Assembly (NCBI GenBank): GCA_977030845.1
Contig: OZ365117.1
Location: 5,704,001 to 5,768,000 of the forward strand
Reading direction: 5' to 3'
From: Fimbriosthenelais zetlandica
Taxonomy: Eukaryota
DNA: 64,000 nucleotides
The notes beneath the pieces are model-generated. The model did no database searches. It saw only the letters and a list, made by a program, of their open reading frames with translations, and had not been told where the DNA came from. This document shows, piece by piece, positions 1 through 64,000 of the stretch (position 1 is its first letter; each line of letters opens with the position of its first letter). Position numbers and translations under genes: made by a program.

Positions 1-93
1 TGTAAAAGGTCAGCCATGTCCCTCAATATTTGTAGTAAGGAACAAGTTTAAGAACTTTTAAATCCTAACATAACCATGTTATTATTTCGCCAG

Positions 94-1622
94 GTGCTGG
101 ATCTTGTATCCCTTGTCCTGCCGGCTCACAATGTGCCAATAACTCCGCATCCCCTGTGCCCTGTGACACTGGCTATATCTCTGCTGACTTAAGTATAATC
201 TGCACCAAATGTCAAACAGGTAAGACAATGTTTCTCAACTACCCTACCCCTTTTGGGGAAGTGGATAGAGAAAGAATTTCTACTCAAAATAGTCACTTAT
301 TCCTATCAGACATAGAGTAATTATTCATGAGCCTATTGTAACTCAAAATCTGATTTTTCTGTAGATGAAATCACTCAGGGAACCCAAGATACATGCCATC
401 CATGCCCCGCAGGCAAATCCTGCTCTGATCCAACGTAAGTACCCAATCAAACCCGATGTTATAATTCATCTCTGAACATACACTTTCACAGGATGTTCAC
501 TCGTTTTCTTTTTCCAGGTTAACACCTGCGGATTGTGGGTTGGGGACGTACTCTCTATTAGGGAATGCCACATGTACTGAATGTCCAGCTGGCTTCTACT
601 GCTCCGTCTCCTCCATACAACCCTGCCCTTCTAGTAAGTTCTCTTTCTCAACTTCAAAAACAGAAAATCTGCCCCAAAACGATGAGGCCTAATCATTTCC
701 TCGATGCTTTTTCAGATCAATATTCTGCACCGGGATCGACGTATTGTAGTGATTGTCCACAGGGAATGAGCTGTGCTTCACCAAGCTCAGCCCCACAGTC
801 ATGCGGTCCTGGATACTACAGTGCCGCCGCAAGTAAGTTAACTAAACTTCCTTACTTTATCACTTTCAATACTTTATCACGTTCAATTACATAGTTCTTT
901 GTCCATATGAAGTACTTGGGGAAAACCGATGGACACAACAATTCTTTGCAAATGACGTTTGATTCTCTGGCAGATGGCTGAGAATGTCTGCAAAATGCTG
1001 CAAAAAGAAGTTGCGGACATACGTATTAGGAGCTTCTTTGCCAAGAGATATTTTGTATGTTAGTAAAGTAAGTTTTTCGGATGTTCTATATGTATTATTG
1101 TTTTGTTTCCCTAGGTATTACTTGTACTCAGTGTAGTGTGGGTTACTATTGCCCTGCCGGTAGACCTAGTGAGCTGCTTTGCCCGTCCGGTTTTACCTCA
1201 GCCCCAGGCGAAGACTCCTGCGTAGAATGCCCCGCGGGTCAGGAGTGCAGCAACCCGGCAAACCCGACCCACTGTCCTCCCGGAACCTTCTCCCTTGCTG
1301 GAGCAATTTCATGTAGAACTTGTTATCCTGGTAAGTGGTCCCGCTACCCTTGTCCTGACGGAAAATGATCATCGAAAGCTAACCTTATGAGAAATTGTAC
1401 TTAAGTTTATTTTAAACAATGTCTATGTTTTTGCAGGTCATTTTTGTGCTAATACTTCGAGTGAACCTCAGATGTGCCCATTAGGAACCTACAGTATGTT
1501 CACCACTGATACTGAATGTCAACTATGTCCAGCGGGACATCAATGTCCCTACCCGAACACTGACAAAACGCCGTGTCCTACCGGTAAGTGTCTTCATGTT
1601 GACAGAAAGCGAGTGCTTGAAT

Positions 1623-1674
<52 letters not shown>

Positions 1675-1834
1675 GGGAGAGACCTGAGCNNNNNNNNNNN
1701 NNNNNNNNNNNNNNNNNNNNNNNNNNNNNNNNNNNNNNNNNNNNNNNNNNNNNNNNNNNNNNNNNNNNNNNNNNNNNNNNNNNNNNNNNNNNNNNNNNNN
1801 NNNNNNNNNNNNNNNNNNNNNNNNNNNGAAAGAT

Positions 1835-1876
<42 letters not shown>

Positions 1877-4780
1877 CGATAGCTGCAGAGAGAGCAAGAG
1901 CCACATAGAGACTGAGAGAGCAAGAGCGAGAGCCACAGAGAGACAGAGGCAGATGCCCCATAGATCTTTCACTTAGATCTTAGCTACTGAAACCTCTATA
2001 AATATCTGATTATTATGTCTTTGTTGCTCTCTGCAGGAACACAGAGTGAAGCGGGTGAGGCCTGGTGTACTGACTGTCCGGCTGGGTACTCCTGCCCCAG
2101 TAACACGGACAGGAGTCAGAACTCTCCCTGTCCTGAAGGTACCTTCTCCGAACTCAAACAAGTCATCTGTACCACCTGTCTACCAGGCTCCTCCTGTCCC
2201 ACTACAACGTAAGAACTTCTTTACACTTTCTTTAGTTTATATTCTCTTAAATTAACAGGGTTAGCCAAGCTCCTGCTAGGACTGAAAGCTGTCCAGGCTG
2301 CCACCTTAAAATTGTGATCGGAAATAGGAGTTGACAAGCCCCAGAGACCTCCAGGGTTGCCATTATTTAGATTCTAGTTTCCCAATGGACGACTGCACTT
2401 ATTTGATTGTAACATACGATGCTGATGTATCCGGTGACAATATCTAAATCTTTCAATGTCGCTTGCTCATCCTTCGCCCTGACAATTATAACCAAGGGCA
2501 ACTTAGACTAGAACAATATCACAATCACTTGGAAATTGACTTTGTAGATGATACGTTTTGTGTTAGCTCTTTAAATTTGTTACCAGTGTAGACTTGCTGA
2601 TGAGTTCGTCTTGTATTCAGGAACCCCGGACAGGCTTGTAGTCCAGGCACATATTCCACTGGTGGAAACACGACATGTTTCACATGTCTAGCCGGGAGGA
2701 AATGTCCACAGAAGGATGGCTCAGGCAACGTGGACTGCCCGCCAGGCCAATACTCCCTCGCAAGTAAGACTATTTACCTAGTTCTCTATCACGTTCAGCT
2801 TGTTTTTGATATCCTGTCATTTTATTACCATAATGCCCGATCATTCCAGACTTTTGAAGACCTTAAGTTCAGCAGTTCGAATTTGAAACTGTCCAAGGGA
2901 GAGATCATATTTCTTTGAACCCTGAAGAGTCTCTGTTTCAAAACTTCTGCTCTAACTTTTATAATCTATTTTCATCAAGATCTTTTACTCAACTGTAAGT
3001 CAAATGTAACAATTTGCAGGCTGGAAACCATGAGTATATTATACAAATAGACCCTTTGTTGGTTAAGCGTGAGACCCGTCTAGTGCGTAAATATATACTC
3101 GAGCGCGTGAGCGCGAGAGTATATACGCACTAGACGGGGCGAACGCGAAACCAACAAAGGGTCTAATTGCTTTAGTCCCCGGCACACATTTAACCCCCTT
3201 ACCTGTCATCGATACAGAACTTTTAATGCCATAAATCATGTTTTATTCACGATTTCCTTCATGTGTCTCTTTACATTGTCATACCTTGTTCAAAAGCCTG
3301 TATGTGGCTGTGCGCTCACTGGCTATGTTTCCAGTCATGACCCACTTCACCCTACCCACCGCTACACGACCAGTCATCCCCTCCTGCTTATGTAGGTCAA
3401 ACAGACATACACTCCTCTAATATGCACACACACAAGCAGCACCCTTCCTGCTTATCTAGGTCAAACAGGGCCGATTTCATTGGTTCACGAGCGGTCATAT
3501 ATACGCTCATAATGACCACCTACTTACTGAAATATTCACCTCCCAGAGCGTCAGAGGGGACTAAAGCTGAACTTGCCCCATTTAAAATAAAAGTACACCA
3601 ACAATATAGTACTCATTCAAATTAACTGAATTTGTTTAGTGTCGACGTCATGCATTAAGTGCCCTGCTGGTTCTGCCTGCCCGTACACCAATAACGACGT
3701 CGTGACTCCCTGTCCTAGCGGCACCTTCTCCACGGGCGAACAGACCGTATGTACCGCCTGCCCGCCCGGCAAGTTCTGCCCATCTCCGTCCGTGGCCGTG
3801 GAATTAGAGTGCCCGGATGGGACATTCTCTATAGGTAACCAGTCAGCCTGTACCCAGTGCCCCGCCGGGTATGAGTGCCCTACAGTTGACACTGATTCTA
3901 GGTGAGTCACTTTCTCTCTCTTTTCTGTTGAGTTTAATGACTTAAAGGCTACTTGACAGGACTTGTATATAGCAGAAACTTCAATGAGACGAGTAAAAAC
4001 TTCAATAAGACTCAATTTCTTCAATAAGAATCAATTGCTTCAATAAGAATCAAAATGCCCAAGATTTCTTGAGATGTTCAACGATTTCTCAGCTGTTCTG
4101 TATTGGTTGAATGATCTGGATTACATAATTGTTAATAATTGAATTATTCTGCTATTCAGAACTGAATGCCAACCTGGAGATTACTCCTATGGGAATCAGG
4201 CGGCGTGCCTTGTTTGCCCAGAGGGTTATAAATGCCCGTCGACCATCATGGGTCCGTCTCCATGTCCGAAGGGTTTCTTTAGTGCTGCCCGGTCCATCAA
4301 CTGTACCATCTGCCCCGCGGGTTTCACCTGTCCACAGACACTAGGTAAGCATGTCAACTGACCACAAGTCATCCCATTTACTGCCTTTAAAGGGGTACTA
4401 TCACGGAAGAACAATGAACGCCAGAAAGACCTGGTTCATTTTGAGTAACGTCATACCATCCGCAGATTTAAGTATGTCCTTCCTTTTAAGTAGGTCCTTA
4501 AATCTTCGGTCATACATGTGTACTTAGTTTTCAGTACTAGCTGCAGACACACAAAGGAGGGGCATGTATGTATTTAAGGACAGGCCATCTTAGTGTTCGT
4601 GATAGCGCCCCTTTAACTAAACGTAAATAGAATATACTACATCCTCGTTTTATGTATCTTAATGTGAAAAATTGTTGAATCAGTTCATTGTTTTTTTTTT
4701 TAGAATCGGCCATGGTTGAGTGTGGGCCTGGCCTGTACTCTGAGCCTGGGTCGACTTCCTGTAGTCGGTGTAACATGGGT
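94..4780 (+). CDS. Exons 1-11 (part): short-unit Cys repeats, consensus C-x-x-G-x-(Y/F)-S-x-x-G-x-x-x-C-x-x-C-P-A-G-x-x-C
   Basis: e.g. CPPGTFSLAGAISCRTCYPG, CPEGTFSELKQVICTTCLPG, CPSGTFSTGEQTVCTACPPG, CPDGTFSIGNQSACTQCPAG; units of ~35-40 aa. Confidence 0.85.
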
Positions 4781-7700
4781 TATATCTGTAACATGCGCTC
4801 TACCAGTCCCACCCCACTAGATGGCGCCTGCCCTGCTGGTGGTTACTGTGATGGCCAATCATTCTACCCCTGTCTACCTGGTACCTACAACCCTACCAAC
4901 GGATCCACCACTGTGGCTGACTGCCTCCCCTGTCCCCCAGGTAGGACCCCTTGAAAAAGCAAAAAATATAATCCAGGCATGTTGCTGAGGGAAAGGGATT
5001 TGTCAGTTGCAATTTTCCCGCCAAAACCTACTCCTTGGGAAGAAACGGCACCAGCCCCTGCTTTTCCAAAGCAGGTCAAAGTACTTTTTTTGATTCAATT
5101 TATTTATTGTGGCTTAATTTCAGCTAGATTAACTGGTTTTAACATTAAACCACATTGCCTTCTATTGAATATCTATATTGCTTCTAAATATCTAATCATA
5201 AGTACAAGAGAAAACACCCAAAAGAACTCCCAAAATACAAATAGAATACACCCAACATAAGTAAATAAAGAGAGAAAATCAAGAAGGTCTTTCTTAATTT
5301 TGATTTTGATTTCTTGGACATATTGTTGTTGTCCTCTCTCTAATTCATTGTTTTTTTTCACGCAGGTTATTATTGTCGAAACACGGGGGAGATATCCTAT
5401 ATGGACTACCCGTGTCCAGAGGGCCACTACTGTATGGAGGGCACCAATGATCCAAATCAATACCCATGTCCCGGTGAGTAGGCTTTAAATGTTCAAGGTA
5501 CATATACCCATCAACTTGTGTCAGCCCAACGTACACATATCTAATGCTGGACCCACACAGAGCCTCTGTTTGGGCCTAGCATTAAGGCATTAGCTTCAAA
5601 GGTGACAAGGAACTTCTTATTGCATTGTCCATCTTTAAAACCAGACCACGCATCCAAGATCACTGAATTGAACCTGGACACTTAATCTTTTCATGCCCAG
5701 AATTGTTGGAATTATTGTTTAAAAAGCTTATAAGAGCTGTGCCAAAATGTTGGGCACTTACGTGACTTTTATTGACACCAATTCCATGTTTCTCTATGTA
5801 TTCTCAGGTAGTCAGGTTAATTTTTAAAGTTTCACTAGTTGAAACTTTTGCAGAAATGAATTCTTAATTGAGTGAATTGATTTTTGTGTTACAGGAGGGA
5901 CGTATTCAAACCAGGGGAACGCTACCCGGGAGGAGGACTGTCTAATGTGTCCAGCCGGCATGTATTGTCCATCCGGGTATTCACAAGGCATTGACTGTCC
6001 ACCAGGATACTGGTGTACCCAGGGCCAATCCACCGGCCTGCAGAACAGCTGTCCAATAGGCACTTACAGCTCGCAAATAGGCCTCCAAAGTAAGTTCTCA
6101 CAGCTATATTAAGTCTTTATCCATTGGTCTTCTGATCAAGGGCCTTCAAAACTTTTTTATGTTGTGTGGCACTCTTTAGTATGGGCTGCAATGACTGCAA
6201 ACACCCCAATCACTTAGGGACAGGAGTTTTTTTTAAATGTTTTTTTTAAATGTAAGAAAGTTCTGACTGCAAGTCCTACCTCAATGCAAAACCCCCAATC
6301 GATACAGGTTGTAAGTCATTCACAATCTGTAAGTTCTTGATTGAAATATGAGAACTTGTTCGCTATGTCTATTCTAGATAACACCCAGTGTACTGAGTGC
6401 CCCCCAGGACACTACTGCCCCTGGGGGACTGAATCTGAACCAACAGTTGCCCCCATACCATGTGAGCCTGGTACGTACAACCCTGAGTATAGAACCGGGC
6501 ACCCTCTCAACTGTCGTCGGTGTGACGCAGGGTTCGCATGTCCTCGTGTAGGTCAAGTCAATGTCACCGACCAGTGTGCTGAAGGTATGTACTGTTAACC
6601 ATTGTATGCTTAATAGCCTGAACCCACTGAGCTACCATCTCCCTGCCATCTCCTTAATTCGCTTTTTCCAATAGGGAATGTCTCGAAGATGTTGTGGCAG
6701 GGCATTCTATTCACATGGTGCAAACTTATAATCACAATGCATTTTTGATTTGTTGACCTCTGCCCCCTTTCAGCCCGTCAGCTTTTATTTGGGAAATCCT
6801 TTGGTATGATCCAAAAGAATAGATGATTCAGATATTATTAATTGTTTACAGGTTTTTTTTGTCCAAATGGAACCATAACTCCTACACAGTACCCGTGCTC
6901 ACCTGGTACTTATAGCGGACGGCTGGATCTTACGTCAGCTGATGAGTGTGATGCATGTCCCCAGGGGCACTACTGTAGCTGGAATACAGGTGACTATACC
7001 ATCTATCCTCTCCTATCTTCGTCCTGTCTAAACCTATAAAATGTTTGTTTTGTAAGCGGGTGTGGTCCATCCCTTGGCATTGCTAGTCAGGGTGGTGCAT
7101 CCCTTAGCGAAGTTGCACATCCCTTGGAAGAGGTGGCCCATTCCTTGGAAGGGGTGGCCCATCCCTAGGGCATGGGTGGCACATCCCTAGGGCATGGGTG
7201 GCACATCCCTTGGAAGAGGTGTTGCATCCCTTGTAAGAGGTGTCACATACATTGGCAGGGTGACACATCCCTTAGAAGAGGTGTCACATCCCTTGGAAGT
7301 GGTGGTCTATCCCTTGGCAGGGGTGGCCCAGGGGTGTCACACCCTTGGAAGAGATGTCACATCCCTTGGTAGGGGTGGCCCATCCCTTAGAAGGTGTCAC
7401 ATCCCTTGGCCGAGGTGGCCCATCCCATGGCATGGGTGGTGCATCCCTTGGAAGAGGTGGCCCATGCCTTGGCAGGGGTGCTCCATCCCTTGACATCCAT
7501 TGGCATGCCGTAATTAGGATGCCCTAAGCTCAGAGAACATTTTCCAATTGCCAATAGATCTGCGTTCTGCCTTTCACTCCGTTTTGTTGCTGAGCAATTT
7601 AGTGGTGGATATTTAATCATTGTGTTTGTTTATTGCTGTGTGTAGGTAACTTTAGCAGCAGTAACCCACCACGTCCATGTAAGCCCGGGTTTTACTGCCC

Positions 7701-10700
7701 CATCCAGACACCGGCCCCCAGCCGCTACCCCTGCCCCGCCGGTACCTTCTCTGACCGCGCAGACCTCAGTCAGCCTGACCAGTGTACGACCTGTCCAGAG
7801 GGCTACTACTGCCTGGGTAAGTTTGTCTCATTTCTGCTGCTATTGTCTGGTAAGTTTGTCTCATTTCTGCTATTGTCTGGTAAGTTTGTCTCATTTCTGC
7901 TACTATTGTCTGGTAAGTTTGTCTCATTTCTTCTGCTATTGTCTGGTAAGTTTGTCTCATTTCTTCTGCTATTGTGTGGTAAGTTTGTCTCATTTCTGCT
8001 ACTATTGTCTGGGTAAGTTTATCCCATTACTTTTAGTAACACTTTTGTGTGTGATTTGGTATTAGGCTATTTCAAAAGTCCCCAAGTTTTCTTTTCTAAA
8101 TTTAAGTCCTTTGATTTGGAGCCAGACCACCGCCCCATCCCCTATCCTTAATTGGCTGAAATCATGGTAACTGATATCTATTCAACTGTTTTTTTCACAA
8201 GTTAAAGTGAGCCTAGGACCACCACCTACTCTTGTCCTTGATATTAAATGTTTCTCTTAACTTTGGTAGGAGGACAGTCGGCCGTGTCTGGATCATGTCC
8301 ACGTGGTCATTATTGCCTTAACGGCACTCAGTTTGAGACTCAGTACGCCTGCCCTAACGGCACCTACAATGACCTGTTAGGGCAGAAAGCTGAAGCTGAC
8401 TGCAAGAACTGTACACAAGGTAGGTGTAATCTCCATGTAGAACGGTCCTATTCCCAACCGTTAAGAATATGGTGTCTTTCCAGGTTCAAAATGTACCAGT
8501 ATACTTTATAGTGGCAGAACTGATTCTATGACATAATATTATATCATATTATTAATTTTTAGGACATTATTGTGAGAGTGCCTATGTTGAGCCAGCAGAA
8601 TGCGCGGCTGGCACGTACATGCCGTTTGGTGTGACGCCATCATCGGCCATTTCGAACCCTTACGTACCAGTCTATGTTGGCCCTGGTAAGTTCTTCTCAT
8701 TCTTGTTCCGTTTTTTTTTCATTTTAATAATCCTTCCTCATTTTAGCCTTTAAATCCCAGTGAGACAATTCATCTTTTATTTATATCCAACTCCTATCAG
8801 TTCCTTAATAGATAAGGCAATGTTTACTAATTCTATTGATGATTTATTAAAGGTGGGCCAGCCAAGAGACAGTTCAGTTGTTTAGAGTGCCCTGGTGGCC
8901 AGTTCTGTAGTAATGGAACTATAACACCATCTAACTGTGGTGCTGGGTTCTACTCCAAACCCGGCCAATCCGACTGTGTCAGCTGTGAGATTGGGTGAGT
9001 AAAACATAGCCATGTATTCCTATAGACCAGTAGTCCTGTGGTTAGGGCATCCAACTTATCGACAGAAGCAATCTCATTTTCCTTGTCCGTTTTATTTAGA
9101 CATTTCTGTGATGACGCCGCCACCTCTGAGGAAGCTATGAGACAGAATAAGACTTGCCAAGCGGGCTACTTCTGTCCAGAGGGTCTGGCGTCCTTTTCAA
9201 ATGCCTTGGACTGTGTACCAGCCAAATACTGTCCTGAAGGTAACCTTTGATTAATTTTTAATAGATGAAATGAAATTTGTCCGTTGATTTTTAAAGTCAT
9301 TGCTTAAGAAATCTCCACTATAATGCATAATAGGTTGGAATGATTTTATGACCAATTAAATCCAATCTAGGCCATGGTTCAATTTAGTCCTGCATTACAC
9401 CCAGTCCATTGATAAGTATGAGAATGCATCCAATTATGAATTTTCACATTATTTTCAGCTACGGTTGAAATGATCAACTGCCCTGTGGGTACCTACAACC
9501 CGTCAGTGAGGGGGGCCAGTGTGGATGACTGTTTGCCGTGTCCCGCCGGTTCTTATTGTCTGGAGGGAGTGTCCGCAGCATCGGGCGTGTGTGATCCGGG
9601 CTACTACTGCCCTACAAACCTCACTAACCGCTACAGTACCAGACCTACACACATAGGCTCCTACGGTCCCAGAATAGTGAGTTTACCATTGATTGAAACT
9701 ATATCCAAATAGAATCTGTATCCAAACGTAATCTGTATCCAAACTGAATCTGTATACAAACTGAATCTGTATCCAAACTGAATCTGTATCCAAACTTAAT
9801 CTATATCCATGTCAAATCATGTGAACAGGCTTCTTGGACAACTGAAAAATCTTCCGAACTGAATCTATATTCAGATTGATTCTATGTCAAATCATGTGAA
9901 CAGGCATCTGAATGGGACAACTGAAAAATCTTCTGGGCAACCACGTTTAGGTTGCTAGATTTCATTTACAGATGGAAAGTTCAGTTCACTAAACCCCCTG
10001 AGTAACAACTGAAATCAAGGTGGTAATTTTCAGATTCTGGTTATCTAAGAGACCACCACAATTTGGGATTTGATCCCAGACAAATCCATTCCACTGATCA
10101 TTTCATACTTGGGGAAGTATAAACTAAACTGGTCATTGTTTTAGGTACCCTGTCCAGAAGCCACGTACACTAATGTGACCGCTACACCAGACTTGTCCAG
10201 CTGCTTGCCTTGTCCTGCTGGTCACTTCTGTAAACTGGCCACGAATGACCCTGAAGTGTGTCCAGCAGGTTACTACTGTCCAGCTCGCATCTCTACTCCT
10301 ATACCCTGCCCTATAGGCAGGTTCGGAAATGACACAGGTATTTGTATAAACTCTATTTTCATCCAGATTATTTGGTCGATAGCATCCCAAGGGTTTGGGG
10401 CCATGGCTCACATTTTAGAGTGTTGGCTTGAATCAACCATTTGAGTCAGTCACTAAAATGTTGGGACTCTCTGTATTGAAAGTTTATAATTATGGAACCT
10501 GGTAAGCTTTTCTCAGGAGACCAAATTTCGACTGAGCAAAACTTGTACGGTACTTGTCTCATGGCCATCCTTTGTACTTTGTAAAGTCAGAAACTGACTA
10601 GGATTTTGATTATTTGTCCCCATCCTGTCCAATGCTATCAGAGGCTTTCTCTGGACTATCAATCTATGTCCTCACCAGTACAATGTCTTGTTTGTTTCTC

Positions 10701-13700
10701 AGGGTTTGAGACGATGGAGCACTGTCATCTGTGTACAGCTGGCTGGTACTGTGACGCGCCTGGTCTGGCCACACCTCGAGCTCCTTGTGATCCTGGTTAC
10801 ATCTGTTATGGCGGCTCATCAACATCAGCCCCGGTAGATGGTGAGACCGGCGAACTCTGCCCCGCCGGCGCCTACTGTCCTCTTGGTGAGTCGATTAACA
10901 CTAATTTCAGGGGCGGGTCCAGTATTTTTCCCAAATGGGGCGCCGGGTTAGGGTTAAGTTTAACCCTATCCCTATGGTTAGCGTTTTACCTCGGGTTAGG
11001 TTTAACACTTTGCTTAAAACCTAGGCTAATAAAAATAGGAGAGATTCCCCTGCGCCCCCCCCCCCCTAAATCCTCGCAGAATTTAGATCTGCAAATTTAG
11101 TTTTCCATGTTTTCTAAAATAATTTGAAATCTCTTTTATCAGGAGCTACATATCTTCGTCCATGCCCAATTGGGACCTACAGTAATACAACAGGAGCCTG
11201 GAACAAGGATGACTGTACGCCCTGTGACATTGGTTATTACTGTAATGGTATTTCTAATGGTGCGCCTACAGGTCTGTGCTATGGTGGATATTTCTGTAAC
11301 GAGACCGGCTCAGACACACCGAGAAAATACCCCGCATTACCAGGTATGGTTCACCGTCATTGCAATTATACATTTTTATTGTGAAAAAAACATAGCCTTT
11401 ATCGCAGTAATGTCACAAGCAAAATCACAGCAGTGGGGTGCTGGTTTTCCTAGCTAAACCATAGACAGTTCTTGCTAGGTGTCCCTTTCAATCTAGCCAG
11501 GGCAATGGTAAGGTTGGTGAGTAGAAAATCTATATCTTTGACTGTTTTTTATAGGGTACTATGCACCAAATGGATCCATATCTCAGATAGAGTGTGACGT
11601 GGGAACATACAACCCACTGTCACTGCAGTCAGAGTGTAGTGTTTGTGAACTCGGCTGGTACTGTGATGAGAAAGCTCTGGTTGACCGCAAGATCTGTCCC
11701 GCCGGAAAATACTGCGGTCATCCCAACGGTACCATCGTCCCTACTGACTGTCCACCCGGCACCTACAGCAATCTGTAAGTAACTTCTGTCTTTACCTTTT
11801 GGGACAGAAATAGGATTTGGGCAGGGTGCCAGCTCATTGAGGGAGTTAGCTCAGTAGGTTAGAGCACCAGCTCATTCAGGGAGTAAGCTCGGTAGGTGAG
11901 AGCACCAGCTCATTCAGGGAGTTAGCTCAGTAGGTGAGAGCACCAGCTCATTCAGGGACTTAGCTCAGTAGGTGAGAGCACCAGCTCATTCAGGGACTTA
12001 GCTCAGTAGGTGAGAGCACCAGCTCATTCAGGGAGTTAGCTCAGTAGGTGAGAGCACCAGCTCATTCAGGGACTTAGCTCAGTAGGTGAGAGCACCAGCT
12101 CATTCAGGGACTTAGCTCAGTAGGTGAGAGCACCAGCTCATTCAGGGTGTTAGCTGAGAGCACCAGCTCATTGAGGGAGTTAGCTCAGTAGGTGATAGCA
12201 CCAGCTCATTCAGGGTGTTAGCTGAGAGCACCAGCTCATTCAGGGTGTTAGCTGAGAGCACCAGCTCATTGAGGGACTTAGCTCAGTAGGTGAGAGCACC
12301 AGCTCATTCAGGGTGTTAGCTGAGAGCACCAGCTCATTCAGGGAGTTAGCTCAGTAGGTGAGAGCACCAGCTCATTGAGGGACTTAGCTCAGTAGGTGAG
12401 AGCACCAGCTCATTGAGGGAGTTAGCGCAGTAGGTGAGAGCACCAGCTCATATTAGCTTATACTCCACAAAACTCATGCTGAAGTCTGTATTTTATTCTT
12501 GTCAGTTCTTGATTCTTACTTTTAGAACCATGCTTTACGATGAGAATCAGTGCATCGATTGCCCGCCTGGATACTACTGTCAAAATCGCGGTGACACAAA
12601 ACCCACGGGCTTGTGTTTGGCAGGTCACATCTGCTACCAGCGGGCCCTCAATAACGATCCCGTCTACAACACCAACACATCTGATGGTAAAGTGGTCGTC
12701 ACGTATGGGGATCTGTGTCATGCGGGTCATTGGTGTCCTGAGGGCACCACATTCATGAGACCCTGCCCTGTCGGGACGTATCAACCTAACCGTCGTGGGA
12801 TTAGCGAGTCTGACTGTCTCTCCTGTGAGGCGGGCATGTACTGTAACACCACCGGTCTGGCTGCTGTCACAGGTGAGTAAAATTGGTTTTAATTGTTTTT
12901 GTTCTTGTTTTTTTTTCGTTTTTTATGAGATATCGCAGTAAATTACATTAAGTTTTTAGCTTGGTTGTTTCAGTGGTTTGTTTGGAGGACAATTTCTGTA
13001 TCATCTATATTGCTTTCACCAAAATCCGACCACCACCTTAAACTGTTCNNNNNNNNNNNNNNNNNNNNNNNNNNNNNNNNNNNNNNNNNNNNNNNNNNNN
13101 NNNNNNNNNNNNNNNNNNNNNNNNNNNNNNNNNNNNNNNNNNNNNNNNNNNNNNNNNNNNNNNNNNNNNNNNNNNNNNNNNNNNNNNNNNNNNNNNNNNN
13201 NNNNNNNNNNNNNNNGCCAGCTTCAGTCTGACTGATATACATATATACATACCTGTTTGTTAGGAGCCTGCTCAGCTGGGTATTACTGTAGCGGTCGTGC
13301 CTGGCAAGCTGAACCCAATGATAACGCCACGACTGGTGACATCTGTCCTCAGCATCACTTCTGTCCTGAGGGTGCCTCGGAACCACGGCCGTGCGCCATT
13401 GGGTAAGAACTCCATCTTGTTACAAACAAAAAACTAACTAACAAACTTAAACCTGGGATAATTTTGGGTGGATTCTGGGTTAAATGTTTTGACCAATTGT
13501 TCACTAAATGTTGCTCTTTCATGGCGGTTTTACTCCATTTCATTTCTTGTTTCAGATACATGGCTAACATGACCGGACTGAGTCAGTGTGAACTTTGCAC
13601 GGCAGGTTTTCTCTGTCTGCCAGGGGAAGCCCCAAGAATCTGTAAAACAGGTGAGCTGGAAATCCCATCTTTATCAAATTTAACGTTAAATCACCATTTA

Positions 13701-16700
13701 TTCTTTCTCAAATTTGTGTTCTATTCCCAAATAGTCCACTTGATATTGAAGGTATTTTTTTATTTCAGGTCATTATTGCCCGGCCAGTACTGTGAGCTTC
13801 CCCCGCACTCTGCCCGTACCCTGCCCAACCGGAACCTTTAATAACCTTACAGGTCTGAAACAGGAAAGTGACTGTACAACTTGTGCCCCGGGCAAATACT
13901 GCTTCTCTCCAGGTGAATTTATTTATTCAGTTGAGAATTATATACTATAATATATTGGACCCTACCTTGGTAGATTAGCTCCTTATGATGCATCTCCACC
14001 AATGTTTTTGTTGTACGTCTCTTTTTTCTCAAGGGTTATTCAGCGGTGGAGCTCTGATTTTGCTACAGTCGCAAGGATCGCAAGGGCATCCATGGGACCC
14101 TTGCGACTTGGCGGCGACATCTAAATATTCAGATATATGGTCACTAATAATGTATGTGCCATTCTAGCTAAGTCCAGAAGTCACAATGAAAAGACTTCCA
14201 AGATAGAGAGAGAAAGAGACAGTGAAAGTGACAAATCACTTGGCACTCGATTGAGCTCCACCATTGACAATTATTGGGTATATTTTCACAGGTTTGGTAG
14301 AACCAGAAGGCGACATTGCACCAGGATTCTGGTCCACCCAGGGCTCCACCACACCTGAACCAGCCAACGATGACAGTACAGTACTTGGTCAATGTCCGCG
14401 TGGATTCTACTGCCCCGCCGGCAGTGTCCTGCCCACCCCTTGCCCTGCGGGTACCTACGGCTTTGGTTGGATGTTGCCAGCAGTCAGTAGGTGCACTCAG
14501 TGTCCACAGGGTCAGTTCTGCCCCATGACCAATATGACCAGTGCTGGGGGTGACTGTGATGCGGGATATTACTGTTCATTGGGATCACCAGTACAAGCTC
14601 CCGTCAATGCTACCTATGGTGATATATGTCCACCTGGTAAGATACCAATTCATTACTTTTATCCTTCATTTGTTTGTTTGTTAAACATTTTATTGAGTGT
14701 TCAAATGGAATACCCATCAGGCATAAAGCCTGGTTTCCATGGGCATCCAGGTTTACATGTATATAGTCAAATTCAATACTAGTGGAAATAATTTTTTTGA
14801 TTTCATTGATTTCTTTGCAGTGGATAACCTGCTATGTTGTGCCTTTTTGACCCTTGGTGCACAATAACCCCTTTGCAGAAACTTATGATCGTATCTCATT
14901 TTTATGATCTTATCTCATTTTTATGATCTTATGAGATGAGACACTGTTAGGAGACTTATCCCTGCCATGGCTCCTGGTCCCACCCTAGTTCTGTCAACAG
15001 AGGGACAGGCTGTCCCCTGTCAACATTTCCAGATCCCAGCACCATCATCTATGATTATTCTTGAATCCACAGGTCACTATTGCCCCGTGAAAAGTGGTTA
15101 CCCGAGGCCCTGTGGGGAGGGCACGTTTCAGACTGAGGTCGGGCAATCTAACTGTGAGACCTGTACTGCTGGGAATTACTGCCCTGAAGGCTCAGCGTCA
15201 CCTGTTCCCTGCCCCGCTGGTTTCTTCTGTCTGGCCAATCAAGGACAGAACGACACCAACCCATGTCCTACGGGCAAGTACAGTAACATTACAGGACGGA
15301 GCTCAGTGTCAGAATGTCTCGACTGTCCCCCTGGGTGAGTACATGCCAAACATTAAATTGTCTTGATGCCTTTTTCAGAACAAGCAGTGTTAATTTCTTC
15401 GTCTTCAGTAGATTTTCCCTTCTGAAACCCTTGATATCCTGTCAAAGCTGTCACAATCACAATGCCTTATCCAACAGTGCAGGCCTGAGGTTTTGATGGA
15501 TTTTAGAATAGGCTGTCTTTATTTCTTCAGTGAATTTCCCTTCTGAAACCCTTTAGATCAATCATCCTAAGAGCTGCCTTCAGCCTTAAGACAAACATTA
15601 AGCCTTCAGTAAGCCTCAGAAGATAAGGATATAACTGTTAGGTTTTAAAAGACTACTTCTGACTTTCTGAATGACTCTCTCTTTCTCCAGGTTCTATTGC
15701 GGCACAACAGGCTTGTACGAACCCACCGGTCCCTGTAGCCCTGGTTGGTACTGCACTCTGGGTGCTCAGTTTACCACTCCCATCAACTCTAACCAGGGTG
15801 GGCGGTGTCAGCCGGGTAGTTTCTGCCCCGGTGGGAGTGCTGAACCTACTCCTTGTTCACCGGGTCAGTATTGTCAAGATGAAGGCCTGGAGGCGCCTAA
15901 TGGTAACTGCTCCAGGGGTTACTACTGCTGGCTGGGTGCGAGCTCAGCCTCCCCTCAAGGCGACGACACTGGTATGTTCTCTATACTTCTTAGCCATTTA
16001 CTACGTTCTCTTATAGGCTGATCCACAAGATGCAGGTTTAGTGGGGGCGCAGGTGGCGCCCCTCCCCATTCTTTGATGGCTAACGTAACCCTAAACCTAG
16101 GTTTTAAGCCTAGGGTTAATCCTAAGCCTAGGTTTAGTGTTGAAAGCAGAGTGACAGCAATGTCAGTCTCATCATTTCAAGCCTTTATAACCTGTGACAT
16201 TGCAAGAAAGGCAGTGCTCGGTCTCGGTGTATGGACCAACCACATTATTCTATTGGTAGGACTCCACTGCACCGCAAGTCACTTGCGGCCGTCTTGCGGC
16301 TGTACTTGTTCTATTTTTTCTGCGGGTGTTGATGTCCTTGCGGTGCTTGCGGTATTATATTATATTATATAATATATATTATTATATTGCGGTATGCATA
16401 TTGAAGTCCTGTGGTCCTCTGCACTAAAAGGGGTGCCTTGCACTATTCCTCTTTGAGATCCTGTCAATCTGATGGTCTTGCTTGGTGTATTCTCTTCATT
16501 ATAGGTAAAATATGCTATATGATACAATCCTATGTCCTCTGGCCTTCTGCCCTCACTGACACTTCTTTCTAGATCCTATATAAACTGATGTTCTTGCTTT
16601 GTTTATCTAGGTGGACCCTGCCCTATGGGTAGTTACTGTGATCCTGGCAGTACAAACGGCACAGGTTGCCCACCAGGGACCTTCCTCAACGTGACGGGAG

Positions 16701-19700
16701 GAGAGACAGTGTCTGACTGCTTTGATTGTACTTCCGGTTCATACTGTGCGGGATACGGCAATGTGGCGCCCTCTGGACTGTGTGCTGGAGGCTACTACTG
16801 CCCTAGTGGGATGGTCACTTCATCCCCTCCACTATATGTCTGTCCACAAGGTGAGTGACCATTGAATTAATAGATAAACCTGACCGATGGTAGGTCTGTA
16901 TGGTAGTATGTCCCTGGGCTGAGGTGATGTTGCAGGGGTGCAAGCCAAGGGCATACCAGACCCTCAGCCCCAGGGACATGCCACCTTTCCAGATCTTCCA
17001 GAGTTCTATATTTATCTCTCCTGAAACCAGAGGTGAAATGTTTCATAATTCAAGGCCCCAATCGTCACATTTTCGATGCCTCTTTCCCCTGTGTTACCTA
17101 TCTTGCATTTATCTGAAGTCTTCAAAGCTCAAACCTCAGCCCTTGTCTCCAGACAACTTAAATAATATATAAGAAGAGGCTTAAATGACATTAAACCACC
17201 ATTCCAACACAAAATCGCAAGAAATGTTTTGTTTTTTAGGTCATTTTTGTGCTGAGGGAAGCATCGAGCCAGTGAGGTGTGACTCGGGAACGTTCCAGGA
17301 TGAGACTCAGCAGGCAGCGTGCAAGCCGTGTCCTGAAGGCTTCTACTGTGATAACACATACCAACCAGTGGTTCTCTACAATAGCAGCTACTGCCCTGAA
17401 GGTTAGCTATTAGAATTAAACATCGTTTTCGTTAAAATGCTTTCAGAAAGATCATGAGTTCTTGAAAACCTCACACCATGATTGACATGTCCGTAAATTT
17501 GTGTCTCTTTTTGAACGGTTTCTTGTTTGGATAGTAGATTTGTTGTTCCCTAAAGATGATTGTTTTCATGCCAATTTGTCTCTGAATTCAGGATGTTTTT
17601 CTGGAAGCCTGTTTGATAACTCTTGAAGATGGCATTTTCATGGCCGTTTGTCTCTGATTTTAGGTTTCTATTGCCCTCTTGGTACCAAGTATCCTACAGA
17701 ATACCCATGTCCTCGCGGGTCATACGGTAACTATATCGGCATGCAGAACATGACTGACTGCCAGGCCTGTCCTGCTGGATTCTACTGTGATGCGGACGCC
17801 CTGACCAACTACACCAAGACCTGCACAGCTGGGTTAGTTAATACACTTCTTAGAATCCCGAAAACAGAAACCAAAACTTTAGATGTCCTTACAGTCTGTT
17901 CACTCAAAGTTGATCCAAAACCACCATACATTTGTACTGTGGGTTCGGATCAACTTAGAGTAAACAGACAATAGCTCTCGCACAACTGGAGAACCTTCAG
18001 TCACACAATCTTAAAACCCCAACAAGACCCAAACTTTAAAAAACATATAGGATCATAACTGGACTTAGCTCTGGCACTCCAGTGACTGGAAAACCCTCGG
18101 GGACACAATTAAACGAAAACATTCTGTGAAAATTAATTATAATTTGAATATTTCAGATATTACTGCCGTTCATCGGCTGCTTCTGGCACACCGGATCAAG
18201 GCTATGAGGCAGATGAGTGTCCCACTGGTCACTACTGCCCAGAAGGTACAGCAGAACCCATGCAGTGTCCTATAGGTACCTTCAGTAATCAGACCAAACT
18301 GACCAGCGTAGACCAGTGCCTCAACTGTACTGCAGGTAATGTGACATCTTCGTAATTTATCTCTATATGCCACTGTATAATCTGCTGCCGCACCCCTAGG
18401 TAGCCCAGGTAGAAGTTGTAAATGGGATTGTAGCCCCACTGGGGTTCGTTTGCATTGCGAGGTATGCGATTTTATTGCGGCTAGCCCTTGTGGCAGACCT
18501 TTCTATGGTCCAGTGGAGCTTTTCACACATTGGTTATTTTCATTTGTACTTTTGACAGGTTATTATTGTGCCAGCAGTGGCCTGTCATTGCCATCTGGGA
18601 GCTGCTACGCTGGATACTACTGTCCTGAGGGAGCTGATGCTGCTACTCAAGTCATCTGTCCTAGCGGCTACTACTGTACTAACACCAGTACTGACCCCAC
18701 CCCCTGCCCACCAGGTCAGTCAGACTTAATTCATATAATACACTTTTTCACACTTGTGGCCCTTGTGATTTTATCATGCGGCTCTCTAGTTGCGGCTGGC
18801 CGTCCATGCGTCTTCAGATCTGATCGAAATTTTTGGATCAGACTGCACGAAATCATGCGGTTTGCGGTCCTTGCAGCCCTTGAATTTCGAATGGAAGATA
18901 CCAACCGCAATGACAGCAAAACCGCAATGATTCCCGCTCATATTTGTGATTTTTTAGCTTCATCTGTTAACAGCTTTTCTTGTTTTTTTTATCCAGGAAC
19001 CTATAACAATGTGACAGGTATAGGGTCAGAGGCTGAGTGCACTATTTGTCCAGGAGGGGAGTACTGTGAGGGTGATGCTAACACTCAGCCTACTGGAGTG
19101 TGTGTCGAAGGCTTCTTCTGCCCCCCAGGATCAAGTGAGAAAGAACCCCAGGATAATTTCTGCCCTGTAGGGAACTTCTGCCCAGCTGGCACCTCGCAGG
19201 CTTTACCATGCAGAAACAACAGCCATGTGAGAGTTTATTCATTGTATTATTTTAAACATTTGATTAAAAATCTCTTTTTTAAACTTCTGCACAATTTTAA
19301 AAAAAAAAGTGGTTAAATGCTCGCCATGTCTCCCACTGTCTGTGGTGAAAGGCATGTAAAAGGCCAGTCATGTCTCCCATTGTCTGTGATGAGAGGCATG
19401 TAAAAGGCTAGCCATGTCTCCAATTGTCTGTGCTGAAAGAACCACTGCTGCCTTTGTGTCATGTTATTGCCATCTATGTTAAGCAACCACTCACTCATAT
19501 CTGCATGTACAGTCTTTAGAAATAAGTATCTCCCCTTGTTCTTTATACAGGTGAACCACACCCATGCGGTCATGTGTGAACCATGCCCCTCCGGTCACTA
19601 CTGTGTCCTTGCTGGCCTGTCAGAGGACTGTCCAGCTGGCTATTACTGCCCAGCCGGTACCGGTCTGGACTGGCGGGCGTGTCCACGCGGTACTTACAGC

Positions 19701-22700
19701 AGTCTTACCGGTCTCTACGACCAGTCACAGTGTGAACCATGCCCTGCTGGGAAGTACTGTGGTGGAGAACATTTATCAGCGCCATCTGGTGAGGATTGAA
19801 GCTATTATACCCTGTCTTTAACCTTATTAATATGTTCCCCTCACGTAAATCGACTTAGGTCCCTAGTTTAGACCTTAGACGACTCCCAAAAGTGTACCAC
19901 CATCTGCTATTATTCAGGGATATCATTCTGTTAATAAAGATAGCTATGCATGCCAGTCATTTGGACCAATCTAAGGCCGTCCAAGAGGCTTTGATCCAGT
20001 CCAAAAGGGACCCACCATATGAAAGGAATATCTCCTATTCTATCCAGACTTTGCCCTTCATTCCACTGTCCTGAGGAAGCTCTCTCTATTTCCCTTTACC
20101 TGTATCTCGATGCCTCCATGTAGGGCTGCCCTAGCCTATATGATCAGCCCCTTCCAGGGTTACACAGACTCCACCCTTTTCCTGGAATAGGGATGGATAC
20201 TCTATCTATAATATGATATGACTTTCTTGCTTTTTTTCTCAGGTAATTGTTCGGCAGGCTATTGGTGTCAGTACGGCATTGACCGTCCTAATCCCGGTGG
20301 ACCCAACCAGACAGAACCTCTCAACAACACCTGTTATGATGACCGGCCTGTGGGTAAGGGAGGGGTGTGTTCTGTAGGACATTACTGCGAGGAAGGCAGC
20401 TCCTACCAAACACCATGTGATAACGGAACGTACGCTGATGTGGAAGGACTAGCAGCTTGCCTCCCTTGTCCTCAAGGTTTGTTTCTTTGCTATCCAGATT
20501 TCCATTTGATTTTCCCATTTCTCCAAGCTCTGAATCAGCCCAAGTTGCATGGGTCACAAGGCGTCCATTGGACCCCTTGGGACTACATCTGCAAGAGTCG
20601 CAAATCACTTGGGACTCGATGGAGCCTTATCGGCACCATAATGTTATTGCATATGATATTTACCCTTATTAGGCCCCCTTAACTACTGAGATAGACTTCA
20701 TTAAAGTTACAATGTATTGGTGAATTACCAATGTGAATTCTTCTGAATTTTGATAAGATTTTGGTCACGGGGCTTTAAACCTTGTAGTATGATTATATTA
20801 AAGGAGTTTGGGGACTGAGAAACACTGTTCTGAATGACTTATTGTTGTTGTAGGTTTCTGGTGCCCACGGCAGGCAGTGAACTACACTGAGAACCCATGT
20901 CCTGTTGGCTATGTGTGCCCTGAAGGCACCAAGTACTGGACAGACTACCCGTGTCCTGCTGGTACCTACAACAACCAGACCCAGCGCTACAACTCTGCTC
21001 TACACTGTACTCCATGTCCAGGTCTTTACTTATCTCATTTATTCATTCACTATTCATTCATTCATTCATTCATTCATTCATTCATTCATTCTTTATGGTT
21101 CATAAAGGTGGGACTCCACTGCTGCGACAGTTCTTGCGACACTACAGCGACAAAGGTTATGCTTGTATCGCAACAAAATTAATAATTTGAAGTGTCTAAG
21201 GCCTTAAGGAGGTCTTCCACTGAGTCAGTTCTCATTGCTACACCTGCATCACCTTTGTCGCTGTAGTGTCGCAAGCACTGTCGTAGCAGTAGAGTCTCAC
21301 ACTTAGAGTCTTCTGTTTTTCAATTTAAACTATATTTATCCATCTTTCAGCTGGTAAGTTTTGTAGTGAGGAGGGTCTCTCAGGGCCCTCTGGTGACTGC
21401 ATGGCTGGGTACTACTGTTCGGCCGGTGCCGTGGTGGACGCCCCCACTGATCGTACCACTGGAGACTACTGCAGGGCGGGTCATTACTGTCCTGCTGCCT
21501 CAGCCTTCCCTGTACCCTGCTCACCTGGGGATTACTGTAATGCTGATTACCTGAATGGTACCTCAGGCCAGTGTGACCCGGGCTATTACTGTCATTCATA
21601 CGCTATTGTTCCAAATCCTGATGACAACAATGCTACAGGTTAGTACCCTTACTAGTCTTGGTTTCTTGAGTGTGTTTTTACTAGTTTGCCTTTGTTAATG
21701 TTGCAGTCCTTTGTTAGTGTATTTCCTAAAAGCTGCAGTCCAGGGGGACCAAACTTTGTTCCTGAACTGTGCCTCTTAGTGCTGATACAAAATGTATGGA
21801 AGTGTTCATGGTGTTTATCTTTGTGTACCAGTACTGGGTCTAAACTGTTGGCTGTATGGAAGTGTACCCTAATTAGCAGGGGCTGTATACAACACCTCAA
21901 GAACTATAAGTTCTAAAATCTGGGATGTTCACTAAGGATTTCTCTTAATCTGTGTTTTTAGGGGGACCATGTCCTATGGGAGCCTACTGCCCGTCTGGCA
22001 GTGCCTCGCCCATCCTCTGTTCGTCGGGATACTACCTGAACAGTACTAGGAACAGTGATGTATCTGACTGTGTACTGTGCTCGCCTGGCATGTACTGTGC
22101 TGGCGCTGGTAATGAGGAACCTGATGGTCCATGTGCTGCGGGCTGGTACTGTCCACTGGGAACTGATGATCCCAGACCGACTGGATACAACTGTACCCAA
22201 GGTAAATGTTACTTATATTTGACCAGTTCAATTTGACCTGTAAAAAAGTTTGAAAAATCACCAAAATTTTATTTCATTCCAATTGACTTTAAATCATCTC
22301 AGGTAGTCTGTGGGGTGTTCTAGAGTAGGTGCAAGTGATTTTTGATTGGTATTGATAAAGTTGGGAAATGGAAGAAATTTCGATTTCTTGAACAGGTCGG
22401 GACCTGTAAAAAAGTTTGAAAAATCACCAAAATTTTATTTCTTACCAATTGACTTTAAATCATCTCAGGCAGTCTGTGGGGTGTTCTAGAGTAGGTGCAA
22501 GTGATTTTTGATTGGTATTGATAAAGTTGGGAAATGGAAGAAATTTTAATATCTTGAACAGGTCGGGACCTGTAAAAAAGTTTGAAAAATCACCAAAATT
22601 TTATTTCATTCCAATTGACTTTAAATCATCTCAGGCAGTCTGTGGGGTGTTCTAGAGTAGGTGCAAGTGATTTTTGATTGGTATTGATAAAGTTGGGAAA

Positions 22701-25700
22701 TGGAAGAAATTTCGATTTCTTGAACAGGTCGGGACCTGTAAAAAAGTTGGAAAAATCACCAAAATTTTATTTCTTACCAATTGACTTTAAATCATCTCAG
22801 GCAGTCTGTGGGGTGTTCTAGAGTAGGTGCAAGTGATTTTTGATTGGTATTGATAAAGTTGGGAAATGAAAGAAATTTTAATTAATATCTTGAACAGGTC
22901 GGGACCTGTAAAAAAGTTTGAAAAATCACCAAAATTTTATTTCATTCCAATTGACTTTAAATCATCTCAGGCAGTCTGTGGGGTGTTCTAGAGTAGGTGC
23001 AAGTGATTTTTGATTGGTATTGATAAAGTTGGGAAATGGAAGAAATTTCGATTTCTTGGACAGGTCGGGACCTGTAAAAAAGTTGGAAAAATCACCAAAA
23101 TTTTATTTCTTACCAATTGACTTTAAATCATCTCAGGCAGTCTGTGGGGTGTTCTAGAGTAGGTGCAAGTGATTTTTGATTGGTATTGATAAAGTTGGGA
23201 AATGAAAGAAATTTAAATATCTTGAACAGGTCGGGACCTGTAAAAAAGTTTGAAAAATCACCAAAATTTTATTTTATTCCAATTGACTTTAAATCATCTC
23301 AGGCAGTCTGTGGGGTGTTCTAGAGTGGGTGCAAGTGATTTTTGATTGGTATTGATAAAGTTGGGAAATGGAAGAAATTTCGATTTCTTGGACAGGTCGG
23401 GACCTGTAAAAAAGTTTGAAAAATCACCAAAATTTTATTTCTTACCAATTGACTTTAAATCATCTCAGGCAGTCTGTGGGGTGTTCTAGAGTAGGTGCAA
23501 GTGATTTTTGATTGGTATTGATAAAGTTGGGAAATGAAAGAAATTTTAATATCTTGAACAGGTCGGGACCTGTAAAAAAGTTTGAAAAATCACCAAAATT
23601 TTATTTCATTCCAATTGACTTTAAATCATCTCAGGCAGTCTGTGGGGTGTTCTAGAGTAGGTGCAAGTGATTTTTGATTGGTATTGATAAAGTTGGGAAA
23701 TGAAAGAAATTTCGATTTCTTGGACAGGTCGGGACCTGTAAAAAAGTTTGAAAAATCACCAAAATTTTATTTCTTACCAATTGACTTTAAATCATCTCAG
23801 GCAGTCTGTGGGGTGTTCTAGAGTAGGTGCAAGTGATTTTTGATTGGTATTGATAAAGTTGGGAAATGAAAGAAATTTAAATATCTTGAACAGGTCGGGA
23901 CCTGTAAAAAAGTTTGAAAAATCACCAAAATTTTATTTCATTCCAATTGACTTTAAATCATCTCAGGCAGTCTGTGGGGTGTTCTAGAGTAGGTGCAAGT
24001 GATTTTTGATTGGTATTGATAATGTTGGGAAATGGAAGAAATTTCGATTTCTTGAACAGGTCGGGACCTGTAAAAAAGTTTGAAAAATCACCAAAATTTT
24101 ATTTCTTACCAATTGGCTTTAAATCATCTCAGGCAGTCTGTGGGGTGTTCTAGAGTAGGTGCAAGTGATTTTTGATTGGTATTGATAAAGTTGGGAAATG
24201 GAAGAAATTTCGATTTCTTGAACAGGTCGGGACCTGTAAAAAAAGTTTGAAAAATCACCAACATTTTATTTCATTCCAATTGACTTTAAATCATCTCAGG
24301 CAGTCTGTGGGGTGTTCTAGAGTAGGTGCAAGTGATTTTTTATTGGTATTGATAAAGTTGGTAAATGGAAGAAATTTCGATTTCTTGAACAGGTCGGGAC
24401 CTGTAAAAAAGTTTGAAAAATCACCAAAATTTTATTTCATTCCAATTGACTTTAAATCATCTCAGGCAGTCTGTGGGTTGTTCTAGAGTAGGTGCAAGTG
24501 ATTTTTGATTGGTATTGATAAAGTTGGGAAATGAAAGAAATTTCGATTTCTTGAACAGGTCGGGACCTGTAAAAAAGTTTGAAAAATCACCAAAATTTTA
24601 TTTCATTCCAATTGACTTTAAATCATCTCAGGCAGTATGCGGGGTGTTCTAGAGTAGGTGCAAGTGATTTTTGATTGGTATTGATAAAGTTGGCAAATGG
24701 AAGAAATTTCGATTTCTTGAACAGTACACTGAGGACTTAAGAGCCCAGCCCTCTGCTTAAATCTAGTGGGCTTAAGCCGGGACTCCACTGCTGCGATTTT
24801 GCTTGCAACACGACTGTGACAAAGGTGATGCTTGTGAAGTTGTGTAAGAATAAAATTTATAAATTGTGGTTCAAGTGTCTAAGGCCTTAAGGCCGTTGTT
24901 CAATGGTAAATTTATCATTGAAACACAAGCATCACCTTTGTCGCAGACGTGTCGCAAGCAAAATCGCAGCAGTGGAGTCCCGGCTTTATAGTAATGGACT
25001 GGGAATTGAAAGCCTTAACTCGTATCATTCTTTCTCATTGATTTGACTTTTTTAATGATTTATTTTCACACTAGGTCATTTCTGTGATGCTGGAAGCTCT
25101 GCGCCTCTGCCCTGCCCATCAGGTTACTACCAGGATGAGTTAGGACAGTCAGGTTGTAAGGACTGCCCAGCAGGATATTACTGTGACAGTATGGTCAGTC
25201 CTGTAGTCTCTTACAACACTACCGGATGTCCAGCGGGTGAGTCTAAAACCTGGATCACACTAATCCCATTCTCCAATCCTTCGTCATCTGATTCACCACC
25301 ATTTCTACTGACTTCAATACTTGAAATTGTGTCAGTGGTTAGCCTTACCTACGTGTAAGTGACTGTTAAAATTACAAGTATTTGGTGTGAATAGAAATAT
25401 AGTTTTGGACAGCTATTGGATGGTGCCAGATAGATAATCTGATTAGTGTGTTCCAGTCATAATTATAACCATCTCAGGACCTGGATTGAAGTGATCAGTT
25501 TGAGCCAAGATTGTCCAGAGGTAGAAGAATCAGACGAGAGACCCAGGTTTGATTCTTGTTCTGGCAAGGGGCTTTACCCTTGCAAACAAATCACTCCACT
25601 CTGAATTTTTTTCCTTGTTTGCAGGTTTTTATTGTGGTAATAACACGAGGTACGCCACAGAGTACCCCTGTCCAGCAGGCACCTATAGCAATCTCACCCT

Positions 25701-28700
25701 CCGTACTGTCATCTCTGACTGTCAACCATGTGTTGGTGGTTCGTACTGTGACACGACTGGACTGTCTGAACCGGTGGGTCCCTGCAACCCTGGTAAGTAT
25801 AGAGACTCCCTTAATTGTCCCCTTCCTTGTTCGTTTTAGGGTTATATTGCAGAGTGCATTGAACTGATTCTTGTTGGTTTTGGCACCCGACTAGAGTTGT
25901 AGTTGGTGCTGATTCCAGTTGACAATTTAGTGTCAACAGTCAGGCTCCCAACTTGTTGATAGTCACATAATTTGACACTGACAGATTCTAAAATATTTCA
26001 CTCATGTTTCTTACAAATTTATTTCATTTGTCCAGGTTTTTATTGCTACTACGGGTCTAACAGTTCCTCCCCAAGTCTGGGAGGTCAAGCTGATGAGTGT
26101 CCAGCTGGACATTACTGCCCTGCTGGCTCAGTGCTGCCCTCTGCCTGCCCTCCTGGTACCTACAGTAGCGCCACCATGCGGGAAGCAGTCACTGACTGCC
26201 TCAACTGTACAGGAGGGCAGTACTGTGACTCATGGAACATGACTACACCAGGTCCACAGTGTGACCCAGGTGGGCGCTTTCACTACATTTCCTTGCATTT
26301 TTTATCTAAAACCTTTTCATTTGAGTATCCAAATTCCATTCAGTATTACATCGGACACCCTAGATCATGGGTTAGTATAACATGAAGAACAGGTTAACAT
26401 CATTGAAATGTTGACTCTAAATGTTGGATCTATATGGAGGTATTCCCTAATCAGAGACAGGGCCGTCCAAAGATGTGTGGTTGTCCATTGGGCAACTATC
26501 TTCTAAGAAGTGGTTGCCTGGATTTTGGTTGTTACTGGGGCTTCCCTCAAAATTTGGTTGGCCAAAAGTTTAAAATTATTAGGCCAGACCACTTGTTAAG
26601 TTGTCCTTGGCGTCCAATCACTCGATTAGGCCTGACAAGGACATCAAGAATTTTGGAACGTTGAAAATTCCTTGTTCAGCAGTGTTAACTTGTTGGTATC
26701 TTGCTCATCTTAGGCTATTATTGTACATCGGGAGCTGATGTGGCTACCTTTGTCCAGTGTCCCGCCGGTAGTTACTGTCCTGCCGGTACCACCTTACCGG
26801 TACCATGCCCTGCCGGTACATTCTCCCCTACAGCTGGTCTTCAGTCTGCCTCGGAGTGCACCAACTGTACCGCTGGCGTCTACTGCCCAAATGCTGGTAT
26901 GTATATAGCACTGTGCAATAGGCCACCTTTGGATTTCTTGTTTCTAGCTAAGTATCAATGACCACCCATATTTGAATTGAAAAGCGGCTTTGCCGAATTC
27001 TTCCCAGCAATAAAAAACTGAAACTAAAAAAAAATATATTTATTTCTCATTCTGAGAAGTTCTTTTATAAATCCTGAGATAATATACAAGAGGGTTGCGA
27101 GGGTTGTCTCAAACCCTCGTTGTGCAATGTGTTTCCGCCATCTTAAACTTCTGCAATAAGGTTAAGAAACTCTAAGTCTCCTAAGAAGAGTTTAAGATAT
27201 CCTCAAGGAAAATGGCAGTCACACAAGAACTCTTGTCCTTTTCAGGTATGACCTCAGCAAGCCTGGAGTGCTGGGGTGGATACTACTGCCCCATGGGTCA
27301 GTCAGAACCTAATCCTGCTGACCTTATCTGCCCCCGAGGTCTTCACTGTCCTAATGGTAGCGCCATCTACCAAGAGTGCCCTACTGGATACTATGCAAAC
27401 GAGACGGGGGCCTCAAGCTGTGATTCGTGTATCCGTGGTTACTACTGTCTGCCAGTTCAGCCCCATAATGCTTCACTCAACGCTCAGCCCTGCCCCATGG
27501 GGTACTACTGCCAACAAGGTAAATACAAACTCTTATGTTCTGCCATAAAATGGAAAAATATACCTTGAATCATAGTTCAGAACAGTAGTTTTAACTAGTT
27601 GCGATTGGTATCTAGTTTTGGATGTGTAATCCAATTGCAACTACTTGGAGGGAACAGCAAGAAAGGGCTGTCTATATAGCATTTGTAAATTGATAATCAA
27701 ATCTCTTTCAGGTACCGGTTTGGACTGGCAGTCGTGTCCCTCTGGTACCTATAGTGATGACGAAGGCCTATATGAGGAGGTCCAGTGTAAGCCATGTCCA
27801 GGAGGGAAGTACTGCAGCGGACAACACCTCGTTACCTATACAGGCAGCTGTGATCCAGGTCGGTGGAGTCCTTCTAGAACAATCCTTTGTTGAGGAAATA
27901 AATTCCTGTTTGTTAAAAATGGAATCCTTGTGATCATCTTGAATGCAAAAACTTTAGGGAAGTTCCTGTTGAGTGTTTAACCTGAATGAAAATCATTTGG
28001 GAGATGCAGAAGAGTGTTCAACTTGAATGTGACTGAAATTAATGGAGTAACCCGCCAGATTGTATGTCTTGCATTTTTTCATTGTGATATCATGTGTGGC
28101 ATGTGATAAGAGTATGCACTCTCACAACAACTGCAACAGTAAAAACAACGGCACTTTCCTCTGTTTGACACAGGTTACTACTGCACCTCAGGAGTAGACC
28201 GGAGTGACCCAGGATCCAGTAACAGCACCTTCAACACCTCCTGTACCTGTCCAGAGACGGCCGTCCATTCAGGTATTGGTGGTGTCTGTCCACTAGGCCA
28301 CTACTGCCCAGTTGACAGTGAGAGACCATTACCTTGCCTGGCTGGGTCGTATGCTGACAGAGACGGCTTGGCTGAATGCAGTCCTTGTCCTATGGGTTAT
28401 TATTGTATGGCGAATACTTCTGACTTCAGTACAACTCCTTGTCCTACAGGTGACGTTTTACCTTTGCTTCTTCAACTTCATTTTTCCACATTCTAGCAGA
28501 GTTTAGGGCCCTGTTCCAGCAGAGTTTAGGGCCCGATTCTAGCAGAGTTTAGGGCCCTATTCTGGCAGAGTTTAGGGCCCTATTCTGGCAGAGTTTAGGG
28601 CCCGATTCTAGCAGAGTTTAGGGCCCTGTTCCAGCAGAGTTTAGGGCCCGATTCTAGCAGAGTTTAGGGCCCGATTCTAGCAGAGTTTAGGGTCCGATTC

Positions 28701-31700
28701 TAGCAGAGTTTAGGGCCCGATTCTAGCAGAGTTTAGGGCCCGATTCTAGCAGAGTTTAGGGCCCGATTCTAGCAGAGTTTAGGGCCCGATTCTAGCACAG
28801 TTCTTAACTCTTCCAGCTGAAACCTTGTATACAATTAACTATTATTTTTCCAGTATTTTCTCCAATTTACTTGAGGTTTTAATAACACCAATGATAATAT
28901 TTTTCTAGGTTATTATTGTCCTAACGGTACAGCGTTCGCCACTGAGTTCGCTTGTCCACCCGGCAGTTATAATGCCTTACAGTATGGATCCTCACTCACT
29001 GACTGTCAGTCCTGTACAGGAGGTATGTACTGTGAGGGTCAGGGTAACTCTGCCCCGACTGGTAACTGTACTGCTGGCTGGTACTGTTCTGGAGGCGCTG
29101 ATTCACCCAATACTACGACACACGGGGGCAAATGTATGCCTGGATTCTACTGCCCTGAAGGTATGTTTAAGTCACATTCTTAATTGATGTTTGGGTGAAG
29201 TTTCAATGATTATTTCATGGTTATTTCAATGATAATTGCTTCCCAAATTGAAGGCTTGTGTTTGACTTGTCAGTTTACATATGAATGAATGAATGAATGA
29301 ATGAATGAACGAACTTAATTGCAGACTCATCTACATACATCACAATACATATAAGGGTCCATATTTACAGAGAGAACAAGTGTAATATAACTCGATTAGA
29401 ATTTGTATAGGCCTAATGTGAAACCCCTTGTACATGGAATAACCTGAATGGAATAACCTTAATAGATAGAGATTATTGACTCACTTGTTATTTGCCAGGT
29501 TCCTCGGACCCCTCGCCCTGCCCGCCTGGCATGTACTGTCAGTTTGAAGGCCTGTCTCAGCCCTCCGGTCTATGTGACGCTGGGTTTTACTGTACTGCCC
29601 GGGCCTCGTCACCAACACCTGCTGACGGACTCGTGGGCGATCTCTGCCCACCCGGTTACTTCTGTCCTCAGGGTGCTGCAGCTCCTGTCTCCTGTCCCCC
29701 TGGAACCTATAGCCCGTCCACAGGGAATAAAAACAACAGTGACTGCCTAGAATGCACACCAGGCGAGTGGTGTGGCGACTACAACCTGACAACCACATCT
29801 GGTACGTTTCAATTTCATTTCTTCTTGCTGAATTTTTCAATGATTTTGGCGCATCTAGAAATCAATACACATAATGGTCCACATAGGTTGATCTGCCATT
29901 TTTACTCATCAGAGAAATTGCTGACTGGACGTTTAACAATATGCAATCAAACAACACCTTTTCTGTGTTTGAGTTTGTAGCTCTTAACTGCCACAGAACT
30001 TTCTGAACTATTCTTAATCGCTCTGCTTTTGTGTAATTCAGGTAACTGCAGTGCTGGCTACTACTGTACCCTGGGCCAGCTTACCTCTACACCCCAGCCG
30101 TGTCCTGCTGGTCATTATTGTCCTGAACGTACCTATGAACCCATACTCTGTCCCAGTGGTTTCTACCAGGACCAGATTGGTCAGTCCAACTGCCTGACCT
30201 GCCCCAGCGGCTACTACTGTGATAATAGTCAGGGTGTGGTGGCCATCAATGATACTGTTCTCTGTCCACCCGGCTACTTCTGTCCTCAAGGTGGGCTATG
30301 TTACATTCCCTTCAATTTCTGTCTGTTTTCGATGTTGTTTTCTCTTTTGAGCATCCGAACCAAGTCATTAGGGTGGCCTCCGCGATTCTTGGTTGTCTCA
30401 GGTACCAGGGCCCTCCACTTAGTCCAACGCTGGTTTCTATGTTCTAAACTCTGATAACAATACAACACTTTTGGGACTAGAAACTAGTTCCTATTCCTAA
30501 AATGTTGTACTGAATATTCAAATATTCATCAGATGTTATTCTTTCTTTACTTCAGGAACTAACCGCGCCACTCAGTGGCCATGCCCCACTGGTACTTTTG
30601 GGAACACCACCGGTTATAATGACAGCACCAATTGTACCCCATGTAGCGGTGGTATGTTCTGTGGAGTGGTCGGTAGCACCCAACCCACCGGACCATGTTT
30701 AGCTGGTTACTACTGTAGATCATTGGCTGAAAGCTCCACCCCTAGTCAAGGCCACTACGCCGATGTCTGTCCCCAAGGTAGGCATCTTTGGTGTACATTC
30801 TATCCTGATTGATCAAAGAATGATTGAGATATGTTTCCGAACCCCTCGATTTTAACCCTTTCCATGCGGCAGATTTGTGGGTCTATGTTCCTAAAATGTG
30901 GCACATTTTGATCTCCCAGATTGCCAGGTGTACCATTTTTGCTAGGGTTAAATACATTATATATCTTACAGGTTCCTATTGCCCTGAGGGTACTGTAGAA
31001 CCCCTGGCATGTCCATCAGGCACGTTTGGAGCTACCCCAGGCTTGACTGACAGTTCAGAATGTAATCCCTGTACAGCGGGTTCCTACTGTACCAGTCTGG
31101 GTCTCACACGGGTTGAAGGGTACTGTCAGGAGGGGTACTACTGTGTGGAAGGCTCCAGTTCACCTACCCCGGAGATCTGCCCGACTGGCCACTTCTGTCC
31201 CAATGGTACTGCAGAACCAGAGCGGTGTCCAGAGGTAGGTTCATTCCTTTATTTCCTTGTAATAGCCTGAATCCACTGACCTACGATCTCCCTACTATTT
31301 GCTTTACGATCAAAAGATCGTAGCTCAGTGGGTTCAGGCTATAAAAGTGCTATCCTGCTATCATATCGAACAAGATGATGACAATCGGATGCTATCACAC
31401 ACACACTTTTCTGTTTAAAGCCCATACATTATTTTTGGTTTTAACGCCTTTTTCCCCCAAAAAAATGACCAAAATGTGAATATTTTGTATATTTTCAGGG
31501 CACATTTAATCCATACACTGGTCTGATGAGTGAGGGACAGTGTGTGGCCTGTACACCGGGTCAGTATTGTGGAGATCAAGGCCTGAATACCACCTCTGGA
31601 CCCTGCTCACCTGGTTACTATTGTCCTGCTGGTCAGAACTCGTCCCGCCCTGATGACTATCCGTGTACTATCGCTCACTATTGTCCAGTTAACTCCTCTG

Positions 31701-34700
31701 AACCACTGCCCTGTGGTCAAGGTGCCTACATGAACCAAACCCACGCTGAGTCCTGTTATACATGTGAAGCTGGATGGTGGGTATAACTTATTTTGATTTA
31801 ATTTTTTCAATTTTTATTTTCTTACATTGGCCATGTCATTGGTTAAATAATACTCACTGATGATCTTTGCAGGTATTGTTTGAACGGAGCTTTGGTTGCC
31901 CAGTGTCCCGAGGGCCACTATTGTCCGGCAGGTAATATCTTCAACACTTTACTCAAATAATTTAAATAAATAATAGATTTTTGAAAAGCTATTATTTAAT
32001 CTTGTCTCGTAGGTATTAAAATATGTAAGCGACAATTAAGGCATAAAAAGTCCACACTCACCTATATTGCCAATGTACTGAAAGAATTATAACCATCGTC
32101 CTCAATTCTAAGGGTGACCACATATAACGAATTCTGAAAGTGAAATAATACATTTAAATCAATTTAATTGTTATTAAATCATTTTATCCTTAGGTACAAG
32201 CCACAATTGGCAAGCCTGTCCACCGGGGACCTTCAACAACCAGACAGGCCTGGCTGACCTGACTGAGTGTCTAGTCTGCCCGGGTGGTCAGTACTGTGAT
32301 CAGTGGGGACTGACCACTCCTAGTGGTCAATGTGACCAGGGTTATTACTGTGTGTATGGGTCAGACCGGCCACAGCCGACCAGTAGTAACTACACCTTGG
32401 AGGTCAACAATACATGCGTTATTCCAGGTAAGATACACCATCTTCAAAAATTGTTTTTTCATTTAATTTATGGGAGTTTTAAGTATACATGCCTTCTGAG
32501 TATTAATGAGTTCTTATGAGACCTAGTCCGAAGGTTTTATTGGCTTTGTAAACTGTGTTCTAATTTAATTAAAAACACTGAACTCAAGTAGGGTTCAAGG
32601 TTGAACACCTCCATCGACCTTGCTTGGTAGGGCTTGGAACAACTTATAAGGTGTGCGACCAAATGCCCATGGGTCTCATCATCCATACATCAAATTGATT
32701 AATAAAAATACAAATTTTAAATGTATTATATTTAGGTGGACAGACGGGTATCGGAGGAGTGTGTTGGAGTGGTCATTATTGTCCAGTAGGAACCACATAC
32801 CCCCTCCCGTGTGGAGCAGGTACCTACAGTAACAATGTGGGCCTGCCTGACTGCCAGCTCTGCCCAGAAGGCTACTACTGCCTCGAAGGTAAATATCAAT
32901 TCAAATAATATTTTGGTATAGACTAAGGTCTCACTTCGTATCCCATATATATTGTAGCTTATATTTCTGCCTCAAGTGTAACTGCAGTAACAGGGGTTTG
33001 CTATTTGCGAGAGCTGCTTATATTATACTATTTTTGTGAGTGATATGACAGGCCATAGAAAAGTCAGCCAAAAGGGTTATAGCTGCAACAAAATCGAAAC
33101 TAGAAAGACTCAAGAACTCCCCATTTACAGATTAAAACGGAAAATGAATGTCCAACTTATAATTGTCTCCTGTTTTGTTTCCAATAGGAGCTACAACCTT
33201 CCTATCCACACCCTGTCCTCCGGGCAGTTTCTGTCCCTTGGGAACCAAACATGGGACAGAGTACCTCTGTCCCGCACGTACCTACTACAATGAGACAGGA
33301 GCTAGACAGGGGACAGACTGTCTGTCCTGTCCACCAGGTCAATACTGTGAACTGTCTGGCCTCACCAACCCAACAGGCCTCTGTGACCCAGGTAGGTTAC
33401 CAGGATTGTTAAATTTTAGATCCCAAGGGTCCAAGGGATGCCCTTGGGACTTGAGTAATAGCCTGAACCCACTGAGCTACGATCTCTCACGATCTCTGTA
33501 CGATCTGCTCAAAATAAAAACGTAGAGTGATCCATGAAGAACTCTCTGGAACATGATCGAGGGTTCATTCCACATACTTTTCAGTAGGTTCATTCCACAT
33601 ACTTTTAAAATTTTTGTTGTAATTGGATCGTAGAGCAGATTGTAGGGAAATCGTAGCTCAGTGGGTTCAGGATATAACTTTAGAGCTCCAATGCTGAACG
33701 ACGCTTGCGACCTACAGTCGCTAGTCGCAACAGAAAAATCGTTGAAACCCATGACAAAAAAATAATAAAATACTCATTTTTGTTATACAGGATGGTATTG
33801 TAGTGGGAACGCCAGCTCAGCCCAGGAGACAGAGACAGGAGGACAGTGTCCATCAGGTACCTACTGTCCATCAGGCTCCTACCAGCCTACTCCCTGTACA
33901 CCCGGCTATTACTGCCTAACTGATGGACTTCACACTCCCACGGCCAACTGTTCTCAAGGTAAATAACATATAACTTCAGTCTCCCCAAGCCTAAAGCTTG
34001 TCCTCCTCTGATGCGATTTTGCTTGCGACACTACTGCGGTAAAAGTGATGCTTTTCACTCATTCATTCATATTCATTCTGCCATTTTGCTAAGACTCACA
34101 GGTTTTGTACTAATCATTTGAATGAACTTGGGGACCTCAAAAAATCCGGTTTTCTGGATTTCTCCTGAAGATTCCCATGCTTGTTGTTGACAATTTCTTG
34201 GCAACTGAGAAATGTTATGTATGGGTACAACAACTCAAGAACTTCCCATTCTAAAAGCTTACGAACTTGCCATTCTAACACATCAAGAACTTGCCATTCT
34301 CTGTGTTGCAGGATACTACTGTACATTAGGAGCAAACACCAGTCAACCCACTGACGGGGTTACCGGTAATATCTGCGGCTATGGTCATTACTGTCCTGAG
34401 GGCAGCAGTGAGCAGGAACCATGTCCAGCTGGTCAGTACCTGGATGCCCAGGGTCAGGTTGGACCATCTGACTGTAAGGACTGTCCACTAGGCCAGTACT
34501 GTACCGGTACAGGGCTGGGTGCTCCTACAGGGAACTGTACAGAGGGCTACTACTGCCCGGGTCAAGCGTCCACATCACAACCTATAAACTACAGGTATGG
34601 CTCATTTCTGCATTCATCCCTTTGGACCGTGAATTTATGTTGTATCAGACACCGAATTTATCCAGCCCTGGGCACTTAGTTTCATGCTACCTTTGCTCCG

Positions 34701-37700
34701 TTCTGGACTCATGAGACCTCAGACGTATGCTGCTTTGTCCCTTAGAACTTCAAATTCTTTAGATGTGTTGATATAATATATTTCCATGTATGCCTGTATT
34801 GGGGGGAGGGAATGGGAAGAAGGTAGTCTCTCCTCACTCTAGCAGGTGGCAGCAGTGGCGCTCTCGGAGCTGCCCTCCACTGACCACTGCTCGACCAAGG
34901 CCATATTCCAGCCGGTTGCACACGCCTGCAGTCATACTACGAAACTTTTTCTTTTCTCTCCTTAACAAAGGCCGGACACAATGTCTGCCAACAAAGCAGC
35001 AGCTATGTCTTAATGTTTTCATGCGTTATAAATATCATTATAATCTGAGAATTATGGTGTCTTTGCCCTTATGCCCTTAGTATGCCTAAGATCAGAGTAA
35101 GTAAACATTTATTTCGATCTTGTTTCAGGTGTCCAGTGGGTCACTACTGTCCAGTAGGTTCTGGCTCACCTGTGAGGTGTGAGAATGGTACGTACCAGGA
35201 TGAGGAGACGCAGCCCACCTGTAAGGACTGTCCACCTGGTTATGTCTGTGATAATACCTTGTCTATAGTTATCCTGGATAACTCCACTACGGTCTGCCCC
35301 GCGGGTCACTACTGCCCAACTAAAACCCGCTACGCCAGCGAGTACCCCTGCCCTCCTGGTACCTTCAACAATCTCACTGGTAGGTCCAAATTGGCAATTT
35401 ATATTCCAAGTCGAAATCAGAAATTTATATTTAGTCCTTGAAGAAGGCAGAGATACAAAAATATACTGAAAAAAGGTAACTTGAAATGGTACAAAAACTA
35501 TATGTAACTTGTAGACTGGAATCGTACAAACATATGATGTACAGCAGATCTATATTTGTATAATTTGCATTGAGTTGGTTGTATTGTATGGATTTGTAGG
35601 TCTGCAGAGAGAGGAAGACTGCAGTCAGTGTCTTGGTGGTTACTATTGCCCTACACCAGGCCTGGTAGCACCTTACGAACAATGTGATCCTGGCTACTTC
35701 TGCCAACAATCTGCCCAGACCTCAACACCAGACCAAGGTAAAACATTAACCTTTTCACCATTTCACATATTGTTCATATACCAAGGTTTTCTATCCTAAC
35801 AGCTAGAGCTGAATGTCATAGCGAGGGAAATCAAAAAGAAGTCTCTTGAAAATTGCAGGTAGTGATGCCAATGTCTGCCCTGCTGGATCCTTCTGTCCAT
35901 TGGGAACATCCAGTCCTGAACCTTGTCCCAAAGGTTCCTACAGTAATGCGACAGGCCTGTCCAGCTCGGTCCAATGTGTACTGTGTTCTGCTGGAGATTT
36001 CTGCGATCAAGTGGGCATCATCTCCACCTCAGGTCCTTGTGATCCAGGGTCTGTATTACTATTGCTTTCTGTAAATCTCAGATTTTAACCGCCAGAATTC
36101 TCTTTTTGCTGTATTACTATTGCGGTTTCTGTAAAACTCTTTCTTTTGATTTTCTCTTTTTATATGATATTCTATTTTTGCTGATATTTTTTAATATACC
36201 GTACTGTGAATTAAAGTTGTAAATTACCATTCAGTTGTTTCCCTTACAGATATTACTGTACATTGGGATCAAATCATTCTCAGAGAATTGTTTGTCCAGT
36301 TGGTCATTACTGTGGGCAAGGCTCTGGGTGGCCGACTCCGTGCCCTCGAGGGACGTACTCTCCAAGTGAGGCCAACACCAACATATCACAGTGTGTGGAC
36401 TGTGATGAAGGACACTACTGTAACAATACAGGTACTGTACTGTTACCGCTGTAAACTTACTGAGTTTGTGTCTCTCCCAATTTAATTTTGAACCAAACAG
36501 TCCCACCTATTTAGTGAAAGACGGAACCTCAGCAGAAACAATCTTTAGATTTATGTTTAACTGTTAATAAACTTATCATACCTATGATATTTAGTGACAT
36601 TTTCTTGCTGAAATTCTTGCCACAATAAAAAAAAATTGATACCTATGATATTTAGAGACCTATAGATACTTAATACATGGCAATGTGGTTTAATATTAAA
36701 ACCAGTATCCTTTTTATACTGAAATTTAAACCACAATAAAAAGAAACTATATCAAAAATATCTACATGGACATATTCTATGCCCTGCAGGTTTGAGTGCA
36801 GTGACTGACCAGTGTAACCCTGGTTACCATTGTCCTGGTGGTAACGACGTCCCTAACCCCGTGGAGACACCATGTCCAGCTGGTCAGCATTGTCCACGTG
36901 GGAGTGGTAGCCCCGTACAATGTCAGCCTGGCTTCTTCACCAACTATACCCATGCTGACACGTGTAGCCCCTGCCCTGCCGGCTACTACTGCCTTCCTCT
37001 ACCACTCAATGCTGGTAGGTACTATCTTATAGTAAACGGTGGAGCTCTGCCATTTGCGACTCTCTTTTGGAACCTTTAGCCTCTTGACTCTGTGATAAGC
37101 ACCGCAACAAATCCGATATAGATTTGAGACCATATGTGGATTTTTAGATTTTTTGCCAAGTCCCATTAAAGCCCATGCGATCCTTACAACTCAGTAACTC
37201 CAGAGTTCCTCTGCTGAACTTCTGAACAATCTGTGTGACAAGTCTCACAAAGAAAGTCTCCCATGACGAACAGAGTCCATACAAATTGCAGTGGAAATGA
37301 CAGTGGAAAGTGTGGAAAGATTATTGATTCTCTAGCTTTATATTTCAGATAACGCCACTAAAAGTTACCAGTTGTGTCCCGCTGGCTTCTTCTGCCCCAA
37401 CCAGACCGGTTTGGACTGGTCAGCTTGTCCAACTGGTACCTATAGTAACCAGCTTGGACTGACCACTGTGGAGGAGTGCACCCAATGTCCAGGTATCCTA
37501 TATTTCTTTCTGACTATCCACTGACCATATTGATCAATTTGTTAGGGACTCTTGGCTCACCAAACTTTTGTACTTCTCAGGAGGCTATTTCTGCGATCGC
37601 ACCAATCTGACTGCTCCAGCCGGCTACTGTTCCATGGGTCACTACTGTACCTTAGGGGTGGACACAGCCTACCCGACCACCACCAACAACACTGGTGTAG

Positions 37701-40700
37701 GAGGGATCTGTCCAGAGGGTCATTATTGTCCAGAGGGGACTGCTGTACCTATAGGTTGTGCTGCGGGTACATACCAAGTAAGTGTGCAATCCCACAACGC
37801 TCAAAAGTTCGTTAATCAGAAATTTCTGAGATTTACAAAATTTGCTATCCCGATTTTGCAGGATTTGACTGGTGAAGGACTGTGTAAGCTTTGTCCAGCT
37901 GGATACTACTGTGTAGCTAATTCCACTACATACATGCATCAAGTCTGTCCCAGTGGTCACTACTGCCCCCCCAATACATCCTATGACACTGAGTTCAAGT
38001 GCCCCCCAGGCACTTTCAACAACATCACTGGTAAGTTTAATTCAATTTTCAAGTGCCAAATATCCTTTAATGTATAAATCTGTTCCTGTGGTGCCTTGTG
38101 CAATGGGATTGTGCTAAGGGGGTGAGTGTTGGCATTGAATGTGGCAGTTTGTATATTCCCCACGCATTTTGCTGCCATATTATGATGCACACGCCACAAA
38201 AATCACAAGGCAAAAGAACCCCAGTGGACCTACCCATTTGAACTACTCCATCCCCTGTGTCAACTCTTTCCCAGTGTTAACTGTTAATAACTGTGTATTG
38301 TCTACTGTAGGTGAGGCTAGTGACAGTGCCTGTCGACCCTGTACACCAGGTTATTACTGTGCCAGCCCTGGTCTGCCTACCACCACTGGTTTATGTTCAC
38401 CTGGATGGTTCTGTACGGTATCCTCCTACCTCAGTCAGCCCTCCTACCCTGAAGGCGGCCAATGTATGGCAGGTAAGTCACAATTAGATCTTAGCACAAT
38501 CTTGTCAGGGTTCTTGAAGGCTCTCAGGGTCTGCCAAACCCCCCAGATGTCTTGTGGTCCTTTGGCAACAAGAATCCTTTGGGCAAGAAGAATCTTTTGG
38601 GCAACAATGCTGTATTTGGCAACAGGAATCGCCTTATAGAATAGGGTCACATGTTGGTTCCAGAAGTTGATTTAGTTGTCTGTAATTTGTTTTAGTTGTC
38701 CCGATGCCCGGTCATTTTGATTGACCCGTTTTATGCAATCCTGAGTCCTTTGCAGGGCTAAATTTCAAACTTCAATACCTCTAAACTATGGTATCTTACC
38801 TCAACTGCTTGATCTGTTTTATATTAGGCCAATACTGTCCCGAGGGAAGTTCAGCACCCACACCTTGCGATCCGGGCAAGTATTGCGATGTAGATGGGAT
38901 GGATCAGCCTCAGGGACCGTGTTCCCCAGGGTACTATTGCTCCATCAACTCCTCCACACCCACACCGACCGGCATGGGTGGGGACGAGTGTAGACCGGGT
39001 ACTTTCTGCCAGGAGGGGAGCTCCTACGAGCAGCTCTGTCCTCCTGGGACATTCCAGCCCTCAACGAAGGCTGAAAACATCTCTTATTGTAACCCATGTA
39101 CAGCCGGGAGCTACTGTAACGCGAGTGGACTAGATGCTCCACAAGGATTGTGTGACGCTGGTACGTTCTCATCTGAACTTTAGTCCGTTTTTCCTATTTT
39201 TTTAACTGCATATTGAAATTCAATTGTTCAATATGTTTTACATAATGTCCTCCATCTATTCTCTCTTTCTTCTCTCTCTTTTCTCTCTCTATCTCCCTTC
39301 TCTCTCTCTCTCTGTTTCTCTCTCTTTCTCTTCACTCGGAAGACATATTGTTATATATATGCACCTCCTGAATAAATTAGATGTAACACCTAAAAAAATT
39401 GCAAGGATTGAAGGCATCTTTGCCATCATTTCGCACTTTTCTTACCAACAGGTTACTATTGCCCTGAGGGACAGAATGAGAGAGCGCCTAGCTCCTATCC
39501 CTGTCCTGCCGGTTTTGTCTGTCCTCTGGGTTCCCCTGTCCCTCAGACTTGCGAGTCTGGCTTCTACCAGGATGAGATACGAACTAGCGTCTGTAAGGAA
39601 TGTCCTGAAGGTTACTACTGCGACCAGAGTAATGAAACTATCGTCACCTATAGCGAATATGCCTGTCCTCAAGGTAAGTTTTGTATCTTTTCAATGCCAC
39701 ATTCTAAGAGGAAGTCATTACCATCCTGCCATGTGCCTGTGACATGATAGCTCAGTGAGGCAGCACTATAAAAGAGCATAGGGCTCACTGTCACAAATAG
39801 GCACTGTCATGATATAGATGAAAAATTGTTGAAAGTGACGTTAAACCCCATTCAATAAGAATAAATAGAGTGGTAATGTTTGCAAATATCGAATTACACA
39901 TGGTTGTACCTACCACATTTTCATTTCAGGACATTTCTGTCCGAACGGGACTAGATCGTCCCAGCAGTTCCCATGTCCTGCAGGGACTTTCAACAATGCA
40001 ACTGGTCTGCGCTGGGAGTCCGAGTGCCTGCCCTGTATAGGTAAAGTCCTCATTTCAAACTGAAATTAAATAGCCGTTTCAAGAGTAATCAAGAGTGTGA
40101 GCTGGTCTTCACCCATAACAGGCTCTATAAAAATTCTAACTAAAAAAAAATTAACATTGATTGTTGTTTCTTTCAGGTGGATTTTATTGTCCTGGGGGAG
40201 GTATCACCAACCCAACACTGGCCTGCTCCCCTGGTTTCTACTGTAGATCTGGAGCTAGGACAGCCACCCCGATACAGGATATCTATGCTAACCAGTGCCC
40301 AGTTGGTCACTACTGCCTGGAGATGACCACAGAACCGGTCAAGTGTCCAGCTGGAACCTACTCGGACAACACCCGACTGATGAACGTCACTGACTGCCTG
40401 ACCTGCCCACCTGGTAAGGCCGGGACTCCACTGCTGCGATTTTGCTTGCGATACTACTGCGACAAAGATGGTGCTTGTGTCGCAATGAAAAGTGTGCCAG
40501 TTAAGGACGGCCTTAAGGCCTTGAACACTTCGACCTCGTTTGATAAATTTTGTGATACAAGCATCACGTTGGTTGCAGTATTGCCGCAAGGAAAATCGCG
40601 GCAGTGGAGGACAGCCTTAAGGCCAAGAAAAATACCGTTTCTTGTAACACATCTGAAGAAAATGTACCATATATATAAAGGATGTCATGTGATTGTCTTA

Positions 40701-43700
40701 CAGGCAGTTTCTGTGGGGATCTAGCACTGACTGAACCAAGTGGACCATGTGCTCCAGGCTTCTACTGCCTGGAAGGGTCCACAACCAACACCTCTCTTGC
40801 CTGCCCGGGAGGTCGATTCTGTCCTGAGGGTAAGTGCCCTCAATCTCTGTTCATTAGGAACCTATATAGCACTGGGAAGACTTCCTGACATCCACTGTAC
40901 AATTTTTGAGGACCTCGATTTTTGCAACCCAAAAATTTGCTATAGATCATTTCTCTATTCATTTGCCATTGAAAAATCGGTTCCTAGAGTTTGGCGTCCA
41001 TTGGTCTGATCATCTGAACAGATTTTTAATTTGCTCCCCCGATCGCCTGTGATCGCCTAAGATCGCAAAATCGGGATGACTAACGGATCAATTGATGTCG
41101 GGCTTAAGTTCAATGTTTCTTGTAGGTACTGGCAGTCCTCAGCGATGTCCAAGTGGAACTTGGTCCAATGCCACCCAGCTGACAGCAGACAGCGAGTGTA
41201 CACCATGTCCACCAGGATGGTTCTGTCAACAGACAGGGCTGACCCAGCCCGAAGATCTCTGTAAGCAAGGATACTACTGTCCACAAGGATCGAGTGTTGA
41301 GAACCCATTGATATGTCCCATTGGTCTCCACTGCCCTACCGGCTCCGATCTGCCCAAGGCCTGCGTCTCTGGCACCTTCACTAATGTGTCGGGGGCATTT
41401 AGTTGTGACATTTGCCCTCATGGGTAAGTTACTTTTTCATTGTTTATTCTCTGCGGATTTGTCCCACAGAGCTGCGCATACCATAAATTTCCTCCTCAAA
41501 GATGCAGGAATTGCTCAATTCTATTGTTGTACATTGGTAGTCTTTAGGACAAAATTACAAGCAACATTCAATTTAGTCGAGGCTAGCTGGCCAAGGATTG
41601 AAGCGCTGTTCCATAGGCAATAGTTAGACCTATTAGTGGTTCCCTGGCCAAAAATGCAAGCATTGTTCCATAGAATCCACCATTGCTTCATGGAATCTTT
41701 TGGCTTATTGAGTCTTTCTTTATCTTGATCAGTTACCATTGCTTGCCTGAGAACGTGACTGCTGGAGACCCCACCTCTGGATACCATGATTGCCCCGCTG
41801 GATACTACTGCCCTGAAGGCACTGGTCTGGCATGGACACCCTGCCCTCAAGGCACCTACAGTTACCAGACAAACCTCCAAATGGTAAGCTCAATCTCTAC
41901 TTTTATTAATAGCTTTATAGGATTATATTTGTTATAAATTACTCTTAATACAGGCGTCAATAGGAATCAATTTCTTCAGGGGACCCCTGGCTACGAGCCC
42001 GACTCATAAAACCTAACTAATAAGAATAAGATAATAAATCTGGCCAACCCTTAGATTCCATGGGTGGACCCTTTAAACTTCAGGCTTTTGGGTCTCAGAG
42101 GCTTGAAATCTTCCCCTTGGAACAGGCTTTGGGGTCTCAGAGGCTTGAAATCTTCCCCTTGGAACAGGCTTTGGGGTCTCAGAGGCTTGAAATATATCCT
42201 TAGTAACTGAAGTTGGTTGTGAATATTCTTTATCTTTTCCCTCACAGGTGGAGCAGTGTCGACCGTGTGATGGAGGGTATTATTGTGGTGTAGATGGAGC
42301 CACTAACGTGACAGGGCTGTGTTCAGCTGGCTTCTACTGCCAGTCAGGAGTAGACAGGCCTAATCCCAACATAGCTGACATTACCAACTCTACTGGCTGT
42401 CCATTCCCATACGAACATTCAGGTAATCACTCAGTCACTTTCTAACCTGGATGGATTATCTGGCCTTCTCCAAGGCCTCTCTTTATAGATAATGGGTAAA
42501 ATGCTTAGTCAAAGGCCAGCCACATCTCCCGTTGGGGTCAGAGAGATAAAAGATATGTGGTGAGACATGTAAAAGGCCAGCCATGTCTCCCACTGTATGT
42601 GGTGAGAGGCATGTAAAAGGCCAGCCATGTCTCCCACTGTATGTGGTGAGAGGCATGTAAAAGGCCAGCCATGTCTCCCACTGTATGTGGTGAGAGGCAT
42701 ACAAAAGCCCAGCCACTGCCTGTGTTACTATATGTATTTTGATGTCTTGCTTGTTTATCTCTAGGGTATGGCGACATCTGTCCTCGCGGCTTCGCCTGTC
42801 CTCCCGGCTCTGTGGAACCCCTCGGCTGTAGCCCTGGCCAGTACCAGGACCAAGAGGGACAGGAATCCTGCATTATCTGCCCTTCAGGTGACTATAAATC
42901 CACTACTTTACTGCACTTATTCCACCACCATACTCGATTCTTGAATATCACCAATATATGGTCTATGGTGAGAGCCGTATAAAATGCCAGCCATGTCACC
43001 TACTGTGGTGAGAGGCATACAAAAGCCCAGCTAGAAACATTCAATTTAGTTGCTGGCAACCAACCAACTATGTGGGCTCCCATCCAGCAGGTGGCCTGCA
43101 GCGCATACAAACTATGGCAGTCATTTATAGTTATATATAGTGTGGACAATATATACAAATCATATACATTTTCCAGGTTATTTCTGTCTGGCCAACTCCA
43201 CCGAGTATCAGAACACACCCTGCCCATCAGGCTACTACTGTCCTGAGGGAACCACACGGTCAGATGAACGTCCTTGTGCTGCGGGGACATATAACCCCTA
43301 CACAATGAGGACCAATGAGACGGCGTGTGAGCCTTGTCTACCGGGCATGTATTGTATGGGAAGCGGGCTATCTAGTCCCACGTCAAACTGCAGGTGAGTG
43401 CCCGAAAATCTCTTCTTTTTTGCATAATACTCTCATTTTTTGAAAAAAATATTAGCAATCATGCCTCCATCTTTTGCCCAAAAGCTCTTTAATTGTGGGA
43501 CTTTCTTTACGGGACGTTTTCCTTGCCACTCTAGGACTAGTGCTGGTTCAGTCGCACATATATTTGTAACATTATCTAGATTTTTGAATGTGGTCACCAA
43601 AGACCAAGGGTTCCATGGATGCCCTTGCAACGCTAGCAACCTCAGAGCTCCACTTTTGATTGACCCTTGCATACTACAGATGCTAGTCACCACAGAAAAA

Positions 43701-46700
43701 TCAGTCACCAAAGTCCCATGGCAAATAGAGGTTACTGGAGCTACCCCAGAACATTTCGATCAGTTTTTACCATTTTCATTTGTTGCTGATTATTTCTGGA
43801 TTTTGTTTCAGTGAGGGCTGGTACTGTACATCTGGAGCCACTCAACCAATGCCTAGTAACCCCAGCGAGGGTGGAAGGTGCCAGCCTGGTACCTTCTGTC
43901 CTGGAGGCAGTGACTCACCTATCCCATGTACCGGGGGTTCCTTCTGTCCTATAGCAGGCCTAGCTAGCCCTACAGGCAACTGCAGCCAAGGTAATTGAAA
44001 TTAACTGAAAAGCATTAAGTCTACTTCTTGAAGTGGTGTCTCAGGAGGTGTCTTCGGCAGATTATGGTTCCAGCTACGAATTTTCTTGTGTACATCTCAA
44101 TACAATTAATTCTTCTCTAAATCTCTGTTTCTCTAATTGATGCTGATTGTATTTTATCTTATAAAAGGTTATTACTGTACGTTAAGTGCATCTGAAGCCA
44201 CCCCGAATGACAACGTAACCGGTGCCATATGCCCACGTGGTCACTACTGCCCCGGCGGTAGTAGCGGTCCCATCCCATGTAACATCGGCGACTACCTGGA
44301 AACTGAAGGCAACAGTCAACCCACCAGTTGTAAAACATGCGAAAAAGGCAAGTCCTTTTTGATCTACAAGACCTAATGTTTGGCAATTTGATTTTGAATA
44401 GTGAAATTGAATGGTGTTTAAATTCATTTTTGTTTTTTGGACCACAGGTTATTACTGTGACAGAGAAGGCTTGGCTGTGCCTGTTGCTCAGTGTGACCAA
44501 GGTTACTATTGTCCTAACGGCCAGGTAACAGCTACTCCTGGTAACTACACCTGCCCTGTTGGTCACTACTGCCCCGTGGGAAGCGGTGACCCAAGGCCCT
44601 GCCCCTCGGGCTACTACCAGGTAAGGCTGACCTTTATCTCAAGGAAACCAAGCTGGTTTTAAGCTGGGAGCTTAAGGAGAAGTGGGTTCAGGCTATAAGG
44701 TATCAGGTCATGGGTGTTGTTGCTGTTGGCGCTTGGGAATTTATGGTGTTGCTTCTTTATAGTTTGTATCACTAGTAGGCTATTACTTTAGAGGAGTGAT
44801 CATAAGTGGAGAGTTAATTATATTGTCTTTGTTATTTAGGACAACCCGGGTCGATGGACATGTAAATCGTGCCCGTCTGGTTACTTCTGTAATGCTACCT
44901 TCACACCTGTTGATGCCATCGGTTCCTCCATCTGTCCTGAAGGGTACTTCTGTCCTAACAACACCCGTTATGCCGAGCAGTACCCCTGTCCCCTGGGCAC
45001 CTTCAATAATAGGACAGGTCTGTGGTTATTTTGGTTATTTTTCATCACCATTTAGCTTGAAATCGAGTTTGATATTCGCTATGCAATTTAGAGAAGCAAG
45101 ACTCTGGAAACTTAACTTAAAGTTTGAAATCGGTTGTGAAATTTGGAGGGGGCGGGACTAAGAAATGTTCTGGGTAATTGGTATCAAAATATACCTTGAC
45201 TTAATGTTTTCGCTGTGAAATTTGGTTAGGCAATGTTCAAAAGATTGACATCAAAACATATTGTTTAAATATTGTGTTCAGGTCTGTCCGATGAGTCCCA
45301 GTGCACACCATGTGTGGGTGGGATGGCCTGTGATGTCATGGGTCTTGTGACACCCATCCGACCATGCGCGGCCGGGTACTTCTGTCGTGAGGGAGCCAAC
45401 ATGACTACCCCACAACTAGGTAAAGTCTGAAACATTTTACATATTAATATTAATCTCTGAGATATGTACAGCCTCCTATTCCTAGGGGAACAAAGAGGCC
45501 AGAGTAAGATCAGTTCAGCTGAAAATTAGGTTTCTGTTCCATTTTAAAGTCTTGGATTTTCTGTTGACAGGTGCTAATGCTGATGTCTGCCCTGCTGGGA
45601 GCTACTGCCCTGAAGGCACTGCAGAACCTATAGGATGTCCTGAAGGCACCTTCTCCCCGACCACCGGCATCATGGCCGAGTCAGACTGCCTCAATTGTAC
45701 AGGTGGCTACTTCTGTGATCAAATAGGTGAGGATGTTCTTTACATGGTCGATTAGAATCCAGATCTGTGACCGGTTTATTTCGCCAATTGTCACTATCCA
45801 GGCAATCATTAAGCAGATCTGTGACACGGTTATTCTCAAGAAACTGGACTCTTTGGACAAGCCATCTTTTCCTCTACTTATTCTTAAAATACACACTTTC
45901 TTTGGCCATCGTCCAGAGAGCCTTGAAGCAGGTCTTATGGATACAAGCTTTGAATTCTGCTACAGGCTTTGGAGACTCCTGAAAACCAATGTTTCTTTCT
46001 CTAAATTCCAGGTTTGACAGCTGTGGTAGGACCCTGTGTTGAAGGTTCATATTGTCCTGAAGGCTCACGACGTTCTGATCAAGAAGTCTGCCCTATGGGT
46101 TACTACTGTGGCCCGACTACTCAGTATCCTACACCCTGCAGTAATGGAACATTCGCTAATGCCACCGGCCTCACCATGTCCTCACAGTGTCTGGCTTGTA
46201 CACCAGGGGAATATTGTAATGGCTACGCCCTTACCGACCCCAACGGTCCTTGCTCTGCAGGTGAGCTCATCCAGATTTTCGGTAGCTCATTGGTTTCTAA
46301 TACAATTTGTTGGACCTAATCTGGATGCGATTTAGTTTAAAATATAATAATAAATGATCTCTGGGTTTCTGCAGGTTTCTACTGTCCTGAAGGATCCAGC
46401 CTTCCCACACAGATTATCTGTCCCATGGGTAAGCATTGTCCACCCGGCAGCTCTGAACCCCTCGGCTGCCCCGCTGGCTCTCTCTCTGACTACGAAGGGG
46501 CCGCGACATGTGCCATGTGCCCTGCTGGTAAGTTTCCTGCTAGAATGTTCAAAATTATATCAACCAAGTAATCAAAGTTACATAAACCTGTTCTTCCATA
46601 GTTGCCTGTGCTCAGATGGATTTTAAAAAACCAGCTTGCCATGGCAAAAAGGAGTCCCTTGTGTAAAAGCAGGTTGTTGCTTTGGAATAGCAAATTGTCC

Positions 46701-49700
46701 TTGTGACTTACTCACTCACCCCCTCACTCACTCACTCACTCACTCACTCACTCACTCACTCACTCACTCTCACTCACTCACTCTCACTCATTCTCCCGTC
46801 ATCTTTCAGGTCATTACTGTGTACCAGGATCTGTTGTACCAGGTGATATGAGCACCATTGTATTGGTCTGTCCGTTGGGTTACTTCTGTCCTAACGGTAC
46901 CGGCTATGACTGGCAAGCCTGTCCAGCAGGTAGCTACGGCAACCGATCTGGTCTCATGACAGCTAGAGAGTGCAGGCCTTGTGATGCCGGCTACTATTGT
47001 TCAGGTACTCCCCTTAGTCATAATGACACATTTCCAAAATATTTAAAATAAAGAAGTGATCATCAAAATCTTATTTCAAAAAATGTTTAACAGTTGAATC
47101 GATTGTCAATTCTTGATGTTTCAAATGAGTCACTTTCTGAAATGAATGGTCCAAACTTTACTTCCCTCTTCCAGGAAGCAACCTGACCAGTCCAACAGGT
47201 CTATGTGACGAGGGTTTCTACTGCGTCTCTGGTGCTGACCGGCCGAACCCACTCATGCTGAACGAGTCACAATGTCCATCAGACACCATCCACCCTGTGA
47301 TAGGCCATGTCTGCCATCCTGGTCACTACTGCCGAGCTGGGTCAACCTACCCTACAGCCTGCCCTGCTGGGTCATACCAGAGTCTGTCACAGCAGGCTGA
47401 ATGTCTACCGTGTCCAGACGGGTACTACTGCCTGGCTAACACCACTGATTTCACCTCCAATGTCTGCCCCACGGGGCATTATTGTCCACTAAGTACGCCT
47501 TCTGCATATGACAGGCCGTGCCCTCCAGGGACATTCAACAACCAAACGACAATGACTGAGGTAAGTCGGTAATAGAACTTGGGAAAGTTGGGTGTAGTTC
47601 TAGGGCCCTATATGGTCCAGAAATTTCGGGACCTCTGATTTTTTTCCTTAGGAGATCAAAAAAAAAGGAGGATCCAGTAAATATCTCTTACAATTCCACA
47701 CTGTCTTATGATAGCTGGGACAAATTTTTAACCAATACAAGTTGGGAACATTGGTAGCATTGAAGGACCAGTGGGTATAGCCCCAATTTAATTAAGGTTT
47801 GTCCTATAATGTGAACAGGGGCAGATTTCTCGCCAGTTGTTTCAGTCACCTAAACCCCCCCTGAAGATTTGGTATTAACCCTGATTAACCCCTGATTAAG
47901 GTCCTTGCTGTACTGTCTATTTCAGGTAGGAGACTGTCTGTCCTGTACACCAGGCATGTACTGTTCTGGAGTAGGTAATGTCGGACCTACAGGGCTTTGT
48001 GATGCTGGCTGGTTCTGTACAACTGCTTCTAACTCTTCACAGGTTGGTATCTTAGTCTTTATTTGTCCGTCCATTTGTTAAGGCTTTGACATCCACCTTG
48101 TCATCTTTATACTATTCCTGATATCAGTTGCCCAAGAGTAAAGCCTGGAGCAAACTAATCTGATTATCCAATCCATCGCCATGAGATCCCCCATTTCTAA
48201 TAGCATCCAATGATTGAAGGTTAGCCTTACCTAGGTTAGAAGATCTGTTCAAATTACAAGCATTTGGTGTGAATAGAAATATAGTTTTTCCTGCTTTCTG
48301 ATTTGTGCCTGCCCCTCAAGTATGGCAGCATTTATAGTACAGAAGTTAGTTCTGTATCTTACAATTTTACTGACATATATCTAACCTGTCTTTATTTGAC
48401 AGCCTGTTGAGAGTAGTATGGGAGGGGAGTGTGGAGCCGGTACTTTCTGCCCTGAGGGTTCAGAAGCACCCACCGACTGCACGCCTGGTTCCTACTGTAA
48501 CACTACAGGCCTCTCTCAACCTATCGGTCCCTGTGACGCTGGTTGGTACTGTCCTATAGCCTCCACCTCATCCAGACAGAGTGTCTGCCCCCGAGGCTAC
48601 TACTGCCCACAGGGGAGCGACCTCCCAGAGCCGTGTAGGAACGGTACCTACGGTCATACTACAAACCTAGCCACCAACGGAGAATGTAGGCTCTGTGATC
48701 CAGGCAAATACTGTAATGAGACTGGATCCACTAGTCCGACTGCTGACTGCTATCCTGGTAAGTTTAGTATTGATATACGGTCAAACAAGGGTCAAAAATA
48801 TAATTGGTCCTGTAAGATTCTTGAGCTGGAGTCTAGGGTATAATTTGGTTTGAAGAAATCGCATTTTGGCTATGCAAGTTAATTTTGCAAAGCAATCAGG
48901 ATCCAATCACGCGATTTTTAATCAATATAATTTTCTGATCACACAGGATATTATTGTCCAGACGGCCAGATGACCCCGACCCCCGGTGACTACATGTGTT
49001 GGAGGGGTCACTACTGTCCAGCAGGCGTGGGTGTACCACTGGTATGCTTCAATGGTACCTACCAAAATGACCTGGGTCAAGTCAACTGTAAACCCTGCGA
49101 AGCCGGTAAGTATTATAATTTACGAGGAACTTTCCAATACTTTCAGCTACAGCAAGACTATACAGGGGTGGATTTTAATCCAGATTTTGTTCCATAATAA
49201 AACGGACCCCCAAGTCTGAAATAGAAATGTCAGCTAGGAGCAGTCATAATCTGACAAAAGCCATGTGTCTTTAGGGGTCCGTCATAATTTTAGGGCGTCT
49301 CAGAACCACAGATCCCGTTGCAATCCACTATTTATGATCCAAGTTTTTTTCTTTACCCAGGATACTACTGTGATAACAGTATTGCCCCTGTGACTGGACT
49401 GAGCAACTATTCCTGCCCCGGTGGTCACTACTGCCCACCAGGTACAGCCTATGCACTACAGTACCCCTGCCCTGCGTCCACCTATAATAATGTGACGGGA
49501 CTCATCTCAGATGACCAGTGCCAGGTCTGTCCACCAGGCTACTACTGTCAGAATCCAGGACTGTCCACACCAGAGGGTCCCTGTGCAGCTGGGTAAGTTA
49601 CGGCACTTTATTGTTATATTTATTTTAGTTAGAATTTTTATAGAGGCTGTTATGGGTGAATACCAGTTCACACTCTTGCTTGCTCAAGTTTCCGTGTGAT

Positions 49701-52700
49701 TTTCAGCTGGGGGCTCTTTCTATGTGCATTACTACATTGCCTTCTATGCAATGGATATTTCTAGGTGCATTTTAGTTGGTTCTAGGACCAACTGTAAAAT
49801 GCATTTATAAACAATAATTCATCAGTTTTAACATTTTTTTTGCGTTATTTTCCAGTTTCTTCTGTAATGGTAGCACAGCCCTACCTAACCCAGCCGATGG
49901 GGAATGCCCTATAGGTACATACTGCCCTGAAGGCAGTTATAGACCCGTGCCTTGTCCCAGTGGAACCATCGCTACCAGTACTGGTAACATCAATGTTACC
50001 GACTGTGGACTGTGTCCTGCCGGCCGATACTGCACTCCTGAGACCTCCAGCAATGGTATTTACAATCTATCTTTATAGGGAAGCTCCACTTCGTTTTCTG
50101 CCACATCTGCCGCAAGTGTAACTGTATTGGCAAGGGCTTGCTATTTGTGGGGCGCCTATATAGTGTGCTCTATATGTGAAGGGGGCCTATTTTGTACTCT
50201 AATTGTAAAGAGAGCATATATAGTGTGATCTATTTGCCAGTGGCGGGGCCAGAAATGGCAGTTGAAGCCATAGAAAAGTCAGCCACAAGGGCTAGTCGCA
50301 ACAAAACAAGACAGAAGACCTCCAGTGGAGCTACCCTAAATGATGTTCACAATATCTCCCTCAGAGTTGCATTGAATACTTTGGTACCTTAGCTGAAATG
50401 ATCCTTGATTTCCATGAAGTTGCCATAATCTGAGATTGCATTCTAATCAATCCATTGATCTTGGTACCTCCCACTTTCCATTGTAGGTGAGACATTACCC
50501 TGTGCAAAGGGCTTCATCTGCACAGGAGGCTCCAACACTGATATGCCCACTGACCCTGCTATGGGTTACATCTGTCCTGTTGGAAACTTCTGTCCAAGTG
50601 GAGCTGTGCTCCCACAACAATGCGATGTTGGTTCCTACGCTCCCTACCAAGGACTAGGTAAGTACTTATTTTCTTCTCCAGAAGAAAGATGGCATTCTGT
50701 TCTTGCCACGAATTCATTCATTTCACATTTCATGTGAGCAGTTTGCCCCAGCCATGACTTTCCTTTCAGGAAATTACTGAAATACAATACAATTGATTGT
50801 TGCAATGCCTGCTAACATGAGTATGTGAAATACAAATAATGTTCTAATGCCCCACCCAAATATTTCAAAAATGTCCTGAAATTTTAGTTGACATTCTGAA
50901 ATCATTTCTGGCTACATTTATGTTACAATTGTGTTTTTAGGTGAGTGTTTGCCTTGTCCTGCCGGTACGACATGTCCTTTACGTGGAATGAACGCTACAA
51001 TGCTCTGTCCTCGAGGCTTCTATTGCCTGAATGGTACCTACAACAATGGTAACCCCTGCCCTATAGGTAAGACAACACTTCACTTCTAACCTCACTCAAA
51101 CTTTCAACATTTTTCTGCCTTAGAACCATGATTGATTTTGTGTTCATTCTTACTTGACTGCCTAAAAGGAATCAGTCAATATGTTGGAATGGCGGCGACT
51201 CCACTGAGCCACAAAGGCCTTTGCAGCCATTGCTGTTCTTGCGGTCATTGTGCTTGGTACCTTCCATTAGAAATTCAAGGGCTACAAGGACCGCAATCCG
51301 CATAATTTCTTGTGGTCTGATAACAAAAATTGAATCAGGCCGCAAGCCACAATGACGGGGCTGCAAGTGTAAAAGAAAAGTGCAGTGGAGTCACCCCATA
51401 TCTTCAGATAATTAATACTTTATTGTTGCTCTGTTGCCTAACGTTCTCTCTCTCTCAGGCACCTATAATGACCAGTTAGGGTTGGATAATGAGACAGCCT
51501 GTCTACCTTGCCCTCCTGGTCAGTTCTGTAATCAGACTGGTCAAGAACAGCCAGCTGGACCCTGTGATGCTGGTTACCTCTGTGTCAGTGGTGCCGCCCA
51601 CCCTGGTCCATCAGATGGGGTCAACACTCTCTGTCCTATAGGCTACTACTGCGATCAAGGTAGTGTTCCATACATCCCTATAATACCATGAAATTTCTTT
51701 GGTCTTTTTTGAGAAACTTGTACAAAACTTGAACAAAATTCCCCTCAATGTTACATAGGGCCACTCTAAAATAGGGGTTCAATATAATATGAAAAATGTT
51801 TGTCCGATATATTTCTTTTGGATGGTTATATTTCAGTTTTATATTTGTCAGATCTTGCCTTAAATGATGTGATAATCTTTGCTCTTACTAGCGTCAAATC
51901 GTTAATCCTTCATTCTTTAATTCAGGAGCCTTGAATGCCACTGCATGTCCACGAGGAACCTTGAACAACAACACCGGCGGAGCCTCGCTAACTGACTGTT
52001 ATCCTTGCCCTCCCGGACATTTCTGTTCAGATGTCGGGGCTAATGCCCCCACCGGACCATGCAAGGAGGGCTACTACTGCCCAGATACCTCAAAGATAGT
52101 GACGGATGAACCGAGTGATTATGTTTGTCCTCGAGGTCATTTCTGTCTCATCAGGACAGCTACTCCACAGGCTTGCCCTCCAGGTGTGTACTAGGACTGG
52201 TCAACCCGGTGTCAGTACAATGTGACTGGGTGAGGAGGTATCATGTCATGTGTCTGCAACATGATACCTCAGTGAGGAAGCACTATTAAAGAGCATAGGG
52301 CTTACTGTCACAAGTAGGCACCGTCATGATAGAACTGAAAAATTGTTGAAAGTGACATTAACCCCATACAATCACAATATTTTAAGACGAGATTTAGCTT
52401 GGTCGGTTCTGGGGCTTGGTCGGTTCTGTGACCATCCCCCTCCACCCTACTTCCTCCGCTGTCTACCATCAAAACCCATCAATCAAATGGGTTTTTTCCT
52501 ATAGAACCAAGCCCTATAATCTTTCCTTTAGTCTGTTTACCCAAAGCTCTCCCAGACTTCTGTTTGTTAGATAGCCAGAAATTACTGATGTATCTCTAAA
52601 TTTTCTTCCTAATTTAATTTCGATTTCTTGACCTTTTGCAGGTACCTATCAGCCAGGTGAAGGGGCCATCTCCTGTGCCGTGTGTCCTCCAGGATACTAC

Positions 52701-55700
52701 TGCCTGACTAACTCAAGTACCCCCTATGATTGCCCATCATACAGCTATTGCCCCGAGGGCTCCATTGAACCCATGATCTGCCCTAATGGGACATACACCG
52801 AGACCAGTGTATCAGGGCTGGGTGACGCCACACAGTGTGCCCAGTGCAAAGAAGGTCAGTTGTAGTCTATGTGTTTTGTATACCAAGGGCGACATTCTGA
52901 CACAGCATCATTAAAGGGGCACTATCACGGAACGCCTGCTTCATTTTGAAGGATGTCATACCATCCACAGATTTAAGAACGTCCTTACATCTTAGGACGG
53001 TATAGTGCCCCTTTAACTGTCGTAGCTAACCACAGCTTGTAAATTGTTATGCGACATGCGACATGCGAAAAAGGGACCCATGAGTTCCACTTGGTCAATA
53101 GTTTTGGGCCACCAGCCATGAATTTCACATACTGTAGACAACAACTGATTTAGAATCAGACCTTGAATCCATTAAGCCTGGAATACACTGATCTGATTCT
53201 CCATCCGGATCCATCCGATAGCTGTCCGAAACTATATTTCTATTCACACTAAATGCTTGTAATTTGAGCAGACAATTACACCTAGGTAAGGCTAACCTCT
53301 GACAAAATTTCAATCATTAGATGCCTTTAGAAATTCGGATGACGACGGATTGGAGTATCGGATAAGTGTATTCCAGGCTTTAGGGTTTATTGTTCAATAC
53401 ATCAACCAGTTTTTAACTTAATTACTTAAATTCTTCACAGGGAAGTACTGTGTGGACGGGCGGATCACTGGAGACTGTGCGGCAGGATTCTGGTGTATTA
53501 AGGGTAACACGTCACCCTGGCCGTCTGGTAATGGTACAACTGAGATGGGAGGACCATGTCCTTATGGCTTCTACTGTCCTGAAGGTGGGTGGAACCTGTT
53601 AAGACTTAAGTTCTAATGCTTCTAAACCAACTCTTAGAAGGTTGTTCAGTGGATTCAATTCTACGATCTCCCTACAATCTGTTTTACGATCCAATTACAA
53701 AAATCCAAAAGTATGTGGAATGAAGATACTGAAAAACTATGCGGATTGAACATACGATCATGTTTCTGTGTGCTCTGCATTTTTTCATGGATCAGAACAC
53801 TCCATGTTCTTATTTTGATAATGTTCAAGCAGATCGTATAGTAGGGAGATGGTAGCTCAGTGTTCAGTCTATTAAACGTGTCCATTTAGGCAAATTTTGA
53901 CCACAACAAGGTCTGACTACCTTGGAGGTGTAGCCGCTATAAAGGAGTATGCTATTTTCCAGGAACAACTGCTCCTGTTGCATGTAGCCCTGGCAGTGTC
54001 ATCGCCAAAATCGGTGCTTCCCACGTGGGAGAGTGTGACTTCTGCCCAGCAGGCAAGGAGTGCCCAGTGGGCGTCAATGTGCCTCGGGACTGTGAACCCG
54101 GCCACTATTGTCCCTTCAATGAGACCAAGAAACCATGTCCAGTCTCCACTTACAATAAACGATCAGGTGGTCAGAACATGACTGATTGTTCACCCTGTCC
54201 TGCTGGGTATTTCTGTGGTGTGGAAGGTTTAGCGGACTATGCCATCAGCCCTTGTCCTCCTGGCTATTACTGTACTGAGGCTATCTACAGTCCCATCCCA
54301 TGCCCTGCCGGCACGTTCAGGTACTGTCTATACTTTATATAACTTTGATGAGTTCAAATAGTTCAGGATAGTAGTTTAGCTATGCTCAAAATTCAGAGGT
54401 GTGGATTATCAAATGCATCAATATTTGTTCTGAAGGGGGTGCCACTTTCCAGTGTCTCCTAGCTCCATCAGTGTAACTGCACTAGCAGGGGCTTGCTATT
54501 TGAGCATGCCTATATTGTGCTCTAATTGCAAGTGGTGTGACAGATATGGAATTTGATGCCAGAGAAAATTCAGCTACGTGGACTATCCGCTATAAGATTG
54601 CAATAAAATCACAAGACAAAAAGAACCATCATGGAGCTACTCCATTAGCAGTGACACTGTAACCTTGCTGACTGTTTTTTTGTATTTTTAAACTGTATTT
54701 TATTGTTGCCAGGCCTACTGAGGGAGCTGGTAACATCACAGACTGCCACCCGTGCCTGGCTGGTTACATCTGCCCCGAGACTAACGGAACAGTGGCCGGG
54801 GAACAATGTGATTCTGGATACTTCTGTCCACCTGGCACAATGAACCAAACCATCTGTCAACCAGGTAACTAAAACCTACCTGAAACCCCCAGTAACCCCC
54901 CAGAACTGATAACCATAGATCACCCATTGCCATATAATACCTACCTGAAAAGCTAAATAAACGCCCAGAACATAAATGGACCTAAAATAGTAAAAATACA
55001 ATGAACTAAGCAGATTTACCAACATGTTTTTTCAGGTTATTTCTGTAACAGATCAGCTTCCCAGCAGCCTTGTCCACCCGGTTTCTTCTGCCCAATCGCG
55101 TCAGAAGCACCAGCACTATGTCCATTCGGTCACTACTGCCCAACAGTCGTCATAGACGGTCAACTCAGAGGTACTTATCAACCTATATAGTAGCTGATAG
55201 ACAAATTCACTTTGCTATGTTATTTGGCATTGATTATAATTGATCCATCTTTCTCTGTAGGTGCTATTGAACCTGTCAAGTGCCCGTTGGGTTACATCAT
55301 GTATAATGGCTCCCCACAAAGTACATTTGCTGATACCTGTGAGCCTTGCCGACCTGGATACTATGGAAACCATCCAGATCGGAGTGAATGTCGACCATGC
55401 CGGGCGGGAGTGGTGTGTAAAGCCACGGCCACTACAGACATACCTCTCTCCAACTCCACCGCTTATTTCGGATACAACAATACCAACAGTTACCCCTGCC
55501 CAGAAGGTAAAGCATTTTATATAACTCATAATACAATCTTTCAAAAAGGTCCTGTCTTTCTCACCAGAGCTGCTATCTGGGTCGTGACTGGCTCAACAAT
55601 GAATAAGTTGATTATGTCTTGCAGGTTACTATTGCCCTATGAACACCACCTTGCCCATACACTGTCCTGAAGGCACATACAACCAGAACCCCGGTGCAGG

Positions 55701-58700
55701 TAGCTTACAGGAGTGCCTGGCCTGTCCCATAGACCACTTCAACCATATGACCGGTCAGCCTAAATGTTTCTCCTGTGGTGGTGAGGCCATTCAACCTAGG
55801 ACAGGTAATGATTTCTCAAGTTATAACAATCATTTAAGTTTAAACTGTCCAGGGACATTTTTCTGCAACTACAAGTCAGTTAAGAGAGTTCTAATCATGT
55901 CTGTCTTAACCCTTCCGTGCCGAACCACACATTTTGCTAGTTAATTTAAGCCTTTTAGCGACAATTCTAGGCATGAAAAGTGACTTAACATAAGTGCTGT
56001 TCATTCAAAAATGATTTAAAGTGTGTTAGATAAGGTGATTTGAAAGAAAAGAGAGGTTTCTGATTAAGATTTCTCTTTGACAGGACAAACCACGTGTCAG
56101 TGCAGTGGTTCAGGGCGTGACTTCCAGCCCAGTGACCGGAAGTGTCCTTGTGCTTCCGGCTTCATTAACATCGAGGGCAGGGCCTCGGACTGTGTCAAGA
56201 AGGTCCACGATCTTTGTGCAGTCGATGAGTCCCGCAATCAGCTTGGAGAGTGCTTGTCTCCAGCACAATGGGAAGAATACTGCAGCACCAAGGTGTGTGA
56301 CACTTATAAAGGTTACAATCGTGATCTTGGACTGTGTCTGTGCGGTGTAGATGACCTTGAAGCATTCTGTGACCCTGAATGTCGAGCTAAATCTAAGAGA
56401 GTTGTCACCTTACACTGTCCAAGTCTACCTCTGGTTCCCTTCATGAGGGTTTCTGACTCCACTGGGGCTATAAAGGTGAGTTGGCACTTGAATAATGTTT
56501 GTACGAATATGAATCTTTGAATTTAGCTCCTTTATAAAACGTTTCAAAAAGAATACTAGGTGATGATCTACTTTTTGAATTGCAGTCAGAGATACCTATT
56601 GACAACCTTGGTAAGATTACCCATCTGAGAACCCTCCCACTTTGCACTGACCTCGATGCTGCCCCGTCAAGCGTACCATTCATGGAGATGACTGACGAAG
56701 GTTTTCTCGGAGTTTACAATCCTGATCCAGACCAGGTGCTCGGTCTTCTGGAGGATAACGCTAAGGGGGTCTACGACCGAAACATCAGCCGAGCTGGAGA
56801 AACGGGGTACACCTTCAGACGTCGCTTGTTGGCCACCTCAACCAACCCAGGCTCCAAATTCAAAGGCATTGCTAACCCGACCATCTGCATCCTTCATGCC
56901 ACACTGATGTTCTTCGTCGTCAGCAATGATTTCTACCCGATATATGACAGGTAGGTTGGATTGAACTACACATGTATTTTGCTCAACTGAATACTTTATA
57001 CTTTGCCCTCAGTTTCCTCACCTGACTTGATCTTTTCTCAACAGAGACAACCTGTACAACACCAATGATAAGTTTGATTATGGAGGCTTCCGAACGCTCG
57101 CTGAAGCCCATGCTCTGCAGTCCACACAGTCCACATTATTTGCTTATCAGTTCAATGATCCAGGAGCCTATGCCTTCTATGCCAGCAATGATGTTAACAA
57201 GAAAATAGTAAGTAAAGAAATACTGATTCTTCACAAATAGTTTAGTTTTCGATGGTCGCAAAGATGAATTGCCAATGTTTCTCTCCCAGTTTCCCTTATC
57301 CTGGGCCCACACAGAGGCGATTTGCCCATGCGATAGTAAACATATTTCTAATCACAACCAATGCTTGGAATTTTAACAGTCCTTTAAACCTAGCTAAGGC
57401 TAACCACTGACAAAATTATAAGCATTGGGTGTGACTAGAAATGTACTATCGCTCTGCATCGCTTGGACAAATCGCCTCTGTATGGGCCCGGCATTAGTAC
57501 AACTGATAATTCCATTGTACTAACTAACTGGCTTTTCTTGTGTGTAGTATGTTCGTGTCATGGCACCTAACGCTCAGTGTACTGAAGACGGTCCGTTCTT
57601 CCCCACCACACCTCGCTACGTCATCCAGAACGGTATGGCTATATCCCAGGACATCCTCAAGTCACCTGACTGGCTGGTCATACTCATTCTACTCGCCGCC
57701 GTCTTCCTTGTCATGGTCATCATAGTCCTGGCTCTGGTAGGTCACTTTAATTCACTCCTTTAAAGGGGCACTCTCACGGAGGCACAATGAGCACCAGGAA
57801 TTAAGGCCTGCTTCATTTTGAGAGACGTCATATCATCCGCAGATTTAAGTACATTCTTAAATCATAGAACGGTCGTACTTAGTTTTCAGTACTAGCTGCA
57901 GACACAAAATGATTTTAAAATTCATACTCAACTACATACAAGGACAGTAGTTTCTTCATTTAACCATTCTCTTCCTTAAACTCTCAGGTCTTGTTCAGGA
58001 AATATGGCTGGAACAAGGCCATGTTTATATCGCCGCACTACCGCTTGCTGAGTCGGAAGTACAACTTTGATGACTACGCCAGCAAGGGTTCAGCTGTACA
58101 CTCTGTTAAGAAATTCAACCGAGCTATTACAGCCGATGGAAATGGTGATGCATCTCAACCCCTGGCTCTCATGGGTAGGTCCAGAATGATTCTTTATTCT
58201 CTATCAAAGCTTAGTCTCAAAGGTCGCAACCATATCTAAAAATTTTGATATGGTTGCAAAGTTCTGTGTGGCTCCAGTGGCGTTAGTCCCAGACTCAGTG
58301 GCGCTGTACCATTAGCATCCATGGAAGATGGATGAACTTAAACTTATTTTTGAAGCCATGTTTCAATCTTTCCTTTCCCTTTGATGTTTCTGCAGCAGCA
58401 GGAGATGGGGAAGATGACATCAAGGCGGATGAATTCTGGGATTACACTCGCCAGGTGGATCTAGAGGCCTTCAGCAGTAACACCTTGTATGACATCCTCT
58501 CATCACAAGCCAGAGACATCACCAAAGGTCTGGGCAAGCAGAAAGAAGAGGTAAGTGTTTTTATGGCTAGAAATGCACTGAAGTTCTCCCGCCACATCTG
58601 ATCATCCCCTAAATTGACTGTGACTGGCTGGTGCCATTTTCCTTCTTATATTTAAAACACGATATAGAGACAACTTTTGGTCATTCCCCATGGTTGATGC

Positions 58701-61700
58701 TTTGGGGTAGGTGCACTTTTACAAAGCACAGGGTGAAATCTATTTGGTCCCTTTCTGTGAGGCGACATGGTGCTATATCCAAATTCATTCATTCATATAT
58801 ACATTCATTCATTCTTATATTCATTCATATATTCATTCATCCATCCATCCATCCATCCATCCATTCGTTCACTCAGTCATTCATTCATCAATAATTCATT
58901 CATCCATAATTCATTCATCCATTCCTTTCATTCATTCAGTCATTCATTCTCTTTCTCACAGGTGAAGTCGCTTTATCAGAAGATAGCTAATCAGAGCACT
59001 TCACTGAAGGGTCTGTGGGCGGCCAAGTTGAACCTGAGTGGCCGTGGTGAGATGGCATCCCGGGAGGACATGGCCCGGTACGACCAGAAGATGAGCGAGC
59101 TCGACACTGAGCTGGAGAGGAGACAGAAACTGGGTCTGAAATTCCAGGAGGTGCAAGAGAGGATTCTCAAACTGCAGGATGAGGATGAGACTTCACGCAG
59201 AGAACATCAGGTCAGTCTATGTTTCCTATCTTGATTTGGTCGTTTCTTGTCCCTCCTCTCTTCATTTGGTCGTTTCTTGTCCCTGCCTTGTGTCTCCCTT
59301 GTGGAGAGAGGCCAACCATGTCTCCCACTGTCTATGGTGAGAGGCATGTGAAAAGCCAGCCATGTCTCCATTCAATTGGAATGAAATAAAATTTTGGTTA
59401 TTTTTCAAAATTTTTTAAACCTGTCCAAGAAATCGAAATTTCTTCCATTTCCCAACTTTATCAATACCAATCAAAAATCACTTGCACCTACTCTAGAACA
59501 CCCCACAGACTGCCTGAGATGACTTAAAGTCAATTGGAATGAAATAAAATTTTGGTGATTTTTCAAACTTTTTTAAACCTGTCCAAGAAATCGAAATTTC
59601 TTCCATTTCCCAACTTTATCAATACCAATCAAAAATCACTTGCACCTACTCTAGAACACCCCACAGACTGCCTGAGACGATTTAAAGTCAATTGGAACGA
59701 AATAAAATTTTGGTGATTTTTCAAACTTTTTTACAGGTCCCGACCTGTTCAAGAAATCGAAATTTCTTCCATTTCCCAACTTTATCAATACCAATCAAAA
59801 ATCACTTGCACCTACTCTAGAACACCCCACAGACTGCCTGAGATGATTTAAAGTCAATTGGAATGAAATAAAATTTTGGTGATTTTTCAAACCTTTTTAC
59901 AGGTCCCGCCCGACCTGTTCAAGAAATCGAAATTTCATCCATTTCCCAACTTTATCAATACCAATCAAAAATCACTTGCACCTACTCTAGAACACCCCAC
60001 ATACTGCCTGAGATGATTTAAAGTCAATTGGAATGAAATAAAATTTTGCTTATTTTTCAAACTTTTTTACAGGTCCCGACCTGTTCAAGAAATAGAAATT
60101 TCTTCCATTTCCCAACTTTATCAATACCAATCAAAAATCACTTTCACCTACTCTAGAACACCCCACAGACTGCCTGAGATGATTTAAAGTCAACTGGAAA
60201 GAAATAAAATTTTACTGATTTTTCAAACTTTTTTACAGGTCCCGACCTGTCCAAGAAATCGAAATTTCTTCCATTTCCCAACTTTATCAATACCAATCAA
60301 AAATCACTTGCACCTACTCTAGAACACCCCACAGACTGCCTGAGACGATTTAAAGTCGATTGGAATGAAATAAAATTTTGCTTATTTTTCAAACTTTTTT
60401 ACAGGTCCCGACCTGTTCAAGATATCGAAATTTCTTCCATTTCCCAACTTTATCAATATCAATTAAAAATCACTTGCACCTACTCTAGAACACCCCACAG
60501 ACTGCCTGAGACGATTTAAAGTCGATTGGAATGAAATAAAATTTTGCTTATTTTTCAAACTTTTTTACAGGTCCCGACCTGTTCAAGATATCTAAATTTC
60601 TTCCATTTCCCAACTTTATCAATATCAATCAAAAATCACTTGCACCTACTCTAGAACACCCCACAGACTGCCTGAGATGATTTAAAGTCAACTGGAATGA
60701 AATAAAATTTTGCTTATTTTTCAAACTTTTTTAGAGGTCCCGACCTGTTCAAGAAATGGACATTTCTTCCATTTCCCAACTTTATCAATACCAATCAAAA
60801 ATCACTTTCACCTACTCTAGAACACCCCACATACTGCCTGAGATGATTTAAAGTCAATTGGAATGAAATAAAATTTTGGTGATTTTTCAAACTTTTTTAT
60901 AGGTCCCGACCTGTTCAAGATATCTAAATTTCTTCCATTTCCCAACTTTATCAATACCAATCAAAAATCACTTGCACCTATTCTAGAACACCCCACAGAC
61001 TGCCTGAGACGATTTAAAGTCGATTGGAATGAAATAAAATTTTGCTTATTTTTCAAACTTTTTTACAGGTCCCGACCTGTTCAAGATATCGAAATGTCTT
61101 CCATTTCCCAACTTTATCAATATCAATTAAAAATCACTTGCACCTACTCTAGAACACCCCACAGACTGCCTGAGACGATTTAAAGTCGATTGGAATGAAA
61201 TAAAATTTTGCTTATTTTTCAAACTTTTTTACAGGTCCCGACCTGTTCAAGATATCTAAATTTCTTCCATTTCCCAACTTTATCAATACCAATCAAAAAT
61301 CACTTGCACCTACTCTAGAACACCCCACAGACTGCCTGAGATGACTTAAAGTCAATTGGAATGAAATAAAATTTTGGTGATTTTTCAAACTTTTTTAAAC
61401 CTGTCCAAGAAATTGAAATTTCTTCCATTTCCCAACTTTATCAATACCAATCAAAAATCACTTGCACCTACTCTAGAACACCCCACAGACTGCCTGAGAC
61501 GATTTAAAGTCAATTGGAACGAAATAAAATTTTACTGATTTTTCAAACTTTTTTACAGGTCCCGACCTGTTCAAGAAATCGAAATTTCTTCCATTTCCCA
61601 ACTTCATCAATACCAATCAAAAATCACTTGCACCTACTCTAGAACACCCCACATACTGCCTGAGATGATTTAAAGTCAATTGGAATGAAATAAAATTTTG

Positions 61701-63872
61701 GTTATTTTTCAAACTTTCTAAAAAAGACTTGGTGATTTGGAATAGCAAATTTAGATAGCTGAATGGAACTATTCACTCACTCACTCACTTACTCACAATA
61801 TATTGCAGGTCTCCTATGTAAGTTAACATTGACTTACTCTCCACCATTATCTTACAGGTATCTTACGACTCCTCACACCGTGAGTGTAGCCGTATTGTTA
61901 AGGAGCACCAGGCCAAGCTTTACCGTGGTCAGTTACAGTCAGACACTGGACACTTTGATGGCGACCAGCACCACATGGTCATCACCCGGGCTGGAGTCCT
62001 ACTCCAGAGGATGTCCGGAGACTTGACCACAGAGTGTGAGAGACTCGGGGCCTGGGGTGTACTGGGTCAAGGTACAGGTGGTCAACTGATTGACCCAGGC
62101 ACTGGTCAACCTGCTGAGAGGGAACAACTAGTGGGTAAGTTGGATTCCCATTTAAATCATTTTTAAATTATTATTTCACATGTCACTGTGCGCCCTGGTT
62201 TTATGTAGATTTCTATGTGAGAGACGAAGCATTCAAAGTCTAAACCCACCAATACTACCACTGTACTGACTACCTAAAAAATATTATTTTTCACATTAAA
62301 TCAACCCCCTAATCTAGGGTGGTCCTGCGTAATAATGAGAGGAATTTTGATCTTTAAGTAGATTTCCTGTTGGATGGGGAGTATCATAGGCAACCCCTTG
62401 GATATACCCTTGAATATTATGCTCCAGATAGCCTGAGACCATATTGAAAATGTATCATTAAAATGTCCTCTTGTTCACAGGATCAGATCTAGGTATGAAA
62501 TCTCCTAACCTCGTCCACGTGGACAATGTGACAGGCCTTATAGTGCCCAACTCAGACATGAAGATGTTGGTGAACAGTGGGGGGATTTTAGATGTCCCTG
62601 ACAACTTCTGTCTCCACCCACAGACTGGTCACCTGCTACCTATAGATGGCAATATCTCCTACGATCCACTAGCTTCCAAACTAGTCTTCACCATCGATAC
62701 AGCCATTGGTAAGACTCTAAACTTCATACACTTATTATTATGGGTTAGCTATACTGGGGGTTCTTTTGCCTTGAGAGTGTTGCGATTTTGTTGCTGTTGT
62801 GACTGATATTTCTATGGTTGTACCCGCCATACCACTCGTAAATAGATCATTGCATAAGCACCCATCGCAAATAGCAATCCCCTGCTTGGTCAGTTGTTGG
62901 CAAATGCAGAAAAACATCCAGTGGAGCGACCCAAAATTAACAGGAGTTTGGTACTAAACTTACAACATGCATTCACAATTTTAACATTTTCTTTTGATCC
63001 TTTTTTCAGGTGAAGCATGTAGGACTGAGGAAGCCCTTATTCCATTCATCAAGTACCCAGTCCACCCTGACACTGGATCACCCATCCCCACCAAGTTCTC
63101 CCCACCCAGACATAAACGCGACCTCTCCTTGGGATCCAACATGGCCGACCCTCAGACTGGGCTGCACGTCCCTGTCGTTGCCGTGACCATCGACCCTCAG
63201 TCTGGTGCCATCTTGCTTGTCGGTGGGACGCACATTGACCCTGTGACGACACTTCCGGTTGCCATAGATATCGGTGGACTGATGCTTGACCCCGAGACCA
63301 ACACGCCCGTACCCATCCTTTCAGTGGACATCGACCCTGATACAGGTTGGTTAAATCTTTGAATGAACAAGTCTTTTTGACATGGAACTTCAAACTACTT
63401 CAAAATCTCATATTCAACAGAATCCAAACAGTTCTGGAGATTTTGTAGGCTATTTACCAAATTGTAACCGCTTAGCCAGACAGAAAGTTCTATAGACTAC
63501 CATACACAATTTCGATCAGTTTAATTCAGCTTACTTCAGTTTTTGGGACTATTTGATTATGTCAAACACTGTAGTTCTCTCATCCCATTATTCAAATATA
63601 ACTGAACTGTTAAAACGCTCTTCTTACTCCAGGATTAGCAGTACCAGTAGGTGGAACCCGTGCCACTGAACAAGGCCCAGTGCCACTGGTACCTGGTGAG
63701 ACGTTCATGGAGATCATGAGCGGGAAGTCAGTGCGGGTGGCGGGAAGCTACAGTCATGATGGTCAGGTGCTGCCGTCTGCTGGATCATATCAGACCATGC
63801 TCGACTCTGTCTGTATGGCGTGTGAGGCCAGGGTTCTAGATGCCTTCAGACAGTATGTCGATGCCTTATCAG
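94..63872 (+). CDS. Giant multi-exon gene, partial at both ends: Cys-rich repeat (GCC2-GCC3 / Ephrin_rec_like / TNFR-like) single-pass membrane protein; 118 exons, ~7,950 aa in window
   Basis: Exons traced by AG/GT boundaries with continuous phase (window opens in a phase-1 intron): 94-219,365-434,518-633,716-832,1115-1330,1437-1583,2037-2208,2621-2763,3640-3901,4160-4344,4704-4940,5366-5473,5895-6089,6378-6584,6852-6989,7646-7816,8270-8419,8563-8685,8853-8994,9100-9239,9459-9676,10145-10337,10703-10885,11143-11343,11555-11774,12526-12872,13264-13402,13556-13650,13769-13912,14292-14636,15073-15334,15691-15971,16611-16850,17240-17401,17664-17832,18157-18335,18559-18714,18997-19226,19551-19788,20243-20476,20854-21021,21351-21638,21962-22201,25075-25236,25625-25792,26036-26269,26714-26896,27246-27518,27712-27858,28174-28449,28909-29160,29499-29801,30042-30290,30556-30777,30972-31234,31499-31776,31873-31931,32194-32427,32736-32888,33188-33391,33791-33958,34312-34594,35129-35379,35600-35737,35859-36048,36250-36431,36790-37014,37349-37492,37581-37777,37862-38030,38311-38472,38828-39160,39452-39673,39930-40040,40177-40413,40704-40829,41126-41423,41733-41883,42248-42422,42765-42887,43177-43393,43812-43990,44168-44347,44448-44620,44840-45017,45282-45419,45571-45726,46012-46260,46375-46527,46810-47004,47175-47560,47926-48042,48403-48757,48947-49105,49361-49592,49856-50055,50487-50657,50941-51066,51459-51659,51926-52183,52642-52854,53441-53584,53963-54320,54713-54864,55036-55170,55261-55506,55625-55804,56084-56475,56586-56950,57045-57207,57548-57736,57988-58174,58396-58550,58962-59210,61858-62134,62481-62708,63010-63345,63633-63872. 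Summed length ~23,874 nt; I saw no in-frame stop. The + strand ORF-track entries with CPxGxYC are fragments of these exons. Confidence 0.93.
1624..1873. repeat. (GA)n microsatellite flanking assembly gap 1690-1827
   Basis: Pure GA runs on both sides of the N run. Confidence 0.95.
3048..3165. mobile_element. 118-bp near-palindromic element (MITE-like hairpin)
   Basis: TAGACCCTTTGTTGGTT...AACCAACAAAGGGTCTA and inner CCCGTCTAGTGCGTA...TACGCACTAGACGGG are inverted; the ends fit a TA (or AAT) target duplication. Confidence 0.7.
4388..4615. mobile_element. MITE family TAAAGGGGCACTATCACG (full copy; deleted copy 52912-53015; 3'-truncated copy 57761-57905)
   Basis: TIRs TAAAGGGGTACTATCACG / CGTGATAGCGCCCCTTTA; shared internal TTCATTTTGA..GTCATA(C/T)CATCC(G/A)CAGATTTAAG in all three copies. 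Confidence 0.8.
7060..7500. repeat. Degenerate ~20-21 bp minisatellite CATCCCTTGG-x-AGGGGTGGC
   Basis: About 20 imperfect copies of the CATCCCTT(G/A)G core in intron 15. Confidence 0.85.
7817..8018 (+). repeat. 30-34 bp tandem repeat in which each unit starts with a GTAAGT splice donor
   Basis: Unit GTAAGTTTGTCTCATTTCT(GCT/TCT/ACT)nATTGTCTG; GTAAGT at 7817, 7850, 7880, 7913, 7946, 7979 and 8013. Confidence 0.95.
9697..9935. repeat. 17-bp TATCCAAACTGAATCTG tandem plus local duplication
   Basis: About 6 copies at 9697-9810; ATGTCAAATCATGTGAACAGGC...GGACAACTGAAAAATCTTC occurs twice (~9808 and ~9885). Confidence 0.8.
10908..11092. mobile_element. Dispersed repeat with degenerate TTAGGG core and GGGGGCGCAG/CCCCCTAAATCC end; related inverted copy at ~16030-16145
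   Basis: GCTTAAAACCTAGG (~11015) is the reverse complement of CCTAGGTTTTAAGC (~16097); the CTGCGCCCCC..CTAAA end matches TTTAGTGGGGGCGCAG. Confidence 0.55.
11828..12451 (+). repeat. Tandem array of 38-bp (13x) and 30-bp (4x) units resembling the 5' half (D-arm / A box) of a tRNA or tRNA-SINE head
   Basis: Unit CACCAGCTCATTCAGGGAGTTAGCTCAGTAGGTGAGAG; the first copy reads GGGAGTTAGCTCAGTAGGTTAGAGCACC. Confidence 0.9.
13049..13215. other. Assembly gap inside intron 26
   Basis: N run; the flanking exons join in phase as GLAAVTG-ACSAGYYC. Confidence 0.95.
15073..49592 (+). CDS. Exons 31-95: ~680-695 aa Cys-rich super-repeat, about seven copies
   Basis: Marker (F/Y)Q(D/N)xxxxxxCKxC recurs in exons at 17240, 25075, 30042, 35129, 39452, 44448/44840 and 48947, with spliced spacings of 688, 689, 685, 680, 691 and 682 aa. 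Marker GTGxxWxxCPxG(T/S) and its variants recurs six times with 677-694 aa spacing. Confidence 0.85.
19322..19435 (+). repeat. Dispersed 44-bp minisatellite CATGTAAAAGGCCAGCCATGTCTCCCACTGTATGTGGTGAGAGG (also 1-22, 42510-42715, 42960-43035, 59300-59370)
   Basis: Unit starts at 42566, 42610, 42654 and 42698 give a 44-bp period; five loci, all in the same orientation. Confidence 0.85.
21040..21091. repeat. (ATTC)n microsatellite
   Basis: Direct reading. Confidence 0.95.
21103..21305. mobile_element. MITE family GGGACTCCACTGCTGCGA, copy 1
   Basis: Long imperfect TIRs (GGACTCCACTGCTGCGACAGTTCTTGCGACACTACAGCGACAAAGGT / ACCTTTGTCGCTGTAGTGTCGCAAGCACTGTCGTAGCAGTAGAGTCT); central AAGTGTCTAAGGCCTTAAGG; TA at both ends. 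Confidence 0.85.
22235..24724 (+). repeat. Satellite array 1: 15 x 166-bp monomer in intron 43
   Basis: GACCTGTAAAAAAG starts at 22235, 22401, 22567, 22733, 22903, 23069, 23235, 23401, 23567, 23733, 23899, 24065, 24231, 24398 and 24564. Confidence 0.97.
24773..24988. mobile_element. MITE family GGGACTCCACTGCTGCGA, copy 2
   Basis: TIRs AAGCCGGGACTCCACTGCTGCGATTTTGCTTGC / GCAAGCAAAATCGCAGCAGTGGAGTCCCGGCTT; lies 50 bp after satellite array 1. Confidence 0.9.
28491..28801. repeat. 23-bp tandem repeat TTCTAGCAGAGTTTAGGGCCCGA, ~13 copies
   Basis: Direct reading in intron 50. Confidence 0.95.
29282..29313. repeat. (GAAT)n microsatellite
   Basis: Direct reading. Confidence 0.9.
31263..31341. mobile_element. 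MITE family TAGCCTGAACCCACTGAGCTACGATCT, 79-bp internally deleted copy
   Basis: TIRs TAGCCTGAATCCACTGACCTACGATCT / AGATCGTAGCTCAGTGGGTTCAGGCTA; solo ends at 6614-6643 and 44681-44695. Confidence 0.85.
33459..33674. mobile_element. MITE family TAGCCTGAACCCACTGAGCTACGATCT, 216-bp copy (related reverse copy 53660-53871)
   Basis: Same TIRs; internal TTCATTCCACATACTTTT matches the reverse complement of AAAAGTATGTGGAATGAA at ~53709. Confidence 0.85.
39258..39331. repeat. Imperfect (TC)n microsatellite
   Basis: Direct reading. Confidence 0.85.
39722..39853 (+). mobile_element. 5'-truncated SINE-like fragment (second, longer copy 52190-52372)
   Basis: Both copies share CATGATA(G/C)CTCAGTGAGG(C/A)AGCACTAT(A/T)AAAGAGCATAGGGCT..CTGTCACAA(A/G)TAGGCAC..TCATGATA....TGAAAAATTGTTGAAAGTGAC(G/A)TTAA; no TIRs; the 3' end recalls lophotrochozoan MetaSINE/RUDI-type tails (from memory, unverified). 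Confidence 0.65.
40415..40619. mobile_element. MITE family GGGACTCCACTGCTGCGA, copy 3 (reverse orientation), inserted in a splice donor; left-arm fragment at 33992-34054
   Basis: Exon ends 40413; the intron begins G-TA-AGGCCGGGACTCCACTG; the right end is CAGTGGAGGACAGCCT-TA at 40618-40619. Confidence 0.85.
42081..42192. repeat. 42-bp tandem repeat, ~2.7 copies
   Basis: CAGGCTTTGGGGTCTCAGAGGCTTGAAATCTTCCCCTTGGAA repeated. Confidence 0.9.
44348..44447 (+). other. GC-AG intron (100 nt)
   Basis: AAAG|GCAAGT donor restores CEK-G-YYC; the nearest GT (44352) gives a frameshift and stop. Confidence 0.85.
46711..46791. repeat. (ACTC)n microsatellite (shorter run at ~61773-61795)
   Basis: Direct reading; ends ~18 nt before the acceptor at 46809. 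Confidence 0.95.
50076..50338. mobile_element. MITE family TAGGG(T/A)AGCTCCACT; related degenerate copies ~32975-33130, ~38090-38240, ~54445-54645, ~62754-62935 (reverse)
   Basis: TIRs TAGGGAAGCTCCACT / AGTGGAGCTACCCTA; shared AGTGTAACTG....A.GGG.TTGCTATTTG core. Confidence 0.7.
51190..51398. mobile_element. MITE-like element GACTCCACTG...CAGTGGAGTC; reverse copy at ~18760-18950, related fragment ~16256-16420
   Basis: TTCCATTAGAAATTCAAGGGCTACAAGGACCGCAA (~51262) is the reverse complement of TTGCGGTCCTTGCAGCCCTTGAATTTCGAATGGAA (~18863). Confidence 0.7.
53173..53382. mobile_element. MITE with TIR TAAGCCTGGAATACACT
   Basis: TAAGCCTGGAATACACT / AGTGTATTCCAGGCTTTA; contains the CCTAGGTAAGGCTAACC motif also seen at ~57390, ~48220 and ~25338. 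Confidence 0.7.
56084..57670 (+). CDS. Exons 108-111: non-repetitive juxtamembrane ectodomain (distinct Cys cluster, RRRLL motif, NLYNTNDKFDYGGFR...FAYQFNDPGAYAFY segment)
   Basis: Translation of 56084-56475, 56586-56950, 57045-57207 and 57548-57670; the CPxG repeat pattern is lost here. Confidence 0.85.
57302..57489. mobile_element. MITE with TIR GGGCCCA(C/T)ACAGAGGCGATTTG; collapsed copy at ~5545-5582
   Basis: TGGGCCCACACAGAGGCGATTTGCCCATGCGAT / ATCGCTTGGACAAATCGCCTCTGTATGGGCCC. Confidence 0.7.
57671..57996 (+). CDS. Single transmembrane helix WLVILILLAAVFLVMVIIVLAL|VLF followed by RKYGW
   Basis: 25 consecutive hydrophobic residues across exons 57548-57736 and 57988-; basic residues directly C-terminal (positive-inside rule) imply type I topology. 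Confidence 0.9.
57997..63872 (+). CDS. Exons 112-118: cytoplasmic tail (>550 aa, continues past window) with coiled coil and DPxTG-type repeats
   Basis: Coiled-coil-like REDMARYDQKMSELDTELERRQKLGLKFQEVQERILKLQDEDETSRREHQ (58962-59210); DPGTG, DNVTG, HPQTG, HPDTG, DPQTG, DPQSG, DPVTT, DPETN, DPDTG in 61858-63872. The last exon ends in a phase-1 donor with no stop. Confidence 0.85.
58784..58948. repeat. Compound (TTCA)n/(CATC)n microsatellite forming the pyrimidine-rich tract before acceptor 58961
   Basis: Direct reading. Confidence 0.9.
59373..61720 (-). repeat. Satellite array 2: 14 full + 1 partial monomers of the same 166-bp satellite, reverse orientation, in intron 114
   Basis: CAATTGG-type starts at 59373, 59531, 59689, 59855, 60025, 60191, 60357, 60523, 60689, 60855, 61021, 61187, 61353, 61511 and 61677; three monomers are 158 bp and one is 170 bp; reverse complement of array 1. 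Confidence 0.97.
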
Positions 63873-64000
63873 GTACAGTTATTTATTAAAGTTCATGACA
63901 ATTTCAAACCATCACTTTCCTTTGTTAAAACTGCAACCTTACCTAGACAAAAGATCCTTGATATTACTTATAATGGTGCCTTCTGACTACCTGTACTACT

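What the first reader, a model, noticed from the sequence alone, without database searches (positions are those of the whole stretch)
94..63872. Giant (>7,900 aa, still incomplete) Cys-repeat single-pass receptor/adhesin of an apparently uncharacterised animal family
Seen: 118 exons splice into one frame. They encode ~7,000 aa of CPxGxYCP-type repeats with many NxS/T sequons, a unique juxtamembrane domain, one TM helix and a >550 aa tail. Known: GCC2-GCC3/Ephrin_rec_like repeats occur in SCUBE, SVEP1 and ELAPOR, in algal mastigoneme protein MST1, and in the alveolate cysteine repeat modular proteins (CRMPs) needed for rhoptry/extrusome discharge. None of the named animal proteins has this size or architecture. 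I recall unnamed metazoan models of this type (e.g. zebrafish si:ch211-286b4.4) but cannot verify homology. Inference: a very long disulfide-stiffened glycosylated rod coupled to a cytoplasmic scaffold, e.g. a ciliary/microvillar tether, mechanosensor, gamete adhesin or secretion trigger.
Basis: partly seen in the sequence, partly recalled or inferred. Interest (0 to 1): 0.85.

Follow-up and report, generated by a model that had tools for sequence, protein, structure and literature searches.

The report
Giant conserved cysteine-repeat surface protein gene
Almost the whole window is one real, very large animal gene for a membrane protein with a huge sugar-coated, cysteine-rich outer rod; its relatives run from single-celled eukaryotes to mammals, and none has been studied.

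Summary
My own exon chaining gives 118 GT-AG exons (94-63872, + strand), one open frame and 7,951 aa. The protein has about 7,020 aa of Ephrin_rec_like-type Cys modules, a 350-aa unique juxtamembrane part, one TM helix and a 557-aa tail still open at the window's end.

Both assembly gaps lie in introns. Collinear alignment with two complete homologues shows that no coding sequence is missing there.

The family is uncharacterised, but it is not animal-only. The juxtamembrane part, TM helix and tail align end to end with:
- predicted proteins of Lingula, Owenia and oysters (about 52% identity) and Trichoplax (40%);
- vertebrate 'si:dkey-103g5.4' / mouse-type 'Gm32742' proteins (about 36%; these have almost no repeats);
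- an ichthyosporean (30%) and a metamonad (25%).

Position by position, about 4,800 aa of the ectodomain keeps register with a sea-slug protein to within 12 residues. Trichoplax differs by exactly three 685-aa super-repeats.

In AlphaFold models of the Lingula orthologue, the membrane-proximal domain is cupredoxin-like without copper ligands. The tail is a helical bundle carrying a beta-hairpin array with no structural match.

The function is untested. I favour a fixed-length surface tether coupled to a cortical scaffold.

The parts
94..63872 (+). The part of the gene inside the window: 118 coding exons, 23,856 nt, 7,951 aa, open at both ends
   Evidence: Exon chaining and manual checks; strand and shuffle controls; collinearity with homologues.
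94..55804 (+). Exons 1-107: ectodomain of about 7,020 aa, roughly 130 six-Cys modules of CPxGxYC / Ephrin_rec_like type, densely N-glycosylated
   Evidence: 9.7% Cys, 169 sequons and regular Cys spacings of 6/3/12/10/17. PF07699 scores 29.3, 28.0 and 24.4 bits against a cut-off of 23.1 on exons 30044-30289, 25077-25235 and 12527-12871, with many exons just below the cut-off.
14636..49501 (+). Array of about 6.5 super-repeats of about 685 aa each (aa about 1,750-6,200)
   Evidence: Self-BLAST offsets of 685/1370/2050/2740/3430 at 44-55% identity. Each unit is closer to its positional counterpart in molluscs (55-63%) than to its sister units (44-46%). Trichoplax has exactly three units fewer.
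56084..57670 (+). Exons 108-111 (up to the TM helix): conserved juxtamembrane ecto-module of about 350 aa, made of a Cys-rich cap, a beta part and a membrane-proximal cupredoxin-like sandwich
   Evidence: No Pfam or PDB sequence match. 59-sequence alignment A1. AF2 model of the Lingula orthologue: pLDDT 87.4, pTM 0.86. Foldseek and VIA-align both return only cupredoxins: plastocyanin TM 0.56-0.58, Z 5-6. No conserved His in A1.
57671..57736 (+). The single transmembrane helix (aa 7373-7394), ending exactly at the donor of exon 111
   Evidence: It is the only hydrophobic peak in the model (KD 3.69). Donor ctg|GTAGGT and the next exon starting VLFRKYGW. Same position in all homologues.
57988..58493 (+). 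Exons 112-113 (first part): cytoplasmic linker, predicted disordered, with conserved short motifs (FRKYGW, YRxL, YNFDDY-SKGS, EFWDY..QVDLEAF)
   Evidence: Alignment A2 consensus and near-invariant columns. AF2 residues 1-91 have pLDDT below 50.
58494..62062 (+). Exons 113 (end), 114 and 115 (most): three long helices of a helical bundle. The intron between exons 114 and 115 holds a satellite array.
   Evidence: AF2 of the Lingula orthologue: helices 96-144, 155-226 and 238-266, pLDDT 74-97. Only generic helical-bundle matches, Z 12 or less.
62098..63872 (+). Exons 115 (end) to 118: beta-hairpin repeat array built on (I/L)DPxTG-type units, then the start of the helix that closes the bundle. The coding sequence runs off the window.
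   Evidence: AF2 residues 278-534, pLDDT mostly above 90, about 25 short strands. No significant match in PDB, Swiss-Prot AFDB or ESM Atlas. Conserved from vertebrates to Chilomastix.
1690..1827 (.). Assembly gap 1, inside the intron between exons 6 and 7, flanked on both sides by (AG)n
   Evidence: No indel at junction aa 264 against Trichoplax or Chromosphaera.
13049..13215 (.). Assembly gap 2, inside the intron between exons 26 and 27
   Evidence: No indel at junction aa 1509 against Trichoplax or Chromosphaera.

Best explanation
What it is (well supported). The window holds most of one gene for a type I membrane protein that is probably about 10,000 aa in full. It is the orthologue of an unnamed, unstudied family: Trichoplax TRIADDRAFT_51343, Lingula LOC106159584, teleost si:dkey-103g5.4 and rodent Gm32742. 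The family's constant core has four parts:
1. a juxtamembrane ecto-module ending in a copper-less cupredoxin-like sandwich;
2. one TM helix;
3. a cytoplasmic linker with short conserved motifs;
4. a helical bundle carrying a beta-hairpin array.
In relatives this core is followed by a charged coiled coil of about 1,200 aa and a C-terminal domain with an invariant H-x-x-x-H motif.

How it most likely works (inferred). About 130 disulfide-locked, N-glycosylated modules form a stiff rod of fixed length, roughly 0.3-0.5 micrometre if extended. The rod stands on the cupredoxin-like base. The tail ties this rod to a cortical or cytoskeletal scaffold. The protein would then act as a surface spacer or tether, for adhesion or force transmission, in which rod length and the identity of each module matter. 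Vertebrates keep only the base and the tail.
For: Shown.
- One intact gene.
- Orthology of the core: a single 950-aa HSP with Lingula, Owenia and Saccostrea (51-53%), Trichoplax (40%), paddlefish (38%), Chromosphaera (30%, E 6e-114) and Chilomastix (25%, E 8e-52). The gene tree follows vertebrate phylogeny.
- Complete homologues have a signal peptide, one TM helix and a tail of 2,000-2,400 aa.
- Strict register of the ectodomain: drift of 12 aa or less over about 4,800 aa against Elysia, and 10 aa or less over 4,050 aa against Saccostrea.
- Each super-repeat is closer to its positional orthologue than to its paralogues. Copy number changes only by whole 685-aa units.
- Topology from the Cys and sequon asymmetry.
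- Folds.

Inferred. Rod stiffness and length follow from general knowledge of TNFR-type Cys modules. Cortical anchoring follows from the coiled-coil-rich tail of relatives.
Against: - There are no RNA, protein, localisation or phenotype data for any member.
- Most homologues are computational gene models.
- The AF2 models are of the Lingula orthologue, not of this protein.
- Vertebrates dispense with the rod, so the conserved function may lie wholly in the base and tail and need no tether.
- The conserved YRxL in the linker could instead point to a trafficking receptor.
- Strict module-by-module conservation could reflect many specific binding sites or a compact higher-order fold rather than a simple rod.
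Confidence: 0.55

Rival explanations
1. Ciliary or flagellar surface filament. The rod is a membrane-anchored hair or tether on cilia or microvilli, analogous in use to mastigonemes, and the tail docks it to the axonemal or cortical cytoskeleton.
For: All lineages found so far have flagellated or ciliated cells: Chilomastix, Chromosphaera, Trichoplax and the bilaterians. The tail is rich in coiled coil.
Against: There are no localisation data. The taxon sampling was limited by the search tool, so no correlation with cilia could be tested. PDB sequence searches with the repeats returned nothing at all. Mammals keep the gene without the rod.
Confidence: 0.15
2. Cargo or ligand receptor that cycles through endosomes, ELAPOR-like in use. 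The many modules bind ligands and the tail directs sorting.
For: Sub-threshold matches to the ELAPOR1 TNFR-like model (28.9 bits against a cut-off of 33.2). A majority-conserved YRxL (a YxxPhi-type motif) lies just inside the membrane. Topology is type I.
Against: No MRH or other ELAPOR domain was found. A 2,000-aa structured tail with a long coiled coil is atypical for a sorting receptor. A register of 12 aa or less over 4,800 aa is hard to explain by generic ligand binding.
Confidence: 0.12
3. Contact-sensing trigger of regulated secretion, like the alveolate CRMP complex.
For: It shares the Ephrin_rec_like/GCC2_GCC3 module type, large size and an ancient eukaryotic distribution. CRMPs are needed for rhoptry or mucocyst discharge (PMC9670195).
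Against: CRMPs have multiple C-terminal TM domains and Kringle, MAR or EGFR-type domains (PMC9670195). This protein has one TM helix, none of those domains, and a different, much longer tail.
Confidence: 0.06
4. Artefact: several genes, a decaying repeat array or an assembly collapse or expansion read as one gene.
For: There are no RNA data. Two assembly gaps are present. Repeats invite mis-assembly. One donor (exon 19) is ambiguous.
Against: There is no stop or frame break in 23.9 kb, and all sites are GT-AG. Collinearity with independent gene models from four phyla and with complete 7,000-7,700-aa proteins holds to within about a dozen residues, and it runs through both gaps.
Confidence: 0.05

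Closest known systems
Unnamed orthologue group: Trichoplax TRIADDRAFT_51343 (7,662 aa), Lingula LOC106159584, Owenia and Saccostrea models, teleost/paddlefish 'si:dkey-103g5.4', rodent 'predicted gene 32742', Chromosphaera Nk52_evm8s371
   Same: The juxtamembrane module, single TM helix and cytoplasmic core are collinear over about 950 aa at 25-53% identity. In the invertebrate and protist members the giant Cys-repeat ectodomain is also collinear, unit by unit.
   Different: Vertebrate members have only about 90 aa of Cys modules ahead of the juxtamembrane module. Trichoplax has three super-repeats fewer and Chromosphaera about four fewer. None has a described function.
Alveolate cysteine repeat modular proteins (CRMPs)
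   Same: Large surface proteins with the same Pfam type of Cys module. The ectodomain faces out and the C-terminus is cytosolic (PMC9670195).
   Different: CRMPs have multiple C-terminal TM domains and Kringle, MAR or EGFR-type domains. Here there is one TM helix, a different base and a 2,000-aa structured tail.
ELAPOR1/2, SCUBE and SVEP1 (animal proteins with Ephrin_rec_like / TNFR-like modules)
   Same: The same module type. ELAPOR is also type I. There are weak hits to PF23091 and PF07699.
   Different: Those proteins carry a handful of modules among other domains. They are ten or more times smaller and share none of the juxtamembrane or tail core.
Cupredoxins (plastocyanin, pseudoazurin, amicyanin) and the ephrin ectodomain
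   Same: The membrane-proximal domain of the Lingula model has the same beta-sandwich topology: TM 0.56-0.58 by target and Z 5-6, with ephrins at Z 3.6-3.7.
   Different: No conserved His/Cys/His/Met copper site and no sequence similarity. This is a fold resemblance only.

Membership tests
Unnamed si:dkey-103g5.4 / Gm32742 / TRIADDRAFT_51343 orthologue group (defined here by alignment) | Conserved juxtamembrane ecto-module of about 340 aa with a fixed Cys pattern | tested here: met
   Exons 108-111 align at 50-52% (Lingula, Owenia) and 30-39% (vertebrates) over at least 85% of the module. Invariant Cys, Gly and Pro columns in A1.
Unnamed si:dkey-103g5.4 / Gm32742 / TRIADDRAFT_51343 orthologue group | Exactly one TM helix directly after that module | tested here: met
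   Single hydrophobic peak at aa 7373-7394, at the same place in the homologues.
Unnamed si:dkey-103g5.4 / Gm32742 / TRIADDRAFT_51343 orthologue group | Collinear cytoplasmic core: motif-bearing linker, helical bundle, beta-hairpin array | tested here: met
   Model aa 7395-7951 aligns over at least 85% of its length with 90 homologues at 33-53% identity.
Unnamed si:dkey-103g5.4 / Gm32742 / TRIADDRAFT_51343 orthologue group | Distal tail (charged coiled coil and C-terminal H-x-x-x-H domain) and N-terminal signal peptide | not testable with these tools
   Both lie outside the window. By collinearity, about 210-270 aa are missing at the N-terminus and about 1,500 aa or more at the C-terminus.
Pfam PF07699 Ephrin_rec_like (GCC2_GCC3) repeats | Score at or above the curated gathering cut-off (23.1 bits) | tested here: met
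   29.3, 28.0 and 24.4 bits on three single exons, and 16-23 bits on at least ten others. PF07699 is precomputed on homologues P0097 and P0148-P0151.
Alveolate CRMPs | Multiple C-terminal transmembrane domains | tested here: not met
   One TM helix only. The CRMP architecture is taken from PMC9670195.
Alveolate CRMPs | Sequence homology outside the Cys modules | not tested
ELAPOR1/2 | ELAPOR-specific TNFR-like model PF23091 above its cut-off, with ELAPOR domain order and a short tail | tested here: not met
   Best score 28.9 bits against a cut-off of 33.2. No other ELAPOR domain was found. The tail exceeds 550 aa.
Type 1 copper cupredoxins | Cupredoxin beta-sandwich fold | tested here: inconclusive
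   Two aligners return only cupredoxins, but at modest scores: Foldseek E 3.5e-4 to 2e-2 with TM by target 0.56-0.58, and VIA Z 5-6. The model is of the Lingula orthologue.
Type 1 copper cupredoxins | His, Cys, His, Met copper ligands | tested here: not met
   No His is among the invariant or 90%-conserved columns of A1.

The most novel reading that the evidence does not exclude
This is a pre-metazoan, possibly very early eukaryotic, 'molecular ruler'. A membrane-anchored rod of thousands of residues has a length that changes only in quanta of one 685-aa super-repeat, and it has stayed in register to within about a dozen residues across phyla. It is coupled through a structurally new cytoplasmic beta-hairpin domain to a giant coiled-coil scaffold. 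It would set a fixed sub-micrometre extracellular distance at a cell surface, cilium or contact. Vertebrates kept only its signalling or scaffolding stub.
Probability: 0.25. Interest if true: 0.85.

Novelty: new variant of a known kind. Interest (0 to 1): 0.66.

Why it matters
Giant repeat proteins are usually written off as fast-evolving, copy-number-variable adhesins. Here every module of a rod of more than 7,000 aa has its own conserved identity, and the array keeps register across phyla. That argues for a precise structural role.

The family is old (a unicellular holozoan and a metamonad as well as animals) and has mammalian members. Its cytoplasmic domain has no structural relative, and I found no paper about it. 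It is therefore a well-defined 'dark' gene family that can be tested directly, for example in zebrafish, mouse, oyster or Trichoplax.

The work also shows that gene models for this locus type are routinely truncated or fused to neighbouring genes in public annotations.

Tried and rejected
Searches that found nothing useful.
- Pfam on all unique exons and on the tails of homologues gave nothing.
- PDB sequence searches with single exons, a 1,100-aa repeat stretch and profiles A1 and A2 gave nothing.
- Foldseek (PDB, Swiss-Prot AFDB), VIA-align and ESM Atlas on the tail model gave only generic helical bundles and sub-significant propeller, YD-shell or CROP-like hits.
- Rfam found no RNA family.
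- Literature on dkey-103g5.4, Gm32742, TRIADDRAFT_51343 and LOC ids yielded only one gene-list mention.
- Looking up the best ENA fragment's contig returned no DNA.

Leads checked and dropped.
- Ankyrin repeats in turtle models are N-terminal gene-model fusions with a neighbouring gene, not part of the family.
- A plakin-repeat reading of the DPxTG units has no Pfam support.
- My first recollection that 'Nk52' ids belong to a nucleariid was wrong. PMC6981761 assigns them to Chromosphaera perkinsii.

Tests that proved weak or inconclusive.
- The junction-spanning BLAST test was shown weak by decoys and was replaced by offset collinearity.
- The source species could not be identified. In a tree of the core region it sits with slowly evolving invertebrates (Lingula, Owenia, bivalves), not with vertebrates.
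Full report

The window has 44% G+C and two N runs, at 1690-1827 and 13049-13215. Stop-free, Cys-rich segments with CPxGxYC motifs fill the + strand from one end to the other. I wrote a splice-aware dynamic programme that used codon log-odds, donor and acceptor weight matrices, and a penalty for changing frame between exons. It returned one chain of 116 exons starting at 94, and the frame-break option was never used.

Three tail exons scored poorly under a codon model trained on Cys repeats, so I fixed them by hand:
- the TM exon 57548-57736 (donor ctg|GTAGGT);
- exon 57988-58174;
- exon 62481-62708.

The result is 118 exons, all GT..AG, 23,856 nt and 7,951 aa without a stop. Median exon length is 188 nt and median intron length 289 nt. 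Sixty-seven of the exons are phase 1-1.

The same programme finds 15 exons (score 52) on the opposite strand and 5 exons (score 10) on triplet-shuffled sequence, against 117 exons (score 3146) on the + strand. The model was trained on the + strand, but the contrast is too large for that to explain it.

**Architecture**

- The ectodomain holds 766 Cys and 169 NxS/T sequons. The 557 residues after the only hydrophobic helix (aa 7373-7394) hold 6 Cys and 4 sequons, and basic residues follow the helix. This is a clear type I topology.
- Cys spacings are regular at 6/3/12/10/17.
- Single exons reach the Pfam gathering score for Ephrin_rec_like (PF07699): 29.3, 28.0 and 24.4 bits against a cut-off of 23.1. 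Many more exons fall just below it.
- Residues about 1,750-6,200 form about 6.5 copies of a 685-aa super-repeat.

**The gaps**

Gap 1 is embedded in an (AG)n microsatellite within the intron between exons 6 and 7. Gap 2 lies in the AT-rich intron between exons 26 and 27. No coding-like sequence abuts either gap, and the phase is 1 on both sides of each.

Local alignments with the complete Trichoplax and Chromosphaera proteins run through both junctions (aa 264 and aa 1509) with no indel of 5 residues or more at the junction. So no exon is hidden in either gap, as far as homology can tell.

**What the gene is**

A phmmer search of the juxtamembrane exon 56586-56948 against 1.84 billion representatives gave 42 hits. 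Most were exon-sized fragments. The rest were vertebrate 'uncharacterized protein LOC...' entries.

Searching with the tail of a turtle hit gave a vertebrate-wide group:
- teleosts and paddlefish, named si:dkey-103g5.4;
- frogs, reptiles, birds, coelacanth, lungfish and a ray;
- bats, rodents, goat and fox, with one rodent entry named 'predicted gene 32742';
- invertebrate models from Owenia, Lingula, Dreissena and Plakobranchus.

Stepping up in query length found Saccostrea (6,488 aa), Elysia (5,766 aa), Trichoplax TRIADDRAFT_51343 (7,662 aa), an 'Nk52_evm' protein (7,076 aa) and a Chilomastix cuspidata protein (5,791 aa). PMC6981761 assigns Nk52_evm identifiers to the ichthyosporean Chromosphaera perkinsii.

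My spliced model aa 7001-7951 aligns in one HSP with each of these:

| Species | Identity |
|---|---|
| Lingula | 52.6% |
| Owenia | 52.2% |
| Saccostrea | 51.1% |
| Trichoplax | 40.4% |
| Paddlefish | 38.5% |
| Chromosphaera | 29.6% (E 6e-114) |
| Chilomastix | 25.4% (E 8e-52) |

This validates the last 14 exons. It also shows that the core of juxtamembrane module, TM helix and tail is much older than animals.

The complete homologues (Trichoplax, Chromosphaera, vertebrates) start with a signal-peptide-like segment and have one TM helix. Their tails are about 1,300 aa in vertebrates and 2,000-2,400 aa elsewhere. Vertebrate ectodomains are only about 470 aa, with about 90 aa of Cys modules ahead of the juxtamembrane module. 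A maximum-likelihood tree of the core follows vertebrate phylogeny and places this window with the slowly evolving invertebrates. The source species remains unidentified.

**The unexpected result: a giant repeat array in strict register**

Sliding 300-aa windows of the model against each homologue give near-constant offsets:
- -2237 to -2225 against Elysia over model aa 2251-7050, at 49-63% identity;
- -3268 to -3275 against Saccostrea over aa 3901-7951;
- +216 to +273 against Trichoplax over aa 1-3750, and -1789 to -1806 over aa 6000-7951.

The net difference from Trichoplax is 2,056 aa, which is three 685-aa units. Chromosphaera has about four units fewer.

Each 685-aa stretch is closer to its positional counterpart in molluscs and annelids (54-63%) than to its sister units in the same protein (44-46%). 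The array is therefore not a homogenising, copy-number-variable repeat. It is a fixed series of individually conserved modules, and its length has changed only in whole super-repeats.

This is also the best validation of my exon model. Two independent predictions agree to within about a dozen residues over about 4,800 aa.

By the same collinearity the window lacks only about 210-270 N-terminal residues. At the other end it lacks roughly 1,500 residues or more of tail.

**Folds**

I could not submit a spliced sequence for structure prediction, so I folded the Lingula orthologue (50-53% identical) with deep alignments A1 (59 sequences) and A2 (65 sequences).

The juxtamembrane module folds confidently (pLDDT 87.4, pTM 0.86). 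Its membrane-proximal part matches only cupredoxins with two different aligners. Foldseek gives plastocyanin at TM by target 0.56-0.58. VIA-align gives Z 5-6 for pseudoazurin, amicyanin and plastocyanin, and ephrins at Z 3.6-3.7. No His is conserved in A1, so a type 1 copper site is excluded.

The tail model (pLDDT 81, pTM 0.70) has three parts:
- a disordered 90-residue linker with conserved motifs, including a majority YRxL;
- three long helices plus a closing helix, forming a bundle;
- a 260-residue array of short beta-hairpins built on (I/L)DPxTG units, inserted in that bundle, with pLDDT mostly above 90.

The helices match only generic bundles, with Z 12 or less and so below the tool's stated noise level for helical folds. 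The beta array has no significant match in PDB, Swiss-Prot AFDB or the ESM Atlas. No Pfam family or PDB sequence relative exists for any of these parts.

**Beyond the window**

This is context only and does not describe the window. In Owenia and other relatives the tail continues with:
- a second hairpin segment;
- a charged, coiled-coil-like stretch of about 1,200 aa;
- a globular C-terminal domain of about 200 aa, conserved as far as Chromosphaera, with an invariant H-[C/S/A/T]-x-x-H motif.

An ESM Atlas feature search on that domain gave leads to zincin-like families (SprT-like, M48, DUF3684). These leads are unverified.

**How it probably works**

Shown: it is a type I surface protein with a very long disulfide-rich, glycosylated ectodomain, a conserved base, one TM helix, and a large, structured, conserved tail.

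Inferred: the modules form a stiff rod. By analogy with TNFR-type Cys modules it would measure a few tenths of a micrometre; this is my estimate, not a measurement. The tail would tie the rod to a cortical scaffold.

The register conservation argues that length and module identity are functional. I therefore favour a fixed-length tether or spacer for adhesion or force transmission.

I give about 0.9 to the identity claim and about 0.35 to the mechanism. Rivals are a ciliary surface filament, an endocytic receptor (YRxL motif, weak ELAPOR-like hits), a CRMP-like secretion trigger, and an artefact. The CRMP reading fails on architecture, because CRMPs have multiple TM domains (PMC9670195). The artefact reading is made unlikely by collinearity.

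**Novelty**

Orthologues are in public databases, but only as 'uncharacterized' predictions. These predictions are often truncated, or fused to neighbouring genes and so named after them (NFKBIZ-like, LAYN, teneurin-4 or ABC transporter). I found no study of the family.

The module type is known. The following appear to be new:
- the conserved base and tail;
- the structurally unmatched cytoplasmic domain;
- the distribution outside animals;
- the strict register of the rod.

**Limits**

- There are no RNA data.
- Most homologues are computational gene models. I take the Chilomastix entry to be transcript-derived only from its identifier style.
- The structure models are of an orthologue, not of this protein.
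- The donor of exon 19 is ambiguous by 19 aa.

Noticed in passing
window 22235-24724 and 59372-61717: Two arrays of the same 166-bp satellite, each about 2.4 kb (about 15 and 14 copies, 94-95% matches), fill two introns of the gene 35 kb apart. From their consensus units they lie in opposite orientation.
   Followed up: partly
Trichoplax and Chromosphaera align across this junction (aa 869) without any indel. The first donor therefore gives the conserved product, and the extra donors would add 11-aa units unseen in relatives.
   Followed up: partly
window 8563-8685 (exon 19): There are two in-phase donors. The strong one is at 8686 (ctg|GTAAGT). A weaker one at 8629 (ttg|GTGTGA) would remove 19 aa and would restore the usual 17-residue Cys spacing and the length seen in Trichoplax and Chromosphaera. 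This could be alternative 5' splice-site use or a lineage-specific loop.
   Followed up: partly
window 19323-19439 and 42554-42715; a similar stretch near 59300-59386: A 44-bp tandem unit (GCCATGTCTCCCA...GGCATGTAAAAGGCCA) recurs in at least two introns, and by its translation pattern also near 59300. It looks like a dispersed minisatellite or small mobile element.
   Followed up: no
window 11829-12451, 7098-7492, 28490-28802: Further intronic minisatellites: a 38-bp unit x17, a 21-bp unit x15 and a 23-bp unit x14.
   Followed up: no
outside the window; Owenia homologue P0097 residues about 3790-4010 and counterparts: The family's C-terminal domain is conserved from vertebrates to Chromosphaera and has an invariant H-[C/S/A/T]-x-x-H motif. 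ESM Atlas feature hits point to zincin-like folds lacking the catalytic Glu (SprT-like, M48, DUF3684). This is a lead only.
   Followed up: partly
public homologues P0035, P0038, P0056, P0059, P0060, P0072, P0100, P0131, P0145: Many annotated vertebrate models of this gene carry a neighbouring gene's domains (ankyrin repeats) or take their name from one (NF-kappa-B inhibitor zeta, LAYN, teneurin-4, ABC transporter G). This suggests gene-model fusions, so database names for this family are misleading.
   Followed up: partly
Saccostrea homologue P0146 versus model aa 2401-3900: The offset to the oyster protein jumps from -2511 to -3268, about 760 aa, between two collinear blocks. The simplest reading is a missing piece in that gene model or assembly rather than a real deletion.
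   Followed up: no

What the first reader, a model, noticed from the sequence alone, without database searches (positions are those of the whole stretch)
15073..49592. Titin-like higher-order structure: ~690-aa super-repeat, about seven copies
Seen: four independent markers recur in the same order with the same period. (i) GWYC-type unit in exons 15691, 21351, 28909, 33791, 38311, 43812, 47926. (ii) (F/Y)Q(D/N)..CKxC at spacings of 688, 689, 685, 680, 691, 682 aa. (iii) P.(Q/L)(G/D)..A(D/N).CP in exons 18157, 26036, 30556, 35600/35859, 40177, 45282/45571. (iv) GTGxxW followed by G.DR(P/S)(N/D/Q)P at spacings of 694, 683, 694, 677, 691 aa. Copies are well diverged at DNA level. Inference: ancient block duplications whose period has been conserved, suggesting a molecular ruler or a periodic binding lattice along the rod.
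Basis: partly seen in the sequence, partly recalled or inferred. Interest (0 to 1): 0.7.

Follow-up and report, generated by a model that had tools for sequence, protein, structure and literature searches.

The report
Ancient 685-residue super-repeat, giant membrane protein
The outer part of a giant, unnamed cell-surface protein of this worm holds six and three-quarter tandem copies of a ~685-amino-acid block of about ten cysteine-rich units, and I found the same block in a relative of animals (an ichthyosporean), Hydra, sea urchin, amphioxus and cartilaginous fish, so it is a real and very old building plan whose purpose is unknown.

Summary

- **The repeat.** Self-comparison shows a short period of about 68.5 aa and a clearly stronger period of about 685 aa. 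Of 109 windows of 120 aa, 103 have their best non-self match at a multiple of 685.5 aa.
- **Extent.** There are six full blocks (15073-47314) and a three-quarter block (47321-50996).
- **Divergence.** Blocks are 43-47% identical in protein. Synonymous sites are saturated, and intron positions mostly differ between blocks.
- **The gene.** It encodes a giant type I membrane protein of an unnamed family found across eukaryotes. Database names include mouse Gm9195 and the misnomers "zonadhesin-like" and "SCO-spondin-like".
- **Conservation.** A profile built from the window's blocks matches end to end in ichthyosporean, amphioxus, sea urchin, stingray and nemertean proteins, and nearly so in Hydra. 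Blocks 1 and 2 each pair with their own counterpart in the nemertean Lineus, so those duplications predate that split.
- **Fold.** It is a ladder of disulfide bonds, as in TNF-receptor and ephrin-receptor cysteine-rich domains. The closest solved structure is Chlamydomonas mastigoneme Mst1.

Ancient block duplication with a conserved period is supported. The ruler or binding-lattice idea is untested, and block number varies between lineages from about one to seven. No paper I searched describes this architecture. The scan's notes show no earlier finding of it on other DNA.

The parts
94..63889 (+). Window part of one giant gene. My model has 117 exons and 7,836 aa. The gene continues on both sides: one more N-terminal-type exon lies about 1 kb upstream, and a conserved C-terminal domain lies 8-9.5 kb downstream.
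   Evidence: Exon-chain model. tblastn of homologue ends against the flanks. The model is computational only; no RNA run was listed.
96..4331 (+). N-terminal region with a different, simpler repeat of about 33 aa (offsets of 33, 66 and 99 aa). It is not part of the super-repeat.
   Evidence: Best-hit offsets for windows at aa 0-480. Homologues P0002 and P0004 start with the same kind of repeat.
7660..14635 (+). Partial, out-of-order pieces of the block (profile columns 254-641, 289-515 and 183-476).
   Evidence: hmmsearch with the block profile. Identity to full blocks is about 36%.
15073..20370 (+). Block 1 (aa 1747-2428, 682 aa, 73 Cys).
   Evidence: Block profile columns 1-693, 1001 bits. 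Pairs with Lineus P0012 block 1, support 100/98.
20377..28289 (+). Block 2 (aa 2431-3123, 693 aa). Contains a 2.9-kb intron filled with a 166-bp satellite.
   Evidence: Pairs with Lineus P0012 block 2, support 100/99, 52% identity.
28296..32764 (+). Block 3 (aa 3126-3806, 681 aa).
   Evidence: Most similar block elsewhere is P0005 block 3 (51% identity), but its partner changes between the two trees: P0005 block 3 (support 90), P0005 block 1 (89/50).
32771..37714 (+). Block 4 (aa 3809-4487, 679 aa). I left out a doubtful in-frame 69-nt exon at 34846-34914.
37718..42781 (+). Block 5 (aa 4489-5175, 687 aa). I moved the donor of exon 40177 from 40491 to 40413, because the extra open frame comes from a dispersed repeat.
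42788..47314 (+). Block 6 (aa 5178-5857, 680 aa).
   Evidence: Shares four intron positions with block 4.
47321..50996 (+). Block 7, a three-quarter copy (aa 5860-6369, profile columns 1-516).
   Evidence: Groups with the last partial block of stingray P0184 and Hydra P0210.
50997..56409 (+). Further cysteine-rich units with only partial block similarity, then the end of the cysteine-rich region.
56586..57673 (+). Conserved domain next to the membrane (...FYPIYD/DNLYNTNDKFDYGGFRTL...FAYQFNDPGAYAFY...). This is a hallmark of the family.
   Evidence: Same motif in P0001-P0013: YPVY.KD.L.NTN..FDYG.FR.
57674..57739 (+). Single transmembrane helix (LVILILLAAVFLVMVIIVLALV). My exon finder had cut this exon short at 57632.
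   Evidence: Hydropathy 3.69 over 19 residues in the open frame 57548-57760.
58396..58550 (+). Exon with the conserved cytosolic motif EFWDYTRQVDLEAFSSNTLYDIL.
   Evidence: Homologues carry FWDYERQVDLEGF..LYDKLEDQ just after the membrane helix.

Best explanation
The region is the central ectodomain of one giant type I membrane protein. The protein belongs to an old, unnamed family found across eukaryotes.

**Anatomy (shown).** The region holds 6.75 head-to-tail copies of a composite block of about 685 aa. Each block has about ten cysteine-rich units of the TNF-receptor / ephrin-receptor type, averaging 68.5 aa. Each block carries 72-74 cysteines.

**Origin (shown).** The block was not invented in this worm. 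It is an inherited module already present in the common ancestor of animals and ichthyosporeans. Arrays grew by tandem duplication of whole blocks. In this lineage at least blocks 1 and 2 had separated before annelids and nemerteans split.

**How it works (inferred).**
- Each block folds into a stiff, elongated ladder of disulfide bonds, so adding blocks lengthens a stalk that projects from the cell surface.
- Borrowing the ~11 Å spacing between disulfides seen in Mst1 gives very roughly 40 nm per block. This is not measured.
- The period stays near 685 aa because the cystine framework fixes the length of every unit. In alignment A1, 46 cysteine or glycine columns are invariant across 29 blocks from several phyla.
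- The ten units also keep individual identities. For example, one YQ...C..C unit lies at position ~250-300 in all but two of the 34 blocks checked in nine proteins (it sits at 213 in a stingray block truncated at its start and is absent from one partial Hydra block). This implies selection at the level of the block, not just the unit.

What that block-level role is (packing, bends, glycan sites or periodic contacts) is not known.
For: **Real and periodic.**

**One gene, type I membrane protein.** Continuous frame across 117 exons. Membrane helix and family motifs. Homologues are single proteins of 4,000-8,000 aa with the same layout.

**Ancient.**
- Four-fold sites are saturated.
- Intron positions are mostly not shared between blocks.
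- Block trees show one-to-one pairs across species. Lineus identity was verified through PMC8593623.

**Inherited block.** End-to-end profile matches of 620-800 bits, as tandem copies:
- P0001: 6
- P0212 and P0213: 6 each
- P0005: 4
- amphioxus P0204: 3
- stingray P0184: 3.5
- sea urchin P0206: 2
- Chromosphaera P0004: 2-3

**Fold.**
- AlphaFold2 model of an orthologous block (P0005:1911-2597, with 29 aligned blocks): mean pLDDT 89.
- Foldseek top hits are mastigoneme Mst1 (E 2.7e-21), then ELAPOR1 and TNF-receptor domains.
- A profile search of PDB sequences hits Mst1 at E 4e-17.
- Mst1's cysteine-rich tandem is a disulfide ladder with ~11 Å spacing (PMC10602792).

**Position-specific signatures across phyla.**
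Against: - The gene model is computational. No RNA run was listed. I corrected three doubtful exons, one donor and the membrane-helix exon by hand.
- The folded block is an orthologue at 51% identity, not the window's own spliced sequence. pTM is only 0.46, and no coordinates were available to me. Rod shape and length per block are therefore inferred, not measured.
- Deep nodes of the block tree are poorly resolved, so the order of duplications for blocks 3-6 is open.
- The taxa of P0001, P0005, P0022 and P0104 are unknown.
- Nothing here shows what the protein does.
Confidence: 0.75

Rival explanations
1. Ruler or periodic lattice. The 685-aa block matches the spacing of a partner or of neighbouring copies of the same protein. 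The array would then set a defined length, or offer binding sites at a fixed interval, for example by assembling side by side into an extracellular filament or coat as Mst1 does in mastigonemes.
For: - Unit identity within the block is conserved from ichthyosporeans to vertebrates.
- Block length is held to 670-715 aa in all lineages.
- The closest solved relative, Mst1, does build a periodic filament.
Against: - Block number ranges from about one truncated block (tetrapods, teleosts) to 6-7, so there is no common length.
- No partner is known.
- Mst1's assembly also uses Ig-like domains and a polyproline helix. Neither turned up in the parts I scanned.
- Nothing here tests binding.
Confidence: 0.2
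2. Pure by-product. Whole-block tandem duplication by unequal crossing-over is simply the easiest way to lengthen a repeat array. The period persists only because each unit's disulfide scaffold tolerates no insertions or deletions. The block as such has no function.
For: - Invariant columns are almost all Cys or Gly.
- Copy number is labile between lineages.
- Flanking regions contain shuffled partial blocks.
Against: - Under this view the ten units should drift toward one generic consensus, or be lost singly.
- Instead the order of the ten units and unit-specific motifs (YQ..C..C near position 280, GW[YF]C near position 108) are kept in blocks that separated before phyla diverged.
- Individual blocks remain recognisable one-to-one across phyla.
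Confidence: 0.25
3. Artefact. The periodicity comes from an assembly duplication or from my (and the reader's) exon choices.
For: The model rests on sequence alone. A few exons were adjusted by hand.
Against: - Copies are only 45% identical in protein and 51% in coding DNA, each with different introns.
- There are no N runs inside 15073-50996.
- The same block is found in independently predicted proteins of many species, one of them an intronless open frame.
Confidence: 0.02

Closest known systems
Unnamed family of giant membrane proteins with ephrin-receptor-like repeats (mouse Gm9195; fish si:ch211-286b4.4; Hydra LOC100202447; many entries auto-named 'zonadhesin-like', 'SCO-spondin-like' or 'TNFR-Cys domain-containing protein')
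   Same: - Same overall layout: thousands of residues of cysteine-rich repeats, a conserved domain next to the membrane, one membrane helix, the cytosolic FWDYERQVDLEGF-type motif, and a conserved C-terminal domain.
- The 685-aa block itself is shared.
   Different: - This worm has one of the largest arrays (6.75 blocks).
- Tetrapods and teleosts keep about one three-quarter block.
- No function or architecture has been published for the family in the library I searched.
Chlamydomonas mastigoneme protein Mst1 (PDB 8tx1, 8wa2, 9b4h)
   Same: Closest solved structure by sequence profile (E 4e-17) and by fold (E 2.7e-21). It has a tandem of cysteine-rich domains like those of ephrin receptors, forming a ladder of disulfide bonds, and it is extracellular.
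   Different: - Mst1 has nine Ig-like domains, only six cysteine-rich domains and a polyproline-II helix. It is not a membrane protein and has no 685-aa super-repeat.
- The match covers only its residues 1283-1841.
Titin A-band and nebulin super-repeats
   Same: Hierarchical periodicity. A fixed number of unlike units forms a block that is itself tandemly repeated. Units at the same position in different blocks are more alike than neighbours are. Block number varies between species (nebulin: PMC7754682, listed).
   Different: - Different folds (Ig/FN3, or nebulin helical modules), a different compartment (inside the sarcomere) and no homology.
- For titin and nebulin a partner filament with a matching period is known. 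Here none is.
Pfam PF07699 Ephrin_rec_like / TNF-receptor cysteine-rich domains (also ELAPOR1, SCUBE, SVEP1)
   Same: Same kind of small disulfide-rich module. Orthologous blocks pass Pfam's cut-off (24.7 and 33.7 bits against 23.1). ELAPOR1, TNF-receptor and EphA2 structures appear among the fold matches.
   Different: - Matches are weak, and Pfam sees only 2-3 of the roughly ten units in a block.
- The window's own best exon scores 21.4 bits, below the cut-off.
- The known proteins carry one to a few such domains, not more than a hundred.

Membership tests
Giant ephrin-receptor-like-repeat membrane protein family (Gm9195 / LOC100202447 type) | Conserved domain next to the membrane (YPVY.KD.L.NTN..FDYG.FR ... 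F.F...G.YVF) | tested here: met
   The window encodes FYPIYD-DNLYNTNDKFDYGGFRTLAEAH...FAYQFNDPGAYAFY at 56586-57207. The same motif is in P0001-P0013.
Giant ephrin-receptor-like-repeat membrane protein family (Gm9195 / LOC100202447 type) | Single membrane helix after the ectodomain, followed by the cytosolic FWDYERQVDLEGF..LYDKLEDQ motif | tested here: met
   Helix at 57674-57739. EFWDYTRQVDLEAFSSNTLYDIL at 58396-58550.
Giant ephrin-receptor-like-repeat membrane protein family (Gm9195 / LOC100202447 type) | Conserved C-terminal cytosolic domain (NAFRNS.YY....LF.R..R....G......H..AH) | tested here: met
   tblastn of the P0004 and Hydra P0210 C-termini hits 8.1-9.5 kb downstream of the window (L005 8090-9488; E 6e-16 and 5e-14).
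Giant ephrin-receptor-like-repeat membrane protein family (Gm9195 / LOC100202447 type) | The ~685-aa composite block in the ectodomain | tested here: met
   A block profile built from the window matches end to end in family members of several phyla.
Pfam PF07699 Ephrin_rec_like | Score at or above Pfam's gathering cut-off (23.1 bits) | tested here: inconclusive
   The best window exon scores 21.4 bits, below the cut-off. Orthologous whole blocks score 24.7 and 33.7 bits, above it, while an amphioxus block gets no hit.
TNF-receptor / ephrin-receptor type cysteine-rich fold | Elongated ladder of disulfide bonds with short beta hairpins | tested here: met
   The AlphaFold2 model has pLDDT 89 and consists only of short strands. 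Foldseek hits are Mst1 at E 2.7e-21, with ELAPOR1, TNF-receptor and EphA2 chains below it. The test was done on an orthologous block, not the window's own spliced sequence.
Titin/nebulin-type super-repeat (architecture, not homology) | Units at the same position in different blocks are more alike than neighbouring units | tested here: met
   103 of 109 windows have their best match at a multiple of the block length. In-register global alignment scores 1717, against 990-1160 when shifted by 3-7 units.
Titin/nebulin-type super-repeat (architecture, not homology) | Period matched to a partner filament (a ruler) | not testable with these tools
   No partner is known, and there is no structure of an assembly.
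Titin/nebulin-type super-repeat (architecture, not homology) | Ig/FN3 or nebulin modules | tested here: not met
   Only cysteine-rich units are seen in the exon peptides. Pfam gives no Ig or FN3 hit on the exons and the homologue part scanned.
Mastigoneme Mst1 | Nine Ig-like domains and a C-terminal polyproline-II helix beside the cysteine-rich tandem; secreted filament subunit | tested here: not met
   The window protein has a membrane helix and a cytosolic tail. No Ig hit was found in the scanned parts. I did not scan the whole N-terminal half against Pfam.

The most novel reading that the evidence does not exclude
The 685-aa block is a true structural period. One block would correspond to one repeat of a higher-order assembly, for example one turn of a superhelix or one register of side-by-side packing. 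Copies of this protein, alone or with a partner, would then build a periodic extracellular filament or coat anchored through the membrane to the cytoskeleton. This would be an animal and protist counterpart of the algal mastigoneme, with block number setting its height. It would give a function to a family found across eukaryotes (including mouse Gm9195) that has none today.
Probability: 0.2. Interest if true: 0.85.

Novelty: new variant of a known kind. Interest (0 to 1): 0.6.

Why it matters
Super-repeats are classic in the muscle proteins titin and nebulin, where they mirror the spacing of a partner filament. This is a second, unrelated case with different features:
- It is built from extracellular cysteine-rich units.
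- The ten-unit block has kept its length (670-715 aa) and its internal order since before animals and ichthyosporeans diverged.
- Individual blocks are still recognisable one-to-one between phyla.

The carrier is a giant membrane protein family present from oomycetes to mammals, and I found no published function or architecture for it. The block gives that family a defined unit for cloning, structure determination and cross-species comparison. It also turns the question of why the period is conserved into a testable one.

The block-specific intron positions, set against an intronless homologue, also make the gene a candidate natural experiment on intron gain.

Tried and rejected
- **RNA evidence.** Two look-ups for public sequencing runs (6 kb and 2.4 kb of the region) listed none. 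Read laying was therefore not used, and splice sites remain predictions.
- **ESM Atlas.** A search with the exon next to the membrane gave only weak beta-propeller look-alikes (score 0.90 or less, low recognition). I discarded it.
- **Pfam on C-terminal exons and on P0004:4300-7076.** Nothing beyond a weak Ephrin_rec_like hit.
- **PDB sequence search with the juxtamembrane and cytosolic part of P0004.** No hit.
- **Literature.** Searches for GCC2_GCC3 with 'giant', for 'ephrin receptor-like' repeats, for 'super-repeat' with 'cysteine-rich', and for Gm9195 found no description of this family or its block. Gm9195 appears only in gene lists.
- **Ungapped diagonal scoring.** Only a rough confirmation, because insertions and deletions blur it.
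- **Global-alignment shift test.** Uninformative for shifts of 1-2 and 8-9 units, because cheap end gaps let the alignment slide back into register.
- **First exon model.** It contained three implausible in-frame exons (3335-3391, 7373-7477, 34846-34914), one donor extended into a dispersed repeat (40491 instead of 40413) and a truncated membrane-helix exon. I corrected these by hand.
- **Assembly artefact or recent duplication.** Rejected.
- **Several separate genes.** Rejected because frame and phase are continuous and the homologues are single proteins.

Full report
**1. What is there**

The + strand of the window carries one very long gene made of short exons rich in cysteine. There are 130 stop-free cysteine-rich segments on the + strand against 44 on the - strand.

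I wrote an exon-chain program that uses codon log-odds trained on the window, generic splice-site weights and phase bookkeeping. It returned 120 exons. After inspecting the peptides I made these corrections:
- I removed three implausible in-frame exons (3335-3391, 7373-7477, 34846-34914).
- I moved one donor from 40491 to 40413, because the extra open frame belongs to a dispersed repeat.

I also saw that the true membrane-helix exon runs on past the model's donor at 57632, to about 57750; I noted this but did not rebuild the model, so it lacks about 40 residues there.

The final model has 117 exons and 7,836 aa inside the window. No RNA run was listed for the region, so the model is computational.

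**2. Check of the observation**

- Marker ii at spacings of 688, 689, 685, 680, 685 and 682 aa.
- Marker iii at 688, 689, 686, 679 and 685 aa.
- Marker iv at 694, 683, 1371 (two periods; one copy lost the motif) and 685 aa.
- GW[YF]C at block position 106-108 in six of seven blocks.

A self-BLAST of 120-aa windows gives an offset spectrum with a short period of about 68.5 aa. Much higher peaks stand at 685, 1370, 2055, 2740 and 3425 aa. Between aa 1760 and 6100, 103 of 109 windows have their best non-self match at a multiple of 685.5 +/- 15 aa. About 10% would be expected if only the short repeat existed.

A profile built from the six full copies finds the following:

| Block | Window coordinates | Profile columns |
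|---|---|---|
| 1 | 15073-20370 | 1-693 |
| 2 | 20377-28289 | 1-693 |
| 3 | 28296-32764 | 1-693 |
| 4 | 32771-37714 | 1-681 |
| 5 | 37718-42781 | 1-693 |
| 6 | 42788-47314 | 1-693 |
| 7 (partial) | 47321-50996 | 1-516 |

Both flanks hold only shuffled partial pieces of the block.

Full blocks are 43-47% identical to each other. Coding DNA is 51% identical. At four-fold sites of conserved codons the third base agrees in 31% of cases, against 28% expected from composition. Nearly all of the inter-block blastn hits inspected look like intronic repeats; one weak match (69% over 116 bases) lies in coding exons of blocks 1 and 2.

**3. What the gene is**

After the cysteine-rich part come, in order:
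- a conserved domain (FYPIYD-DNLYNTNDKFDYGGFRTL...FAYQFNDPGAYAFY);
- one hydrophobic helix (57674-57739);
- a cytosolic exon with EFWDYTRQVDLEAF..LYDIL.

A search of 1.84 billion representative proteins with one exon found 415 proteins at E <= 1e-30. Many have 4,000-8,000 aa and the same layout. Named members include:
- Chromosphaera perkinsii (an ichthyosporean), Intoshia linei and Fabomonas tropica;
- Hydra vulgaris LOC100202447, Branchiostoma belcheri and Diadema antillarum;
- sharks and rays, teleosts (si:ch211-286b4.4), frogs, reptiles and birds;
- mammals ('Predicted gene 9195'), plus oomycetes and Vitrella.

Automatic names such as 'zonadhesin-like' and 'SCO-spondin-like' are misnomers.

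The gene continues outside the window. One N-terminal-type exon lies about 1 kb upstream, and the family's conserved C-terminal domain lies 8.1-9.5 kb downstream.

I found no paper that describes the family. Gm9195 occurs only in gene lists. Earlier notes of this scan describe the genome as that of an invertebrate, probably a worm. I did not test that.

**4. The block is inherited, not local**

The window's block profile matches end to end, as single hits of 620-800 bits and 670-715 aa, in other species:

| Protein | Tandem full blocks |
|---|---|
| P0001, P0212, P0213 (taxon unknown) | 6 each |
| P0005 (intronless open frame) | 4 |
| Amphioxus P0204 | 3 |
| Stingray P0184 | about 3.5 |
| Sea urchin P0206 | 2 |
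| Chromosphaera P0004 | 2-3 |
| Lineus longissimus P0012 (truncated prediction) | 2 |
| Hydra P0210 | partial blocks |
| Tetrapods and teleosts | about one three-quarter block |
| Oomycetes | only the first ~400 columns |

Self-comparison of the homologues shows the same 670-705-aa period in many of them.

In maximum-likelihood trees of blocks the window's blocks are not a clade:
- Block 1 pairs with Lineus block 1 (ultrafast bootstrap / SH-aLRT 100/98).
- Block 2 pairs with Lineus block 2 (100/99; 52% identity).
- Block 3 is most similar to P0005 block 3 (51% identity), but the two trees give it different P0005 partners.
- Block 7 groups with the last partial block of the stingray and of Hydra (91/92; the stingray-Hydra pair itself has 100/95).

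Among deuterostomes, amphioxus, sea urchin, shark and ray blocks also pair by position, not by species. The accession of P0012's genome (GCA_910592395) is Lineus longissimus according to PMC8593623.

So the duplications of at least blocks 1 and 2 are older than the split between this worm's lineage and nemerteans. A terminal three-quarter block may go back to the ancestor of cnidarians and bilaterians. Deep nodes for blocks 3-6 are unresolved.

**5. Inside the block**

- Each block has 72-74 cysteines.
- In an alignment of 29 blocks from many taxa, 46 columns are invariant (all Cys or Gly) and 40 more are nearly invariant.
- The short period divides the block into about ten units (ten peaks between 0 and 685 aa). 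The units are unequal, at 52-94 aa by the spacing of the CP.GT[YF] cores in the consensus.
- Units keep their identity. A YQ...C..C unit lies at position ~250-300 in all but two of the 34 blocks checked in nine proteins (it sits at 213 in a stingray block truncated at its start and is absent from one partial Hydra block), including the ichthyosporean ones. GW[YF]C lies near position 108 in most.

**6. Fold**

AlphaFold2 on an orthologous block (P0005:1911-2597, 51% identical to block 3), given the 29-block alignment, produced mean pLDDT 89 and pTM 0.46, with only short strands. A low pTM is usual for long modular chains.

Foldseek's best PDB matches are the Chlamydomonas mastigoneme protein Mst1 (E 2.7e-21), then ELAPOR1, TNF-receptor family domains and EphA2. 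A sequence profile search of PDB also finds Mst1 (E 4e-17) and TNF-receptor domains.

In Mst1 this tandem is a ladder of disulfide bonds spaced about 11 Å apart (PMC10602792). If that spacing held here, 36-37 disulfides would make a block roughly 40 nm long. This is an extrapolation, and I had no coordinates to measure.

Pfam's Ephrin_rec_like model passes its cut-off on two orthologous blocks but not on the window's best exon.

**7. Gene structure**

The seven blocks carry 7-11 introns each, at 48 distinct profile positions. Blocks 1 and 2 share five positions, and blocks 4 and 6 share four. Otherwise positions differ. Of 116 introns, 88 are phase 1, typically in the glycine codon of G-[YFH]-[YF]-C. 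No intron marks the block junctions. Together with the intronless homologue, this suggests many introns arose after the duplications.

**8. Interpretation**

Shown:
- a real, ancient, conserved composite block;
- growth of the array by whole-block duplication;
- a membrane-anchored giant ectodomain;
- a disulfide-ladder type of fold.

Inferred:
- The array is a stiff stalk whose length rises with block number.
- The period is held by the cystine framework.
- Conserved unit order and unit-specific motifs imply selection on the block as a whole.

It is untested, and copy number varies widely among lineages.

A separate note of this scan reports a ten-domain super-repeat in a titin-like gene 2.66 Mb away in the same genome. 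That is a different gene with different domains and has no bearing here.

Noticed in passing
window 15073-50996 (all introns of the seven blocks): Intron positions are mostly block-specific: 48 distinct positions, with only blocks 1/2 and 4/6 sharing several. Of 116 introns, 88 are phase 1 and sit in the Gly codon of a recurring G-[YFH]-[YF]-C motif. A homologue (P0005, locus L002) is an intronless 3,177-aa open frame. This is a possible case of many parallel intron gains at a recurring proto-splice site.
   Followed up: partly
window 22235-24724 and 59372-61717: Two arrays of about 15 copies of the same 166-bp satellite lie in opposite orientation in two introns of the gene (94-95% matches).
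   Followed up: no
window ~21022-21179, 24741-24887, 40414-40491: A dispersed element with an open frame (...GLHCCDSSCDTTATKVMLV...). In two of the three places it starts directly after a 5' splice site. It misled my exon finder at 40414-40491.
   Followed up: partly
window 19323-19439 and 42554-42715: The same 44-bp tandem repeat occurs in introns of blocks 1 and 5. It accounts for the strongest DNA-level match between blocks.
   Followed up: no
window 7811-8018: A 33-bp tandem array (6.5 copies) begins at the donor of exon 7646-7816 and repeats GGTAAGT. Another note of the scan (s1-193495) covers it. My model uses the first donor.
   Followed up: no
window 96-4331: The N-terminal part of the protein uses a different, simpler repeat of about 33 aa (C..CP.G..C......P..C..G.YS..G). 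The ichthyosporean homologues start the same way.
   Followed up: partly
L004 8780-9037; L005 8090-9488 (flanks of the window in G000:C29): The gene runs beyond both ends of the window. One more N-terminal repeat exon lies about 1 kb upstream, and the family's conserved C-terminal domain lies 8-9.5 kb downstream.
   Followed up: partly
P0001, P0212, P0213 (proteins from unnamed ENA/Logan contigs): Three proteins of about 7,600-7,800 aa from an unidentified lineage each carry six tandem full blocks of about 700 aa. Most of these blocks group together in the tree, which suggests a second, largely independent expansion.
   Followed up: partly
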